From: Leucoraja ocellata
Lineage: Eukaryota
Direction of reading: 5' to 3'
NCBI GenBank assembly: GCA_036785375.1
Contig: JAWMAR010000563.1
Coordinates: forward strand, 930,001-994,000
Length of the DNA stretch: 64,000 nucleotides
Part shown: in pieces, positions 1-64,000 of the stretch
Numbering within the stretch: the stretch's first letter is position 1
How the letters are laid out: each line of letters opens with the position of its first letter
Notes under the pieces: generated by a model
The model's database searches: none
What the model saw: the letters and a program-made list of their open reading frames with translations, nothing else
Told to the model about the DNA's origin: nothing
Position numbers and translations under genes: made by a program

Positions 1-106
1 CAGAGATGCTGCCTGACCTGCTGACTCGAGCATTTTGTTCTATCTTCGGTGTAAATCAGCAACCCCAGTCCCTTCTTACCCAATGAAAGTCATACTATAC
101 ACACAC

Positions 107-224
107 CATTTTGTGCCTCGACGTATTGTGGCCAGTTCACTTTTAGGTATAACTGGTCGTCCTCCTCTTCATTGTCAATCTCCGCATCTTCGTGTTCCAG
201 CAGAAGCTTCTGAGCAGAAACAAG
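107..224 (-). CDS. Internal coding exon (118 nt, phase 0->1) of an unidentified gene: LVSAQKLLLEHEDAEIDNEEEDDQLYLKVNWPQYVEAQN
   Basis: Minus-strand acceptor ttatttctacccag, donor g|gtgtgt, open frame, phase-compatible with exon 809-924; non-repetitive sequence. Confidence 0.65.
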
Positions 225-808
225 CTGGGTAGAAATAAGTTTAGTGTCAATTAAAGCCAAGGGATTTCTAATGGTCTGAATTAGCCACCATTCGAATTCT
301 AGATTAAATATTTTGCTTTATGACTGTACAGGCAGGTAAGACTAGTGTAGATGGGGCATGTTGGTCAATGTGGGTAAGTTGGGCTGAAGGGCCTGTTTCT
401 GAGCTGTATGACTCTCTAAGTAATTTTAGCATGCATTATACTTTTAATGTGCCACTGCTGACAGCTCCATTCTACCACAACTATTTTATGATTGAATTTT
501 CCTGCAGGCTCGCATCTATCCCATGTCACTTACTCTTCACAAAGGGGTTCTACACGGAATGGAGTGAGCAGTGAAATGTAGGGAAGCACTCCTTCATACA
601 GTTGAGCCCAGATATACAATGTACATAACTAACCATGTAAACAAAAATGTTTTAAATTGCTTCCTACAATGCTTCAACAACTCACGGTATATCAAACCAT
701 CAATTTTTCTTTTTTGAAAAGATGAAGTCATTTCATTCCAGGTAAATGGCAAACAGATCAATATTCAGTTAATCGTCATCAGGTGCAAGGGACTTATATT
801 TGGGGTAC

Positions 809-924
809 CTGTACATTGTCCAGCTCCTCTTGGATCTGCTCGATTTTAGACAGGTATGAAGCTTCCATTGACAAAGAACTTTCCTCTGATCTTGCAGCCT
901 CTTGGTACAGAAGCGTCACTTGTT
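809..924 (-). CDS. Internal coding exon (116 nt, phase 1->0), coiled-coil-like: (E)QVTLLYQEAARSEESSLSMEASYLSKIEQIQEELDNVQ
   Basis: Strong polypyrimidine acceptor ttttcttttctctttcttaaag, donor cag|gtaccc; part of ORF 794..1030; splices in frame to 107-224. Confidence 0.7.
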
Positions 925-1599
925 CTTTAAGAAAGAGAAAAGAAAAAACACCCATAATGATCTGATATTTGTTGTAAATAAAGCAATACCTACACACTTT
1001 GCAATTTTTTTCCACTGCAGTTAATGGCAATTAGTGAAAATCATATGTTCTACTAATTACCGGCATTTGAAATCATAAAATATCCTTGAAATGCTACAAT
1101 TCATTAAGCTTGAAGATTGCTCAGGCACAATGGTAATTCCATTTACATATTTATCCAATGATAAATTCCTTAACTATCACTAGTGAGAAATGATTAGAAG
1201 CTTGAATAAAGCTCCACAGAAAATGTGTCTCCTCAACATTTTGGAAATTAAGGTATAAATTTACTTTAGTACAAGGTATACATACATTCAATACTGTTTA
1301 CACAAATCACAGGTCAGGTGTCACCTCTTTTGGGGCCTGGAGTTTTTTATTCCCTTCAAGTTGTCCGATTTGATTTGTCTCAACTTCCACCCAGAGACAC
1401 CCTCTGCCTAAGTGCAGTGAAGAGATCTCTAGTGTATTCATGTATGGAAATCAGGTTATACACTTGGCCCACGTTGGCCAACCTGGGTCTCACTGCACAC
1501 CTGGTACTACTCCTGGCCCTGACTTCAGATGCATACCTTCTCATTCCTGTCCCTGAGTCCAGCCTTATACCTGGCCCCCTATTCTACCATTTCATAGCA

Positions 1600-4220
1600 T
1601 TGTCCTGGACTTCCCCAACATCGGGAACAATCTTCCTGCATCTAGCCTGTCCAACCGCTTAAGAATTTTGTAAGTTTCTATAAGATCCCCCCTCAATCAC
1701 CTAAATTCTAGCAAGTATAAGCCAATACTATTCAGTCTTTCTTCATATGAAAGTCCTGACTTCCCAGGAATCAGTCTGGTGAACCTTCTCTGCACTCCCT
1801 CTATGGCAATAATGTCCTTCCTCAGATTTGGAGACCAAAACTGTACGCAATACTCCAGGTGTGGTCTCACCAAGACCCTGTACAGCTGCAGTAGAACTTC
1901 CCTGCTCCTATACTCAAATCCTTTTGCTATGAATGCTAACATACCATTCGCTGTCTTCACTGCCTGCTGCACCTGCATGCCTACTTTCAATGACTGGTGT
2001 ACCATGACACCCAGGTCTCGTTGAATCTCCACTTTTCCTAATCGGCCACCATTTAGATAATAGTCTGTTTTCCTGTTTTTGCCACCAAAGTGGATAACCT
2101 CACATTTATCCACATTATACTCCATCTGCCATACATTTGCCCACTCACCCAGCCTATCCAAGTCACCTTGCAGCCTCCTAGCATCCTCCTCACAGCTAAC
2201 ACTGCCCCCCAGCTTAGTGTCATCCACAAACTTGGAGATGTTGCATTCAATTCCCTCGTCCAATTCATTAATATATATTGTAAAAAGCTGGGGTCCCAGC
2301 ACTGAGCCTTGCGGTACCCCCACTAGTCACTGCCTGCCATTGTGAAAAGGACCCGTTTACTCCTACTCTTTGCTTTCTGTTTGCCAGCCAGTTCTCTATC
2401 CACATCAATACTGAACCCCCAATACCGTGTGCTTTAAGTTTGTATACTAATCTCTTATGTGGGACCTTGTCGAAAGCCTTCTGGAAGTCCAGATACACCA
2501 CATCCACTGGTGATAGGGATCCACTCCACTAGTTAATTCCTCGAAAAATTCTATAAGATTCGTCAGGCATGATTTACCTTTCGTAAATCCATGCTGACTT
2601 TGTCCAATGATTTCACCACTTTTCAAATGTGCTGCTATCCCATCTTTAATAACTGACTCTAGCAGTTTCCCCACTACCGTTGTTAGACTAACTGGTCTGT
2701 AATTCCCCGTTTTTTCTCTCCCTCCCTTTTTAAAAAGTGGTGTTACATTAGCTACCCTCCAATCCTCAGGAACTACTCTAGAATCTAGAGTTTTGAAAAA
2801 TTATCACTAATGCATCCACTATTTCTGGAGCTACTTCCTTAAGTACTCTGGGATGCAGCCTATTTTCCTTTTCCTAATTAAGCCCTTTGTCCTCCTCTGC
2901 TGGTCTCTGAATTTTTCCCAGTATATGCTGCTTTTTCTGGCTAATTTGTACACTTCATCTTTTGCTTTGATACTATCCCTGATTTCCCTTGTTATCCACG
3001 GACGCACTACCTTCCCTGATTTAGTCTTTTGCCAAACTGGGATGAACAATTTTTGTAGTTCATCCATGCAGTCTTTAAATGTCTTCCATTGCATATCCAC
3101 CGTCAACACTTTTAGAATTAATTGCCAGTCAATCTTGGCCAATTCACGTCCCATATCCTCAAAGTTACCTTTCTTTAAGTTCAGAACCACTGAATTAACA
3201 ATGTCACTCTCCATCCTAATGATGAACTCAACCATATTATGGTCACTCTTGCTCAAGGGGGCACGTACAACAAGACTGCTAACTAACCCTTCCTCATTAC
3301 TCAATACCCAGTCTAAAATAGCCTGCTTTCTCGTTGGTTCCTCTACATGTTGGTTTAGAAAACTATCCCGCATACATTCCAAGAAATCCTATTCCTCAGC
3401 AACCCTTGCCAATTTGATTCACCCAATCTATATGTAACTGTTTTACCTTTGTTGCATGCATTACTAATTTCCTGTTTGATGCCATCCCCAACTTCACTAC
3501 TACTGTTAGGTGGCCTGTACACAACACCCATTAGCGTTTTCTGCCCCTTAATGTTTCGCAGCTCTACCCATACCGATTCCACATCCTCCAAGCTAATGTC
3601 CTTCCTTTCCATTGCGTTAATCTCCTCTCTAACCAGCAACGCTACCCCACCTCCTTTTCCTTTCTGTCTATCACTCCTGAATATTGAATATCCCTGGATG
3701 TTCAGCTCCCAGCCTTGGTCACCCTGGAGCCATGTCTCCGTGATCCCAACTATATCATAATCATTAATAACTATCTGCACATTCAACTCATCCACCTTAT
3801 TCCGAATGCTCCTTGCATTGAGACACAAAGCCTTCAGACTTGTTTTTACAATGCTCACCTCTTTTACAATTACGTTGAAAAGTGGCCCTTTTTGATTTTT
3901 GCCCTGGATTTGTCTCCCTGCAACTATTACTTTTCACCTTGCTACCTGTTGCTTCCACCCCCATTTTACACCCCTGTCTCTCTGCTCACCCATTTAAGAA
4001 CCCCGCCACTCTCTGCCACAGAGGGTAGTTGTGGCCAGTTCATAGGCTATATTTAAGAGGGAGTTAGATGTGGCCCTTGTGGCTAAAGGGATCAGGGAGT
4101 ATGGGGAGAAGGCAGGTACAGGATACTGAGTTGGATGATCAGCCATGATCATATCGAATGGCGTTGCAGGCTCGAAGCGCAGAATGCCCTACTCCTGCAC
4201 CTATTTTCTATGTTTCTATG
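1600..4220. mobile_element. CR1 LINE, degenerate; body on - strand (1600-~4003), 3' end on + strand (~4008-4220)
   Basis: ORF2 fragments with APE motifs (LNARSI, GITETW, SDH) and RT (GVPQGSVLGP, FVDD); tail tttctatgtttctatg at 4205-4220. Confidence 0.95.
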
Positions 4221-4249
4221 TCTGTTGGTTTGTGGTCACCAATTTTGTT

Positions 4250-4560
4250 TAGAGATACAGGATAGAAATGCTCTTTGGCTCACCTAGTCCATGCCGACCA
4301 TCTATCGCCCGTTTACACAAGTTATCTCATCCCACTTTCTCGTCCACTCCCTATATACTAGAGGCGATTTACAGAGGCCAATTAACATGCAAACCCACAC
4401 GTGTTTGGAATGTGGGAGAAAACCAGAGCACCAGGAGAAAACCCATGTGGTCATAGGGTGAACGTGCAAACTCCACACACCGCATTGGAGGTCAGGATTA
4501 AACCGAGTCTTTGGCGTTGTGGGGCAGCAGCTCAACCAGCTACACCACTGTGCCCACCAT
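4250..4560 (-). mobile_element. tRNA-derived SINE (V-SINE/HE1-like)
   Basis: Minus-strand head ggcacagtggtgtagctggt..., core tgtgtggagtttgcacgttc...ggttttctcccacattccaaa; related copy at ~12470-12730. Confidence 0.75.
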
Positions 4561-5864
4561 TCTCGAATGCCAATTCAATCCAGTGGTGTCCATGACTGGA
4601 CAACAACAATCTTCCAGTTTTGATTTGTGTACAGTTTCATTGGGGAAAGAGGTCTGGCTGGTTTAGGGAAGGTGCTTTGAAGGTAGAACTGTTATGCTTC
4701 CATGTTTCTGGAAGCTTCCATCCCCATTTCTTGGGATTTCCTGTTTATTAACAGCTTGTCTCTGGACCAGTTGTTGTCTGCAAAAGTTGCTCCTGTTATC
4801 TTGGCCAGAATCAGATCATGGCCACTGTCCCAACCTCTTGGCAGCTCTAGTTAATAAAGATTTGTAAATTTTTTTAAATTGGATGTTTTCATTTAATCTA
4901 TTCTATTTGGTCATTTAGTGGCACCTGACAGATCTTGTTGTCTTTATTTAGTCAAATGGAACAGGTTTTCTGTGGCCACGGTTTACCAGCGTCCTTTGAA
5001 AATGGATTCCGCAGGGCCCGAAGCAACTGCCTGGTCATTTGTTGTGCAGTTTGGCTATTAACCCACTGATTCTGCCTGTCTTATTTTAGTTTGGAAGGAA
5101 TCTGGTCAGTGTCCTATTTCCGATTTAAGAGGAGAGCGGTTCTTCAATTTTTAGTAGAACTGCTTTCCTTTTTGTAATTTTAGAATTATTATAGATTTGG
5201 GGGGGGGGGGTAAAGGAACCTATTGTTCATTGCTGCCTTTTCATTGAATAGATTTGTGTTATCTAAAGGCATTATACTTGAGTCTCTGGACTGGTTCTAC
5301 TACTTCTACAGTTTGGGTTTTAAGATCGTACTCTGAATTACTGGGACTGGTTTTGGATAATTGTTGTGGGAATTAATGGGCTTTTTGGTGAGGGTGTTGT
5401 ATTCTGGAGATAAATCAAATGTGGTTTCTCTGGTTCCAGTTTGGGTTTATCTTTTTCAATTTGGTTTTGGGATCCTGGGGTCTCCTCTGTATTATCGCGA
5501 GGACAAGGGAGTAACGAGGAGCACATCGCTTTGAATATTAGGGTGTCAGTTTGAGTGTAGTGGGATAATCATTCCTCTAGTGCTCACTGTTCTCACAATT
5601 GGAGATTGACTGTGTATCTGTAGAAGGTTGTAAGAATTATTGCAGACATGCTGAATTTCTCCCGAGAGAGTTAAGAGTTTCAAATAAATTCTTACTTGCA
5701 GCACAACAGCTGTGTAAACACAGTGCTCATAGATAATGCTATAAACAAATAAAAAGTTCAATCGATTTAAAAAGACCAATGTTAATGCAAAAAGGTTGAA
5801 ATCCTCAGTGCAACCATAGTTCACAGTTTAGTTGGTGTTTGTAGTGTTCAAAAACATAATGACT

Positions 5865-6427
5865 CCCACACGGGCATTGATTCCTACACATCCTCTGTTC
5901 TGGACTTTATAAACTCCGCCATCAATAGTGTCTCCTCCCTCAAATAGGTGACCATATTCCTGAATCAGAAGCCATGGATGAACAGCGAGGTCAGGCTACT
6001 GCTGAAAGCACGGGACACCGCTTTCAGGTCAGGCGATGCTCGAGCCTACAGTTCATCCAGGGCTAATGTGAAGAGGGGCATCAAGAAGGCCAAGCACTGC
6101 CATAAGCTCAGGATTGAGGAGCACTTCAACAACAACTCCGACTCTCGACGCTTGTGGCAAGGCATCCAGGTCATCACGAACTATAGACCCACCAACACCA
6201 CCCCCATATTCAGCGACGCCTCCTTCCTTGAGGAGCTTAATCACTTCTATGGCCGCTTCAACAGGAACAATCTAGAGACAGCCATCAAGGCTGTGCTCCC
6301 TGCTGATCACCAACCCCTCACACTCACCCCCTACGATGTGTACGTGGCACTGAGTAGGACTAATGCATGTAAGGCTGCTGGCCCTGACGGCATCCCTGGG
6401 CGCGTCCTCAGGGCCTGTGCAGGGAGA
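5865..6427 (+). mobile_element. Rex1/Babar-type non-LTR retrotransposon fragment
   Basis: ORF 5948..6430: NQKPWM...LLKARDTAFRSGD...KAAGPDGIPGRVLRACA, the pre-RT region of this clade. Confidence 0.75.
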
Positions 6428-8155
6428 TGACTGACTCTTACACAAAGCCCACGGGGCTGGACGGACTCTGTCCCCCCGGCAGAGGGGTCTGTGGCCACGG
6501 ATCAGTCTCCGATCAAGGGGAGAAATGTCCGCACTGAGCCGGGGTGGAGAATGTTTGTGATCCTCACCCCCAGAGCACTGTGGAAGCTGCGTCACCGAAG
6601 TCTTTCAATGTTCCGGTTGTATCAATGTTGTTCCCCACAGACCAGGGAATGGGGCGTGGGATTGTGGGGGAGGGTGGGACAGGGAGGGGGATGCAGAGGG
6701 TGAGGGGAAGGTTGGGATGAACATCAGTGGGGGTGAGAGATGGAGCAGGCAAGGACACGGGCTGAGCATGGGTGGGGAGGAGTGGATGAGAGGTGAAGAG
6801 GGGAGGGGAGGACGGGAGAGGGAATGTGAGGAGGGGATAAAGCCAGGAGGAAGGAATGATTAGGAGGGAGGGAAGGAGATGGGGAGGGGGGTTTGTGAGG
6901 GGGAGGGGCTAGGGAAAGGGAGTTGATAGAGAAGGGGAGGAAGAGATTAGGAGGGAAGAGGTGTGGAGTGGGAGGAGAGGAATGGAAGTGTTGGTGAGGG
7001 GAGCGGGATGGGGATGTGGGAGGAATTGGGGAAGGGGAGCACAAGGAAGGAGGCGCGGGGAAGGAGGGGCAGGTGGAATACCTGTGAGAGATTTCATTCA
7101 CAGCACCCAGCTCCATTCCTGTAATTTCTGTCGAAGGACCTCAGTCTTGAAACGTTGACTGTGTTTCTCTCTCCACAGAGGGACAGTGCAGGTAATCTAC
7201 ACTGGAATCTTGATCACCTGGGACAATGGGACAAAGAAATGGCAAGTGGAGTTTAATTACAATAAACACAAGGTGTAGCAAGGTTGAGGGACAGGACTTA
7301 GGCCGTAAGTGCTGGAGCTGAGGGAAATGTTGTGGGACTGAGAGACCTAGGGGGAAGGGACATAGTTCCATGAAGGTGGTGACACAGGTTGACAAGGCGG
7401 TGAAGGTGGCGTGTGACACGCTTGCCTTCATCAGTCAAAGCGTTGAGTACAGGAGTTGGGAAGTCATGTTCTTAAGCGATAGGAGCGGAATCATGCCACT
7501 CGGCCCATCAAGTCTACTCCGCCGTTCTATCACAGCTGCTTGGTAAGGCCGTATTTGCTGAACTCTGCAGTACCTGTTGCCCTGTCATTAAACTGGTAAA
7601 GGTGCAACAATGTCTACTAAGATGTTACATGGTCAGGGGGGTTTGAGCTATGGGGAGAGGCTGGATAGGCTGGGTACTGAGTGTAGAAGGCTGGTCTTGT
7701 ACAGAGTGGTGCATGGAACGAGCTGCTGGAGGAGGTAGTTGAGGCAGGTACTATCACGACATAAGAAACATTTAGACAGGTACATGTACAGGACAGAGTT
7801 AGAGGGATATGGGCCAAACTCCAGCAGATGAGATTAGTGTAGATGGGGCATGTTGGTCGGCGTGGGCAAGTTGGGCCAAAGGGCCTGTGTTCACGCTGCA
7901 TGACTCTATGACTGTGAGGTTTATAACACCACGGTGCAGAGTGCTGTTGTCAGCACGATGCTGTTACATCCCGGGAATCCCCGGTCACCGTCCACAGTCC
8001 ACGGTCCAATCTCTCCGTAGCCGTCGGCAGCCGCTTCCCACAAGCTCCGCCCTCAGCACGGACTGGCACGGATCAGTTCACTCCATCGTCAACCTCCCGG
8101 GCCGGCTCTCTCCGCCCGAACCCTCACGGCCACGGCGGAGGGAAGCAGAGAACAT

Positions 8156-8420
8156 CACAGCTCCGTGTCCCAGGGTGGGGAATACAGACCCGGGAACAGA
8201 TCCGGACACAGGGAACAAGTCACAGCTCCGTGTCCCAGGGTGGGGAATACAGACCCGGGAACAGATCCGGACACAGGGAACAAGTCACAGCTCCGTGTCC
8301 CAGGGTGGGGAATACATACCGGGAACAGATCCGGACACAGGGGACAAGTCACAGCCCCGTGTCCCAGGGTGGGGAATACAGACCCGGACACAGGGGACAA
8401 GTCACAGCCCCGTGTCACAG
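8156..8420. repeat. 65-bp minisatellite, ~4 copies
   Basis: Unit cacagctccgtgtcccagggtggggaatacagacccgggaacagatccggacacagggaacaagt starts at 8156, 8221, 8286, 8350. Confidence 0.95.
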
Positions 8421-8799
8421 GGCCAGGAATACGGTCCCTCCTCACCCGGGTCCTCCTGTCACCTGCCGGTACCGACCTCACCCCATCCCCGCGTTATACA
8501 GTGTAGGAAGGAACTGTAGATGCTGCTTTACACTGAAGATAGACACAAAAAGCTGCAGTAACTCAGCGGGTCAGACAGCATCTGTGGAGAGAAGAAATAG
8601 GTGACGTTTCGGGTCGAGACCCTTCTTCAGATGCTGTCTGGCCCGCTGAGTTACTGCAGCTTGTTGTGTCTCTCCTCGTTGCACTGGCTCTCTCCTCTCA
8701 ACCGCCGAGGCAGGGCCGCGACCCGGAACATGAACCACCCCTCTCCCTCCACTGATGCCACCGATCATTCAATGTGCTTCAGCAGTTAGTTTCCCCTAC

Positions 8800-9500
8800 G
8801 TGGGTCTGTGAGTCAGGGTCTGTGTCTCAGGGTCTGTGTGTCACGGTCTATGTGTCAGGGTCTGTGTCTCAGGATATGTGTACCTAGGGTGCATCTGTGT
8901 GTCACGGCTGAGGCCCCAAGGTCTGGATCCACAGGGACTCCGCTGGGTCTGTGCCTCTGATCTGTCCCGAGTCTCTGTCCTTTGATTCTGTCCCAGGGAC
9001 TGTCCCTCGCCTGTCCCCAGTCTGTCCTCAGGGTCTGTGTCTCAGCGTCTGTGTCTCAGGAGCTGTCCCCAGGGTCTGTGTCCCCAGGGCCTGTGCCCTT
9101 AACGGCCTGAATCCCTCAGGGTCTGTATCTCAGGATCAGTCCCCAAGGTCCGTGTCTCAGGGTCTATGTGTCAGGGTCTGTAGCAGGGTCTGTGTCAGGG
9201 TCTGTGTCAGTGTCTGTGTCAATGTCTGCGTCCCAGGATCAGTGTGTCAGGTTCTGTGTGTCGGGGTCAGTCTGTCGGAGTCTTTGTGTCAGTGTCTGCG
9301 TATCAGGGTCTGTGTCAGGGCCCGTCTCATGATCTTTGTCAGGGTCTGTGTGTCAGGGTCTGTGTCACGGTCTGTGTAAGTGTCTGTGTCAGGGACTGAG
9401 TGTCAGTGTGCCAGGGTCTGTTTGTCAGGGTCTGCGTGTCAGGGTCAGTATGTCAGGGTCTGTGTGTCAGGGTCAGTATGTCAGGGTCTGTGTCGGTGGG
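8800..9500. repeat. Degenerate 12-14-bp minisatellite (cagggtctgtgt)n
   Basis: Motif reiterated throughout; explains the spurious Val/Cys-rich ORFs. Confidence 0.9.
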
Positions 9501-9520
9501 CCCCACCTCTCTCTCTCTCC

Positions 9521-10110
9521 CTTCTTCTTCTTTACGGTAGCCGGCATCCGCAATGTTGCATTGCTGCCACCTTCTGGCTTCATTCCACAGTACTCATGTC
9601 TTTATATTAGATCCTTTTTATAAACCCAGAGGCCCTCAAGAAATCAAACAACAACTTTATTCCCTTTCCTTTCCCTCCACACTCTAGAATGTTATTTACT
9701 GATATTTCTGTCAATCCAATTTTCCTCATTTCAATGATCATAAATCCTCTTTCTGTCTCATATCTCCTACATGCAACTAGGGCATGCTGAACTGTTTCTG
9801 GCTGATGGCATTCCTCACACAGCCCAGTAGGGTGTTTTCCCAATATTGTTAATGTGCTGTTCAGATGAGTGCGTCCTATCCTCAATCTTGTTAATACTAC
9901 CTGTTCCCTCCTCTTCTTGCTGTAATGCCCACTCTGTGTTGTAGCGAATAGAGGTGTCTCCCCTTTGTCTCCTGTTCCCAGTATTGTTGCCATTCCTGAT
10001 TTATTTTCTTTCACACAATGTGTTTTCCTTCAGATTTGGATAGTTGTAAGTTTATGTTTCTTTTTTTTACAGCCTCCTTTGCTAATTTATCCACCTTTTC
10101 ATTCCCTAGA
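9521..10110 (-). mobile_element. I-group (Nimb-like) LINE 3' fragment
   Basis: REQVVLTRLRIGRTHLN...CEECHQPETVQHALVAC zinc knuckle, RNase H end (GNEKVDKLAKEA), (aag)n tail at 9521-9530. Confidence 0.75.
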
Positions 10111-10149
10111 TTAGAACACCAATGTGTGGTGGGACCCACAACAAAGTCA

Positions 10150-10458
10150 CGTCACTGCCCCACCTCTCTCTCCCGCTTCACACTTTCGCTTTCATGAGCT
10201 CGCCTGTCGCGCTCCACCCCGGCAACCGGTGTCGCGGCGCCAGCTGTGCTGCTGATTGGACAGACTGGGCTATTTATCACCAGCTTCACGGGGCTCTTCT
10301 GCCCGGATACCGGTGACTCACGGGCGGGCAGGACTGTGATTGGCCGTGGGCACGGCGCCGACCAATCAGCGCGGGGTGCGGGCGTGAAACGGGCGGGCAA
10401 GCGGTGCAGAGTGAATCGCGCATGCGCCCAGGACTAGCAAACTCACCACAACCTGGAC
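10150..10458 (+). promoter_or_regulatory. MHC class I-type promoter: ISRE + two X1-X2-Y modules + CCAAT + GC box
   Basis: ISRE actttcgctttc 10182-93; X1/X2 cccggcaaccgg-tgtcgcg 10218-36 with Y ctgattgg 10252-59; X1/X2 cccggataccgg-tgactca 10302-20 with Y gtgattgg 10336-43; ccaatcag 10362-69; CpG-rich. Confidence 0.75.
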
Positions 10459-10570
10459 CAAAGATTACAGAGGAGCAAGATAGACCACTCCTCGAAAAAC
10501 GCGTAGTATGATGTGTGTGATTGTCGACGCCATTTTTTGAGGCATTTTATTGAGCTTACCCCACACTGTC

Positions 10571-11785
10571 ATGGCGTCCTTATCTAAATCTTCACATCAC
10601 TGCTCTGCTATCAAGTATTCTAATCGTAAATCTAAATGACCCGACCTGTCATTCTTTAGGTTCCCCAATAAAAAAGAAAGGTGAGAAAATATTATTATTA
10701 TTTTCAGTCGATATTCTGTCGTGAAAATGTTATTTTCTGTTCTCCCATGAACAGCCATTGGGAAACTAGGTTTGTCGGTACATTAGAAAGTTATTAGACT
10801 TATTTTTAATAGAACTTTACTTACCATAATAATAAAGACAATTTTAACACTTCTGTACATTTTTGGTTTTGTTCTTGTAAGGGATTGGTCTCCACAATAT
10901 GGCCCGCGGGACACATCAGGTCCAGTGACCATGGGATTTTTCGAGCTCAGATTCGTGTCCGAGAATGCGGCGGCTGTTACCCATTATGTCCCTCGAATTG
11001 TCGAGACATCACAAGCAAAGATCACAAGCCCGCCGTGAAGAAGGGTGCAATCAAATATTATACAACTCTGCTCTATCATCTTTGGGTGCAATGGTGGGTC
11101 GGGGGGTTAGGCGGCGGCGGCCGCAATCAAAGATACGAGAGGAGCTCTGCTCTATAATCTTTGGTCGGAATGGGACGGCTGCGCGTTATAATGTGGTATC
11201 GTTCCACTCCCTCTCCCCCTTCTTCCTCTCCCTGTCCCCCTTCTCCCTCTCCCCCCTTCTCCCTCTCCCCCCTTTTCCCCTTCTCCCTCTCCCCTTCTCC
11301 CTCTCCCCCATCTCCCTCTCCCCCTTCTCCCTCTCTTCTCTCTCCCCTCTCTTTCGATCTCTCTCTCCCCTCTTTTCTCTCGATCTCTCTCTCTCCCTCT
11401 CTTCTCTCGATCTCTCTCTCTCTTCTCTCGATCTCCCTCCCTTCCCTCTCTCCCTCCCTTACCTCTTCGTGAGAGTTGGCAGCTCTGCTATGCCTTGGGT
11501 CCAAAAGAGGATAGAAAGAAAATACTTAATGGTCTTTAAGGTAAATTGACATATTAGAGGCAAAAAGCATCTTCAACATACAGATCTCCACACAACTGAA
11601 AACAATTGCATTTAAGTGATATATCATCCATTGTTCAGGCATGTAGTTATGATCATCTTTTTTCTTATTAGTTAATCCTAAATGATATCTCCTGTAATTT
11701 CAGATGTCAACAGTGGGTCCAGAATACTCGTCGACAAGATCTCCTGCACCGAACTGCAGAGTATTTGTCAAATAACTGCCGTCTT
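10571..11785 (+). pseudogene. Two-exon THAP zinc-finger remnant of the transposase (10571-10680 + 11704-11785)
   Basis: MASLSKSSHHCSAIKYSNRKSK*PDLSFFRFPNKKE|RCQQWVQNTRRQDLLHRTAEYLSNNCRL; GT-AG phase-2 intron; stop at 10637, second Cys codon reads TAT; similarity ends before the catalytic domain. Confidence 0.85.
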
Positions 11786-11895
11786 ATGTACATTGTGTGA
11801 AATTGTGATTTGTTAACTGCACAAAACTAATGCAAATGGCGATATATTTATTATTGTATCTACGTTGGACATTTTGCTCTTTGGTGTCAGAACGC

Positions 11896-12038
11896 GGGGT
11901 GGGAGATTGCAACCTTCACGTGGTCCACCCTGTTTCGACAAATGCAATCAACCCGGTGTGCACAGTCAAATAAGATCAAATAGAACAAGTTGTCCTACAA
12001 CTTTAGGCTGTGCACGCCATACGCAATAAGAAGAAGAA
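11896..12038 (+). mobile_element. 143-bp 5'-truncated retroposon with (aag)n tail
   Basis: 12-bp TSD gtgtcagaacgc at 11884-95 and 12039-50. Confidence 0.8.
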
Positions 12039-13339
12039 GTGTCAGAACGCAGTCTGAAGAAGGCTTCCGACCTACAACATCACCTATTCCTTTTCTCCAG
12101 AGATGCTGCCTGACCCACGGAGTTACTCCAGCATTTTGTGTCTATCTCTGTTTAGATTGGACTCGTGTGTGGAGATTGCGGCTGGTCTGGTGATCTAGAA
12201 CGAGGGCCAAAGTCTCAGAATATGGGTCATGATATTTAGTAATGAGACAAGGAGCAGTTTCTTCACTCAAGGGCTGGGAATCTTGGAATTCTTTATCGCG
12301 TGAGATGGTGGAAGTCGAGCCCTTGAAAGGAGAGATTTTTTTTTTCAAATACAAAAAGGATGAAGGATAATGGAGAGAATGTGGGAATAAGGTGTTGAGT
12401 TGCAGGATCAACAGTAATATTACTGATGGTGGTGTGAACTTAGATGGCTTATCCTTGCTTCTATTTCTTACAGAGACACAGCACGGAAACAGGCCCTTTG
12501 GCCAACCGCATCCGCATTGACCAGCAATCCCCGCACACTAACACCATCCTACACACACTAGGGACAATTTACACTTATACCAAGCCTACAAACCTGTATG
12601 TCTTTGGAGTGTGGGAGGAAACCGAAGATCTCGGAGAACACCCATTCAGTCATGGGGGAATGTACGAACTCAGTACAGACAGCACCCACTGTAAGGCAGC
12701 AACTTTACTGCTGCACCACCATGCCGCCCTTAATCCACTAGGGCACTAGGTTACAATAAACTTCCTACATATTCCAGGAATGCATCTCATAAAAATGGGA
12801 GAGATTTAAATGCAGTGTAAAATCTGCTCTCAGTTTCCTAGATCGATATTGCTCTAATGGCCTCTTTGTATCATTTTCTTTGATTTAAACCATCCATTGT
12901 TCTGCATTTAGATTTTATTTTTCCCCTGTGGATCACAAGGCACTGTTTGTTTCAGGGGTGACTCTAATCTCCAGCGTAATTTGACAAGACAGCCAAGAGG
13001 GCAAACACAGGCAGTTCAGAGCTGCTGCCTGTATCGCATGAGAGAACAAGAATGAGACCAACTTGTTTTTTGCAGATCATCAACCCTTGACTGATGTTAT
13101 CAATGCCGATGGTGACTCAAGGAGACTCAACCAGGTGGTGGTTTACAAAGGTCCATGCCCATTGTTCCTCATGGCATACCACCAGCCTCAACAGATCACC
13201 TAGTCATAGAGTCTCACAGCGTAGAAGCAGGCCCTTCAGCTCAACTTGTCCACGCTGGCCAACATGTCCCATCTACACTAGTCCCACATGCCTGCATTTG
13301 GCCCATACCCCTCTAAACCTGTCCTAACCATCAAATAAC

Positions 13340-13945
13340 CTAACAGAACTGTCATATGAGGAAAGATTTAAAAGACTAGGCTTGTATTCACTGGAGTTTA
13401 GAAGGATGAGGGGGAATCTTATCACATTGTTTACAGTGTACTATGTTTACAGATTCTGTTGTGCTGCTGAAAGTAAGAATTTAATTGTTCTATCTGGGAC
13501 AAGCTAGATGCAGGAAATTGTTCTACATGACAATAAAACACTCTTGTTAGATACAAGGGGATCTTATAGAAACGTCTAAATGAATAAAAGGACTGAACAA
13601 GCTAGATACAGGAAAAATGTTCCCAATGTTGGGCGAGTCCAGAACCAGGGGCCACAGTCTTAGAACAAAGGGGAGGCCATTTAAGACTGAGGTGAGAAAA
13701 AACGTTTTCACCCAGAGAGTTGTGAATTTGTGGAATTCCCTGCCACAGCGGGCAGTGGAGGCCAAATCACTGGGTGGATTTAAGAGACAGTTAGATAGAT
13801 CTCTAGGGGCTAGTGGAATCAAGGGATATGGGGAGAAGGCAGGCATGGGTTATCGATTGGGGCTGATCAGCCATGATCACAATGAATGGCGGTGCTGGCT
13901 CGAAGGGCCAAACGGCTTCCTCCTGCACCTATTTTCTATATTTCT
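13340..13945 (+). mobile_element. CR1 3' fragments nested in the THAP element
   Basis: ORF 13617: FPMLGESRTRGHSL...FTQRVVNLWNSLP; CR1 3' UTR. Confidence 0.9.
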
Positions 13946-16249
13946 AGAACACTCATCCAGTAATCCTCGAGCCCACCAGCTCATCCCGTAGTCAATTCAT
14001 CAGCTTTTCCATAAGAACTTCCATCAGTTCTTCCAAAAGAATGACAATCGGACAATCTCGATTACCCTCAGCCCATCAAGCAGCCCCTTAATTCGCACAG
14101 AAGTCTGAACTATTGAATGCTCACTGCATCTCTTTCCATGTCAGCAAGTTAATATCCAGCTGCATGAACCATGTGAAAAAGGAATAAATAGATGCATGTG
14201 GTGCAGTGATTTGTGCAGCACTATAGGTCTGGAGACCAAGAGGAGTTCACCATTGAACGGAGTTTGAACGGGGGGGCTTGAGGCCCCCGACCGAGGAAGA
14301 ACAAAAGGAAGGGACTTGAACTTTATTTCGCCTTCCATCATAGTGAGGAATGTGTAGGAGTCACTTTGGTGAATGTCCGTATTAAAATGTGTTTGTGAGT
14401 GCTGTTGCTTTTAATTGTATGACTGACCTGGCCAATGAAATTCCTCGTATGTTGCAAAACATGCTTGGCAAATAAAATCTGATTATGATTCTGAAAAGCC
14501 TTTCCCATACTCTTTCCTCTCTTTGATCTTTTTGCAGTTGACTGCCTTTCTGTACTTGTTGCAAGAGATTGTTGTGGCATCCAGCATCCTCGGAGAATGT
14601 AGAATTAAAGGCAGAGGCAATAAGATGGTTATTTGCCTCAAGATTGGGTTATTGTATCTCCAGAGGCTCTGGGAGACACAAGGTTCAAGAGGGAACACAA
14701 AAAGCCTAATTAGGAAGAATATTAAGAGTAAGATTTTCAATTAAAATACTGTAATTGATGGAACCTTGCCTTTAAATTGGTTCTTGGATGAAACCCTGAT
14801 GGTTCTCACATTATCTCTTTAAATTTACTCTCCTTTTCACACTTGCATTAAAACACACAGCCACCGCCATTCACAGTGATACTGCCCGGCACTCATAATT
14901 ACAGTCAACACAGCCACCTTGACAGCCACACAAAATGATGTAAATAAAAATTGTTTTCCTTGTTTAAGAAGTTCAATTTAGAATTATTTGAAATTGTGGG
15001 GTTTGGTACAAAATACTGCTGACCCACAAATGTGTTGCTATGCGACATTCACATTTAAAAAATCCATGTCTCAAAAAAAGCAAGAAGATGCCCATGTTAT
15101 TTGACCAACATCAGATGAATTTAAATATGTAGGTATGTATTCATTAGTTTTGCTCTTAATTCCCTTTTCCAAATCATTAATATATATGGTAAACAGTTGC
15201 GGCCCCAACACCAAGCCTTGCGGCAAAAAAATCCAGATGTTTAGTCAAACATGATTTCCCTTTCATAAATCCATGTTGACTTGGACTAATTATTTTACTG
15301 CTATCCAAATGCCCCATTATTACATCTTTTATAATTGACTCTAGCATCTTTCACACCACCAAAGTCGGGCTAACTGGTCTGTAATTCCCCGTTTTCTCTC
15401 ACGCTCCTTTCTTGAAAAGTGGGATAGCATTAGCTATCCTCCAATTCACAGGAACTGATCGTAAATCTATTGATCGTTGGNNNNNNNNNNNNNNNNNNNN
15501 NNNNNNNNNNNNNNNNNNNNNNNNNNNNNNNNNNNNNNNNNNNNNNNNNNNNNNNNNNNNNNNNNNNNNNNNNNNNNNNNNNNNNNNNNNNNNNNNNNNN
15601 NNNNNNNNNNNNNNNNNNNNNNNNNNTATGTGTGCATATTTATGTGTATACGTATGTATGTATGTATGTGTATATATGTGTGTGTGTATATATGTATGTG
15701 TATATATATGTATGTGTATAAATATATATATATGCAGATATTTATTATTACTATATAATTATATATATAATTGCCTTTATGGTTCATGCACATCATCTTA
15801 CAAGACAAATGAATTCCTGTAGTGATTATTTAAATCAGTTGCTTCTGATCCATGAGAATAAACTTTATTATCTCTAACTTGCCTCTCACACACAGACACA
15901 CATTCATATAAATATGTAAAATATATATACGTAAAATTTAATTTTGTGCAGTGTGTGTTAAAGCAATACAAGGGAAACTGTACAATACAATGCAAGGGAA
16001 ACTACGCAAAGGAGGGGGCTGTTCCCGCTACAAGATACTCGAGGATCTTTGCTTTGGATCAAAGATTATAGCGGAGCTCTATAATCTTTGCTTTGGATCA
16101 CAGCGGGTGGCATACCGGAAGTCACGTGTCGCATTAAAAAATGGCGGCCGTGACGTTCCGTCACGTACTACACGCCAGTCCATTGGATTTCGGAGGAGTG
16201 GTCTATCTTGCTCCTCTAGGATCTTTGACCTGGACAGTCGGGGGCGACC

Positions 16250-16317
16250 ATGCTCTGCCCGCTGCTGCCGCTGTTGCTGCTGCACGCCCTCCCTCCTGGC
16301 TCGAGCCCACGCTGCAG
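16250..16317 (+). pseudogene. MHC class I leader (signal peptide) exon with a +1 frameshift
   Basis: gcgaccATG, Leu-rich stretch, donor cag|gtgggt; deleting one C in gccctccctcctgg gives MLCPLLPLLLLHALLLARAHAA-G in phase 1, matching the alpha1 acceptor. Confidence 0.65.
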
Positions 16318-16361
16318 GTGGGTGACGGGCACTGATGGGCTGCCAACCCAGTCCCGGACAG

Positions 16362-17816
16362 TGGCTGAGGGTCTGTGTGTGGGTGAGGGTCAGTGTGTGG
16401 GTGACGGTCAGTGTATGGGTGAGGGTCAGTGTGGGTGAGGGTCAGTTTGTGGGTGGGTCAGTGTGTGGATGAGGGTCAGTGTGGGTGAGGGTCAGTTTGT
16501 GGGTGAGGGCCTGTGTGGGTGAGGGTCAGTGTGTGGGTGAGGGTCAGTGTGTGGGTGAGGGCCTGTGTGTGGGTGAGGGTCAGTATGTGGTGTAGGGTCA
16601 GTGTGTGGGTGAGGGTCAGTATGTGGGTGAGGGTCAGTGTGTGGGTGAGGGTCAGTGTGTGGGTGAGGGTCAGTGTGTGGGTGAGGGCCTGTGTGTCGGT
16701 GACGTTCAGTGTCGGGCTGGGCACCTTGTTCCGGTCAGGGGAATTGGCGGTGAGGGCCTGTGTGGGTGACGGTCAGTATGTGGGTGAGGGCCTGTGTGTG
16801 GGTAAGGGTCAGTATGTGGGTGAGGGTCAGTGTGTGGGTGAGGGTCAGTGTGTGGGTGAGGGTCAGTGTGTGGGTGAGGGTCAGTATATGGGTGAGGATG
16901 AGTGTATGGGTGAGGGTCAGTGTGTGGGTGAGGGTCAGTGTGTGGGTGACGGTCAGTGTGTGGGTGAGGGTCAGTGTGGGTGAGGGTCAGTGTGTGGGTG
17001 AGGGTCAGTGTGTGGGTGAGGGTCAGTGTGTGGGTGAGGGTCAGTGTGTGGGTGAGGGTCAGTTTGTGGGTGAGGGTCAGTGTGTGGGTGAGGGTCAGTG
17101 TGGGTGAGGGTCAGTGTGTGGGTGAGGGTCAGTGTGTGGGTGAGGGTCAGTGTGTGGGTGAGGGTCAGTGTGTGGGTGAGGGTCAGTGTGTGGGTGAGGG
17201 TCAGTGTGTGGGTGAGGGTCAGTGTGTGGGTGAGGGCCTGTGTGTGGGTGATGGTCAGTGTCGGGCTGGGCACCTTGTTCCGGTCAGGGGAATTGGCGGT
17301 GAGGGCCTGTGTGGGTGATGGTCAGTGTGTGGGTGAGGGTCAGTGTGTGGGTGAGGGCCTGTGTGTGGGTGAGGGTCAGTGTGTGGGTGACGGTCAGTTT
17401 GTGGGTGACAGTCAGTGTGTGGGTGAGGGTCAGTGTGTGGGTGAGGGCCTGTGTGTGGGTGAGGGTCAGTGTGTGGGTGAGGGTCTGTGTGTGGGTGAGG
17501 GTCAGTGTGTGGGTGAGGGTCAGTGTGTGGGTGAGGGTCAGTGTGTGGGTGAGGGCCTGTGTGTGGGTGAGGGTCAGTGTGTGGGTGAGGGTCAGTGTGT
17601 GGGTGAGGGTCAGTGTGTGGGTGAGGGTCAGTTTGTGGGTGAGGGCCTGTGTGTGGGTGAGGGCCTGTGTGTGGGTGAGGGTCTGTGTGTGGGTGAGGGT
17701 CAGTGTGTGGGTGAGGGTCAGTGTGTGGGTGAGGGTCAGTGTGTGGGTGAGGGCCTGTGTGTGGGTGACGGTCAGTGTCGTGCTGGGCACCTTGTTCCGG
17801 TCAGGGGAATTGGCGA
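16362..17816. repeat. 18-bp G-rich minisatellite (gggtgagggtcagtgtgt)n with three 39-bp spacers
   Basis: Tandem array; spacer gtcgggctgggcaccttgttccggtcaggggaattggcg at 16711, 17260, 17777. Confidence 0.97.
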
Positions 17817-18329
17817 GGGGGGGGGGGTTCAGTTGTGAGATGGAAACAGGGTTCACCAGCCAGTGGGTGAGGGTCATTGTCAGGATGGGCACAGCATAAT
17901 AACCCCTGGTACATTGAAACAGGGAGATCAGGAGGGTAAATAAGGGTAAATAAGGGAGATGAGAGATAAGTTAAAGGAGTATCCTGAGATTTTCCACAAA
18001 TATGTAAAGAGCAAAATGGTTTATATTGAGGGATTAGAATCCGTTCAGGATGAATATGATGGTCTGTGTGTGAATCCACAGGAGATTAGTGAGATTGCAT
18101 CTGTATTTTCAGTACAGAAGGTCATAGAAGCCAAGAATTACAGGAAATGAGCAGACATGTCTTGGAATGAATCCGCATTATAAAAGAGGCGGTGCTGCTG
18201 GTCTTACGGCATATTAAGTAGTAGAAACAAAGAACTGTCGATGCTGGTTGGTTATTACACAAGAGGGCATAAAGTGCTGGAGTAACTTGTCAGGTCAGGC
18301 AGCATTTCTGGAGAGTCTGAAGAAGCATC

Positions 18330-18712
18330 TCAGCCCAAAACATCACGTATTGATGGTGTGGAAAGTTTCATCTTGGGAGCAGATGAGAGAGAGACAGAGA
18401 AATTGGGAGCAAGGAATAGTGTATTTGCAAAAGTCAGGGTGGGAGGAGGTGTAGTGGGGATAACTGTGTGAGTCGGTAGGTTTGTAGCAGACATCAGTCA
18501 ATAGCCTGTCCCCAGTGTTGGAGGCAGAGAGATCACGAGAGGGGAGAGCGGCATCAGAGAAAGTCCAGGTGAATGTGAGGGCAGGTGGGTTAGTGATGAT
18601 GTTAATTAAATCAATGAGTTCTGCACGGGTGCAGGAGGTAGCCCCGATGCAGTCGTTCATGTAGTGGAGAAAGATTTGTGGGAGGTGCCAGAGTACGTTT
18701 GGAACAAGCAAA
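18330..18712 (-). mobile_element. Penelope-like element RT fragment
   Basis: ORF 18343..18711: YMNDCIGA...FTWT...YKPTDSHSY.HYTSSHP...IPCSQFL. Confidence 0.85.
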
Positions 18713-21565
18713 AAAATGTTTTATTTACATTATATATTAACGATTTAGATGAGGAAATTAAATGTAACATCTGCAAGTTAGCGGATGACACAAAGCTGGG
18801 TGGCTGTGTGAGCTGCAAGGAGGATGCTATGAGGCTGCAGAGTGACCTGGATAGGTTGGGTGAGTGGGCAGATGCTTGGCAGATGCCGTATAATGTGGGT
18901 AAATGTGAGGTTATCTACTTTGATGGCAAGAACTGGAAATCAGATTAATGTCTGAATGTTGTCAGATTAGGAAAAGGGAGGGGCAACGAGACCTGGGTGT
19001 CCTTGTACATCAGTCACAGAATGTAAGCATTCAGGTAGAGCAGGTAGCAAAGAAGTTGGCCTTCATTGCAAGAGGATTTGAGTTTTGGAGCAAGGAGGTC
19101 CTACTGCAGTTGTACAGGGCCGTGATGAGACCACACCTGGAGTATTGTGTGCAACTTTATTGTGTGATCTCTTTATTTGAAGAATGACATTCTTGCTATT
19201 GAGGGAGTGCAGTCTAAATTCACCAGGATTATTCTCAGGATGGCGGGACTGACATATGATGAAATAATTGGTCGACTGGGCTTGATTTCACTGGAATTTA
19301 GAAGGATGAGAGGCATTCGTATAGAAACATATACAATTCTTAAAGGATTGGACAGGATAGATGCAGGAAAAATGTTCCCTATATTGGGGGAGTCCAGAAC
19401 CAGGGGCCACCGTTTAAGAATAAGGGGTAGGCCATTTAGGACTGAGATGAGGAAAAAACGTTTTCATTAAGAGAGTTGTGAATCTGTGGAATTTTACTTC
19501 GGAGTCACGTGAGTGACTTCGTGAAGAACCCCGCTTACGACGCATGCGTGTCATATCGCTACACGCATTATGCGAGTCAGACATGGGAGAGGACGTCTCC
19601 CTAGAGGTAAATGGAAAGAAGCAGGTAAGAGACTGCAAACTTTTTGCCACTTACCTTGCAGGTAGGAAACTGCAGGATGAAGAAGCTGCGGGAAAGCTGG
19701 AGGGGAGAACCGCGGAGACAGCGGGCAGCCAGCAACATCACCAGCAGCCGACGGCACGCGAATCCTCCGGAGAGGAAACAGCTGTGCCCGACGTCGCTCC
19801 CCGCACCGGCAAGATTCACTGCTGCCGGGCGGGAAGCGAAGCAACACGTCCCGGGTTTCCAGACTCAGGCGAGTCTGGGTTGGATGCAGTCGCTAGCGGC
19901 ATCGGAGCCGATTGAAGCGGCTGGAGGACCGGGGCGAGCGACCAGTACCGTGAGTACGGGGTTGGTCAGAGGGGTTGAAGCCCTACGAGCAGCCGCGGGT
20001 GGCCTATGCTTGGGGCATTTTCTGCAGGTTTTTACCGCTGCAGACGACCACGAGGGACCAGTGCTGTAAGCACCAATGTCGGTCCCAGCGGCTAGAACGA
20101 GCAGCCGGGAGCGGCCAGTGCTGGGGGCATTGGTGCTCGTTTTAACGGATGCAGAAGACCGCGAGGGACCAGTGCTGTAAGCATCAGTGTCGGTCCCAGC
20201 GGCTAGAAGGATGAAGCCAGGAGCGGCCAGTGTGCTGGGGGCATTGGTGCCGGTTTGACCGGCTGCAGAACAACCATGAGGGACCAGTGCGTGAGCACCA
20301 GGGGCGGTTCCAGTGGTTGAAATTAACAGGTTTGTTGCACTGCATTCTGAATTTCTAGGAATGGACAGAGTAATGCGAAGAAGGCTGCGGAGAAGGTGCA
20401 GGAAGTAAGTCAGGAGTCTCGGATGGAGAGCTGTGCCTGACTTATTCCCGCGCTGGCAAAATCAACTTCTTGGCCGGGCGGGAAGGCAAAGAGAAAACTA
20501 CATTACTGTGAAAGTGATGGGGATTTGGAGCAGTCACTGGATAAAACCTACCAGTACCGGAGCAGGGAGCTCGAAAGCCGGTACGAGTGGCTGCAGGATG
20601 ATCAGCCGCCAGCAGGTGCCCGTGAGTACTGGGACTGCAAGGAGCGGCATAGTTATATCGGGCGGCCAAAAGCGACCATTCCCCGTAGGCATGGGGATCG
20701 GTTGCGGGAAGTACCACGTGCGACTAGTGCCCGAGAGCACCAAGGTCGGCAGGAGCGGGCCGATATATTAAAGCACCCGCGATCGACTAGTGCCCAAGAG
20801 CACGGAAGTCGGCTGGAGCGGTTGCTGGAGGAAATTCTCCACAGTGGCAGGCTCCGGGATATGGAGGATAGCCACAGTGGGCAAAAAATATGTCCCACAG
20901 CAGTTTCCCATAAGGGCTGCATGAAATATCAGATGCCTCTGAGGAGGGTATTGAAGGTCTGACTGGGTCAGAATCTGAGCAGGTGATGGAGCCACCTTCC
21001 CCTATTGAAGGGGAGAAAAACAAGTTGCTGGACATGGTGCCAGTACTTTCCAACAAGTACAAACTGGGAAGGATCTCGAGGCCAGGATGGCTGCCAGTGT
21101 TAATAAAGACATCACTGCGAAAGTGATGTGGAGAAACAGCCTCCGGATAATACTTACCGATACCGGAGTGAGGATGAGCAGCTGCAAGATATAGCGCAGC
21201 CAGCAGCGGCCACTTTTGTGGAGCTGGGAAATCGGTACGAGTGGCTGCAGCAGGTTGGGCCGTCAGCGACAGGTGCCGGGGAGTACCGGGACTGCGAGCA
21301 ACGGCATGACCAGTGCCTGTAGGCATGGGGACTGGCTGCGGCAAAACCGTGGCACGAAGGTCGGCAGGAGCGGTTGGATAAATTTAAACACCCACGATCG
21401 ACTAGTGCCCGAGAGCACGTAAGTCGGCTGGAGCGGTTGTTGGAGGAACTTCTCCAGAGTGACAGGCTCCAGAATATGCACGATAGCCACAGTGGCAAAG
21501 GTGTAAGTCCCTCAGCAGATTACCATAAAGGGCTGCTTGACATTTCATCCTCCTCAGAAGAGGGT

Positions 21566-24500
21566 AGAAACATAGAAACATAGAAACATAGAAATTAGGT
21601 GCAGGAGTAGGCCATTCGGCCCTTCGAGCCTGCACCGCCATTCAATATGATCATGGCTGATCATCCAACTCAGTATCCCGTACCTGCCTTCTCTCCATAC
21701 CCCCTGATCCCCTTAGCCACAAAGGCCACATCTAACTCCCTCTTAAATATAGCCAATGAACTGTGGCCTCAACTACCCTCTGTGGCAGAGTTCCAGAGAT
21801 TCACCACTCTCTGTGTGAAAAAAGTTCTTCTCATCTCGGTTTTAAAGGATTTCCCCTTTATCCTTAAGCTGTGACCCCTTGTCCTGGACTTCCCTAACAT
21901 CGGGAACAATCTTCCTGCATCTAGCCTGTCCAACCCCTTAAGAATTTTGTAAGTTTCTATAAGATCCCCTCTCAATCTTCTAAATTCTAGAGAGTATAAA
22001 CCAAGTCTATCCAGTCTTTCTTCATAAGACAGTCCTGACATCCCAGGAATCAGTCTGGTGAACCGTCTCTGCACTCCCTCTATGGCAGTAATGTCCTTCC
22101 TCAGATTTGGAGACCAAAACTGTACGCAATACTCTAGGTGTGGTCTCACCAAGACCCTGTACAACTGCAGTAGAACCTCTCTGCTCCTATACTCAAATCC
22201 TTTTGCAATGAAAGCTAACATACCATTCGCTTTCTTTACTGCCTGCTGCACCTGCATGCCTACCTTCAATGACTGGTGTACCATGACACCCAGGTCTCGC
22301 TGCATCTCCCCCTTTCCCAATCGGCCACCATTTAGATAATAGTCTGCTTTCCTGTTTTTGCCACCAAAATGGATAACCTCACATTTATCCACATTATACT
22401 GCATCTGCCAAACATTTGCCCACTCACCCAGCCTATCCAAGTCACCCTGCAGTCTCCTAGCATCCTCCTCACAGCTAACACTGCCCCCCAGCTTAGTGTC
22501 ATCCGCAAACTTGGAGATATTGCCTTCAATTCCCTCATCCAGATCATTAATATATATTGTAAATAGCTGGGGTCCCAGTACTGAGCCTTGGGGTACCCCA
22601 CTAGTCACTGTCTGCCATTGTGAAAAGGACCCATTTACTCCTACTCTTTGCTTCCTGTTTGCCAGCCAGTTCTCTATCCACATCAATACTGAACCCCCAA
22701 TGCCTTGTGCTTTAAGTTTGTATACTAATCTCTTATGTGGGACCTTGTCGAAAGCCTTCTGGAAGTCCAGATACGCCACATCCACTGGTTCTCCCCTATC
22801 CACGCTACTAGTTACATCCTCGAAAAATTCTATAAGATTCGTCAGACATGATTTACCTTTCGTAAATCCATGCTGACTTTGTCCAATGATTTCACCACTT
22901 TCCAAATGTGCTGCTATCCCATCTTTAATAACTGACTCTAGCAGTTTCCCCACTACCGATGTTAGACTAACTGGTCTGTAATTCCCCATTTTCTCTGTCC
23001 CTCCCTTCTTAAAAAGTGGGGTTACGTTTGCTACCCGCCAATCTTCAGGAACTACTCCAGAATCTAAAGAGTTTTGAAAGATTATTACTAATGCATCCAC
23101 TATTTCTGGAGCTACTTCCTTAAGTACTCTGGGATGCAGCCTATCTGGCCCTGGGGATTTATCGGCCTTTAATCCATTCAATTTACCCAACACCACTTCC
23201 CGGCTAACCTGGATTTCACTCAATTCCTCCAACTCCTTTGACCCGCGGTCCCCTGCTATTTCCGGCAAATTATTTATGTCTTCCTTAGTGAAGATGGACC
23301 AAAGTAGTTATTCAATTGGTCCGCCATATCCTTGTTCCCCATGATCAACTCCCCTGTTTCTGACTGCAAGGGACCTACATTTGTTTTAACTAATCTCTTT
23401 CTTTTCACATATCTATAAAAACTTTTGCAGTCAGTTTTTATGTTCCCTGCCAATTTTCTTTCATAATCTATTTTTCCTTTCCTAATTAAGCCCTTTGTCC
23501 TCCTCTGCTGGTCTTTGAATTTCTCCCAGTCCTCCGGTATGCTGCTTTTTCTGGCTAATTTGTACGCATCATCCTTCGCTTTGATACTATCCCTGATTTC
23601 CCTTGTTATCCATGGATGTACTACCTTCCCTGATTTATTCTTTTGCCAAACTGGGATGAACAATTTTTGTAGTTCATCCATGCAGTCTTTAAATGTCTTC
23701 CATTGCATATCCACCGTCAACCCTTTTAGAATTAATTGCCAGTCAATCTTGGCCAATTCACGTCTCATACCCTCAAAGTTACCTTTCTTTAAGTTCAGAA
23801 CCATTGTTTCTGAATTAACAATGTCACTCTCCATCCTAATGAAGAACTCAACCATATTATGGTCACTCTTGCCCAAGGGGGCATGTACAACAAGATTGCT
23901 AACTAACCCTTCCTCATTACTCAATACCCAGTCTAAAATAGCCTGCTCTCTCGTTGGTTCCTCTACATGTTGATTTAGATAACTATCCCGCATACATTCC
24001 AAGAAATCCTCTTCCTCAGCACCCCTGCCAATTTGATTCACCCAATCTATATGTAGATTGAAGTCACCCATTATAACCGTTTTGCCTTTGTCGCACGCAT
24101 TTCTAATTTCCTGTTTGATACCATCCCCAACTTCACTACTACTGTTAGGTGGCCTGTACACAACACCCACCAGCGTTTTCTGCCCCTTAGTGTTGTGCAG
24201 CTCTACCCATACCGATTCCACATCCTCCAAACTAATGTCCTTCCTTTCCATTGCATTAATCCCCTCTCTAATCAGTGACGCTACCCCACCTCCTTTTCCT
24301 TTCTGTCTATCCCTCCTGAATATTGAATATCCCTGGATGTTCAGCTCCCAGCCTTGGTCACCCTGGAGCCATGTCTCCGTGATCCCAACTATATCATAGT
24401 CATTAATAGCTATCTGCACATTCAACTCATCCACCTTATTACGAATGCTCCTTGCATTGAGACACAAAGCCTTCAGGCTTGTTTTTACAACACTCTTACC

Positions 24501-25794
24501 CCTTACACAATTATGTTGAAAAGTGGCCCTTTTTGATTTTTGCCCTGGTTTTGTCTGCCTGCCACTTTTACTTTTCACCTTGCTACCTATTTCTTCTACC
24601 CTCATTTTACACCCTTCGGTCTCTACGCTCACACATTTAAGAAACCCTTTCCCTTTAACTCCATCCTCCACTGTCCCATTCAACACCCCACCCCCCTTAT
24701 TCAGTTTAAAGCCACCCGTGTAGCAGTGGCAAACCTGCCTGCCAGAATGCTGGTCCCACACCTGTTAAGATGCAACCCGTCCCTTTTGTACAGTTCCCCC
24801 TTACCCCAAAACAGATCCTAGTGATCTAAGAATCTAAATCCGTGCCCCGTGCACCAGATCCTCAGCCACACGTTCAGGTCCCGTATCTCCCTGTTGCTGC
24901 TCTCGCCAGCACGGGGAACTGGAAGCAAACCGGAGATAACAACCCTGGAGGTCCTGCTTTTCAACATTTTTCTGAGCTCTCTAAAGTCACGCTGCAGAAT
25001 ATTCATCCCCTTCTTTCCGACATCGTTTGTGCCGACATGCACTACCACTTCCGGATGTTCACCTTCGCCCTTGAGGATTTTCTGCACTCTGTCCGTGACA
25101 TCCTGGATCCTGGCACCGGGAAGGCAGCACACCATCCTCGCATCCCGTCTGTTGCCGCAGAAACCCCTGTCCGTACCTCTCACGATGGAGTCTCCCACTA
25201 CAATGGCCTTGCCTGCCTTAGGCCTTTTTGGTTTTGGCTCAACAGCCCTATTCGCGTCACAGGCCAGTCCGCCGCTCACGTCTTCTGTCCCAACAGCTTC
25301 TAAGCGGATGAACCTGTTTACAAGAGGTACATCACCCGGGGACGTTGGCATTCCATGCTTCCCTCCCTTTCTCACTGTCTCCCACCTTCTCTCTTCCAGT
25401 ACCTTAGGTGTAACAATCGTACTGTAGGACTTGTCGAGGAACGACTCCGTTTCTCGTACGAACCGGAGGTCATCCACTTGCTTCTCCAGTTCCCCAACAC
25501 GGCCCTTCAGGAGCTCTACCTGGATGCATTTTTCGCATTTGTAGCAGCCAGAGGCACCAGCGGTGTCCTTGACCTCCCACATACTGCAAGCATCGCACTG
25601 AATCAGCTTGCCTGACATCTCCTTCTTTCGTCTCCCTCTCAAGCGTATTGCGTGGTCTCCTCTCCGAAGACTCTCGAGCCAAAGACTCACACTTTTCTCA
25701 CAGGGCACTTCCCTCACTAGGCCGCTCACTCACTGCCGCTCGCAAAGAGCTGTCCTGCTTAAATTGACTGATAAATTGCCTGATTTACCAATTT
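21566..25794 (-). mobile_element. Near full-length young CR1 LINE nested in the DIRS
   Basis: ORF1 24818..25729 (CxxC zinc finger, GDSIVRG/HVGTND esterase); ORF2 23274..24761 + 21769..23268 (APE + RT FADD); (tttctatg)n tail; TSD agggt at 21561-65 and 25795-99. Confidence 0.97.
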
Positions 25795-27602
25795 AGGGTG
25801 TTGAAGGGCTGCTTGTGTTAGATTCTGAACTAGAGATGGAGCCACATTCGCATATGGAGGACGAGAAAACCAAGTTGCTGGACATGTTGGGTAATACTTT
25901 AAGCAAGAACAGGCTGACAAAGATCTAGAGGCCAGGATGGCTGCCAGCATTGACTACATGTCTGCACATCACCTGCAAGCAAACCTTTGCTGAGGTGTTG
26001 GCAAAACATTTACCTCCAGGAAATTGTGGGGCTCTGAATGTGGCCAGTGTTAACCGAAGTATTTGGAGACACGTTGGTCAGGTATCAGGAGTCAGGATAA
26101 AAAACTCAAAATCTCTCGGCGGGCATAACAGCCTGATACGCTAGAGAACATAGACATGATGAATGACCATAAAGATGCTTTAGCGTTTTTTCCAACGTTC
26201 AATTTGAACTTAATAATATTAGGAAGGGGGCTATTCAGCCAGCTCTGGATCCAGTTTGCAATCCTGTGCAAGCAAAAGCTATAAAACCTCAAACCCTGTT
26301 GTTTGTAGGTGACCTGTCGACACAGGTCAAAGATTTGAAGAGGAGGCCAAGACTTTGGGGGCCTAATCAGAGCGGCCATAGGATATCTTGGCAAACGATA
26401 TCAACCTTGTGGGCCTCCTAATAAAGATAGTACTTATTCTTATAGTACGAGAAATTGGAGAGAGGCCAGAGGTAACCAGCAGCAGCATCCTTTTTTAGGG
26501 GTTGGCCCGGGACGCCCACTGTGGAAGATGCGCAAGCATCCACTTCAACATCTACCCTGCTCTCAACCTCACGGCCCTCCGCAACCACGGTTGAAACCAA
26601 GAAAGTAACTACATTTCCACCGATAACCATGGAGGTAGGTGGGTCTGTGCCTCCAGAATTAATAAGGAGCACGGAAGTTGGAGGGAGGTTGTAATTTCAT
26701 TTGGAAGCATGGTGTAATATAACTATGGAGAGATATATCCTTAGCAGTATTAAGGGATATCTGATAGAGTTTATACTCATACGAAACCCTCCAGTACAAC
26801 ATACACCGGACAGAATATACATAATTACCAAATTAGAACGAGCTAAAGCTCACATAGAACCACAAAGGTTGTTCACTATAAGAGTAATTTAAATGACCAA
26901 ACATGAACAACAGGAATTTGTCTCAAACATATTTATTAGACATAAGAGACATGGGGGTTGCCGTATTATTATTGATTTATCAACGTTTAACAATTTTGTG
27001 CAATATGTTCATTTTAAAATGGATATTTTTAGCACTGCTACAGAGTTAGTTTAGCGGGCTACTGTATGGCAAGTATTGATCTTCAGGATGCTTACTATAC
27101 GGTACCCATCAGAGGTGAACACAGGCGGGTTTTGAAATTTAACGGATGGGATAGCCTTGGCAATACAAGGCGCTACCAAACAGGCTAACGTCAGCTCCTA
27201 CATTATTTACAAAAATTCTTAAACCAGCCTTGGCATTGCTTAGACAGCAAAATCTATCTGAAAAGTATCATTTATCTCTGAAAGCAACGCCTTTATGGCT
27301 ATACTTTCAGTTGGCACGAGAGTTATATATTAATACATCATCAGCGAACTGAGTTAAGGACCTGTCCTACTGATGTTACTTTCAGCAACTGTCTTCGACC
27401 TTCTAACTTGAGGGCACTCACTTGAAAAAACCTTGAGCTGGATCGACTGTCAATGATGGAATAGTGCTAGAAGTGCATTGTTGAGTTATTTATGGCAAGG
27501 CACAGAAAGACAGGCTGTGGGCGCATATCCTCTAGTAGTAAAACTGTTATGAGGCATCTTTAACACCACCCACAAAGGTCTAGATACAGCCAAATCTGGG
27601 AT

Positions 27603-28199
27603 GTGAGTGTGGTCCTAACCATGCTAGGGATTGGTCACCGGGCTACAGCTTTAACTCTGAACCAACTCACTATGAAAATGGTAATGCTAATGGCGCTGGT
27701 CACAGCGCAAAGGGTCCAGTCATTTCAGAAATTAAGATTGGATAGCTTGACTGTGGCGACAGGAAGTTTGATATTTGGGATCCAGGACCTCATTAAGCAA
27801 AATAGACCAGGATCAGTGGGTCAGGTCATAGAAGTCATAGCCTATCTGCAGGGCGAACGCCTCTGTGTAGTGAAACACATTGTGTTATATATTGACAGAA
27901 CAAAGGCTATCAGAGGCAATGAAAAGGCTCTTTTGATTAGCCATAAGAAGCCGTACCATAGAGTCTCGACTCAGACCATTTCGCGGTGGCTGAGATATGG
28001 CTTAATAAAGGCGGGAGTGGACACTCACTCCACCAGGGCTGCAGCTACATCGGCAGCTAATCGCCTCGAGGTATCGATGGACCAAATCCTCAGGATTGCA
28101 GGATGGTCATCAGAGAGAAAACGTTTCAGAGATTTTACAACAAACCAGTTAGGAATGAAGAAACTTTTTCGCGAGGAAAAAATGTTAAGTTCTATATAA
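27603..28199 (+). pseudogene. DIRS tyrosine recombinase remnant
   Basis: TAQRVQ (catalytic R), LCVV, TISRWL, HSTR (HxxR), AGWSS; frameshift before the catalytic Tyr. Confidence 0.85.
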
Positions 28200-30334
28200 T
28201 TTATACCTGAAGCTTACAAGGTTTATGATTTGATTTAATAATATTATTTATCATTTACGTTTAAAAATTGGTATGAATGTATTTCTTGAATATCAGTAAC
28301 AATTTCTCCCAAACTACCAAGGCAGTTGTGAAGCATGGACTCGCTCCACGGCATGAGGTCACAGAGCTTTGAAATCTTCACGAAGTCGCTCACGTGACTC
28401 CGAAGTAAAATAGTAAGATTAAACGAGAACTTACCAGTTTGAAGTTTGATCTTTATTTTATGAGGAGGAACGTTGAGGGAATACGTGCCCTCCGCTCCCA
28501 CCCTCATATGGTCATATCTGAAACTGGTATTTCTTTAATAATCTTACTATGTTTTTACTTACTTTGAAGGATGACATGCATGCGTCGTAAGTGGGGTTCT
28601 TCACGTATTCCCTCAACGTTCCTTCTCATAAAATAAAGATCAAACTTCAAACTGGTAAGTTCTCGTTTAATCTTACTATTCTCTGCCACAGAAGGCAGTG
28701 GAGGTCAATTCACTGGATGTATTCAAGAGAGAGTTAGATTTAGCTTTTAGGAATTAAGGGATCAAGGGATATGGGGAAAAAGCAGGAACGGGGTATTGAT
28801 TTTAGATGATCAGCCATGATTATATTGAATGATGGTGCTTGCTTGAATGGCCGAATGGCCTACTGTTGAACCTATTTTTCTATGTTTTCTATGTTTCTAG
28901 GACTGTTTGATGTAAATAATAAAAAGGCAGGCACAGCTTTGGCCCACGCGAGTGCTCATGGCTACCCCTTTAACTTGGAGAAAATTAGAGGTGAATAGAG
29001 AAGTGTAGAGGGGAGGACAGGTTTGACCCGGCCTCTGGCAGCTCGGTCCAAACACCCATCACCCTTGGAGTGAAAAACGTACCCCCAAGATGTTATTAAA
29101 TTTTGCCCCTCCCACCTTAAAACTGTGCTCTCTGGTTCTTGATTCTCCGCGCCTGGATAATCACTAGACAATTGACAATAGGTGCAGGAGTAGGCCATTC
29201 GGCCCTTCGGGCCAGCACCGCCATTCAATGTGATCATGGCTGATCATCCCCAATCTGTACCCCGTTCCTGCCTTCTCCCCATATCCCCTGACTCCGCTAT
29301 TTTTAAGAGCCCGATCTAGCTCTCTCTTGAAAGCATCTAGAGAACCTGCCTCCACCGTTTCGGAAGCAGAGAATTCCACAGACTCACAACTCTCTGTGAG
29401 AAAAAGTGTTTCCTCGTCTCCGTTCTAAATGGCTTACTCCTTCTTCTTAAACTGTGGCCCCTAGTTCTGGACTACCCTAAAATCAGGAACATGTTTCCTG
29501 CCTCTGGCATTTCCAAACCCTTAACAATCTAATATGTTTCAATGAGATCCCCTCATGATTTTATACACCTCCATATGCTCAAGCCTCTATGAAGTGGATA
29601 CTCACAGTCTTTTACCAGTGTTGAGTCTCACGTTTGACTACACTGTTTAAAATACATTTGGACAGGTACATGGGTGGGAAACATAAGGACATGCAGATGC
29701 TGCTTTACAAAAGGTCAGTGATAGGTGGATACATGGTGGGGGGGGGGGGGAGGTTGATGGGGTAGATGTTCAAGGGCAGAGATGAACAGGCAAAATGTGT
29801 CACACAATGACAGAATAGTTGTACTGTGTCCTTACCCCCGAGACCCAGTGCTGGGCACAGCTCAGTGCGGGCACGTTAATGGGTGAGGCATGGCCATGCA
29901 GGAGGCTTGGCGAGGTGTGGAAGTTGGGCGGACAGTGGGAGGGCAGGAGATGGCCAGAGTACACAATATCTGCCTCCACAACCACCCCTGGCAATGCGTT
30001 CCAGGCCCCCAACTACTCTGTGTAAATAAACCTTTCCCTTTACATCGTGGCTTAAAACTATACCCTCTACTTTGGGTCATTTTGCAGGTTAATTGGCCTT
30101 TATAAAATAATCCTGGTGTGTGGGAAGTGGATTTGAAAGTGGGATAACATGAACAAGTGTGAATGGGTGATCGATGGTCAGCATGGACTCGGTGGGCTGA
30201 AGGGCCTGTTTCCATGCTGTATCTCCAAAGCAAACTCAGTTAAATCACCGTGGATCTCGTGCATCTTAATCTTCTGGACCAGCTACCATGGGGGACTTGA
30301 TCACATGCCTTACAATCACCACACACACAACGGG

Positions 30335-33199
30335 GAATGTTGGGGGGTTTTTGTGGGCGGGGGTGGAGAGATTGTGGGTGGGGTGGGTGTGGGGCTGTGT
30401 GTGTGGGGAGCTGGGGTATGTGTGGTGTGGGTTACTGGTGTGTAAGCGGGATGTGTTTGGGGTTCTGTGTGCGTGTGTGTATTTGTGGGGTGTGTGTGTG
30501 TGTGGCGTGTGTGTGCAAGATGTGTGGGGTGTGTGTGGGTGTGTGTGGGGGTGTTGGGTGTATTAGTGTGTGTGGGTGTGTGTGTTTATGTGTGTGTGTG
30601 TGAGAGAGATTATGGGGGGGGGGAATCTGTGTGTCCCGCTGTCTCTGACTCTGTGCCCGGTTCCAGGCTTCCACTCGCTGCGTGGGTGTGTGTGTATGTG
30701 TGTGTAGGTGTGTGTAGGTGTGTGTGGATATGTGTGTGTAGGTGTGTGAGGGTGTGGTGTGTGTGTGTGTGAGAGGGTGTGAGTGTGTTTATGTTTAGGG
30801 TGTGTGGGGGGTGTGAGTGTGTGTATGTGTGTGTGTGTGTGGGGGGGGCTGTGCGAGTGTGGATGTGGGTGTGTTTGTGTGAGAGTTTGTGTTTGTGTGT
30901 GTGTAGGCGTGTGTGTGGGTGGGTGTGTGCATGGGTGTATGCATGTGTGTGTGTGTGTGTGTATGTGGGGTGTGTGTATTTGGGGTGTGTGAGTGCGGTG
31001 CAAGTGTGTGAGTGTGTATATGTGTGTGGGGGGGGGATGTGGGTGTGTGTAGGTGTGCGTGAGTGTGGTTTGTGTGTGTGTGGGGTGCGTGCGTGGGTTT
31101 GTGTGAGTGTGTGTGGGTAAGTGTGTGGGTGGTTATGTGTGGGTGTGTGTATGGTTGTGTTAAAATGAGTTCTTTTTGCCAGTCTAATTCAAGAAAACTT
31201 GATTCAAACCATTGCTGCTAAAATCGACTCTTTATTCTGACAGCGCTGGATAATTCTTTAAACCTTCCAACACAGAGTTCGAAACTCGGGGGCAGGTTGA
31301 AAGAACTACTGACTTTGGCATAAATGTAACACATTATATAGGTAAAAGACAAGTATAGTACAATAGGAATAGCAAACTATTAACCAATCATTATGGTTTA
31401 CCATACATTTCACTTATTTGCATTAACCAATCAACTAAATCCTAATGCTCAGTCTGAAGAAGGGTTTCGGCCCGAAACGTTGCCTATTTCCTTCGCTCCA
31501 TAGATGCTGCTGCACCCGCTGAGTTTCTCCAGCTTTTCTGTATAACTAAATCCTTTCCATTGATTGACAACACGTATAGTCACATGATTTTCCCTTTTCC
31601 AGCCCCTTTACAACCTTCATCCCCTCTGGTTTCTTCAACCTCTTTGCTCAAAATCATTTTATTTCATTAAAGTAAAACCACAGATATAAAACTAATTCTC
31701 ACAGAATACTTTTCAGAATATACACATAATATAGCAATCACACAACACATACATACAAAACATATTTTCACTTTTGGAAAAGAAAGTTATTTCTAAAACT
31801 TCCGATTTAAACAAAGTCTAATACTTACAATCGTAATTAAACACAATACACTTCACAATTAATTCCCTTACAACCACTTAGTTAAAATACAGTTACTTAT
31901 GGATTACAAAGATTAAAGATGAGTTTCGCCCCATTCTTACAAAGTGGTAAAGACAAAGTTCTAATCACACAATTCCCAACTACAGCCACATAAAGGCACT
32001 TGATTGCTTCTTCCCAAGCTCGGGTCTAATTTCATTTTGTATTACAACCTCCCCCTACTATCTCTGGAGAAAAGGAATGTAACATTTCCTCGCCACTAAA
32101 AGCATTCCGCACAACAAATGAAAGAGTATCAAAACAGAGTTATTTTCTCAGTTTCTGGTAACCATAAGAAATCCTTTTGCAAAGGTCACACAACCATCAT
32201 CTATGCCTTATCTTTTATCCCAACATAAACACATCTAAACAGCACAAACCATCTCACAGACTAGTATCTACCCTTGGTGCCTACAATCCAACATAGGCAA
32301 CCATAAATTGCCTTAGATGACACAGCCAAACTCTGAGATGTGTCACAAAGGAAGAAGGATGGTGCCCATGTCATGGAGAAAGATCCCATTAACAACCTCT
32401 ATTATAAACACCAACCTAAACCAACTACACCTTCTCACAGCATGATTATTGCTCCAAAGCAATAAAGAAAGATATGCCTATCCAGGTCACCCCTTCCATG
32501 TTTATGATAAGCCATCTGTTCTCCTGTGTGTGTTCTTTGTTCTTTATTTCTTTGTGGAGGCATGTATTTCTGAAAGCCCCAACTCCAAACCCTTCTCTTG
32601 CAACTTAACACAAGTTCCTTAAGAACTTATCATTTGAGCAATCTTATTATATATTTCCTCAGTTGTGCGTGTGGGGGTATGTGTTTGTGGGTGTGTGTGT
32701 GTGTGGGTGAGTGGGTGTGTGTCTAGTTGTGTGTGGTTGGTTGTGTGTGTGTGTGGGTGTATGTGGGTGTGTGTATTTGAGTGTGGGTGCGTGTTTGTGT
32801 GTGTGTGCATGGTGTGTGTGGGGTGTGTGGGTGGGGGGTTTGTGTGTATGGTGTGTGTGTGGGGGTGTGTGTCTGTGGTCTGTTGTCGATGGGTGTGTGC
32901 ATGAGTGCACCGGTGTGTGGGTGTGTTTGTGTGGGTGGGTGTGCGGGTGTGTGGGTGTTTGTGTGGATGTGTGTGGCAGTGTGTGTGGATATGTGTGTGA
33001 GGGTGTGGTGTGCGTGGGTGGGTGAGTGTGGAGTGTGTGTTTATGTGTGGGGTGTGTGTGTGGGGGGGTGTGAGTGTGTTTATGTTTAGTGTGTGTGTAG
33101 GTGTGTGAGGGTGTGGTGTGTGGGTGGGTGTGTGTATGTGTGGGGTGTGTGTGTGTGGGAGGGGTGTGAGTGTGTTTATGTTTAGGGTGTGTGTGGGGG

Positions 33200-33240
<41 letters not shown>

Positions 33241-35471
33241 GGGGGGGGGGCTATGCGAGTGTGTGGAGTGTGTGGGTGTGTTTGTGTGGGAGTTTGTGTT
33301 TGGGTGTGTAGGCGTGTGTGTGGGTGGGTCTGTGTGTAGGTGTATGCATGTGTGGGTGTGTGTGTATGTGGGGTGTGTGAGTGTGGGGTGGGAGTGTGGG
33401 GGGGGTGGGTGTGTGTCGGTGTGCGTGAGTGTGGTTTGTGTGCGTGTGGGTGTGTGTGGGGTGTGCGTGGGTGTGGGTTTGTGTGAGTGTGTGGGTATGT
33501 GTGTGGGTGGTTATGTGTGGGTGTGTGTATGGTTGTGTGTGTGGGAGTATGTGTTTGTGGGGGTGTGTGTGTGGGTGGGTGCGTGTGGGGCGTGTGTGTC
33601 CAGTTGTGTGTGGTTGGTTGTGTATGTGTGTGTGTGGGTGTGTGTATGTGGGTGTGTGTATTAGTGTGTGGGTGCGTGTTTGTGTGTGTGTGCGTGGGGT
33701 GTGTGGGTGGGGGGTTTGTGTGTGTGTGGTGTGTGTGTGTGGGTGTGTGTCTGTGGTCTGTGTTGTAGATGGGTGTGTGTGCATGAGTGCGCGGGTGTGT
33801 GGGTGTGTTTGTGTGGATGTCTGTGGGTGGGTGTGCGGGTGTGTGGGTATGTGTGTGGGTGTGTGTGTGTGTGGGGGGATGGGTGTGTACATGGGTGTGT
33901 GTAGGTGTGCATGACTGCAGTGTGTGCGTGTGGAGTATGTGTGGGTTGTGTGTGTGGGGTGTGTGTGTTTGGGTGTGTGCCTGTGTGTGGAGTGCGTGGG
34001 TGTGTGTGCTGTGTGTGGGTGGTTATGTGGGTGTGTGTATGGTTGTGTGTGTGGGAGTATGTGTTTGTGGGGGTGTGTGTGTGGGTGGGTGTGTGTGGAT
34101 GCGTGTGGCGTGTGTGTTTGTGGTTGTGTGTGGTTGGTTGTGTATGTGGGTGTATGTTTTTGTGTGAGTGTGTGGGTCTGAGTGTGGGTGTGTGTATTTG
34201 AGTGTGGGTGCCTGTTTGTGTGTGTATGATGTGTGGGGGGTTTGTGTGTGTGGTGGGTGTGTGGGGGTGTTTGTGTGAATGTGTGTGGGTGTGTATGTGT
34301 GTGCATTGTGTGTGTTTGTGTGTTTAGGATGTGAGTGTGTCTGTGTCGTGTGTGTATGTGGGGTGTGTGAGTGTGGGATGCGTATGTGTAGGAGTATGCC
34401 TGTACGTGTGTGTGTGTGGGGGTGTGTGGGTGTGGGTATGTGTGTGGGTGTGATGTGTGTGTGTAGGTGTGCGTGAGTGTGTGGTGTGTGTGTGTGGGGT
34501 GTGTGCGTGTGTGTAGGTCTGTGNNNNNNNNNNNNNNNNNNNNNNNNNNNNNNNNNNNNNNNNNNNNNNNNNNNNNNNNNNNNNNNNNNNNNNNNNNNNN
34601 NNNNNNNNNNNNNNNNNNNNNNNNNNNNNNNNNNNNNNNNNNNNNNNNNNNNNNNNNNNNNNNNNNNNNNNNNNNNNNNNNGTGTGTGCGTGTGGTTGTT
34701 TGTGTGGCGGTGTGTGTGCGTGTGTGTGTAGGGGGGTATGGGGTGCGTGCGTGGGGGGGTGTGTGTGTGAGTCTGTGGGTGTGTGTATGGGGGTGTGTGT
34801 GAGTGTGTAGGTGTGTGGTGTGTGTGTATGTGGGTGTTTGTGAGTGTGTAGGTGTGTGTGAGTGGTGTGTGTATGTGGGGTGTGGGAGTGTCGGGTGCGT
34901 GTGTGTGGGTGTGTGTGGGGGTGTGTGTCTGTGGTCTGTTGTGGCGGTGTGGGTGTTTGTAGGTGTGCGTGAGAGTGGTGTGTGTGGGGTGTGGGTGTGT
35001 GCGTAAGTGTGGGTTTGTGTGTGGTGTGTGTGTGGGGAGTTTGTGGGTGGTTATGAGTAGGTGTGTGTATGGTTGTGTGTGCGGGTGTATGTGTGGGTGT
35101 GAGTGTGTGGGGTGTGTGTCTGGTTGTGTGTGGATGTATGTGTGTGTGTGTGTGTGTTTGGTTGTGTGTATGTTAGTGTGGTTTGTGTGTGGGTGAGCGT
35201 GGTGTGTTTGTGTGGAAGTGTGTGGTGGTGTGTGTGTGTGTTTGTGTGCGTGGGTGTTGGTGTGNNNNNNNNNNNNNNNNNNNNNNNNNNNNNNNNNNNN
35301 NNNNNNNNNNNNNNNNNNNNNNNNNNNNNNNNNNNNNNNNNNNNNNNNNNNNNNNNNNNNNNNNNNNNNNNNNNNNNNNNNNNNNNNNNNNNNNNNNNNN
35401 NNNNNNNNNNNNNNNNNNNNNNNNNNNNNNNNNNNNNNNNNNNNNNNNNNNNNNNNNNNNNNNNNNNNNNN
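30335..35471. repeat. (GT)-rich low-complexity block in MHC intron 1, interrupted by an LTR remnant and two N gaps
   Basis: Composition; gaps at 34524-34681 and 35265-35471. Confidence 0.95.
31158..32660 (-). mobile_element. LTR retroelement 3' remnant: LTR 31158-31612 plus polypurine tract and adjacent internal sequence
   Basis: TG...CA ends (tgttaaa / tttaca), minus-strand PPT agaggggatgaaggt abutting 31612, TATA (~31335) and AATAAA (~31232) in the correct order. Confidence 0.65.
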
Positions 35472-35511
35472 CTGTGTGTCCCGCTGTCTCTGACTCTGCG
35501 CCCGGTTCCAG

Positions 35512-35772
35512 GCTCCCACTCGCTGCGTTATTTCTACACGGCGGTGACGCCCGGCTCGGGGGTCCCTGAGTTCACGGTTGTCGGATACGTGGACGATGAG
35601 CAGATTGTTCACTATGACAGTGACAGACGGAAGATGGAACCGCGGCAGCGGTGGATGGCGGAGAGTCAGGGCGCCGACTACTGGGAGGAGCAGACACAGA
35701 TCCAGCGGGACGTGAAACCGGTTTTCAAGAGCGACATCCCCATCGCAATGAGCAGGACAAACCAGAGCGGGG
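35512..35772 (+). pseudogene. MHC class I heavy chain alpha1 exon (open, 261 nt, phase 1-1)
   Basis: [38 protein letters not shown]...YWEEQTQ...MSRTNQSG; acceptor ttccag, donor gtgaga. Confidence 0.97.
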
Positions 35773-35983
35773 GTGAGAGCGGGGATGTGTGTGTGGGGGG
35801 ATGTACCACGTGTGGGTGTGGTGGGTGTACCACATGTATGTGGGAGGGGGATGGGCCACGTGTGTGTGGGATGGACCACATGTGTGTGTGGAGGGATGGA
35901 CCACGTGTGTGTGGGGGGTGGTCCACGTATGTGTGTGTGTGTGTGTGGGGGTTGTGTACCTGGTGTCTGTGGGAGGGGTGGTC

Positions 35984-36019
<36 letters not shown>

Positions 36020-36313
36020 GGGGGGTCCACGTGTGTGTGTGGGGGGGCTGGTCCACGTGTGTGTCTGTGTGAGGGATGTACCACGTGTGTGTGTGTGTGT
36101 GTGGGGGGAGGGTGGTCCACGAGTGTGTGTGTTGGGGAGTTGGTCCACCTGTGTGTGTGTGTGTGTGTGTGGGGGGGGAAGGGTGGTCCACAAGTGTGTG
36201 TGTGTGTGGTGGGGGGGGGGAATGGGGTCCACAAGTGTGTGTGTTGGGGGTTGGTTCACCTGTGTGTGTGGGGGGGGGGGGACAGCGCCACCACTGATGG
36301 CCGTGTGTTGCAG

Positions 36314-36411
36314 GGATCCACAATCTCCATCACATGTACGGTTGTGAGCTGCTCTCGGACGGCTTCACCTCCGGGTTTTTCCAGTTCGGCTGGGACGGAG
36401 AGGACTTGATC
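36314..36411 (+). pseudogene. MHC class I alpha2 exon, truncated after ~33 codons by CR1
   Basis: Acceptor ttgcag; [33 protein letters not shown], then CR1 sequence. Confidence 0.95.
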
Positions 36412-36968
36412 TGGAGTATGGTGTACAATTTTGGTCGCCCAATTATAGGAAGGATGTCAACAAAATAGAGAGAGTACAGAGGAGATTTACTAGAATGTTG
36501 CCTGGGTTTCAACAACTAAGTTAGAGATAGGTTGAATAAGTTGGGACTTTATTCTCTGGAGCGTAGAAGGTTAAGGGGGGACTTGATAAAGGTATTTAAA
36601 ATGATGAGAGGGATAGACAGAGTTGATGTGGACAAGCTTTTCCCTTTGAGAACAGCGAAGATTCAAACAAGAGGACATGACTTCAGAATTAAGGGACAGA
36701 AGTTTAGGGGTAATATGAGGGGGAACTTCTTTACTCAGACAGTGGTAGCGGTGTGGAATGAGCTTCCAGTGGAAGTGGTGGAGGCAGGTTCATTGGTATC
36801 ATTTAAAAATAAATTGGATAGGCATATGGATGAGAAGAGATGGAGGGTTATGGTATAAGTGCAGGCAGGTGGGGACTAAGGGAAACAAGTTGTTCGGCAC
36901 GGACTTGTAGGCCGAGATGGCCTGTTTTCGTGCTGTAATTGTTATATGGTTATATTATATGGTTATAT
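36409..36968 (+). mobile_element. 5'-truncated CR1 (second family, ttatatgg tail)
   Basis: LEYGVQFWSPNYRK...RGNFFTQ; near-identical to 47700-48255. Other copies at ~42660-42965, 47610-48255, 53965-54297. Confidence 0.95.
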
Positions 36969-36971
36969 GAT

Positions 36972-39900
36972 TAAATTTTGGAAAACATCCCGCTCTCATT
37001 TATAGGTCGAATTAACGCTATAAAAATGACTTTCTTGCCACAATTAATATATTTGTTTCAAGCGATCCCAATATATATATTCCAAAATATTTCCAAAAAA
37101 TTAGTTTCTACTACCACTAATTTTATATGGGATTACAGAGCACACAGAATTCAATGAAAGCATTTGTGGAAACCTAAAGAAGTTGGGGGTTTATCATTAC
37201 CTAACATTACGTATTACTACTGGGCAGTGCATATTAAGAACATAATGTACTGGTTGGATAGTTCCACTCACCAGTCGGAGTGGATAAGAATTGAGAAAGA
37301 AGAGTGTTTCCCATACGATATAGGAACGATCTTGTTCTCACCAATAAAATTGAATAGTATAATATATAAGAAGAACCCAGTTATTCACAATACAATAAGA
37401 ATTTGGAAACAAATAAAATTATCCTTGAAATTAAATAATCTATCAGTACTAACCCCACTATTGAACAACCCTGCATTCAAACCTTCTCTTATCGACAAAT
37501 CATATAAATAATGGGATAGATTGGGGTTTGGGAAAGTAGGATATATGTATGAATTGGGCAAATTGTTATCATTTCAACAATTAAAATTAAAATTTAAACT
37601 GAAGGATAATCAATATTTCAAATATATACAGATATGTGACTTTATAAAGAAATATACACATAGATTTCAAACTATATTTTTAGATCCTTTAGAAGAAGCA
37701 ATGAATATTAAGGCTGATTCACAAAAATTAATATCATACTTTTATAATAATACTAGACCAAGTGCAGACCCGTTGGGTCTGCTCCCCCAATGGTGTGATC
37801 CCCCAACCCAATATTCCACCATGCACCCGTCTCCTCCAATGGAACTGAAGCCGTTTCGAAAAGTAAGATTCCAGCACTGCCCTGCCTCTTAAAAAAAAAA
37901 TCCCTGCCTGCTGCAGCAGTGAAAAGTTCAGTGTTCCCGGCTTGCAACTATATAGATAGATAGATAGATGAACCAGATGCAGGTAGGTAGGATATGGGTA
38001 AACGGGGCAACTTGGTTGCCATAAGCAAGTTCAGCCGAGGGCCCTGTTTGCTTGCAGCATAACTCCAAAACTTTAAATCCTATTGTTGATAATTTCAATT
38101 GATGAGCATGCAATACACAGCTCCATTCAGATTAGAAAGAGGGGAAAGAGTCGGGAGGGGAAGGGGGAGAGAAGTGGAAGAGTGGGGAGGGAGGTGGAGA
38201 GGGGTAGCGGGAGTGATGGAAGAGGGACAGAGGGATAGGGGAAGGGGGCGGGGGAGAGGGAAGGGGGTGGGGGTAGAGAGTGAAGGGGGTGGGGGAGAGA
38301 GGGATGGGTGGGAGAGGGAGAGGGGTGAGGAGAGGGAAACATAGAAACATAAGATTCTATAAGATCACCCCTCAATCTTCTAAATTCTAGCTAGTACAAG
38401 CCGAGTTTATCCAGTCTTTCTTCATATGAAAGTCCTGCCATCCCAGGAGTCAGTCTGGTGAACCGTCTCTGTACTCCCTCTATGGCAATAATGTCTTTGG
38501 GCATTGTGACATCACACGATGACACGGTCACCAGGGGCTGGGGCTGGTGCAAAGGCATATGTAAATGGATCCATCCCGATTGGACGTCCGCGAGCATCGG
38601 GCATTGTGACATCGCACGACGGGAACGAATCGAAAGGCAGGAAGGGATCCGTACTGCAGGCGGACTGATTTGAGTTTTATATATTACTAGACCAAGTGCA
38701 GACCCGTTGGGTCTGCTCCCCCAATGGTGTGATCCCCCAACCCAATATTCCGCCATGCACCCGTCTCCTCCATTGGAACTGAGCCCGTTCCCAAATGTAA
38801 GATTGCAGCCCTCCCCTGCCTGCTGCAGCAGTGAAAAGTTCAGTGTTCCTCTCTTGCAACTTTGTTTCGAAGTGTGTTGGAAGCTGACATGTAAATGGAG
38901 AAGCCTGTTTATTTTTGAAATACTTGGGGGTGGGTGGGGGGGGGGGGGGGAGAAGGATTTGATTAAAAACATGTACTTCAAGACGACGAAATGAAATGAG
39001 GAGCGGATACTTAGAAAGAAAAGCGAAATCTCTACCGAAATGGAAAATATCTCGGAGATTGAGCGTCTGGATTGGGCGTGGCAATGAATCAAAGGAAGAA
39101 ATGCAGCCGGACTGCAGCCGGACGGTAGGCGGACTGATTTGAGTTTTATATATATAGATATTATAATATTATATATTATATGATGATATTAAATAGAGAA
39201 TTACCCTCAACAGAGGCACTAAGAGAATATTGGGAACATGAGCTATTGATAAAGATCCCGAAGGATAGATGGGAAAAGTATCTGATGAACACACATAATC
39301 GTTCCATTAATGCAAGGCATAATTTAATTCAATTCAAACTATTACGTAGACTATATTATTCAAAAACGAGGTTGAATAAATTTTACCCAAACGTCTCTCC
39401 CAGATGCGATAAATGTCTGTTTCAAAACGCTAATATAACACATTCATTTGTAGGATGTACAAAGTTGAATACATTTTGGAGCGATATATTTGATATATTT
39501 ACAAAGCTTTTCAAGTCAATAATAGAACCGAATACGGAATGGATTATATTTGGAATAATAGTAGAAGATATCAATTTAAATAAAGACCAAAAAGTTTTTT
39601 TTTAATTATGGGTTAATAATTGGAAAGAAATTGATACTTAAATTTTGGAAAAATACAGCTATACCAACTGTTAAAATGTAGATTAGGAATATGATGGACA
39701 TAGCACACCTTGAAGAAATGAGACTCCGACTAATAGATAAATATCACCAATTCTTAAGTAATTGGTCCCCTTTTATCGACTTTATGGAATCATGTGATGC
39801 AGCGGTACCGTAAAGATTACTGTTTTCAGGTCAGGTCGTGGATAGATTTACATCTCCGAATAAAGATTTGAAAATTTCTCTTTTAAGGGTCTTTTTCTCC

Positions 39901-40162
39901 TATTTCTACTTTCCACTTTTTCTTTTCTTATATACACACTTCATGTTTTTCTATGTTCTACTATCTATTTTTTCCTCTTTTTCTCCGCTCCATTTTCTTC
40001 TTCTTGTCTTTCTTATTTCCTTTCCAAAAACATAAAACTAGAGGTTGTACATAGAATGTATAACTACGTTATGACATAGTTGGCACCTAAAATTAGGTCC
40101 CACTGTATCGTTTTGTATTGTACTAACTTCTAATAAAATAAACAAAAACAAAAAAAAAGAAA
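36972..40162 (+). mobile_element. L1-clade LINE 3' part, interrupted by Helitrons
   Basis: PLSFIGRINAIKM, GGLSLPNITYYYWA, CDKC..THSFVGC knuckle, aataaa + A-rich tail at 40133-40162. Confidence 0.9.
37753..39158 (-). mobile_element. Two non-autonomous Helitron units in tandem (39158-38687; 38686-37753)
   Basis: 5' TC(TA)n terminus, 3' hairpin cagacccaacgggtctg + cacttggtCTAG twice, A|T insertion site. Confidence 0.88.
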
Positions 40163-40164
40163 TT

Positions 40165-42600
40165 AATGAAATTTCACGGATGGAGGAGCAAGCCCTGATG
40201 CAGCCATAAATGCAACGGTGAAAATGTTTGCGGATAGGGTCAATGTACAATAAATGTTGGGCGTAACCGACAAAAAGACAGGCGTAGCTAGGGCCCATTC
40301 GAATGAACCTGGCATCCATTCACGCATTGAATACACGCTGACGTGGACAAAGTGAGAGGAGTCCAAAGTTGTCCTGGGCACGGATAAATTCCACCAACGG
40401 AGGCGATTGTTAATAGAGGGACATTGAATGGTCTATGATCGAGGAAGATCCAGGTTGCAATTTTGGTGGCAATATCAGGAAAGTAGACTATTATCTGAAT
40501 GGCCGATTAGTAAAAGCGGAGGTGCAACGAGACATGGGTGTCATGGTACACCAGTCATTGAAAGTAGGCATGCAGGTGCAGCAGGCCATGAAGAAATCGA
40601 ATGGTATGTTAGCATTCATATCAAAAGGATTTGAGTATAGTAGCCGAGAGGTTCTACTGCAGTTGTACACTGGTGAGTTTTGCGTACCGTTTTGGTCTCC
40701 TACTCTGAGGAAAGACATTCTTGCCATAGAGCGAGTACAGAGAAGGTTAACCAGGCTGATTCCTGGGATGTCAGGATTTTCATATGAAGAAAGACTGGAT
40801 AGACTCGGTTTGTACTCGCTAGAATTTAGGAGATTGAGGGGGGATCTTATAGAAACTTACAACATTCTTAAGGGGTTGGACAGGCTAGATGCAGGAAGAT
40901 TGTTCCCGATGTTGGGAAAGTCCAGAACAAGGGGTCACAGTTTAAGGATAAGGGGGAAATCTTTTAGGACCGAGATGAGGAAAACATTTTTCACACAGAG
41001 AGTGGTGAATCTCTGGAATTCTCTCCCGCAGAAGGTAGTTGAGGCCAGTTCATTGACTATATTTAAGAGGTAGTTAGATGTGGTCCTTGTGGCTAAGGGG
41101 ATCAGGGGGTATCGAGAGAAGGCAGGTACAGGCTACTGAGTTGGATGATCAGCCATGATCATATTGAATGGGGGTGCAGGCTCGAAGGGCCGAATTGGCT
41201 ACTCCTGCACCTATTTTCTATGTTTCTATGTGGCCCTTGTGGCTAAAGGGATCAGGGGGTATGCAGAGAAGGCAGGTACAGGATACTGAGTCAGCCCTGA
41301 TCATATTGAATTGCGGTGCAGGCTCGAAGGGCCGAATGGTTTCTATATTTCTAAGAACTGGAGGGCCTTCCAACTGGAAACCAATGTGGAGGATGGGGTA
41401 CTGAAGGGTCTGGACGTTCATGGTGAAAATTGCACAACAGTATCTAGAGACTGAAATGTATTTTAGAGATCTTGGGCGCAGGTGGGAATGGAACGGACAA
41501 GGAGCGATGGGATTGAATCGAGAAAAGTAGAATCGAGATCAGTTCAGCAGGATAGAAGCAGGCATAAATAATGGGAGAAACAATGCGTCTGCCAGGCCCG
41601 TCTGCATTGTATATTTTGGGGTGGTGATAGAAGCGAGGAGTGTGGGATTCGGAAACGGTTTGAGGATGTGGATAGGAGACAATCGGAGGCGGTGAAATCA
41701 GAAACATTCTGAGAGGGGATGGTCTGTGTGATCAGCATTGCTCTCTGGTTGTGATAGGATGATTCAGCTGCCTGATAACAGCTGGGAAGAAACTTTGGCT
41801 GATGGCAGCTGAATCATCCTATCACAAACAGAGAGCAATGCTGAACTACTATCTATCTCTTTGGTGACGCTCGGTCTCTCCTGATCGGACTTCGGTGGCT
41901 TTACCTTGAACTAAACGTTATCTCCTCATCATGTATCTACATCATGACAATACACTGCAGTGAACTAGTCGAGGGGCAGATTTGGAAATGTGCCCGAAAG
42001 CTGATGCCTGGAAAGCACACCGTAGACGTCAGCCCGCCATAGTACAGCCGCATCTCCCTTGTTGGTGGTTTAATAAAAATGTCCGGATTCTTGTTGAGAG
42101 AAAGGACGGTTATGAATTGAGACGGGTGAGTCCAGCGTGGATTTGGATCGAGAATTGAAAATGGTTGATGTCGCGGCGGCCGTTCGAGGTAACATAGTCC
42201 AGTGAGGGCGAAAGCCGGTAGGGTGAGGCCAAGTGGAGGGGAAATGTTGGAGACGGTAAAATGTGTCATTACTGGGAGGCAAAGCCCCTTCCCATAGAAA
42301 ATAAAACAAAAACGGGGGAGCGGAGGAAGTGCTGCACATCATGGCGGAAGTACGGGTTGAGGGAGTGGGTGGGACCTTCTTAGACGTGTGGATGCCGGGA
42401 GAAGAAGATAAGGCGCCTTTGGAAGACCCACTATAATGCATCCAAAAGAGCGAGGCAAGAGGGGATTGTGAAAACACCACAATGGCGAGGGCTGTGGGCA
42501 GGAAAGGGGGTCTAGAAATGCTCGGATGAAGTGCATTGGAGGAATACTGTGTACTCAGATTATTAATTGTCGTGTACGGGTGGTGCCATTACTGAGTTAA
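40165..42600 (-). mobile_element. Decayed Penelope-like element, split by CR1 (~40450-41350, + strand)
   Basis: MGPSYACLFVGY; PKIY...PGRRIVS; LNKNPDIFIKP. Confidence 0.75.
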
Positions 42601-44019
42601 CCTGTTGGAAATCCGGAGAGGGGTTTAGAAGGATGAAGTCTTTAAAAATATATACCGAGAGTAGGGAAGATTCAAACAAGGGGACATGACATGAGAATTA
42701 AGGGACAGAAGTTTAGGGGTAACATGAGGGGGAACTTCTTTACTCAGAGAGTGGTGGCTGTGTGGAATGAGCTTCCAGTGAAGGTGGTGGAGGCAGGTTC
42801 ATTTTTATCATTTAAAAATAAATTGGATAGTTATATGGATGGGAAGGGAATGGAGGGTTATGGTCTGAGCGCAGGTATATGGGACTAGGGGAGATTATGT
42901 GTTCGGCACGGACTAGAAGGGTCGAGATGGCCTGTTTCCGTGCTGTAATTGTTATATGGTTATAGGAATAGTGAAAGGCCAGTTTAGAGCGGACGTGTAG
43001 TGGATGTTTCCACGAGGACATAGCATCAGAATTAAAGGGCGTTCCAATAGGAAAGAGATGAGGAGGAATTCCATTCGTTAGATGGTGGTATATTTGTGGA
43101 ATTCATTCCCACAGAAGCCCATGGCGAGCAGGTTATTTGATATTTATAAGGCGTAGAGCGATAGATTCTGGATTAGTACGGGTGTCGATCGTTATGGGGA
43201 GTAGGCAGACCAATGGGGTTGGGAGGGGATGATGGGTCAGCCATGATTGAACGGTGGAGTAGACGTGATGGGTCGAATGGCCTAATTTAGCTTATATCAC
43301 TAATGAACCTATTGACATGAGTTTATGAACATGAACCTCTTGGGGCTGGCATTATGGAGCCCTCTGCATGGAACAGGGCCTGGAACCGATGTGAGCCAAT
43401 AGATCCGATCCGCTGGTGGCCGGATGAGAGGGAAGGAACGGTGGAATCAATGGCCCGCCGGTGGACGGCGTATGGGGTAAAGCTGGCAGTGGCGTCGACA
43501 GGCACGGTGTGGGATCAACGGGTGAAACTGTTCGGGTAGGTGGAGCTTCGCCATCAGTACCTTCGGCCTGGGAGCGGCCGAGTGGGTGTGGCGGCCGACG
43601 GCGGCTGTAGTCTCGATGGTACGTGCCTCGGCGCGTGTTTAGTTCTATGTTATTCCACTTTATTGTCCAATCCCTACGCAATATGAGAAAATTGCAAATG
43701 CACATGAACGTGCAAAAACGCACAGCTTTAGAATGTGGCAAGAAACCGAGCCCACAGAGAAAATATACGCCCCATCTGGAGAATTGGTGAACTGTACAGC
43801 GACTGCACTCAAGCTTAGACTCGAACAGGCATATTTTTATTTGCGAGTCAGCAACTGTACCATCTTTCTCGGGCTGAAATTGACACTTTTGGTCACTCCA
43901 TCCAGATTGTAATTAAATCGTTATTGCAATTGTAAATGTAAGTATAATTGTGATTGTAATTATACTTGTAATTGGTTTTATGAGCCATGTATGAAAACCA
44001 AAAGTAAATAAATCATGCG

Positions 44020-44672
44020 GTACACAAAAATGCTGGAGAAGCTCAGCGGGTGCAGCAGCATCTATGGAGCGAAGGAAATAGGTGACATTTCGGACCGAAA
44101 CCCTTCTTCAGGCTGATATTGGGGGGGGGGGGGGGGGGGGGGAGGAAAAGGGGGGGAGGAGGAGGAGCCCGAGGGCGGGGGGATGGGAGGAGACAGCTCG
44201 AGGGTTAAGGAAGGGGAGGAAACAGCAAGGGCTAGCAAAATTGGGAGAATTCAATGTTCATGCCCGCCGGCCGCAGGCTACCCAGGCGGAATATGAGGTG
44301 CTGTTCCTCCAATTTCCGCTGTTGCTCACTCTGGCAATGGAGGAGACCCAGGACAGAGAGGTCGGATTGGGAATGGGAGGGGGAGTTGAAGTGCTGAGCC
44401 ACCGGGAGTTCAGGTAGGTTCTTGCGGACTGAGCGGAGGTGTTCGGCGAAACGATCGCCCAACCTCCGCTTGGTCTCACCGATGTAAATCAGCTGGCATC
44501 TAGAGCAGCGGATGCAGTAGATGAGGTTGGAGGAGATACAGGTGAACCTTTGTCGCACCTGGAACGACTGCTTGGGTCCTTGAATGGAGTCGAGGGGGGG
44601 GGGGAGGGGGGGGGGTAAAGGGGCAGGTGTTGCATTTCTTGCGGTTGCAACGGAAAGTGCCCGGAGAGGGAA
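44020..44672 (-). mobile_element. Penelope-like element 3' end (GIY-YIG endonuclease)
   Basis: NLIYCIRCSRCQLIYIGETKRRLGDRFAEH...VAQHFNS; shorter related piece at ~45730-46010. Confidence 0.92.
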
Positions 44673-47600
44673 GGGAAACCATACGATTGATTTGTTTTGC
44701 CATACAGTCATACCAAAACAGCAACAACGCATGCAACCACACACATTTAACATAAACACCCTTCACAATGGCTCCTGCACATTCCTCGCTGTAATGGAAG
44801 GTAATAAAGTCTTATCGTCTTTCCACATTTATCTCCCGCGGTCTGGGGAGTCGAACCACCCGCAGTCGGGGCCATTGAAGCTCCCGCAGCCGGCGATTGA
44901 AGGTCCCATGTCGGGGCGTTCGAAGCTCCCGTGATCGGGGCGGCCGAAGTTCCTGCGGCTAAGAGCTCCGAAAGCCGGTTCTAAACAGGGACGCGAGCCC
45001 CACGATGTTAAATTCTACAGGCTCCCACAGTTGGAGTTTCGGATATTAAATCCGCGGGCTTCCCGGTTGGAGCTCGCAAGCTCGATCCCCAGCAAGAGCC
45101 GCCAGCTCCACTATGTTAGGCCGCTGTGCAGACGGGGATACGATAAGGAAAAATTCGCATATTCATCGAGGAGATAGATAAACCAAGCCGCCCCCCTCCC
45201 CCCTACCCCTCCCCCTCCCCCTCCCCTCCACTCCCCACGCGATACAAAACTAAAGATACACAAAAGCAACATTTAACTTCAGACAAAAACAACAAAGATA
45301 GTCATACAGTGTGGAAACAGGCCCTACGGCCCACTTCGCCCACACCGGCGAAAAATGTCCCAGCTACCCGAGTCCCACGTGTCTGCGCTTGGTCTTTAAC
45401 CCTCCAAACCTGTCCTATCCATATATCTATCCAGCTGTTCGTAAACGATGGGACAGTCTCAACTACCTCCTCTTGCAGCTTGTTCCATTCCCTCATATGT
45501 GAAATCTATTAAATATTTTCCCTTTCACCTTAAACCTTTGTCCTCTGATCCTCGATTCATCTACTCTGGGTAAAAAGACTCAGTGCGTCTACCCGATCTA
45601 TTCCTCTCATGGTTTTGTATCTTTCTATAAGATCTCCCCTTATCCTCCTACGTTCCATGGAATAGAGACCCAGCCTACTCAACCTCTCCCTACAGCTCAC
45701 ACCGTCTAGTCCTGGCAACATCCTCGTAAATAGACGAAAGTGCTGGAGAAACTCAGCGGGTGCAACAGCATCTATGGAGTGAAGGAAATATGCAACGTTT
45801 CGGGTCGAAACCCTATTTCAGACTGATGGAGGGTGCGGAGAAGAAATGAAAAAGGAAGAAGAGGAGCCCGAGGGCTGAGGGAGAATTGAGAAAGGTGAGG
45901 AGACAGCAAGGGATACCGGAAATTGGAGAATTCAATGTTTATGCCGCTAAGGTGCAGACTGCTCAAGCGGGATATGAGGTGCTGCTACTCCAATTTCCGG
46001 TGATGCTCACTCACAATATCCTCGTAAATCTTTTCTGAACCTTGTCAAGCTTGACAATATATTTTCTATAACTTTCAAGCTTGAACATTTATTTCCTATA
46101 ACTTTTAAGCATGACAATATCTTTCCTATTAGGGACTAGACAGACTGTTGGCGCGTGTGGAAGAAAAAATAATAATCTTCATTATTTAACTGGAATTGAA
46201 CAAGGTAACGAAAGGGTGGTTTGGATGTGACAATTGACAGCACTCGCTTGACCAGGTGCAGAAGAAGTTTGCGAGTATCAACAAAGTAAGATTCGACTTA
46301 TTACCTCCAGTCTGGGAATGTGACGAATTGTGGATGGTAAATGTAACATGAAATGGGAGGAGCTAACGAAGCTTGTTTACATTTATGAGAGGTTACAGTA
46401 CATCACCCGCGCCACGACCGCTCGTGGCCTAGATACTTTGCAGTAAATGGGAGGCGTATTATCGGCTCGAAATGGGGATGCTAGCGTGGACCGCTTGAAA
46501 GACGAGATAGAATAACGTCAAGATTCCCTTGTTTTGCGTTTCATTTGTATTAACCATCTGTTGAGATAAAAGATTAACATAAGCGAACTGTATGTTATGA
46601 CTAATGAAATAATTGGAACCCATGTGGTGAAATAATGTTTTTCTAGATTAGTATCGAACAAAAGTAAATACAAATTATTTACTGCACATTATAACTGTTG
46701 GCTAATTCTGCTTGGAAGTCAGAGAACTGGTGAGCAGTTTCTGCAGTCATCTCTCCATGATATCATGCAATAAAGTCTCTTGAAGCAAACCTGTGAAGTC
46801 TGTAACTTTTCGTTTATTTCGCTTTATTTCCCTCAAAATTAATATCTTCCACAGCGAGGCTGCATTGTGCCGCGCCACCATTACGGCCGCTGCGCGCAAA
46901 TACTGCTCGTAACATGCTAACCAGAGCTTCGCACAGGATTTTACTGTATGTGAATAAGTCTCCCGACCAGAAACGTCACCTATATATCGATAATCCTCGG
47001 TTGGCGACCGATTTACGGGAGCTCCAGCAACAGCAGCTTCGTCCGCCCGGAATCGTGAGGCTTGGATCGGCTCATTCGCAGGGCCTTTCATCGCTCCGCG
47101 CGACTTAACAACTGCAGCGGGATCTTCCGTCGCCCGGCGGGGACTTCAATATTGGTAGCCTCGATCGCCTCGACGCATCAGTTGGACTGCCTGACCGCGG
47201 GGGAAGAAGCAAGGGAGGGATAAGACGTTTTTACCATCCATCGCAGTGAGGAGATTCCTGAAGGACAGTCACTGTTTAATTGTGTGTTTTCTTGTTTTTT
47301 TACTGTTATGACTGCATGGTAACGACATTTTGTTCAAACTTGTTTTTGAATGACAAAAATAAAGACATTCAATTCAATTAAACCAACAATGCTGAGTAAC
47401 ACAGCGGAGCAGAGAGCTTCCCGGCAGAACAGGGATAGGCGACGTTGCGGGTCAGAACCGTTCATTAGTCTGAAAAGGGATTCTGACCCGAAACATCGCT
47501 TATCCATGTTCTCCAGCGATGCTGATATATTTCAGCGTTTTGTCTCGTCCTTCGGTATAAACCAGCATCTGCAGTTCTTTGTTATTTCTTCACCCATCTC

Positions 47601-48811
47601 TGTTCGTTGCTTTTGGTATGCTAGCCTTTATAAATCAGAGCATTGAGTATAGAAGCTGGGATGTAATGTTAAAATTGTACAAGGCATTGGTGAGACCAAA
47701 TCTGGAGTATGGTGTACAATTTTGGTCGCCCAATTATAGGAAGGATATCAACGAAATTGAGAGAGTACAGAGGAGATTTACTAGAATGTTGCCTGGGTTT
47801 CAACAACTAAGTTACAGAGATAGGTTGAATAAGTTAGGTCTATATTTTCTGGAGCGCAGAAGGTTAAGGGGGGGGACTTGATAGAGGTCTTTAAAATGAT
47901 GAGATGGATAGACAGAGTTGATGTGGACAATCTTTTCCCTTTGAGAATAGGGAAGATTCAAACAAGAGGACATGACTTCAGAATTAAGGGACAGAAGTTT
48001 AGGGGTAACACGAGGGGGAACTTCTTTACTCAGAGAGTGGTAGCGGTGTGGAATGAGCTTCCAGTGGAAGTGGTGGAGGCAGGTTCATTGGTATCATTTA
48101 AAAATAAATTGGATAGGCATATGGATGAGAAGGGAATGGAGGGTTATGGTATGAGTGCAGGCAGGTGGGACTAAGGGGAAAAAAAGTTGTTCGGCACGGA
48201 CTTGCAGGGCCGAGATAGCCTGTTTCCGTGCTGTAATTGTTATATCGTTATATGGTTCGTGAGAGATACTGCCGGACCTGCAGTGTTACTCCAGCACTTT
48301 GTGTCCTTTTTGATAAACGAGTACACACAAGACGTTGCGTTAAAATGCAGTAATTTACCCGTTGATAAACTCGTTTTATATCCAATTCTAGCACGATATT
48401 TATACTCATAATTCCTCAGCTGTGCAAACAAAGTGTTGTAGTTAACGCCCAATGCCTTCATTGTGCGATTTACTTATCTGCCTGTAGATGGTGCACCTGT
48501 AGACTGCTCCTTCCGATCGGAGCTGCAGTTCCCTCCCACGTCCCAAAGACGCAAGTGGTTGACAGGGTAAATGGCCTCAATGACACGGCCCAGATGCATC
48601 GGGGCTGCTGTATCCATAGTGGGCATTTGAGTGGCTAATTAGCAAATAAATTCAATCGGAGTGCGGAGGGGAACGGGACTGCAGGGATTACTCTGACGGT
48701 CGGTATTGATCCAATGGTGCGAATGGTATCTCGGAAATTCAGATGCAATGATGTAACGTAGAATGTAATATAATTCTGAAACGGATTTTCAATTTGAACA
48801 CTCATTTCACT

Positions 48812-49716
48812 TCACTTTATTGAATTGGAAATTAAAACAAATGGGCTCTTAATCACCTTTATACATTCCTCCCTGAATTTTTTCTGGGACACCCCATAAA
48901 TAAACGTGTTGGTGCAGGCACTCAACGCCCTCAGCATATATCCGGACTGTTCCGCAATGGTAAATGGGTCGTTGTTATCTGTTGCTAATAGCTCCACGTC
49001 GAGGAAGTACACACTCAAGAAGCACACAAAGTTTACCATCCACAGTAGGACGAAGCTGCCGGATATGGCCAGCAATAGAATGAGGGACTTCCTTCTGTTC
49101 TCCACCTCTTGATCGGCGCCGCCCTCGTCCTTCGTGTTCCTTCGAAGACCGCTCCTCACTCTGTTGGCGTGTATGATGTGCCTCATTGTCAGGGCATTGA
49201 GGAGTATGATCAATAAAATTGGTACAAATGGGGTTAAAATTGTTTCGATGGACAAAAGTGCTGCCCATAACTGTGAGGTGTAGAATTCTGGGGTTATGCC
49301 ACAGGACCAGCCCACGTTGTCAATTATTTCTCGAGGTACGTAGGCAAAATATACAGGTATATTTTGAATAATACTTAAGATACATGTCAGCGCTATCACC
49401 AAAGCCGCAGTTCTCTCGGTGCAATATTTTGTTCGTAAATTCTGACTACATATAGTGACAAATCGATCGAAGGTGAAGGTCACCGTAAGCCAGACAGAGC
49501 AATCGATGCAAATAAAATTAAAGAAGATATTCAGTTTACAAACTTGAGTTATGTTGAGGAATGAATAAGGAAAATAGCCATCTGAAATCTCGGAGAGAAT
49601 TACCTCGAAGATCAGAACCAATAAATCAGCTACCGCCATGGATACCAGATAGCGGGAGATACATTTGGAGAGTCCACATTTTCCCCGAGAGAGAATCACG
49701 ATTGCCATCAGGTTAG
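48812..49716 (-). CDS. GPR139-like class A GPCR, exon 2 (905 nt)
   Basis: Acceptor cttacag|CT; hydrophobic TM segments, ADLL (TM2), DRF (TM3), NTFIY (TM7); no stops. Confidence 0.92.
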
Positions 49717-49892
49717 CTGTAAGGAAGATGATATAAAAATCACCAACATTCAATATTCCACATGAACAACAGTTCAGCAGTTCTTCATATGAAGGCGAAT
49801 ACATTGTTTGATTCCGCAACCTACTGCTTTAACTCGTGTCGCACACACATCTCTCATTCTGAAAAATACATCTGTAAGATATAGTTCGCAAA

Positions 49893-52850
49893 CCAATAAC
49901 CATATAACAATTACAGCACGGAAACAGGCCATCTCGACCCTTCTAGTCCGTGCCGAACACGTATTATCCCCTAGTCCCATATACCTGCGCTCAGACCATA
50001 ACCCTCCATTCCTTTCCCGTCCATATAACTATCCAATTTATTTTTAAATGATAAAAACGAACCTGCCTCCACCACCTTCACTGGAAGCTCATTCCACACA
50101 GCCACCACTCTCTGAGTAAATAAGTTCCCCCTCATGTTACCCCTAAACTTCTGCCCCTTAATTCTCAAGTCATGTACCCTTGTTTGAATCTTCCCTACAC
50201 TCAGTGGGAAAAGCTTTTCCATGTCAACTCTCTCTATCCCTCTCATCATTTTAAAAACCTCTATCAAGTCCCCCCTTAACCTTCTCCGCTCCAAAGAATA
50301 AAGCCCTAACTTGTTCAACCTTTCTCTGTAACTTAGTTGCTGAAACCCAGGCAACATTCTAGTAAACAACCTCTGTACTCTCTCTATTTTGTTGACATCC
50401 CTCCTATAATTAGACGACCAAAATTGTACACCATACTACAGAATTGGCCTCACCAATGCCTTGTACAATTTTAACATTACATCCCAACTTCTATATTCAA
50501 TGCTCTGATTTATAAAGGCCAGCACACCAAAAGCTTTCATTACCACCCTATCTACATGAGGTTCCACTTTCAGGGAACTGTGCACAGTTATTCCCACATC
50601 CCTCTATTCACCTGCATTCTTCAATTCCCTACCATTTACCATGTACGTCCTATTTTGATTTGTCCTGCCAAGATGTAGCACCTCACACTTATCAGCATTA
50701 AACTCCATCAGCCATCTTTAAGCCCACTCTTCCAACTGACAGAAATCTCTCTGTAGACTTTGAATATCTACTTCATTATCCACAACCCCACCTATCTTAG
50801 TATCATCTGCATACTCACTAATCCAATTTACCACACCATCATCCAGATCATTGATGTACATGACAAACAACAGTGGACCCAACACAGATCCCTGTGGCAC
50901 CCCACTAGTCACTGGCCCCCAACCTGACAAACCACCATCCACTATTACTCTCTGGCATCTCCCATTCAGCCACTGTTGAATCCATCTTGCTACTCCATCA
51001 TTAATACCCAACAATTGAACCTTCTTAACCAACCTTCCGTGAGGAACCTTGTCAAAGGCCTTACTGAAGTCCATATATACAACATCCACTGCTTCCCTCA
51101 TCAATACCCTCATCAATTTCCCGAGTAACCACTTCAAAATTTTCAAGACGATTAGTCAAACATGACCTTCCAGGCACAAATCCATGTTGACTGTACCTAA
51201 TCAGACCCTGTTTATCCAGATACTAACATATATTATCTCTAAGTATCCTTTCCATTAATCTGCCCACCACTGACGTCAAACTAACAGGTCTACAATTGCT
51301 AGGTTTACTCTTAGCCCCCTTTTTAAACAATGGAACAACATGCTCAGTACGCCAATCCTCCGGCACTATTCCCGTTTCTAATGACATTTGAAATATTTCT
51401 GTCATAGCCCCTGCTATTTCTACACTAACTTCCCTCAATGTCCTAGGGAATAGCCTGTCCGGACCTGGAGACTTATCCACTTTTATATTTCTCAAAAGTG
51501 TCAGTACTTCCTCTTCTTTGAATCTCATAGTTTCCATAGCTACTCTAGTTGTTTCCCTTACCTCACATAATTCAATATCCTTCTCCTTGGTGAATATCGA
51601 AGAAAAGAAATTGTTCAATATCTCCCCCATCTCTTTTGGCTCGGCAGATAGCTGTCCACTCTGACTCTCTAATGGACCAATTTTATCCCTCGTTATCCGT
51701 TTCCTATTAATATAGCTGTATTAGCCCTTTGGATATACTTTCAACTTACCTGCCAAAGCAACCTCATATCTTCTTTTAGCTTTTCTAATTTCTTTCTTAA
51801 GATTCTTTTTACATTCTTTATACTCCTCAAGCACCTCATTTACTCCATGCTGTCTATAATTATAGTGGATCTCTCTCTTTTTCCGAACCAACTGTCCAAT
51901 TTCCCTTGAAGACCATGGCTCTTTCTAATCTTTACTATTTCTTTTGAAGGGACATAAAGATTCTGTACTCTTACATTTTCACCTTTAAATGTCCTCCATT
52001 TCTCTTCGACATCTTTCCCATAAAACAAATTGTCCCAATTTACTCCATTTAAATCCTTTCGCATCTCCTCAAAGTTAGCCTTTCTCCAATCAAAAATCTC
52101 AACCCTAGGTCCATAATTATATTGAAACTAATGATATTGTGATCACTGGTTCCGAACTGTTCCCCAACGCATACCTCTGCCACCTGACCCGTCTCATTTC
52201 CTAACAGGAGGTCCAGTACCGCCCCTTCTCTAGTAGGTACTTCTATGTATTGCTGCAAAAAACTATCCTGCACACATTTTACAAACTGCAACCCATCCAG
52301 CCCATTTACAGAATGTGTTTCCCAGTCTATGTGTGGAAAACTGAAATCTCCCACAATCACCACCTTGTGCTTACTACTAATATCTGCAATCTCATTACAT
52401 ATTTGCTCTTCCAATTCTCACTCCCCATTTAGCGGTCTATAATAAGTGTTGCTACCACTTTCACATTTCTCAGTTCCACCCAAATAGCCTCCCTAGACGA
52501 GCCCTCTAATCTATCCTGCCAAAGCACTGCTGCAGTATCTTCCCTGATAAGCAATGCAACACCTCCACCTCTTGCCCCTCCAATTCTATCACACCTGAAG
52601 CAACGAAATCCTGGAATATTTAGTTTCCAATCACAGCCCTCCTGCAACCATGTTTCACTGATCGCCACAACATCATACTTCCAGGTGTCAATCCAGGCTC
52701 TAAGTTCATCCACTTTTCTTACAATGCTCCTAGCATTAAAGTATACACATTTAAGAAACCCACCCTCTCTTATTCTCTGTTTATTGTCTTCTTCTTCTCT
52801 CTCCCCTATATTTTGGGTCAGAGTGCTACTATTCTCTGCCTCCTGCCTCT
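49893..52850 (-). mobile_element. CR1 ORF2, degenerate, filling the GPCR intron
   Basis: APE (AISETW, SDH) and RT (YADD) fragments; ttatatgg tail. Confidence 0.95.
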
Positions 52851-53615
52851 CAGCTTTCCCAATTCGAGTCCCTAATGAACAAAATGCTGCCGCGAATTAG
52901 TTTACTTGCTTAACAGTCTTACGGCTTATCACAGAACGATTAAAAAGAGGGGTATAGTGGGTACAAATCAATTATGTCTTCCATTCACCTGACTGCAGAG
53001 TAATGTGGAGAGTCAAGGGTATCGGCCGATTTACACATCATAGTTCAGCGCCAAACATGATGTTAAAACCTTCCATCTGCTGATACAAGATAGCATCAAC
53101 TTTAAAACAAGAAGCATTTGGTGGTCAACAAAGGTCAAATGTATTGGATATGGAGTGCCTGCCCTGCAGTGTTACTCCAGCGCTTTGTGTCCTTTTTTGG
53201 TAAACGAGCATCTACAAGTCTTTGCCTTAAAGTGCAGTAATTTACCCGTTGCTAAACTCGTTTTATATCGAATATTATATCCAACATGCAATGCCATAAT
53301 TGTGCGATAAACAATTTATTTGCCTGTAGATGATGCACCTGTAGACTGCTCCTTCCGATCCGGTTCTCTGATGTTGTGTGGATTTCTCATGCGCTCCCTG
53401 CCACCGCGGCAATCTAAGCTCACGTTTACATTTGGTCTATATTCTTCGATCCCTGCCTGTCCATCTGCCTGTCTAAGCGATACTGAATCTATTGGCAATA
53501 CATTCGGATAGTGTAGTTTGAATTTTCGGCGGTAATAATTGAATCAGTAATTCAAGATATAATTAATAACACACATTTTAACAGTAAACTTGGGTACAGG
53601 TGAAAAAGGGCTTAC

Positions 53616-53685
53616 CAGGAACACCTATAATGACAAGGATCGGGTAGAAGACGTTCTCTACCCGCTTGAGCACCGGCAGTTCCAT
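53616..53685 (-). CDS. GPR139-like GPCR, exon 1 (70 nt): MELPVLKRVENVFYPILVIIGVP
   Basis: gacATGG start, donor G|gtaagc in phase 1; joins exon 2 to give GVPAN in TM1 and a 324-aa protein. Confidence 0.88.
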
Positions 53686-54553
53686 GTCCAGAGGCAATCG
53701 ACTCTTCCTGCCAATGGTCTGAGAGGTTGCTTGCTTTTAAAGTTAGCAGCATATTCACCAGAGAAAACATAATGAAGGCAAATTAATTGCGATTAGTGTC
53801 AGTCAGTTAAACAAACAAAGGTAGCCTCCTTACGTTAGCTATTATTGCGTAATAACTGCCAACAAAGTCGGTCGTCCTATAAAATAAACATGATGTTATT
53901 ATCTTACATAAAATATGGAGAATTTTTAGTACGAACATATATTTGTTAGTCTATTCGCATTACATATATAACATATATAACAATTACAGCACGGAAACAG
54001 GCCATCTCGGCCCTACAAGTCCATGCCGAACAAATTTTGTTCCCTAGTCCCACCTGCCTGCACTCGTACCATAACCCTCCATTCCCTTCTCATCCATATT
54101 CCTATCCAATTTATTTTTAAATGATACCAATGAACCTGCCTCCACCACTTCCACTGGGAGCTCATTCCACACCGCCACCACTCTCTGCGTAAAGAAGTTC
54201 CCCCTCATATTACCCCTAAACTTCTGTCCCTTAATTCTGAAGTCATGTCCTCTTGTTTGAATCTTCCCTATTCTCAAAGGGAAAAGCTTGTCCACATCAT
54301 TCTCTGCTTCCTGCAGCAATATAACGTTATAACCATATAACAATCCACGAATATCCATGTGCCGATCTAAACGCCTCTTGCAGCACACTCTCACTTTTAT
54401 TTCCAGTTTCCAACACTATCTCTGGCAGCCCGTTCCAGGCACCCGCCACTACCTGCTTTAAACTTTGATACTCTCACCTTAAATATATGCCCTCCAGTCC
54501 ACCCCAGTATGGACATGGTTCTGCCTGTCTACCTCATCTATGCCTCTCATCTA

Positions 54554-57500
54554 TCTATATATTAAAACTCTGTGTGTGTGTGTGTGTGTTTCTGCCTGGG
54601 TGTGTTTGTGGGTGCCAGATTCGGCCTTTGATTCCATGTTACGCCAGCACTCCGTCATTCAACTCCGTCATAATTTCCATGTCGCTAGCTCATTCACTTT
54701 TACATCCGATTTTGCACTTCTTTTTATGTTTTCTTTTTATGTACCAATTTAAAAAAATAAAATCCTACACCCCCACCCCCCACTCACTCATTTTGTCGCC
54801 TCCTGCTGGCCAGCAACCATAACGGCTGCTGACGCCCGCCTTGCTCCAAAGATGCCGCCATTTTTAATGCCAGGCCTCACACTCTCTAACCAGCTGGAGT
54901 GGGGGCCAAACCCGGCGTTTGGCATGGGGCCGTGACGGGGACCAAAAAGAAGCCGCCCCACGCCCGCCAGCAGTCTAGTCTCTCTGTCTCTCCTCTCTCT
55001 CTCTGCCCCTCTCTCTTCACAGCCCGCGGCTCGAATCATGCACGCCCGCTCCAACCCCCCCACCCTTAATCTCTCTCCCCCATCCTATCATTCCTCTACC
55101 CCTCCTCTCCCCCACTTCGCCCCCACTCCGCCCTCCCCCCCGCTCCAACCTTCCCCGTTGTTCAAATTGCGCAGAAATAACCAAAGATCCAAGAGCACCT
55201 ATAGGATCTTGGAGAGAACGAGCGTTCACAGCCCGCGGCTCGACTGATGCACGCCCGATCAACCCCACCTTCACCTCAGGTGCTTCGAGTAGCAATGTTA
55301 CAAAATTTTGAGATTTTAAAAATCAAGTCTGCAATTTATCCCATCAGATAAAGTATAACAATAAGTTTAATTTGACACCAAATTCACTTTCATATCTCAA
55401 GTATTAAAAAAAGTTATGGCCATTTTCATACTCGGAAATTAGCATCTTGTTCCCTATTGATTTTCAATGGACATTACAAAAAAGCTGTGATCTTGGATAG
55501 TCAAAAGCCCATTTCTTAAGGAAAGATTAACATTTTTAAATAGCCTAAGTGTCCAAAGATTATTCACAAATAATTCACAATATAACATGATTTTTATATC
55601 TAATTTACATTAATTTATAGGCCAAATGGAAGGAATTTAGTGTTCAATTGCTGTAAATAAATGCCCATTTAAATCGGCTTTCTAGTGGGTTCATGTGAAC
55701 GCGCTGGTTTAGAACGTTGACATCGCGCTGGATTAGAGCCCTCAAATGCTGAGAAAAATACTGCGGGATATAAAAAGCCCAAAATGAACTACTCGCTATA
55801 GATAACTTGATATACAGGGTTATATATATGCCCCATTTAATGTAAAAATAAGGTACATACCTTTAATTGTTTGCTTTATAAAACCCTGGGGCTGCGAGAG
55901 GTTGCGGAATGAGACAGTAATTTTAAAACTATTATAACTATATTATCGAGGCCTATAAAACTAATAATACCTTTTGCGACCGGGTCTTGCAGCGATTTTT
56001 CGTTAATGATTTACTAGGCTGAACATCTAGTAAAAATCGCGTTTTAAACCCGCCCCCTCCAAACAGCGCCAAAATCGCGGATATGGCTGTGGGCAGATTC
56101 CCAATGACGATTCAGGTAGGTTTTGTAACATACCTACTTCGAGTCTGTCACTGTTTGCGGAAGTGGGCACGCGCTCTCCATTCTAGCAGACGCTCTCATC
56201 TCTTTGTGGGGGCGCGTGCTTAGTGAAGAGTGCATTTTATTTAAAACATTTTTTTTTACGTTAACATTTGATTGCATTTCATTGTTAAATTCTTTATTTG
56301 TTTTTCATTTAATTAAATTATTTCTCACTTAACATTACTACTTTTTAACACTAACTTTTAATTTCAAATACCGTTTTTTAAAATAAATTTGCTGTCTTTT
56401 CATAGACAGCTCCTCCTTCTCCCTCTCTCCCTCTTACCCCCTCTCTCCCCCCTCCTCTCCCCCTCATCTTCTCCCCCCTTCCTCACCCCCTTACTCTCCC
56501 CTTCCTCACCCCTTCCTCACCCCCCTTCCTCTCCCCCTTCCTCACCCCCTTACTCTCCCCCCTTCCTCTCCCCATTCCTCCTCCCCCTCCTCTCAAAAAA
56601 CGTTTTTCTAACATTACCTTTTCCCCGTTTGTTACATATTTACCATTTTGCAATTTCTAAATTCTTAACGATTGTCTTTAATACTTAAAGACAACATTCA
56701 TTTCAAATGCCGTTTTTTTAAATAAATTTGCTGCCTTTTCATTGACAGTTTAGAGTCAAAATCATTGTTATTTTACTTTGTGAACGGTGACTTGTTTGTG
56801 TTTTTTTAAAAGAGTGTTTGTGGGGGCGGGTGCTTAGTGTCTGTCACCGTTGAATTTTTTTGAATTTTTAAAAAATATGGTTTAACAAACAATTTTTCTA
56901 ACAGTAATTTTTTTCCGTTTGTTACGTCTTTCCAATTTTGAAATTTCTAAATTCTTAACGATTGTCTTTAATTCTTAAGACAACATTTCATTTCAAAGAC
57001 AGCATTTTTTTGATTTTATATTGACGTTTAAATTGACAAAATATTTTAAAAAACATTTCATTGTAATTGGCAACAGATTTCATTGTGATTGATTTCAATC
57101 TAGAGGAAAGGCTCCATTTTTAAGAAATTGATCTGTTTTCATTGACAACTGAGATTTCAAAACAATTTCTTTGTGATTTATTTCATTTGATCTGAAAGAT
57201 TCCATTTTGAATAAATTCATCTGTCATCATTGATAACTGAGAGTGTGTTTGGGCTTTTTTTAAATTCAGAAAATTTCCATTTTGAACAACTTAATCCAGT
57301 CTTCATTGACAACAGAGATTCTGTTTTCAAATCATGCCAAGAGGAAGGAATAAACATACAGGGCGGTCGTGTGATGAGAAAATGAGACATCGAGAAGTAA
57401 TGAGGAGGAGAAAACAACAACAGACTCAGCAAGAAAGAACACAACATCTCCGAGGTAATCCGGAGATAAACCAGGAGAGAAGGGCACAACAGACACAGCC

Positions 57501-60390
57501 AGAAACATCTCAGTGTCTACAAGATAGTCGGGGGAGACAGCGGGAGAGAAGTGCACATGAGATGCAGCAAAAAACAACTCAACGTCTCAGAGAAAAACGA
57601 GAGAGAGAGAGCGCAAGAGACGGATCAAGAAATAACTCAACGTCGCAGTGAGAAACGAGACAGGGAGGAGGAGAGAAGGGATAAAGAGATGCAGCCAGAA
57701 AGAAGTCAACGTCTCAGAAATAAACGAGAGAGGGAGCAGGAGAGAATAACTCAAGAGACAGAGCCAGAAAGAAGTCAACGTCTCAGAAATAAACGAGAGA
57801 GGGAGCAGGAGAGAAGGACTCGAGAAATGTATCAAGAAACAACTCAACATCTTGAGGAACATAAAGAAAGAAATCAAATGAGAAGGGATTTATATTTATA
57901 TGGTTATATGAGAAGGGATGCAGAGAGGGGAGATGAAAGAACTAGATGAACTGGATGAACAGCGAGACAGAGATACAAGACAACGAAATGCACGACTTAC
58001 AAGGAGAAATATTAATGCTGATGTTGGTCAAATGACCAATGTTTGCCTTCATTGTCGAGCTAAACGCTACTCTGGAGAAACGAATAACTTTTGCTGCATG
58101 AAGGGTAAGGTCACCATTACTCCTCTGCAAACACTCCTGAATGCACTCATTAATTTGTATACAGGTGACACGCCACAAGCACATGAGTTCCAAAACAATA
58201 TTAGACAATACAATTGCCTCTTTCAATTCACGTCATTTGGTACCAATGAAGTGGTGTCACATGGATGGAATCCTTCAGTGATCATTCAAGGCCAGATTCA
58301 TCATTCATTAGTTCTTTGATGCCTCATCAAGATCAACAAAGTAAATTCTTACAAATCCATTTCATGGACCCACAAGATAGCGTTGAGTTGCGAATGAGTA
58401 TACTCCAAGATGCTGGTATTCAAAGGGACATTGTTGAAATGCTTGAAAACATGATAAGACTAAACAACTCTTACATTCATTCAATTATGATGGCAATGGA
58501 GAGAATTAGAGATTTACCGGAGGCATCAATCATTATTGATCTCAATTATCGGCCACCTTTCCAAAATGAACGGCGGTTTACCACGCAAACTGCAAATGAA
58601 GTTGCTGGCCTTATAGCAAACAGTAATGTGCCTGTGGCAACATCACGCCACATTGTCTTGAGAAGAAAACGAATAGGAGGAGCAGAAGGAGGTCTGCAAA
58701 TCATTTCAGAGTCCCATAGGTCTTATGGCAGTTTTCAATACATCATTTTCTTTCCACTTGGTGATGACGGGTGGCATTCACAACTCCAAATGAGTACCGG
58801 CAGAAAATTGACACTAATGCAATATTATGCATATAGAATCATGAATCGTGACAATGAATTCAACCAGCTTTTGAGAGGAGGACGACTCTTCCAACAATAT
58901 CTTGTTGATATGGCGGCTAAAATGGAAGGTGATAGACTGAATTATATTCGCATGAATCAGGTATCGTTGAGGTCAACGACGTACAAAGGACTGACGGATG
59001 CATTACATGATGATGATGACTTGGAAAACATTGGAAGGTGCATCATCCTCTCTTCAACATTTGTCGGTGGTCCCAGATATATGATGGGACGATGCCAGGA
59101 CGCCACGATGTATGTTCGGAAGTATGGTACTGCTGCATTCTTCATTACAATGACCTGCAATCCAAATTGGAGCGAGATCCAACAGTGCCTCTTTTCAAAT
59201 CAGCAGCCGTCTGATAGACCGGAATTAATAGCAAGAGTATTCGAGCGGAAAAAAAAAATATTCATGAAGACCGTCACTGGACCAGATGGCTTCTTAGGAA
59301 ACTGTATTGCTTTCATCTTGACTATGGAATATTAGAAGAGAGGCCTGCCTCATTTCCATTGTCTGCTTTGGCTTGATGAAGCGAGTAAGCCAAGACCTCA
59401 AAATTATGAAATATTTGTGCAAGCTGAAATTCCAGCCCCGCAAGCAGATCCTGAGCTGCATAAATTGATACTCAAGCACATGATCCATGGACCGTTCTGC
59501 AAGGCCACATCTCCATGTTGGAAGGAAGGAAGATGCACCAAAAGATTCCCAAAGCCATTTGTCAAAAGCACAATGTCTGGCGATGATTCGTATCCTCTGT
59601 ACAGGAGAAGATCTCCCGCAATGGGAGGATTTCAGGGACATCAAGAAGGTCGTCCGTTACAGACTATTACTTCTAATTGGGTTGTGCCCTATAATACTGA
59701 ACTATTGAAGGCGTTCAAATGCCACCTCAACGTCAAAATATGCTGCTCTGTACAGTCAATCAAATACGTCATCAAGTACACCTTGAAGGGATGTGATCAG
59801 GCAGCATTTGGAATTAACGTAAATGACAAGATTAAACAGTACCAGACTGGCAGATACATTGGTCCTTCAGAGGCATGGGCATCAGTCCTTGGATTTCTTA
59901 CTCATGAGAGACACCTCCCTGTCATTCGACTTGATGCCAGACCAAACAACAAGTATTTTTTGATGCTGCTCAGCAAGGGATGAATGATGGGATGACTTTG
60001 ACTGATCGATTGAACTCTGAAGGTCCGTTTGTCAGAACACTATTGTACGTTGATGTACCTCGATTTTATACATGGAGCAGCAAGAGATGGCGAAGAAGGA
60101 ATGTTCGGAAGAGAGTGGATAACTTCCCAGGTATTTTTGAAGTCAACGCTCTTGGACGAATACATGTCATTTCTCCAAAACACTGTGACCTCTTCCACTT
60201 GAGACTGCTTCTAAATCACGTGAAAGGACGAGTGTCTTTCGAGTCTTTGAAGACACATAATGGAGTAATTCTTCCTTCCTTCAAAGACGTCTGCAGAGAA
60301 AGAGGCTTGTTGGAAGCTGACGACTATTGGCAACAAACAATGGAAGATGCTGAGATGACAAGACTCCCCAGGGCAATCAGGTGCCGGAAG
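54554..60390 (+). mobile_element. Decayed autonomous Helitron (5' end + Rep domain, helicase missing)
   Basis: a|tctatatattaaaactc terminus; ORFs 57334-60462 with CxxC..CC zinc finger, FITMTCNPNW, EY*KRGLPHFH (HUH), KYVIKY. Confidence 0.92.
55290..56136. mobile_element. 847-bp non-autonomous DNA transposon with 7-bp TSD
   Basis: TIR tag[ca/gt]atgttacaaaa; TSD cttcgag at 55283-89 and 56137-43. Confidence 0.85.
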
Positions 60391-61419
60391 CATTTGCTCG
60401 GCAGAAATGTCTTGTCTGAGCACCGAGATATATTGATTAGGAAGCAGACCTCAACGCTCTGAACCTTGACCGAAATCGTCATATGGTCGATCAAATCGTC
60501 ATATATCATCCACAGACTGCACATAATCTAGCAGTATGCTGGGGTGCGGAGGTCTTAAAACCACGTTGTTTCAGCCTCACGGCGCAAAGCGATCTTTGCT
60601 AATTTCCTCACCAAGTGGCCGCATTTCGGCCCCATGAGTGTTCGCTGACCTGATGTCTAAGCAGGAGTCCCTGATAGGTGAATAGACGTCCACGATGGGG
60701 AATTCGGGCGCTTTTGTGGGCCGGGCATCTGTCCAGACTGGCTCCAAGTCATGATACATCTCTATACCACTTTGGGGAGGCCGTGTTTTGAGGATTGTCT
60801 GCAGTCCTGCTCGCCGCCTTGAGCAATGACATGGAGGTGGATTCAGAAAATGTTTATCAGAATGCTGCCTGAATTGGAGTATATCAGTTTCAACCAAAAG
60901 CTGGATAAACTTGGGTTTTTTTCACTGGAATGCCGAATGATGAAGGGAGATCTGATATCTATAAAATTAAATGTTCCATTCCTGTCTGCTCTGTATAGTG
61001 ATTTTAGAAAAAAGCTATACCCTGTATCGCTGTGATTTTTGTCCATCTTACTCACAGGCCGCCTCCGTTGAACAGGCCCCGAGGAATTTTCCCATCGATG
61101 AAAAATAAAAAAAGTTATGAGTATTTAAAAAACCTTGAGAGCCTCCCACCTGTCAATCAGTGCGATGAAGGTAACACGCGAGGGAAAGGCCACGACTCTT
61201 ATTCTGCTGTGAGTCTACAGAACACTGAGAGTCTATTGAAATGTGAGTCCGCCCTTAATGTGCTTTATGTGTTTTATGCGGTTGTGTGCTTTATGTGGTT
61301 AACCCTTTATGAGCATGCAACAAATGATTTGTTAGCCAGCAATGTGCGAGTAATGAATGGTGATTTGTTAACACTTTATGTACTTGCAATAAATGATTTG
61401 TTCGCCCTTAATGATAATA

Positions 61420-64000
61420 CCATCGAGAGTCTTCGGCGAGGAGGCTGAGGAGAGGAGACCACGCAATAAGCTTGAGAGGTAGAGACCAAAGAAGGAGATG
61501 TCAGGCAAGCTGATTCAGTGTGATGCTTGCAGTATGTGGGAGGTCAAGGACACCGCTGGTGCCTCTGGCTGCTACAAATGCGAAAAATGCATCCAGGTAG
61601 AGCTCCTGAAGGGCCGTGTTGGGGAACTGGAGAAGCAAGCGGATGACCTCCGGTTCGTACGAGAAACGGAGTCGTTCCTCGACAAGTCCTACAGTACGAT
61701 TGTTACACCTAAGGTACTGGAAGAGAGAAGGTGGGAGACAGTGAGAAAGGGAGGGAAGCATGGAATGCCAACGTCCCCGGGTGGTGTACCTCTTGTAAAC
61801 AGATTCATCCGCTTAGAAGCTGTTGGGACAGAAGACATGAGCAGCGGACTGGCCTGTGATGCGAATAGGGCTGTTGAGCCAAAACCAAAAAGGCCTAAGG
61901 CAGGCAAGGCCATTGTAGTGGGAGACTCCATCGTGAGAGGTACGGACAGGGGTTTCTGCGGCAACAGACGGGATGCGAGGATGGTGTGCTGCTGTCCCGG
62001 TGCCAGGATCCCGGATGTCACGGACAGAGTGCAGAAAATCCTCAAGGGCGAAGGTGAACATCCGGAAGTGGTAGTGCATGTCGGCACAAACGATGTCGGA
62101 AAGAAGGGGATGAATATTCTGCAGCGTGACTTTAGAGAGCTCGGAAAAATGTTGAAAAGCAGGACCTCCAGGGCTGATCTCCAGTTTGCTTCCAGTTCCC
62201 CGTGCTGGCGAGAGCAGGAACAGGGAGATACGGGACCTGAACGTGTGGCTGAGGAACTGGTGCACGGGGCAGGGATTTAGATTCTTAGATCACTGGGATC
62301 TGTTTTGGGGTAAGGGGGAACTGTACAAAAGGGACGGATTGCATCTTAACAGGTGTGGGACCAGCATTCTGGCAGGCAGGTTTGCCACTGCTACACGGGT
62401 GGCTTTAAACTGAATAAGGGGGGTGGGGTGTTGAATGGGACAGTGGGGGATGGAGTTAAAGGGAAAGGGTTTCTTAAATGTGTGAGCGTAGAGACCGAAG
62501 GGTGTAAAATGAGGGTAGAAGAAATAGGTAGCAAGGTGAAAAGTGAAAGTGGCAGGGCAAAAATCAAAAAGGGCCACTTTTCAACATAATTGTATAAGGG
62601 GTAAGAGTGTTGTAAAAACAAGCCTGAAGGCTTTGTGTCTCAATGCAAGGAGCATTCGTAATAAGGTGGATGAGTTGAATGTGCAGACATCCAGGGATAT
62701 TCAATATTCAGGAGGGATAGACAGAAAGGAAAAGGAGGTGGGGTAGCGTTACTGATTAGAGAGGGGATTAATGCAATGGAAAGGAAGGACATTAGTTTGG
62801 AGGATGTGGAATCGGTATGGGTAGAGCTGCAAAACACTAAGGGGCAGAAAACGCTGGTGGGTGTTGTGTACAGGGCACCTAACAGTAGTAGTGAAGTTGG
62901 AGATGGTATCAAACAGGAAATTAGAAATGCGTGCGACAAAGGCAAAACGGTTATAATGGGTGACTTCAATCTACATATAGATTGGGTGAATCAAATTGGC
63001 AGGGGTGCTGAGGAAGAGGATTTCTTGGAATGTATGCGGGATAGTTATCTAAATCAATATGTAGAGGAACCAACGTGAGAGCAGGCTATTTTAGACTGGG
63101 TATTGAGTAATGAGGAAGGGTTAGTTAGCAATCTTGATGTACGTGCCCCCTTGGGCAAGAGTGACCATAATATGGTTGAGTTCTTCATTAGGATGGAGAG
63201 TGACATTGTTAATTCAGAAACAATGGTTCTGAACTTAAAGAAAGGTAACTTTGAGGGTATGAGACGTGAATTGGCCAAGATTGACTGGCAATTAATTCTA
63301 AAAGGGTTGACGGTGGATATGCAATGGAAGACATTTAAAGACTGCATGGATGAACTACAAAAATTGTTCATCCCAGTTTGGCAAAAGAATAAATCCGGGA
63401 AGGTAGTACATCCATGGATAACAAGGGAAATCAGGGATAGTATCAAAGCGAAGGATGATGCGTACAAATTAGCCAGAAAAAGCAGCATACCGGAGGACTG
63501 GGAGAAATTCAAAGACCAGCAGAGGAGGACAAAGGGCTTAATTAGGAAAGGAAAAATAGATTATGAAAGAAAACTGGCAGGGAACATAAAAACTGACTGC
63601 AAACGTTTTTATAGATATGTGAAAAGAAAGAGATTAGTTAAAACAAAAGTAGGTCCCTTGCAGTCAGAAACAGGTGAGTTGATCATGGGGAACAAGGATA
63701 TGGCGGACCAATTGAATAACTACTTTGGTTCCGTCTTCACTAAGGAAGACATAAATAATTTGCCGGAAATAGCAGGGGACCACGGGTCAAAGGAGTTGGA
63801 GGAATTGAGTGAAATCCAGGTTAGCCGGGAAGTGGTGTTGGGTAAATTGAATGGATTAAAGGCCGATAAATCCCCAGGGCCAGATAGGCTGCATCCCAGA
63901 GTACTTAAGGAAGTAGCTCCAGAAATAGTGGATGCATTAGTAATAATCTTTCAAAACTCTTTAGATTCTGGAGTAGTTCCTGAAGATTGGCGGGTAGCAA
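61420..64000 (+). mobile_element. Young CR1 LINE 5' part (same family as 21566-25794), running off the window
   Basis: ORF1 61498 MSGKLIQCDAC... nearly identical to the 24818..25729 ORF; APE domain with deletions and a stop at 63076. Confidence 0.97.

Follow-up and report, generated by a model that had tools for sequence, protein, structure and literature searches.

The window analysed here, a 64-kb stretch of DNA from Leucoraja ocellata, carries a predicted promoter, a leader exon, an alpha1 exon, and the beginning of an alpha2 exon, all on the plus strand and all of MHC class I type. Its sequence contains N gaps at 15481-15626, 34524-34681, and 35265-35471. A CpG-island promoter of the class I type is predicted at 10157..10458 (+) from motif patterns and from CpG content, with an observed/expected ratio of 0.93 compared to 0.51 for the window as a whole. 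Candidate motifs include an ISRE-like site (10182-10193), an RFX half-site (10221-10226), Y/CCAAT boxes at 10252, 10336, and 10362, an NRF1-like site at 10418, and GC boxes. The motif patterns used are those of general background, not of a motif library. Some 10 bp separate the ISRE-like site from the 3′ fragment of a LINE-like element upstream of it (9516..10156, -). A 16-bp direct repeat borders this fragment on either side (9500-9515 and 10157-10172), and the 16-mer occurs twice in the window. We take this fragment to be a LINE based on its C-terminal Cys/His motif and its tail. Its open reading frame (9607-10029) matched no Pfam family above noise, and a Pfam search with four upstream minus-strand open reading frames likewise gave no family. 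The interval as originally reported starts within this fragment, at position 10150.

The promoter is followed by a 5,769-bp non-autonomous P-superfamily DNA transposon (10459..16227, +), whose interior is filled by older repeats and one N gap. The element ends in 40-nt terminal inverted repeats that are 88% complementary, and it is flanked by a perfect (8/8) target-site duplication, ACCTGGAC, at 10451-10458 and 16228-16235 (both +). The right copy and the 14 nt (16236-16249) that separate it from the leader ATG at 16250 together span 16228..16249 (+), and contigs from paralogs start aligning exactly at 16228. As the preliminary description had proposed, removal of 10459-16235 joins the promoter to a point 14 nt before the leader ATG, which a base-by-base check confirmed. 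The further proposal that the site reflects a P-type target preference is not upheld, because a single insertion from a high-copy family is no proof of preference. The insertion point may lie in the 5′ UTR, as also suggested, or in the core promoter.

Within the element, remnants of two THAP exons are recognizable. Exon 1 (10571..10681, +) is 81-85% identical to the skate THAP proteins P0064-P0066 and carries an in-frame stop and one altered zinc-ligand cysteine, and exon 2 (11702..11785, +) is 89% identical to the same proteins. When the element was searched by tblastn with 152 related THAP-family proteins, no credible match was found to the transposase exons that should follow; the six weak matches outside the THAP exons (E 0.016-0.038) were treated as noise. 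Similarly, Pfam searches with 16 short pieces of the element returned nothing above noise, and no credible match to the RNase H-like catalytic and GTP-binding domains was found in the element, of which a 146-nt gap is unread. Because the catalytic part is missing, this copy is considered non-autonomous.

The perfect 8-bp duplication and the 40-nt inverted repeats fit the P superfamily (THAP9/Pdre-like), but an 8-bp duplication alone is not diagnostic of P, since hAT elements make one as well. Proteins P0068 and P0070, which are 72% and 86% identical to P0064, exceed the Pfam cut-off for Tnp_P_element, and this family is listed in 16 of 26 scanned relatives (P0065 plus 25 chosen for closeness or length from the 150 listed matches). 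An hAT identity was rejected, as none of the 26 has an hAT dimerisation or DUF4371 domain. Judged by these domains and similarities, the THAP exons are from the P-transposase family and not from hAT. The earlier claim of a P-superfamily element directly upstream of the ATG thus holds, based on the 8-bp duplication, the inverted ends, and the THAP exons. Furthermore, 36, 61, and 48 contigs in three runs leave the alignment at 16227 into flanks that are unlike one another (agreement ~0.4). The P family is therefore high-copy in the skate DNA runs and is present at unrelated sites.

Three pairs of short, 31- to 36-bp terminal stubs, with ~14-19 nt per end, are likely footprints of P excision. The first (11052..11084) consists of 33 bp of inward-facing terminal inverted repeat stubs within a perfect 8-bp direct repeat, the second (16060..16090) of 31 bp within another perfect 8-bp repeat, and the third (11128..11163) of 36 bp with a flanking repeat matching at 6/8 positions. 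Perfect 8-bp repeats were thus observed at two of three stub pairs, compared to 0 of 11,700 background trials. The second footprint is also present in other copies of the element and is missing from one contig. These putative footprints would fit a Drosophila-type 17-nt staggered cut.

As described in two reports (PMC7776569, PMC10983969), Drosophila P and zebrafish Pdre share with the skate element an 8-bp target duplication, terminal inverted repeats beginning with CA, 5′ THAP exons, internally deleted copies, promoter-adjacent insertion, and probably short two-end footprints consistent with a 17-nt staggered cut. According to the same reports, the ends are 31 nt long in Drosophila and 13 nt in Pdre2, in contrast to 40 nt here, and the skate copies, as estimated from contig ends, far exceed the ~50 reported for zebrafish. 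The skate copy also differs in having no catalytic exons.

The leader exon (16250..16317, +) is of the skate class I type and contains a tandem duplication of CCTC at 16288-16295. When read across this +4 duplication, it matches the skate leaders P0010, P0013, and P0017. Because of the duplication, the exon is 68 nt long and ends in phase 2 before CAG|GTGGGT, whereas alpha1 requires phase 1. The leader frameshift reported earlier is therefore confirmed, and an unchanged leader spliced to alpha1 is computed to reach its first stop at codon 42. In contrast, contigs from paralogs (three of three DNA-like runs) begin at 16228 and lack 7 nt of the exon, giving a 61-nt, phase-1, in-frame leader. Because their alignment starts at 16228, these paralogs probably retain the empty insertion site. 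A contig from organism B spans 16203-16355 with one difference and no gap, and thus includes the end of the element as well as the leader with its +4 duplication; only 25 of its bases lie on the element side, below the 31-base threshold for bridging. Confirmation of the duplication by reads comes from organism B only, because a contig for the locus's own leader is unlisted in the two organism-A runs. Run X21 (guessed to be RNA, 17.5 million letters) covers the transposon end only, not the leader, and no RNA run was listed over 35472-36440; neither observation bears on expression. Of the 17 rows with small shares in that listing, X4 alone was used.

Downstream of the leader, an 18-bp minisatellite of 80 copies (16361..17778, +) contains GT sites in phase 1 through which splicing could circumvent the frameshift. 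On paper, those at 16371-16431 restore the frame and yield open frames of 178-198 codons, and thus the frameshift is not necessarily null by itself. By a crude count, the native leader donor outscores these cryptic donors.

Intron 1 measures 19,194 bp, of which ~17,700 bp lie in repeat or transposon intervals drawn by hand. The size and repeat content given in the preliminary description (~19 kb, filled with transposable elements) are accurate, but its listing of the intron among the lesions is not, and we describe the intron as an expansion. The nested insertions at 18722..28899 include an old, split CR1-type fragment (18722-19493 and 28678-28899) that is interrupted by a DIRS-like element (about 19495-28680) with a tyrosine-recombinase remnant at 27564-28199, inside which sits a near-complete CR1-type LINE (about 21570-25790). 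Some of these family assignments are putative. Further downstream, at 30627..30683 (+), the alpha1 splice acceptor occurs a second time, with 55 of 57 positions identical. This stub comprises 40 nt of intron, the AG at 30665-30666, and the first 17 nt of the exon before running into TG repeats. A solo-LTR-like TG...CA segment of 1,504 bp (31158..32661), described by its bounds and accompanied by a 4-bp direct repeat, lies within TG repeat.

The alpha1 exon (35512..35772, +; 261 nt) has an open frame and canonical splice sites. It matches Pfam family PF00129, which represents the class I alpha1/alpha2 domain, at E 1.5e-25 and the nurse shark structure 6LUP at E 2.9e-30, and the exons of this domain are of phase 1. 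Together with the skate-type leader, these matches substantiate the original assignment to MHC class I. Classical class Ia molecules have eight peptide-end residues (Y7, Y59, R84, T143, K146, W147, Y159, and Y171). The first three are retained, as is the N86 glycan site, and the other five fall in the missing part of the gene. The alpha2 exon is preserved for its first 98 nt (36314..36411, +), after which a 5′-truncated CR1-type LINE fragment (36409..36972, +) takes over; L1/Tx1-like sequence then extends to about 40160. The junction has a 3-nt overlap, and an in-frame stop is located 18 codons on, in agreement with the alpha2 truncation noted previously. Near the start of alpha2, a glutamine kept in 21 of 21 reference proteins is replaced by histidine. 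Searches by tblastn with nine and three class I proteins did not locate the rest of alpha2, alpha3, or a transmembrane exon in the 64-kb window, including 27.6 kb downstream, and the remaining matches were noise (E 0.02 or worse) except for the stub at 30633. The missing exons might still be situated farther downstream.

In a tree whose alignment excludes P0019, P0023, P0024, and multi-domain models, alpha1 groups with skate class I proteins (support 87/81, not starred), of which P0010 is the nearest (79% identity). Like the elasmobranch class Ia and Ia-like genes represented by nurse shark 6LUP and the skate proteins AGH32767 and XP_032903661, the locus has the long leader of the skate type and an alpha1 that groups with skate class I. 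It differs from them in its broken leader, its cut alpha2, and the absence of alpha3 and an anchor from the window. Inspection of the list of window open reading frames of at least 100 amino acids, without a direct search, revealed no psmb8, psmb9, tap1, or tap2. Classical class Ia is a single gene linked to these four (Verissimo et al. 2023, PMC10751288), and the present copy could be of the classical or of the Ia-like kind.

A gene model from the little skate, XP_055521886 (P0009), provides an independent view of the locus. Its alpha1 is 97% identical to the window copy, and its pseudo-exons are 100% identical to the window at 25937-26080 and 43378-43536. An independent long scaffold holds the segments at 25.9k, 35.5k, 36.3k, and 43.4k in the same order as the window. 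The model's alpha2 ends in LDLE, letters encoded in another frame of the window's CR1 junction, and it differs from the window by four residues and by what appears to be a 5-nt deletion at the junction. XP_055521886 represents the same locus, and probably the same CR1 cut to judge from the protein model, even though it is annotated as protein-coding with invented first and last exons. The model uses no better first exon, with nothing leader-like nearer than the pseudo-exon at 25937. Along with the skate-type leader and the matching order in the independent scaffold, this gives indirect support to the previously proposed link between the leader and alpha1. The four differences occur among 115 residues of the MHC exons, one at a near-invariant site, compared to 0 of 102 in the pseudo-exons, an excess that is not significant (P 0.12). 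A near-length search for fragments of an alpha1 orthologue returned one macaque protein only.

The locus carries lesions that prevent a full protein. By separating the ISRE/Y-box promoter from the leader by 5.8 kb, the transposon would abolish or divert transcription. The CR1 cut would eliminate alpha3, the anchor, and the remainder of the peptide groove, such that no surface molecule could form, and we infer that it is the sole lesion fatal by itself. Presumably one lesion killed the gene and the others accumulated neutrally. At conserved positions, 2 of 54 are changed in the window copy, within the range of 0-7 seen in 21 unbroken reference proteins; its stem branch amounts to 0.32 changes per column. 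Alpha1 keeps 24 CpGs (observed/expected 1.04), and the probability of its remaining open at 10% neutral divergence is 0.04. A recent death fits the conserved-site count, which is no proof of neutrality, and the lineage looks to have been under purifying selection until shortly before the lesions. The expectation that the order of inactivation could be dated is not borne out by these data, because the rough clocks overlap (0.1-6%), no clock is available for the frameshift, and more than one lineage seems to carry the lesions. Dating the lesions by their clocks was accordingly abandoned, as was dating by decay of the element interior, since non-autonomous copies can spread already decayed and the second footprint is found in other copies.

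Other readings of the locus deserve consideration. Two tandem class I genes might have been fused by deletion or duplication, such that one gene, its own alpha1 reduced to a 17-nt stub (30667-30683), contributed the promoter and leader and another the alpha1 and alpha2 exons. The 57-nt acceptor copy, with its two differences and its position 4.8 kb upstream of alpha1, could be such a relic, two N gaps fall in the interval from the stub to the exon, and the number of elasmobranch class Ia-like genes varies (PMC10751288). However, the stub matches the real acceptor at 96% identity, compared to 79% for the nearest skate alpha1 protein otherwise found, and it enters the same TG repeat directly, as would a local tandem duplication. 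If their sizes of 158 and 207 nt are correct, the gaps are too small for a promoter and leader, and the little skate model has no leader nearer than its pseudo-exon. We therefore regard a fusion as unlikely. Even less credence is given to the possibility that some lesions (the +4 duplication, the stub, and the joins across N gaps) are artefacts of short-read scaffold assembly. The presence of three N gaps and of long TG repeats, together with the unlisted organism-A leader contig, would be compatible with this explanation, but the independent scaffold agrees in order and probably in the alpha2 cut, the organism-B contig has the element end with the +4 leader, and an outside check exists for all but the stub at 30627. 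We judge it to have almost no chance of being correct.

It is also conceivable that the locus is still transcribed and encodes a truncated, possibly secreted protein of alpha1 plus the stub of alpha2. Transcription from the right end of the element combined with splicing from a cryptic minisatellite donor would allow this, as would use of the ATG at 15990, which derives from the element and is brought into frame by the +4 duplication. Alpha1 is open and barely decayed, the phase-1 GT sites permit the 178-198-codon frames, and the frame from ATG 15990 runs through the leader and alpha1 to codon 248 (76 of 3000 shuffles stay open). However, a product with alpha3 missing entirely and alpha2 largely so is not expected to adopt a class I fold, the window copy and the little skate model disagree at 4 of 115 residues, one of them near-invariant, and the native donor scores above the cryptic ones in the crude count. 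Moreover, the ATG 15990 frame lies in transposon sequence shared by the family and was noticed post hoc. Such a residual product seems very improbable.

We are confident, short of certainty, that the locus is a skate MHC class I copy in which a non-autonomous transposon of the P superfamily sits 22 bp ahead of the ATG, a +4 duplication shifts the leader frame, CR1-type sequence interrupts alpha2, and later exons are absent from the window, and that it is likely a recently dead pseudogene whose lesions likely arose within one short interval. Birth-and-death evolution of MHC class I yields pseudogenes, as exemplified by primates. The depiction of this locus as a casualty of that process is supported: as in other such pseudogenes, a duplicated copy was probably lost by frameshift, insertions, and truncation. 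It differs from the primate examples in belonging to a cartilaginous fish and in that one lesion was caused by a P-superfamily DNA transposon, not by a retroelement. The locus is likely an ordinary birth-and-death pseudogene, and the skate P family likely the more interesting part.

Recognition of the pseudogene corrects the gene model XP_055521886, which is listed as coding, and helps to count skate class I genes. The skate MHC was omitted from a recent survey owing to the location of its genes on unplaced scaffolds (PMC10751288). Our literature search found no paper on the locus or on the skate P family; Repbase, Dfam, and subscription journals were outside its scope, and the family may already be catalogued. 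The transposon merits specialist attention as a high-copy P-superfamily family in cartilaginous fish with footprints fitting the Drosophila cutting geometry. A bolder and, in our view, doubtful proposal is that skates hold a recently mobile, very high-copy P family that cuts with a Drosophila-type 17-nt stagger in vivo, as the three footprints would suggest, and that one insertion inactivated an MHC class I gene that was still functional, with its interferon-type promoter left facing the element's THAP exons. If true, this would be a natural vertebrate example of P-element mutagenesis in an adaptive immune gene. Because the zebrafish enzyme assayed to date gave larger deletions and no integration (PMC10983969), an intact copy of the skate element would be a candidate source of a vertebrate P transposase with full activity.

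Base-level reading of the duplication, inverted ends, leader, alpha1, and alpha2 bears out the anatomy of a broken MHC class I gene put forward in the preliminary description. The alpha1 exon (35512-35772) has an open frame, is assigned to class I by Pfam (E 1.5e-25), and matches the nurse shark structure 6LUP (E 2.9e-30). The leader exon (16250-16317) is 68 nt long and of phase 2, whereas alpha1 requires phase 1. This shift exists because of a tandem CCTC duplication within the leader (16288-16295), and a message spliced with the native sites reaches a stop at codon 42. The frameshift proposed earlier is thus confirmed, but it is lethal only with the native donor, since splicing at phase-1 GT sites within 16371-16431 restores the frame on paper. 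The proposed alpha2 truncation also stands: the exon starts normally at 36314 and passes into CR1-type LINE sequence at 36409-36411, a cut that is fatal whatever the splicing. A tblastn search with 9 class I proteins, and a further one with 3, found no later class I exons in the window. The CR1 fragment is immediately followed by an L1/Tx1-like fragment that ends in poly(A) (36973-40160, plus strand).

A tree of 23 rows places the locus among skate class I proteins, nearest to P0010, with modest support (87/81). Elasmobranchs are described as having extra Ia-like class I genes besides the classical one (PMC10751288, in part); the locus may derive from the classical gene or from one of these.

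The 5,769-bp element lying between promoter and leader is bounded by identical 8-mers (10451-10458 and 16228-16235), the right copy lying 14 bases from the ATG at 16250, and its 40-nt inverted ends are 88% complementary. An 8-bp duplication together with a THAP domain is compatible with both P and hAT transposons. The element's two THAP exons share 81-89% identity with skate THAP proteins P0064-P0066, and two P0064 relatives (72% and 86% identical) score above the cut-off that Pfam sets for the P-transposase HTH domain. Among 26 relatives scanned for domains (P0065 plus 25 hand-picked from 150 listed matches), 16 carry this HTH domain, 9 of them with P-type RNase H and GTP-binding domains as well, and none carries a hAT domain; a hAT identity was therefore rejected. 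Judged by sequence, the element shows the P-superfamily features that were tested, other than the catalytic domains. Searches with related THAP-family proteins found no later transposase exons in it, which marks it as an internally deleted, non-autonomous P derivative, as are also known among Drosophila and zebrafish P elements (PMC7776569, PMC10983969, in part). In the little skate gene models P0065 and P0066, a B-box/coiled-coil TRIM protein is joined to the same P-family THAP region, which extends to the beginning of the transposase HTH; a host gene may have captured a transposase here, or the annotation may be at fault.

The P family is abundant: in three sequencing runs, 36, 61, and 48 contigs run past the element's right end into dissimilar flanks, and total depth, which is not a copy number, is 10^4 to 7x10^5 on the element versus 5 to 170 beside it. 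Many loose contig ends at 16213-16214 are two bases longer than the inverted repeat of the window copy, pointing to at least two subfamilies. The elephant shark has been described as poor in DNA transposons (PMC4350176, in part). Our search of published papers found none on a skate P family or on this locus, and the family may be catalogued already in repeat databases.

Three pairs of inward-facing end stubs of 31-36 bp lie within the element (11052-11084, 11128-11163, and 16060-16090). Their 8-bp flanking repeats are perfect in two pairs and match at 6/8 in one, and perfect repeats occurred in 0/11,700 background cases. P-type cuts are staggered by 17 nt (PMC7776569, in part), and footprints in general follow end-joining (PMC3878927, in part). 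By this analogy, the pairs are likely P excision footprints that fit the 17-nt stagger and end-joining of overhangs. The pair at 16060-16090 is absent from one contig and present in others, and thus predates this insertion.

Upstream of the element is a CpG-island promoter with what we take to be ISRE and Y-box motifs, which the insertion separates from the leader. Conservation of class I promoter elements extends to fish (PMC6523485, in part). The insertion had been assigned to the 5′ UTR, named as the classic P-element target; the site may be 5′ UTR or core promoter. In Drosophila, P elements prefer promoter regions (PMC7776569, PMC10983969, in part), but a single site out of a high-copy family cannot show this preference. 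A LINE-like fragment with a 16-bp duplication (9500-10172) sits ~10 bp upstream of the ISRE-like site. Read on the minus strand, this duplicated site looks like a splice donor with a minisatellite (9027-9494) behind it, a hint of a head-to-head transcript driven by that promoter. An ATG within the element's right end opens a frame (15990-16317) that is in frame with alpha1 only through the +4 duplication; this frame was open in 76/3000 shuffles, and no signal peptide is expected in its product.

Does the leader belong to this alpha1? Read across the CCTC duplication, it agrees with skate leaders, P0013 and P0017 among them. Four public runs, three of them DNA-like, were aligned to 15945-16355, and each DNA-like run yields one contig whose alignment starts exactly at 16228, preceded by 88-309 letters that do not fit the element. 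These contigs lack 7 nt of the leader, leaving 61 nt and phase 1. We read them as a paralog with an in-frame leader and, from the alignment start, a putative empty insertion site. A contig from organism B, the source of one public run, spans 16203-16355 with 1 difference and no gap; it therefore includes the element's last 25 bases, fewer than our 31-base rule for bridging, plus the 8-bp duplication and the +4 leader. For the two runs from organism A, the locus's own leader did not appear among the listed contigs, an absence that carries no weight. The proposed link is supported indirectly, but the single-gene reading is complicated by a second alpha1 acceptor, overlooked earlier, with 17 nt of exon (30627-30683; 55/57 identical). 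This stub keeps a history in which leader and alpha1 come from different genes conceivable, although it looks like a local duplication within TG repeats. Also inside the TG repeat is a solo-LTR-like segment (31158-32661) that carries a 4-bp duplication.

Intron 1 (19,194 bp) is indeed filled with transposable elements (~92% repeats by hand-drawn intervals), but this is not the lesion that had been supposed. It holds a nest (18722-28899) whose order is readable: an old CR1-type fragment came first, a DIRS-like element followed, and the last arrival was a near-complete CR1-type LINE, 96-99% identical to another copy at 61427-64000. Elsewhere in the window are an intact single-exon rhodopsin-family GPCR frame (338 aa, 48812-49828, minus strand; 7tm_1 E 1.4e-24), a Helitron helicase remnant (58250-60462, plus strand), and a GIY-YIG (Penelope-like) remnant (44235-44762, minus strand).

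The best match of the locus is the little skate gene model XP_055521886 (P0009), at 97% over alpha1. The model uses window segments 25937-26080 and 43378-43536 as pseudo-exons at 100% identity and thus represents the same locus; it lies on an independent 250-kb scaffold, where the segments keep their order across two N gaps. This places the window in a skate. The model's alpha2 terminates in LDLE, as the window's CR1 junction reads in another frame, and from the protein the little skate locus likely carries the same CR1 cut plus a 5-nt deletion. Between window and model, the MHC exons differ at 4 of 115 positions and the pseudo-exons at 0 of 102, a contrast that is not significant (P 0.12); the MHC-exon differences could stem from gene conversion or old allelic variation.

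With a frameshift, an insertion, and an alpha2 cut in a class I copy, the locus is likely a pseudogene of the birth-and-death kind, as proposed. Its death looks recent: 2/54 conserved positions are changed, compared with 0-7 in 21 unbroken reference proteins, though the stem branch is long, and alpha1 retains its CpGs. Rough divergences (95% intervals), each clock resting on different assumptions, are 0.7% (0.1-2.6) for the element end versus the family majority, 1.6% (0.2-6.0) for conserved codons, 2.2% (1.4-3.3) for the CR1 versus its nearest copy in the window, halved, 3.5% (0.4-12.7) for the acceptor stub, and 6% (2-15) for the element's two inverted ends, halved. By their point values, the CR1 would have arrived earlier than the P element rather than later. 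These data do not support the claim of a datable order of inactivation, because the intervals overlap, the frameshift has no clock, and lesions recur elsewhere: the insertion end and the frameshift also occur together in organism B, and the little skate model probably shares the CR1 cut. Typing the lesions in more species could make the order of inactivation datable.

What the first reader, a model, noticed from the sequence alone, without database searches (positions are those of the whole stretch)
10451..16235. Hidden 5.8-kb THAP-bearing, P-element-like DNA transposon
Seen: 35-bp CA...TG TIRs, an exact 8-bp TSD (acctggac) and a spliced THAP remnant that the ORF track misses (split by an intron and a stop). 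Established: THAP + 8-bp TSD fits P-superfamily transposases; vertebrate P relatives are mainly known as domesticated THAP9 and zebrafish Pdre elements. Caveat: the THAP resembles the THAP12 type, which is hAT-derived. Inference: an internally deleted member of a possibly undescribed chondrichthyan P family.
Basis: partly seen in the sequence, partly recalled or inferred. Interest (0 to 1): 0.85.

Follow-up and report, generated by a model that had tools for sequence, protein, structure and literature searches.

The report
Dead P-element copy in a skate
This is a broken, non-autonomous copy of a P-element-type DNA transposon sitting just upstream of a gene's start codon in what is probably a skate genome. 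It is an ordinary relic in itself, but it belongs to a multi-copy family of a transposon type rarely described in vertebrates.

Summary
40-nt inverted ends (35 of 40 paired) at 10459-10498 and 16188-16227 are flanked by an exact 8-bp duplication, ACCTGGAC. Two exons (10571-10680 and 11704-11785), separated by a GT-AG intron, encode the first 70 residues of a THAP domain. This copy has a private stop codon and has lost one zinc cysteine.

Pfam does not see THAP in either exon alone. An exhaustive phmmer search with exon 2 found 8 relatives, all with Pfam THAP. The closest are from the skates Leucoraja erinacea and Amblyraja radiata (85-89% identical to the exons).

Those relatives run on into the P-transposase HTH domain. 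They overlap a 674-aa protein with the P-type RNase H and GTP-binding insertion domains, which matches Drosophila P transposase (E 3e-43) with D230, D303 and E531 conserved. None of 14 relatives has a hAT domain, so P is favoured over hAT.

This copy keeps no transposase sequence beyond the THAP remnant and is filled with LINE and other repeat pieces. An assembly gap lies in that filler, so the length is only an estimate.

Contigs from three DNA runs show tens of other copies, most without the stop. Three 31-36-bp stubs made of TIR tips, flanked by 8-bp repeats, fit P-type excision scars.

I could not show that full-length copies carry these same ends, and could not check Dfam or Repbase. The scan had already noted similar elements elsewhere in this genome.

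The parts
10451..10458 (.). Left copy of the 8-bp target-site duplication, ACCTGGAC
   Evidence: Read; identical to 16228-16235.
10459..10498 (+). Left terminal inverted repeat, 40 nt, starts CAAAG
   Evidence: pair I1 (88% complementary). Nearly all other copies read T, not C, at 10468 (table 3: 41, 41 and 46 contigs).
10528..10543 (+). Left subterminal inverted repeat, partner of 16131-16146
   Evidence: pair I15: 16 nt, 88% complementary, 70-85 nt from the left end.
10571..10680 (+). THAP exon 1 (residues 1-42 plus two bases of codon 43). Broken by stop TGA at 10637-10639, and has Tyr (10616-10618) where relatives have the second zinc cysteine
   Evidence: tblastn: 28 of 33 identical to P0002 residues 11-43, E 4e-11. 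In other copies 10637 reads C (CGA, Arg; 28, 54 and 69 contigs) and 10617 reads G (TGT, Cys; 9, 20 and 65 contigs) (table 3).
10681..11703 (+). Intron inside the THAP domain, GTGAG...tttcag, 1023 nt. It holds stubs A and B and a CT-rich simple repeat
   Evidence: Sequence. The two tblastn matches abut at P0002 residue 43. P0006 residues 54-105 align to 11540-11785, so intron-like sequence is shared with Leucoraja erinacea copies.
11044..11092 (.). Stub A: 33-bp palindrome-like TIR-tip pair (11052-11084) between two exact GGTGCAAT repeats
   Evidence: An X2 contig from another copy covers 10946-11107 (record 10).
11120..11171 (.). Stub B: 36-bp TIR-tip pair (11128-11163) between GCCGCAAT and GTCGGAAT (6 of 8). 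A and B with their flanks look like one old tandem duplication
   Evidence: family D11 (11066-11109 against 11145-11188, 75%).
11204..11464 (.). CT-rich simple repeat within the intron
   Evidence: families D3 and D5; read laying skipped it as a repeat.
11704..11785 (+). THAP exon 2 (residues 43-70). The frame runs on to a stop at 11798-11800 without homology
   Evidence: phmmer: 8 hits with E<=0.001, best 4e-8. tblastn: 25 of 28 identical to P0002 residues 43-70, E 5e-11.
11786..11954 (+). Possible decayed, frameshifted rest of the THAP domain (weak evidence)
   Evidence: 11868-11954 against P0019 residues 72-100, 8 of 29 identical, E 0.18 in a 300-nt database. Not significant.
12040..15480 (.). 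Filler: pieces of very abundant repeats (about 12040-12147, 12440-12745, 13158-13946), a LINE reverse-transcriptase fragment on the minus strand (15074-15350), and low-copy stretches of unknown origin
   Evidence: RVT_1: E 4e-5 for 15074-15244, E 0.13 for 15180-15350. depth table and loose ends at 12076, 12147, 12585, 12644, 13864 and 13946. The 13328-13988 translation resembles the tail of the window's own LINE ORF at 21769-23268.
15481..15626 (.). Assembly gap (N), length estimated
   Evidence: no reads laid across it. Not filled.
16038..16051 (.). Internal copy of the right TIR tip, directly followed by the left repeat of stub C. It is the inverted counterpart of 11008-11023
   Evidence: family D9 and pair I19.
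16052..16098 (.). Stub C: 31-bp TIR-tip pair (16060-16090) between two exact CTTTGGAT repeats
   Evidence: The site is covered by many contigs of other copies (row 16072).
16131..16146 (-). Right subterminal inverted repeat, partner of 10528-10543
   Evidence: pair I15.
16188..16227 (-). Right terminal inverted repeat, ends CTTTG
   Evidence: pair I1.
16228..16235 (.). Right copy of the 8-bp target-site duplication, ACCTGGAC
   Evidence: Read.

Best explanation
This is a dead, non-autonomous copy of a P-superfamily cut-and-paste DNA transposon.

Shown: it has 40-nt inverted ends, a second subterminal inverted pair, and an exact 8-bp target duplication. Its 5' end keeps the first two exons (residues 1-70) of the element's THAP DNA-binding domain.

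Shown through relatives: that THAP type heads a transposase built as THAP, linker, P-type HTH, then an RNase H fold interrupted by a GTP-binding insertion domain. The DDE triad is intact.

Inferred: the copy was moved in trans by such a transposase. In the Drosophila model the enzyme binds subterminal sites through THAP, pairs the ends, cuts with a long stagger, and inserts with an 8-bp stagger. Here it landed between a promoter-like CCAAT-rich region and the first ATG exon of a host gene.

Afterwards it gained a stop codon and a Cys-to-Tyr change, and was filled with LINE and other repeat pieces. It cannot move itself, because no transposase coding sequence beyond the THAP remnant is left.

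The three TIR-tip stubs inside it are best read as scars of same-family elements that inserted and later excised. These were already present in the master copy of this subfamily.
For: TIRs and duplication.

THAP exons: phmmer of exon 2 against 1,835,955,588 representatives gave 8 proteins with E<=0.001. All 8 hit Pfam THAP. tblastn gave 85% and 89% identity to P0002 across the two exons, meeting at residue 43.

P-type link:
- PF12017 is above its 23-bit cut-off in P0005 (24.8), P0020 (25.4), P0021 (25.5) and P0023 (30.3). P0019 scores 22.7, just below.
- P0023 also has PF21787 (E 4.6e-40), PF21788 (6e-17) and PF21789 (4e-9).
- P0019 overlaps P0023 over 102 aa at 73.5% identity. P0005 overlaps it over 68 aa at 86.8%. 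P0002 overlaps it over 36 aa at 86%.
- P0023 matches Drosophila P transposase 6P5A at E 3.4e-43. D230, D303, E531 and the D(2)H motif are aligned to identical residues. PMC8230255 names these residues (passages read).
- 0 of 14 relatives list a hAT family.

Family is multi-copy: 41-69 distinct contigs per run cover TIR and exon-1 sites with a shared other letter. Most restore Arg at the stop, and a subset restore the Cys.

Stubs: every arm matches the TIR only up to position 13-18 of 40. The exact pattern occurs twice in the window, both inside the element, against 0 in 100 shuffles. Drosophila P transposase cuts 17 nt inside the TIR (PMC7776569, passages read).

Insertion near a promoter fits the stated P preference (same paper).
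Against: - The link from these ends to a P transposase therefore goes only through the THAP exons.
- P0023 comes from a Logan contig of an unnamed organism.
- Pfam does not detect THAP in either exon alone.
- The tip CAAAG also fits the hAT tip pattern YARNG, and 8 bp is also the hAT duplication size (both recalled).
- The stubs lie inside the family's shared sequence (record 10 and rows 11109 and 16072), and A and B are one duplicated event. They could be native subterminal motifs rather than scars.
- Several internal stretches (12173-12369, 12961-13157, 14537-14930) are low-copy and unexplained.
- The intron is not confirmed by RNA. The joint 10680 to 11704 is not among the 15 joints listed, and 3,557 were not shown.
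Confidence: 0.8

Rival explanations
1. It is a hAT-superfamily element whose transposase carried a THAP domain, as in the ancestor of THAP12/PRKRIR.
For: An 8-bp duplication and a CAAAG tip are compatible with hAT (recalled patterns). All three independent 8-bp repeats have A at position 7. NCBI's pipeline names several relatives '52 kDa repressor of the inhibitor of the protein kinase-like', that is, THAP12-like.
Against: 0 of 14 relatives show a hAT family in Pfam. Five show the P-transposase HTH domain: four above the cut-off and one just below. One carries the whole P-type catalytic core. TIR-tip stubs with 13-18-nt arms are not what hAT hairpin-type excision leaves (recalled).
Confidence: 0.05
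2. The TIR family and the THAP exons are unrelated in origin. Either a MITE-like element captured a fragment of a THAP gene or of another transposon, or it is mobilised by a transposase other than the P-type one found here.
For: The TIR-to-transposase link is indirect. Only THAP residues 1-70 are in the copy. Relatives include THAP-only or chimeric gene models (P0001/P0009, and P0002 with B-box and TRIM coiled coil).
Against: Similar numbers of contigs cover the TIR site (41-46) and the exon-1 sites (28-69) in the same runs, so the exon belongs to the repeated unit. The exon sits 112 nt from the end, in the orientation expected for a transposase gene. P0006 (L. erinacea, three accessions on three contigs) starts in sequence matching 10508-10570, upstream of the ATG.
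Confidence: 0.1
3. It is not one element. Two solo ends of different copies were brought together by a mis-join at the assembly gap.
For: Continuity across 15481-15626 is unverified. Depth was 0 there and no contig spans it.
Against: The flanks are identical 8-bp repeats (a chance of 1 in 65,536 for unrelated ends). The two ends are in inverted orientation. The outer flanks read as one gene's 5' region: a CCAAT-rich promoter-like stretch, then an ATG exon.
Confidence: 0.03

Closest known systems
Drosophila melanogaster P element and its transposase (PDB 6P5A)
   Same: 8-bp target duplication, terminal plus subterminal inverted repeats, and an N-terminal THAP. The family's inferred transposase (P0023) aligns over 429 residues at E 3.4e-43, with D230, D303, E531 and D(2)H conserved and the GTP-binding insertion domain present. 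The stub arms of 13-18 nt fit the 17-nt staggered cut.
   Different: The TIR is 40 nt and unrelated in sequence. There is an intron inside the THAP domain. The host is a vertebrate. This copy encodes no enzyme.
Zebrafish Pdre2 / zfTHAP9
   Same: A vertebrate P-type element with TIRs, subterminal inverted repeats, an 8-bp duplication and many internally deleted copies (bioRxiv 10.1101/2024.03.22.586318, passages read).
   Different: Pdre2 has 13-bp TIRs and 12-bp subterminal repeats of different sequence. I made no protein comparison with zfTHAP9, because no tool returned its sequence.
Human THAP9 (domesticated P transposase)
   Same: The same Pfam domain set as P0023. The families are named TNP-like / THAP9-like.
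   Different: THAP9 is a single-copy host gene without TIRs (recalled). Here there is a multi-copy family with ends and duplications.
THAP12/PRKRIR and THAP-bearing hAT (Tip100-like) transposons
   Same: Resemblance at THAP-domain level is strong enough that NCBI names relatives after it. The duplication is also 8 bp.
   Different: No hAT dimerisation or DUF4371 domain appears in any of 14 relatives. That THAP12 is hAT-derived is recalled, not tested here; the THAP review I searched has no occurrence of 'hAT'.
Galileo / 1360 (long-TIR, foldback-like P-superfamily elements of Drosophila)
   Same: P-superfamily elements with repeat-rich ends. This may be relevant to earlier notes of long-TIR and foldback THAP-bearing copies in this genome (s1-885148, s1-885694). 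Recalled, not tested.
   Different: This copy has short (40-nt) TIRs. Alignment of the two ends finds nothing longer.

Membership tests
P superfamily of DNA transposons | 8-bp target-site duplication | tested here: met
   ACCTGGAC on both sides, 8 of 8. Stubs A and C also have exact 8-bp repeats.
P superfamily of DNA transposons | Terminal inverted repeats, with additional subterminal inverted repeats | tested here: met
   40-nt TIRs at 88%, and a 16-nt subterminal pair at 88% (pairs I1 and I15).
P superfamily of DNA transposons | Transposase with an N-terminal THAP domain | tested here: met
   A remnant of residues 1-70 is 85-89% identical to proteins that hit Pfam THAP at E 1e-16 to 1e-18. 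It is not detected by Pfam on single exons. The joined exon model was deliberately not searched.
P superfamily of DNA transposons | Transposase core: P-type HTH plus an RNase H fold split by a GTP-binding insertion domain, with a DDE triad | tested here: inconclusive
   Absent from this copy. Present in P0023, which overlaps the THAP-bearing relatives at 73-87% identity.
P superfamily of DNA transposons | Long (17-nt) staggered cut at the ends, leaving TIR tips at the donor site | tested here: inconclusive
   Three stubs have arms that match the TIR only to position 13-18. This is compatible, but they may be native motifs. It needs a genome-wide series and empty/filled site pairs.
hAT superfamily | Transposase with a hAT C-terminal dimerisation domain (and usually a BED finger, or DUF4371/DUF659) | tested here: not met
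   0 of 14 relatives (P0001-P0008, P0018-P0023) list any hAT family (E<=0.01, E<=0.001).
hAT superfamily | 8-bp duplication and a YARNG terminal motif (recalled definition) | tested here: met
   ACCTGGAC and tip CAAAG. This does not discriminate against P.

The most novel reading that the evidence does not exclude
Skate genomes carry a young, perhaps still mobile, P-element family. Its fossil excision scars (TIR-tip stubs with arms of at most about 17 nt between 8-bp repeats) would show that the unusual 17-nt staggered cut of Drosophila P transposase is conserved in vertebrate P elements.

The same family may also have been exchanged horizontally among marine animals. A Priapulus caudatus protein is 72% identical over 281 aa to the Amblyraja radiata one. 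That is closer than the Leucoraja erinacea protein is to the Amblyraja one (67% over 246 aa). Hagfish, sea-urchin and octopus relatives exist as well.
Probability: 0.3. Interest if true: 0.75.

Novelty: new member of a known kind. Interest (0 to 1): 0.5.

Why it matters
Mobile P elements in vertebrates are described in print mainly for zebrafish (Pdre); elsewhere the family is known as the domesticated THAP9 gene.

A multi-copy P family in skates has three consequences:
- It extends the record of mobile P elements to cartilaginous fish.
- Its relatives are currently annotated under misleading names (THAP1-, THAP2- and THAP5-like, '52 kDa repressor...-like', TRIM55-like). Recognising the family would correct that annotation.
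- If the stubs are excision scars, it offers a natural archive of P-type cleavage geometry outside insects.

This particular copy is a dead relic. Its local interest is that it separates a promoter-like region from the first coding exon of a host gene by about 5.8 kb.

Tried and rejected
What led nowhere:
- Pfam on each THAP exon piece and on eight other ORF pieces found no THAP. It found only RVT_1 on two minus-strand pieces, at E 4e-5 and E 0.13.
- The PDB sequence search with each exon piece found nothing relevant.
- The search for homologous proteins with the 42-aa exon-2 piece found no candidate.
- The same search with the 114-aa ORF 10813-11154 found one candidate, which did not score.
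- The ESM Atlas with exon 2 gave no usable hit.
- The search of earlier findings by sequence was blank.
- A metagenome scan for the 21-nt TIR core gave 0 matches.
- The search for related loci with P0023 in metagenomes matched 36 pattern stretches, none confirmed.
- blastn of the flanks and of the element ends against the window found no paralogous empty site and no second copy.
- tblastn of all 23 fetched proteins found no transposase remnant anywhere in the window beyond the two exons. The best P0023 match had E 0.71.
- The weak matches at 11868-11954 and 11990-12022 (E 0.05-0.18 in a 300-nt database) are not significant, and I do not rely on them.

Limits of the read data:
- Read laying was swamped by the nested abundant repeats. 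Only 15 of 3,572 joints and 24 of 9,247 loose ends were shown.
- It could therefore test neither the intron joint, nor an empty site, nor continuity over the gap.
- The depths are sums over contigs, not copy numbers.

Considered and rejected: a long-TIR or foldback structure for this copy. The ends align for only 40 nt.

Papers:
- I read passages of 10.1101/2024.03.22.586318, PMC7776569, PMC8230255, PMC13631171 and PMC4350176 through 'find'.
- The rest I saw only as search listings.
- Searches found no paper describing a chondrichthyan P element.
TE libraries in the supplements of skate or shark genome papers could already hold this family.

Full report
**Observation**

The stretch is bounded by inverted repeats at 10459-10498 and 16188-16227. 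They are 40 nt long and 35 of 40 positions pair (pair I1).

The 21-nt core of the repeat occurs exactly twice in the 64-kb window, once on each strand. None of 100 shuffles gave any match.

Directly outside both ends lies ACCTGGAC, at 10451-10458 and 16228-16235, 8 of 8 identical. A second inverted pair of 16 nt lies 70-97 nt inside each end (pair I15).

**The assembly gap**

The N run at 15481-15626 lies between a LINE reverse-transcriptase fragment on the minus strand and a TG/TA simple repeat. No frame of the element crosses it. It touches none of the diagnostic parts.

Continuity over the gap is not shown. Read laying had zero depth in that bin and no spanning contig. The length of about 5.8 kb is therefore an estimate.

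That the two ends are one insertion rests on their inverted orientation and the identical 8-bp flanks.

**The THAP remnant**

Reading from the ATG at 10571, the frame has a stop at 10637-10639 and reaches a GTGAG donor at 10681. After a tttcag acceptor ending at 11703 it continues from 11704.

Searched exon by exon, neither Pfam nor the PDB sequence set recognises a THAP domain.

The decisive step was an exhaustive phmmer search of exon 2 alone (31 aa) against 1.84 billion representatives. It gave 8 proteins at E<=0.001, best 4e-8, at 58-89% identity. All 8 hit Pfam THAP.

tblastn of these proteins back onto the window gave two matches. Exon 1 is 28 of 33 identical to P0002 residues 11-43. Exon 2 is 25 of 28 identical to residues 43-70. 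Both have E about 5e-11 and they meet at the same residue, which fixes the intron position.

Against the relatives, this copy has a stop where they have Arg. It has Tyr where they have the second zinc cysteine.

**Which superfamily**

The sources name the closest relatives as follows:
- XP_055522325 'TRIM55-like' and XP_055488319 'THAP2-like' from Leucoraja erinacea.
- XP_032889417 '52 kDa repressor of the inhibitor of the protein kinase-like' and XP_032888325 'THAP1-like' from Amblyraja radiata.
- Further proteins from Myxine glutinosa, Priapulus caudatus, Diadema, Octopus and Babylonia.

Beyond THAP, P0005, P0020 and P0021 pass the Pfam cut-off for the P-transposase HTH domain, and P0019 misses it by 0.3 bits.

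A search with P0002 residues 1-252 found P0023. This 674-aa protein has the HTH domain, the TNP-like RNase H N-terminal domain (E 4.6e-40), the GTP-binding insertion domain (6e-17) and the RNase H C-terminal domain (4e-9).

P0023 overlaps the THAP-bearing proteins as follows:

| Protein | Overlap with P0023 | Identity |
|---|---|---|
| P0019 | 102 aa | 73.5% |
| P0005 | 68 aa | 86.8% |
| P0002 | 36 aa | 86% |

P0023 aligns to Drosophila P transposase (6P5A) at E 3.4e-43. Identical residues sit at D230, D303 and E531, and the D(2)H motif is conserved. The residue roles are from PMC8230255 (passages read).

No hAT family appears in any of the 14 relatives scanned. The THAP exons of this element therefore belong to a P-type transposase lineage.

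**What this copy is**

tblastn with all 23 fetched proteins finds nothing else of the transposase in the element or the window. Only the first 70 codons survive in recognisable form. A frameshifted continuation to about 11954 is possible but not significant.

The interior is mostly foreign:
- very abundant repeat pieces;
- a LINE 3' end on the plus strand;
- a reverse-transcriptase fragment on the minus strand;
- simple repeats;
- a few low-copy stretches that I cannot explain.

The copy is non-autonomous and dead.

**Family evidence from reads**

Contigs of three DNA runs, coded as organisms A, B and C, laid at 80% likeness or better, show tens of distinct contigs over the element's own parts (table 3).

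| Window position | Letter here | Letter in other copies | Effect | Contigs with the other letter (X1, X2, X4) |
|---|---|---|---|---|
| 10468 | C | T | TIR position 10 | 41, 41, 46 |
| 10637 | T | C | stop becomes Arg | 28, 54, 69 |
| 10617 | A | G | Tyr becomes Cys | 9, 20, 65 |

So the stop is private to this copy, and the lost cysteine is private to a subset of copies. The THAP exon is part of the repeated unit.

Summed depths are not copy numbers. The RNA run gave only a few reads over the element. The intron joint was not among the 15 joints shown, so splicing is untested.

**The stubs**

Three short palindrome-like units are built only from TIR tips.

| Stub | Coordinates | Length | Flanking 8-bp repeats |
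|---|---|---|---|
| A | 11052-11084 | 33 bp | GGTGCAAT on both sides |
| B | 11128-11163 | 36 bp | GCCGCAAT and GTCGGAAT |
| C | 16060-16090 | 31 bp | CTTTGGAT on both sides |

The exact tip-gap-tip pattern occurs twice in the window, both times inside the element, against none in 100 shuffles.

Every arm matches the TIR only to position 13-18, although the TIR is 40 nt long. Drosophila P transposase cuts the non-transferred strand 17 nt inside the TIR, so the donor flanks keep 17 nt of each tip (PMC7776569, passages read). End-joining of such flanks would give exactly this kind of structure between the retained duplications.

There are cautions:
- A and B with their flanks are one old tandem duplication (family D11).
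- Contigs of other copies cover the A region and the C site. The stubs therefore predate the spread of this subfamily.
- TIR-tip-like motifs also occur as an inverted pair at 11008-11023 and 16044-16059 (pair I19).
- They could therefore be native subterminal motifs.

Earlier first-reader notes list similar stubs on other pieces of this genome. Those notes are unchecked leads.

**Context**

The insertion lies about 60-90 bp downstream of a CCAAT-rich, CpG-rich promoter-like stretch. It ends 14 bp upstream of an ATG that opens a signal-peptide-like exon ending in a GT donor. This fits the reported P preference for promoter regions, as a single anecdote.

**Known or new**

The kind is known: a P-superfamily transposon, with zebrafish Pdre2 as the vertebrate precedent (13-bp TIRs, 8-bp duplication).

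Four searches of the paper library found no description of a chondrichthyan P element. Dfam, Repbase and paper supplements could not be consulted. I rate it a new member of a known kind.

The scan had already noted THAP-bearing P-like elements and stubs elsewhere in this genome.

**Verdict**

The main gap is the missing direct proof that full-length copies with these ends encode the P-type enzyme.

Interest is 0.5. The copy itself is ordinary debris. The family, its possible excision scars and its cross-phylum relatives deserve follow-up.

Noticed in passing
window 10182-10450 and 16236-16320: The element sits between a CpG-rich stretch with several CCAAT/ATTGG boxes and an ATG at 16250. The ATG opens a leucine-rich, signal-peptide-like exon ending at a GT donor near 16317. 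The insertion therefore separates a likely promoter from the first coding exon by about 5.8 kb.
   Followed up: no
P0005 (Priapulus caudatus XP_014671368) against P0019 (Amblyraja radiata XP_032888325): They are 72% identical over 281 aa, including the non-domain linker. That is higher than the 67% over 246 aa between the two skate proteins P0002 and P0019. Hagfish, Diadema and Octopus relatives also exist. This suggests horizontal transfer among marine animals, or contamination.
   Followed up: partly
P0002/P0018 (Leucoraja erinacea XP_055522325, LOC129716485): These gene models fuse the P-element THAP, linker and start of the HTH (residues 1-252) to a B-box and TRIM coiled coil. This is either an exonised transposon 5' end in a TRIM gene or an annotation chimera.
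   Followed up: no
P0001/P0009 (Amblyraja radiata XP_032889417 and a Logan contig of 1029 bp): These are short proteins (161-180 aa) with a THAP domain and little else, of the same THAP type. One is an uninterrupted ORF on a short contig. They could be THAP-only products of truncated elements or a domesticated gene.
   Followed up: no
window 12173-12369, 12961-13157, 14537-14930: These internal stretches have far lower summed depth than the rest of the element in runs X1 and X2. They have no protein-family hit and no explanation. They may be rare internal sequence of the family or old decayed repeats.
   Followed up: no
window 16340 to about 17900: A long minisatellite of 16-18-bp units (GTGGGTGAGGGTCAGTGT-like) starts right after the first exon (families D1, D2 and D6). 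Similar GT-rich arrays lie at about 30300-34300, next to two further assembly gaps (34524-34681 and 35265-35471).
   Followed up: no
window 21769-24761, minus strand: Two adjacent long ORFs of 499 and 495 aa read as one near-intact LINE, with a reverse-transcriptase part and an upstream part. The 3' tail of the 499-aa ORF resembles the nested piece at 13328-13988. Not scanned against Pfam.
   Followed up: no
window 11990-12022: A second, very weak THAP-like match (6 of 11 identical to the end of exon 2 in relatives, E about 0.1 in a 300-nt database) lies about 200 nt downstream of exon 2. This is probably chance. I mention it because earlier notes describe copies with duplicated THAP exons.
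   Followed up: partly

What the first reader, a model, noticed from the sequence alone, without database searches (positions are those of the whole stretch)
11044..16098. Palindromic 31-36-bp scars that match P-type excision footprints
Seen: three micro-elements made only of two abutted TIR ends between 8-bp direct repeats: ggtgcaat[11052-11084]ggtgcaat; gccgcaat[11128-11163]gtcggaat (6/8); ctttggat[16060-16090 caaagattatagcggag-ctctataatctttg]ctttggat. Each keeps ~14-19 nt per end. Established: Drosophila P transposase makes a 17-nt staggered cut, so repaired donor sites keep ~15-18 nt of each TIR, whereas hAT excision leaves no TIR. Inference: fossil germ-line evidence of P chemistry in a jawed vertebrate; clustering inside the parent element suggests local hopping.
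Basis: partly seen in the sequence, partly recalled or inferred. Interest (0 to 1): 0.88.

Follow-up and report, generated by a model that had tools for sequence, protein, structure and literature searches.

The report
Transposon-tip scars inside a P-like element
Three tiny palindromes made only of transposon end-tips between 8-base duplications are real and look like scars left when P-type jumping genes cut themselves out, but they are old, inherited parts of a multi-copy element, not fresh events at this spot.

Summary
m1 (11052-11084), m2 (11128-11163) and m3 (16060-16090) are 33, 36 and 31 nt of two facing end tips, flanked by 8-nt direct repeats (8/8, 6/8, 8/8). Shuffles give 0.065 such structures per window. 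They lie inside a 5.8-kb non-autonomous element (10459-16227) with 40-nt inverted ends and the duplication ACCTGGAC on both sides.

No arm matches the 40-nt end beyond position 17-18. The junction types match the Drosophila P-element repair catalogue (PMC2895639). Scars of P-type excision is my best reading (0.55).

Three corrections:
- m1 and m2 share a derived junction, so there are about two independent events, not three.
- Contigs from four sequencing runs show many other copies carrying the same palindromes. They are built into the family, so local hopping at this locus is not shown.
- Membership of the P superfamily is inferred. No transposase is present and Pfam did not recognise the THAP-like exon pieces.

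P-type activity in vertebrates is already known from zebrafish and human THAP9. Other first-reader notes report similar palindromes elsewhere in this genome. The assembly gap touches none of the three.

The parts
10451..10458 (.). Left 8-nt target-site duplication ACCTGGAC of the parent element
   Evidence: identical to 16228-16235.
10459..10498 (+). Left 40-nt terminal inverted repeat of the parent element
   Evidence: I1: 40 nt, 88% complementary to 16188-16227. One search gives both ends side by side.
10528..10543 (.). Left subterminal inverted repeat (GCCATTTTTT core), partner at 16131-16146
   Evidence: I21: 16 nt, 88% complementary. One search shows the alignment of the two ends.
10572..10690 (+). 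Decayed THAP-like first exon. It has an in-frame stop, and the second zinc-ligand position is changed.
   Evidence: Read by motif only (C..., SFFRFP). Pfam found nothing in the 22-aa piece.
11044..11092 (.). m1: GGTGCAAT + 33-nt tip-to-tip palindrome (11052-11084) + GGTGCAAT
   Evidence: Arms match the end to position 14 (left) and 17 (right).
11120..11171 (.). m2: GCCGCAAT + 36-nt palindrome (11128-11163) + GTCGGAAT (6/8)
   Evidence: Arms run to position 17/18 and 17, with a 2-nt filler, or equally a 5-nt imperfect repeat CTCTG. It shares its right arm with m1.
11705..11797 (+). THAP-like second exon remnant (…W…R.D… pattern), ends in a stop
   Evidence: Read. Pfam and PDB searches of this 31-aa piece gave nothing. 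The exons were searched apart, never joined.
11800..15480 (.). Interior of the parent: nested unrelated repeats (very high-copy SINE-like pieces, LINE tail and RT fragments), no transposase reading frame
   Evidence: (stop-to-stop pieces), table 2 (depth alternates between very high and single-copy bins).
15481..15626 (.). Assembly gap (146 N) inside the parent; touches no palindrome
16031..16051 (.). F0: 21-nt palindrome made of two CAAAGATCCTCGAG-type arms overlapping at CTCGAG. It abuts m3's left duplication and has no matching 8-mer on its left.
   Evidence: (flanks 1/8). This is the geometry expected if two 17-nt overhangs annealed at a 6-nt self-complementary stretch.
16052..16098 (.). 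m3: CTTTGGAT + 31-nt palindrome (16060-16090) + CTTTGGAT
   Evidence: Arms 17(18)+14(13). The one departure from the end consensus (C at 16072) reads A in 16/49/20/35 contigs of the other copies.
16131..16146 (.). Right subterminal inverted repeat
   Evidence: I21.
16188..16227 (-). Right 40-nt terminal inverted repeat of the parent
   Evidence: I1.
16228..16235 (.). Right 8-nt target-site duplication ACCTGGAC

Best explanation
The three palindromes are repair scars of cut-and-paste excision by a P-type transposase.

Proposed sequence of events (inferred):
1. Sibling elements of the same family inserted into an ancestral (master) copy of this non-autonomous element, each duplicating 8 nt.
2. 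They later excised by a staggered cut that left up to 17 nt of each inverted end as 3' overhangs on the donor.
3. End joining then sealed the overhangs. m3 is a near-blunt join (17+14). The m1/m2 ancestor has a 2-nt filler, or equally a 5-nt templated insertion. The neighbouring F0 fits annealing at a 6-nt microhomology.
4. The m1/m2 scar was then copied locally.
5. The scarred master amplified to many copies, of which 10459-16227 is one. This copy later took in unrelated nested repeats.

What is shown: the structures, their non-random nature, the cap of the arms at 17-18 nt, the shared junction of m1 and m2, and their presence in many other copies.

What is inferred: the superfamily, the 17-nt cut, and the order of events.
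For: - Structure and statistics: (3 tip pairs with flanks at least 6/8, against 0.065 in 200 shuffles).
- Parent element: 40-nt inverted ends 35/40 complementary, 16-nt subterminal inverted repeats, identical 8-nt duplication. This is the architecture described for Drosophila P and zebrafish Pdre2.
- Arm length: in 6 of 6 arms the similarity to the 40-nt end stops at position 14, 17 or 17/18 and never continues to 19-26.
- Tip variant: both arms of a palindrome carry the same variant (TTATAG in m3 and in the right arms of m1/m2; CCTCGAG-type in F0), although the parent's own two ends differ. This fits each scar coming from one donor element.
- Drosophila comparison: germ-line junctions after P excision are the two 8-nt duplications plus at most 17 nt of each end, joined blunt, with 1-3-nt microhomology or insertion, at 5-10-nt microhomology, or with templated insertions (PMC2895639 passages and Table 1).
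- Other superfamilies: hAT makes hairpins on flanking DNA and Tc1/mariner leaves 2-3 nt (PMC3878927 passages).
- Ancestral m3: at 16072 the other copies read A, so the ancestral m3 matched the end tip perfectly as 17+14.
Against: - There are only about two independent events (m1/m2 and m3), so the cap at 17 rests on four to six arms.
- m2 equals m3 plus CTCTG. Both independent events therefore have the same 17+14 core, although I could find no microhomology that would favour it. This also fits one small element that moved.
- No empty or full allele was seen.
- P membership is not demonstrated. There is no transposase frame, and the THAP-like pieces gave 0 Pfam families and 0 PDB matches.
- The tip CAAAG and an 8-nt duplication also fit hAT.
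- F0 lacks a left duplication.
- The zebrafish THAP9 excision products described in the text I read show larger flanking deletions, not retained tips.
Confidence: 0.55

Rival explanations
1. Mobile micro-elements. A 31-36-nt unit made of two end tips is itself a minimal non-autonomous transposon. It inserted at three sites and made a fresh 8-nt duplication each time.
For: m2 is m3 plus a 5-nt CTCTG, and m1 and m2 share one junction, so all three could descend from one unit. Each has its own 8-nt flanks. Other first-reader notes list similar 22-40-nt tip hairpins elsewhere in this genome (unchecked).
Against: The units lack positions 18-40 of the inverted end and the subterminal repeats. From recall, Drosophila P needs well over 100 nt at each end. 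The lengths differ (21, 31, 33, 36 nt), and the tip variants differ between units but agree within a unit. That is easier to explain if each derives from a different full element. Contigs covering m3 extend at least 20-37 nt to either side at 80% or more likeness to the parent, so they are copies of the parent, not isolated units.
Confidence: 0.12
2. Extreme internal deletion in place. A nested sibling element was cut, and gap repair copied from the sister chromatid aborted almost at once. This left a tiny deletion derivative rather than a pure overhang join.
For: In Drosophila most recovered products of P{wa} excision are incomplete synthesis followed by end joining. Internally deleted copies are the rule in P families.
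Against: Synthesis from a template would extend arms beyond 17 nt, and none of the 6 arms passes 17/18. This rival still needs a P-type cut, so it differs from the best explanation only in the repair route.
Confidence: 0.13
3. Functional or structural parts of the element. The tip-like palindromes are extra transposase-binding or pairing sites kept in the family, and the flanking 8-mers are by-products of small tandem duplications.
For: They are present in many copies. The 8-mer at m3 lies inside a longer 27-nt direct repeat (16038-16064 against 16077-16103, 85%; D11). Short direct repeats are common in this window (1156 overlapping 8-mer pairs against about 60 in shuffles, mostly satellites).
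Against: The 27-nt repeat is explained by two right-arm tips plus the duplication plus 4 of 5 further letters. Two perfect 8/8 flanks exactly at the tip boundaries are not expected from slippage. The positions are not symmetrical at the two ends (594 and 670 nt from the left end, 138 nt from the right). Sharing among copies is equally explained by descent.
Confidence: 0.08
4. The element is a hAT, not P, transposon, and the palindromes arose by some other route.
For: hAT also makes an 8-nt duplication. The tip CAAAG fits the hAT end pattern, which I give from recall. A at position 7 of all five 8-mers fits NTNNNNAN, and T at position 2 fits in 2 of 5.
Against: hAT excision forms hairpins on the flanking DNA and leaves no element tips. 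The 5' exon reads as THAP-like rather than BED-like, by motif only. The Pdre2 8-mer quoted also has A at position 7.
Confidence: 0.05

Closest known systems
Drosophila P-element excision footprints (end joining at the 17-nt 3' overhangs; P{wa} junction catalogue, PMC2895639)
   Same: Both 8-nt duplications are kept. Only inverted-end tips lie between them, and no arm exceeds 17-18 nt. The same junction classes occur: near-blunt, short insertion or templated insertion, and 6-nt microhomology in F0.
   Different: These are found as fossils in a genome, not recovered from a cross. They sit inside another copy of the same family and have since been amplified with it. The transposase and its cut have not been observed. 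There are only about two independent events.
Zebrafish Pdre2 / THAP9 P-like transposons (PMC10983969, PMC7776569)
   Same: A vertebrate element with terminal plus subterminal inverted repeats, an 8-nt duplication, and many internally deleted copies.
   Different: The ends here are 40 nt against 13 nt, with unrelated sequence. This copy has no transposase. The text I read on zebrafish excision products reports flank deletions, not retained tips.
MITEs derived from P elements (e.g. BuT5, PMC3698922; seen in the search listing only)
   Same: Non-coding derivatives that share the ends and the 8-nt duplication of a P-type partner.
   Different: BuT5 is about 1 kb long according to the abstract in the listing. 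The units here are 31-36 nt and lack everything but the tips.

Membership tests
P-superfamily DNA transposon (the parent, 10459-16227) | 8-nt target-site duplication | tested here: met
   ACCTGGAC at 10451-10458 and 16228-16235.
P-superfamily DNA transposon (the parent, 10459-16227) | Terminal inverted repeats plus subterminal inverted repeats | tested here: met
   40 nt at 88% (I1); 16 nt at 88%, about 70-97 nt from the ends (I21).
P-superfamily DNA transposon (the parent, 10459-16227) | N-terminal THAP zinc-finger domain in the transposase | tested here: inconclusive
   The motif reading of two decayed exon pieces fits. Pfam gave 0 families for the 22-aa and 31-aa pieces and PDB phmmer gave 0. 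The pieces are very short. The exons were not joined and the stop was not read through.
P-superfamily DNA transposon (the parent, 10459-16227) | RNase-H-like DDE transposase with a GTP-binding insertion domain | tested here: not met
   This copy has no such reading frame. None turned up among the 10 long ORFs I scanned (of 55 ORFs of at least 130 aa in the window). The family's autonomous partner could not be reached with these tools.
P-type excision footprint | Both copies of the 8-nt duplication retained around the remnant | tested here: met
   m1 8/8, m3 8/8, m2 6/8. F0 is not met (1/8).
P-type excision footprint | Remnant consists only of the two end tips, each at most 17 nt | tested here: met
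   6 of 6 arms stop at position 14, 17 or 17/18. Position 18 is ambiguous because it can belong to the other arm.
P-type excision footprint | A full or empty allele at the same site (in another individual, copy or species) | tested here: not met
   One search shows other copies that carry the palindromes. Among the rows shown, none leaves out about 39-44 nt at these sites. Many rows were not shown (33 indel rows, 4594 joints), and contigs cannot prove absence.
P-type excision footprint | Transposase shown to cut with a 17-nt stagger | not testable with these tools
   Needs the family's transposase and cleavage-site mapping.
MITE | Short non-coding unit with inverted ends and a duplication, in many copies at unrelated sites | tested here: inconclusive
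   Ends and duplications are present. Only copies inside the parent family could be seen. The window holds one weak extra candidate (55182-55212).
hAT transposon | Excision via flank hairpins, so footprints without element tips; BED/hATC transposase | tested here: not met
   The remnants are made of element tips (mechanism). No BED or hATC frame was found.

The most novel reading that the evidence does not exclude
The 31-36-nt tip-to-tip units are themselves mobile. They would be the smallest DNA transposons known, moved by a vertebrate P-type transposase that needs only about 14-17 nt of each end. Their build-up inside a non-autonomous element would then reflect targeting of P ends by P ends.
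Probability: 0.1. Interest if true: 0.7.

Novelty: new member of a known kind. Interest (0 to 1): 0.4.

Why it matters
If these scars are what they seem, they record the cut geometry of an extinct or still unknown vertebrate P-type transposase. They would indicate that the unusual 17-nt staggered cleavage, shown biochemically only for Drosophila in the passages I read, is conserved in vertebrates.

A genome-wide census of such scars could test that without any enzyme. It would also measure how often P-like elements landed in and left one another.

It adds nothing to the already known fact that P-type transposases exist and act in vertebrates.

Tried and rejected
Fetching other copies as sequence failed by every route:
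- The spurious ORF over m3 found no protein (2 candidates, 0 scored).
- The ORF over m1/m2 against 1.84 billion representatives gave 2 hits. Both are tandem-repeat proteins matching a short WPA-type word, not copies of the element.
- End patterns found 0 loci in metagenome, prokaryote-genome and viral contigs, as expected for collections without vertebrates.
- The window holds no second copy. The 54-56.5 kb region holds no convincing one.

m1/m2 as a tandem duplication including flanks: the whole-unit alignment is clear (score 26). The flanks alone are not significant (p = 0.88 left, 0.55 right, 2000 shuffles each). So the copying route (local duplication or re-insertion) stays open.

A possible fourth scar at 11008-11029 is rejected as weak. 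It is a 9-nt repeat around AAAG, one of very many short direct repeats.

x55 (55182-55212) is not counted. Its flank match depends on where the boundary is put: 2/8, and 6/8 by my own hand count with the right boundary one letter further in.

Chance is rejected.

Papers:
- Passages read: PMC10983969, PMC7776569, PMC2895639, PMC3878927, PMC8230255, the bioRxiv preprint 10.1101/2022.05.24.493293, and PMC1592238. The last has nothing relevant; its '17 nt' is an unrelated deletion.
- All other papers were seen in search listings only.
- I found no paper describing genomic P-type scars in a vertebrate. Subscription papers, such as the original Pdre and P-cleavage papers, are not in the library. Supplements were closed, notably the excision-product sequences of the zebrafish preprint.


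Full report
WHAT IS THERE

Reading the sequence and a repeat search show that the finding lies inside one DNA transposon, 10459-16227.
- It has 40-nt terminal inverted repeats (35 of 40 complementary, I1).
- It has a second, subterminal pair of 16-nt inverted repeats about 70-97 nt from the ends (I21).
- The 8-nt duplication ACCTGGAC lies directly outside both ends.
- Its 5' part carries two decayed exon pieces that I read as a THAP zinc finger (10572-10690, 11705-11797). This is a motif reading only. 
- The interior holds no transposase frame. It is filled with unrelated repeats whose depth in public runs swings from single-copy to extremely high (table 2).

THE THREE PALINDROMES

m1 (11052-11084, 33 nt), m2 (11128-11163, 36 nt) and m3 (16060-16090, 31 nt) are each two facing copies of the tip of this element's inverted end. 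Their 8-nt flanks are identical at 8/8, 6/8 and 8/8 positions.

This is far from chance.
- Of the 24 facing tip pairs in the window, 3 have flanks at least 6/8 identical. The mean in 200 shuffles is 0.065 and the maximum is 1.
- A family-blind strict scan of the whole window returns only m3.
- A relaxed scan gives 11 hits against 2.7 expected. Three of the extra hits are one AT-rich low-complexity spot.

THE ASSEMBLY GAP

The gap 15481-15626 lies 426 nt from m3's flank and 4310 nt from m2's, and affects none of them. No contig bridged it. That the two halves belong to one element rests on the matched ends and duplications alone. The element's length is therefore approximate.

HOW MUCH OF EACH END IS KEPT

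I aligned each arm to the parent's two 40-nt ends.
- Similarity stops at position 14 in the m1 left arm and the m3 right arm.
- It stops at position 17 in the m1 and m2 right arms.
- It stops at position 17 or 18 in the m2 and m3 left arms. Position 18 can equally belong to the other arm.
- None of the 6 arms continues into positions 19-26.

So m3 reads as 17+14. m2 reads as 17 + CT + 17, or equally as m3 with a 5-nt imperfect repeat CTCTG. The single departure of m3 from the tip consensus, C at 16072, reads A in 16, 49, 20 and 35 contigs of other copies in the four runs. The ancestral m3 therefore matched the tip perfectly.

Directly left of m3's duplication lies a further 21-nt palindrome, F0 (16031-16051). 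It consists of two arms of the CCTCGAG tip variant overlapping at the self-complementary CTCGAG. That geometry is expected if two overhangs annealed at a 6-nt microhomology. F0 has no matching 8-mer on its left, which I cannot explain except by a flank deletion.

COMPARISON WITH THE KNOWN MECHANISM

- Passages of PMC7776569 and PMC10983969 state that Drosophila P transposase makes an unusual 17-nt staggered cut and shows local hopping.
- PMC2895639 (text and Table 1) lists germ-line junctions after P excision. They are the two 8-nt duplications with at most 17 nt of each end, joined blunt, with 1-3-nt microhomology or insertion, at 5-10-nt microhomology, or with templated insertions.
- PMC3878927 states that hAT forms hairpins on flanking DNA and that Tc1/mariner leaves 2-3-nt overhangs.

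The palindromes here fit the P pattern in every structural respect, and no other superfamily's pattern that I know of.

A further point in favour: both arms of a palindrome share one tip variant, although the parent's own two ends differ. This is expected if each scar came from one donor element.

First, m1 and m2 are not independent. They share the derived right arm CTCTGCTCTAT.ATCTTTG (D14, 27, 48). Whether by local duplication or re-insertion cannot be told, because the flanks alone are not significantly alike.

Second, the palindromes are not private to this locus. I laid the contigs of four public runs, labelled as four organisms, on 10400-16300 at 80% likeness. These are contigs only, so they show presence and cannot show absence.
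- The element's two end regions (10459 to about 11800 and about 15719 to 16227) are multi-copy, with dozens of differing contigs at single sites.
- At 11109, between m1 and m2, 23/30/22/20 contigs carry another letter.
- One 208-nt contig lies on 11016-11199 with 17 other letters and 14 gap letters. This is too few gap letters for either palindrome plus its duplication to be missing.
- One 166-nt contig lies on 10946-11107.
- Only 1-2 contigs per run extend beyond the stretch's ends, so the flanks are single-copy.
- Single-copy interior pieces match at 1 difference in 182-186 nt in two further organisms' runs, so the locus itself is shared.
- No row shown leaves out a palindrome, but most rows were not shown.

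The scars, if scars, were made in an ancestral copy and amplified with it. Clustering therefore says nothing about hopping at this locus.

Unchecked first-reader notes on other pieces of this genome describe 'three 31-36 bp TIR-stub hairpins' in a 2.7-kb piece, a 'family of 22-36 bp TIR-tip hairpins', a '40-bp TIR-only relic' and a structurally complete P element. These are leads that agree with this picture, not evidence.

VERDICT

Best reading (0.55): P-type excision scars fixed in the master copy of a non-autonomous P-like family.

Rivals:
- A mobile micro-element (0.12). It is favoured by the shared 17+14 core of m2 and m3.
- Aborted gap repair (0.13).
- Functional tip-like sites (0.08).
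- A hAT element (0.05).

Membership of the P superfamily is inferred from architecture. No transposase was reachable.

P-type transposases active in vertebrates are already known. What would be new is natural evidence that the 17-nt cut is conserved. In seven literature searches I found no description of such genomic scars in a vertebrate. Subscription papers and supplements could not be seen. I did not establish the species.

Noticed in passing
window 16031-16051: A 21-nt palindrome (F0) of two tip arms overlapping at CTCGAG. It abuts the left duplication of m3 and has no matching 8-mer on its own left side. It may be a second scar at the same target 8-mer with a flank deletion.
   Followed up: partly
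window 55182-55212: An isolated 30-31-nt tip-to-tip palindrome of the CC tip variant, 39 kb from the parent element. Its flank identity is 6/8 or 2/8 depending on the boundary. It is a weak candidate for an independent scar.
   Followed up: partly
window 11008-11029: A 9-nt direct repeat ATCACAAGC around AAAG, just left of m1. It could be read as a minimal scar (8-mer + CAAAG + 8-mer) but is equally simple slippage.
   Followed up: partly
window 7189-7220: A 32-nt palindrome CAGGT...ACCTG with 7/8 identical 8-nt flanks. It might be a scar of another family or chance (2.7 such hits are expected at these thresholds).
   Followed up: no
window 10182-10458 and 16250-16438: The P-like element sits between a promoter-like stretch (noted by another reader as an X-Y/ISRE module) and an ATG followed by a leucine-rich, signal-peptide-like ORF. 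This would be an insertion into a 5' region, as Drosophila P elements prefer.
   Followed up: no
window 8800-9500 and 16343-17800: Related 12-18-nt satellites (GGGTCTGTGT / GGGTCAGTGT units) on both sides of the element. 55 copies are in register on the right side.
   Followed up: no
window 21769-25726 (-), 48812-49816 (-), 58265-59332 (+): A LINE with endonuclease, reverse transcriptase and an esterase/OSK-type first ORF; an intronless rhodopsin-family receptor ORF; and a Helitron-like N-terminal domain ORF.
   Followed up: partly
window 54847-54870: The 7-nt tip CAAAGAT is fused directly to a GCCGCCATTTTTAATGC stretch that resembles the parent's subterminal repeat (18 nt, 94%). It may be the end of a deleted relative.
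   Followed up: partly
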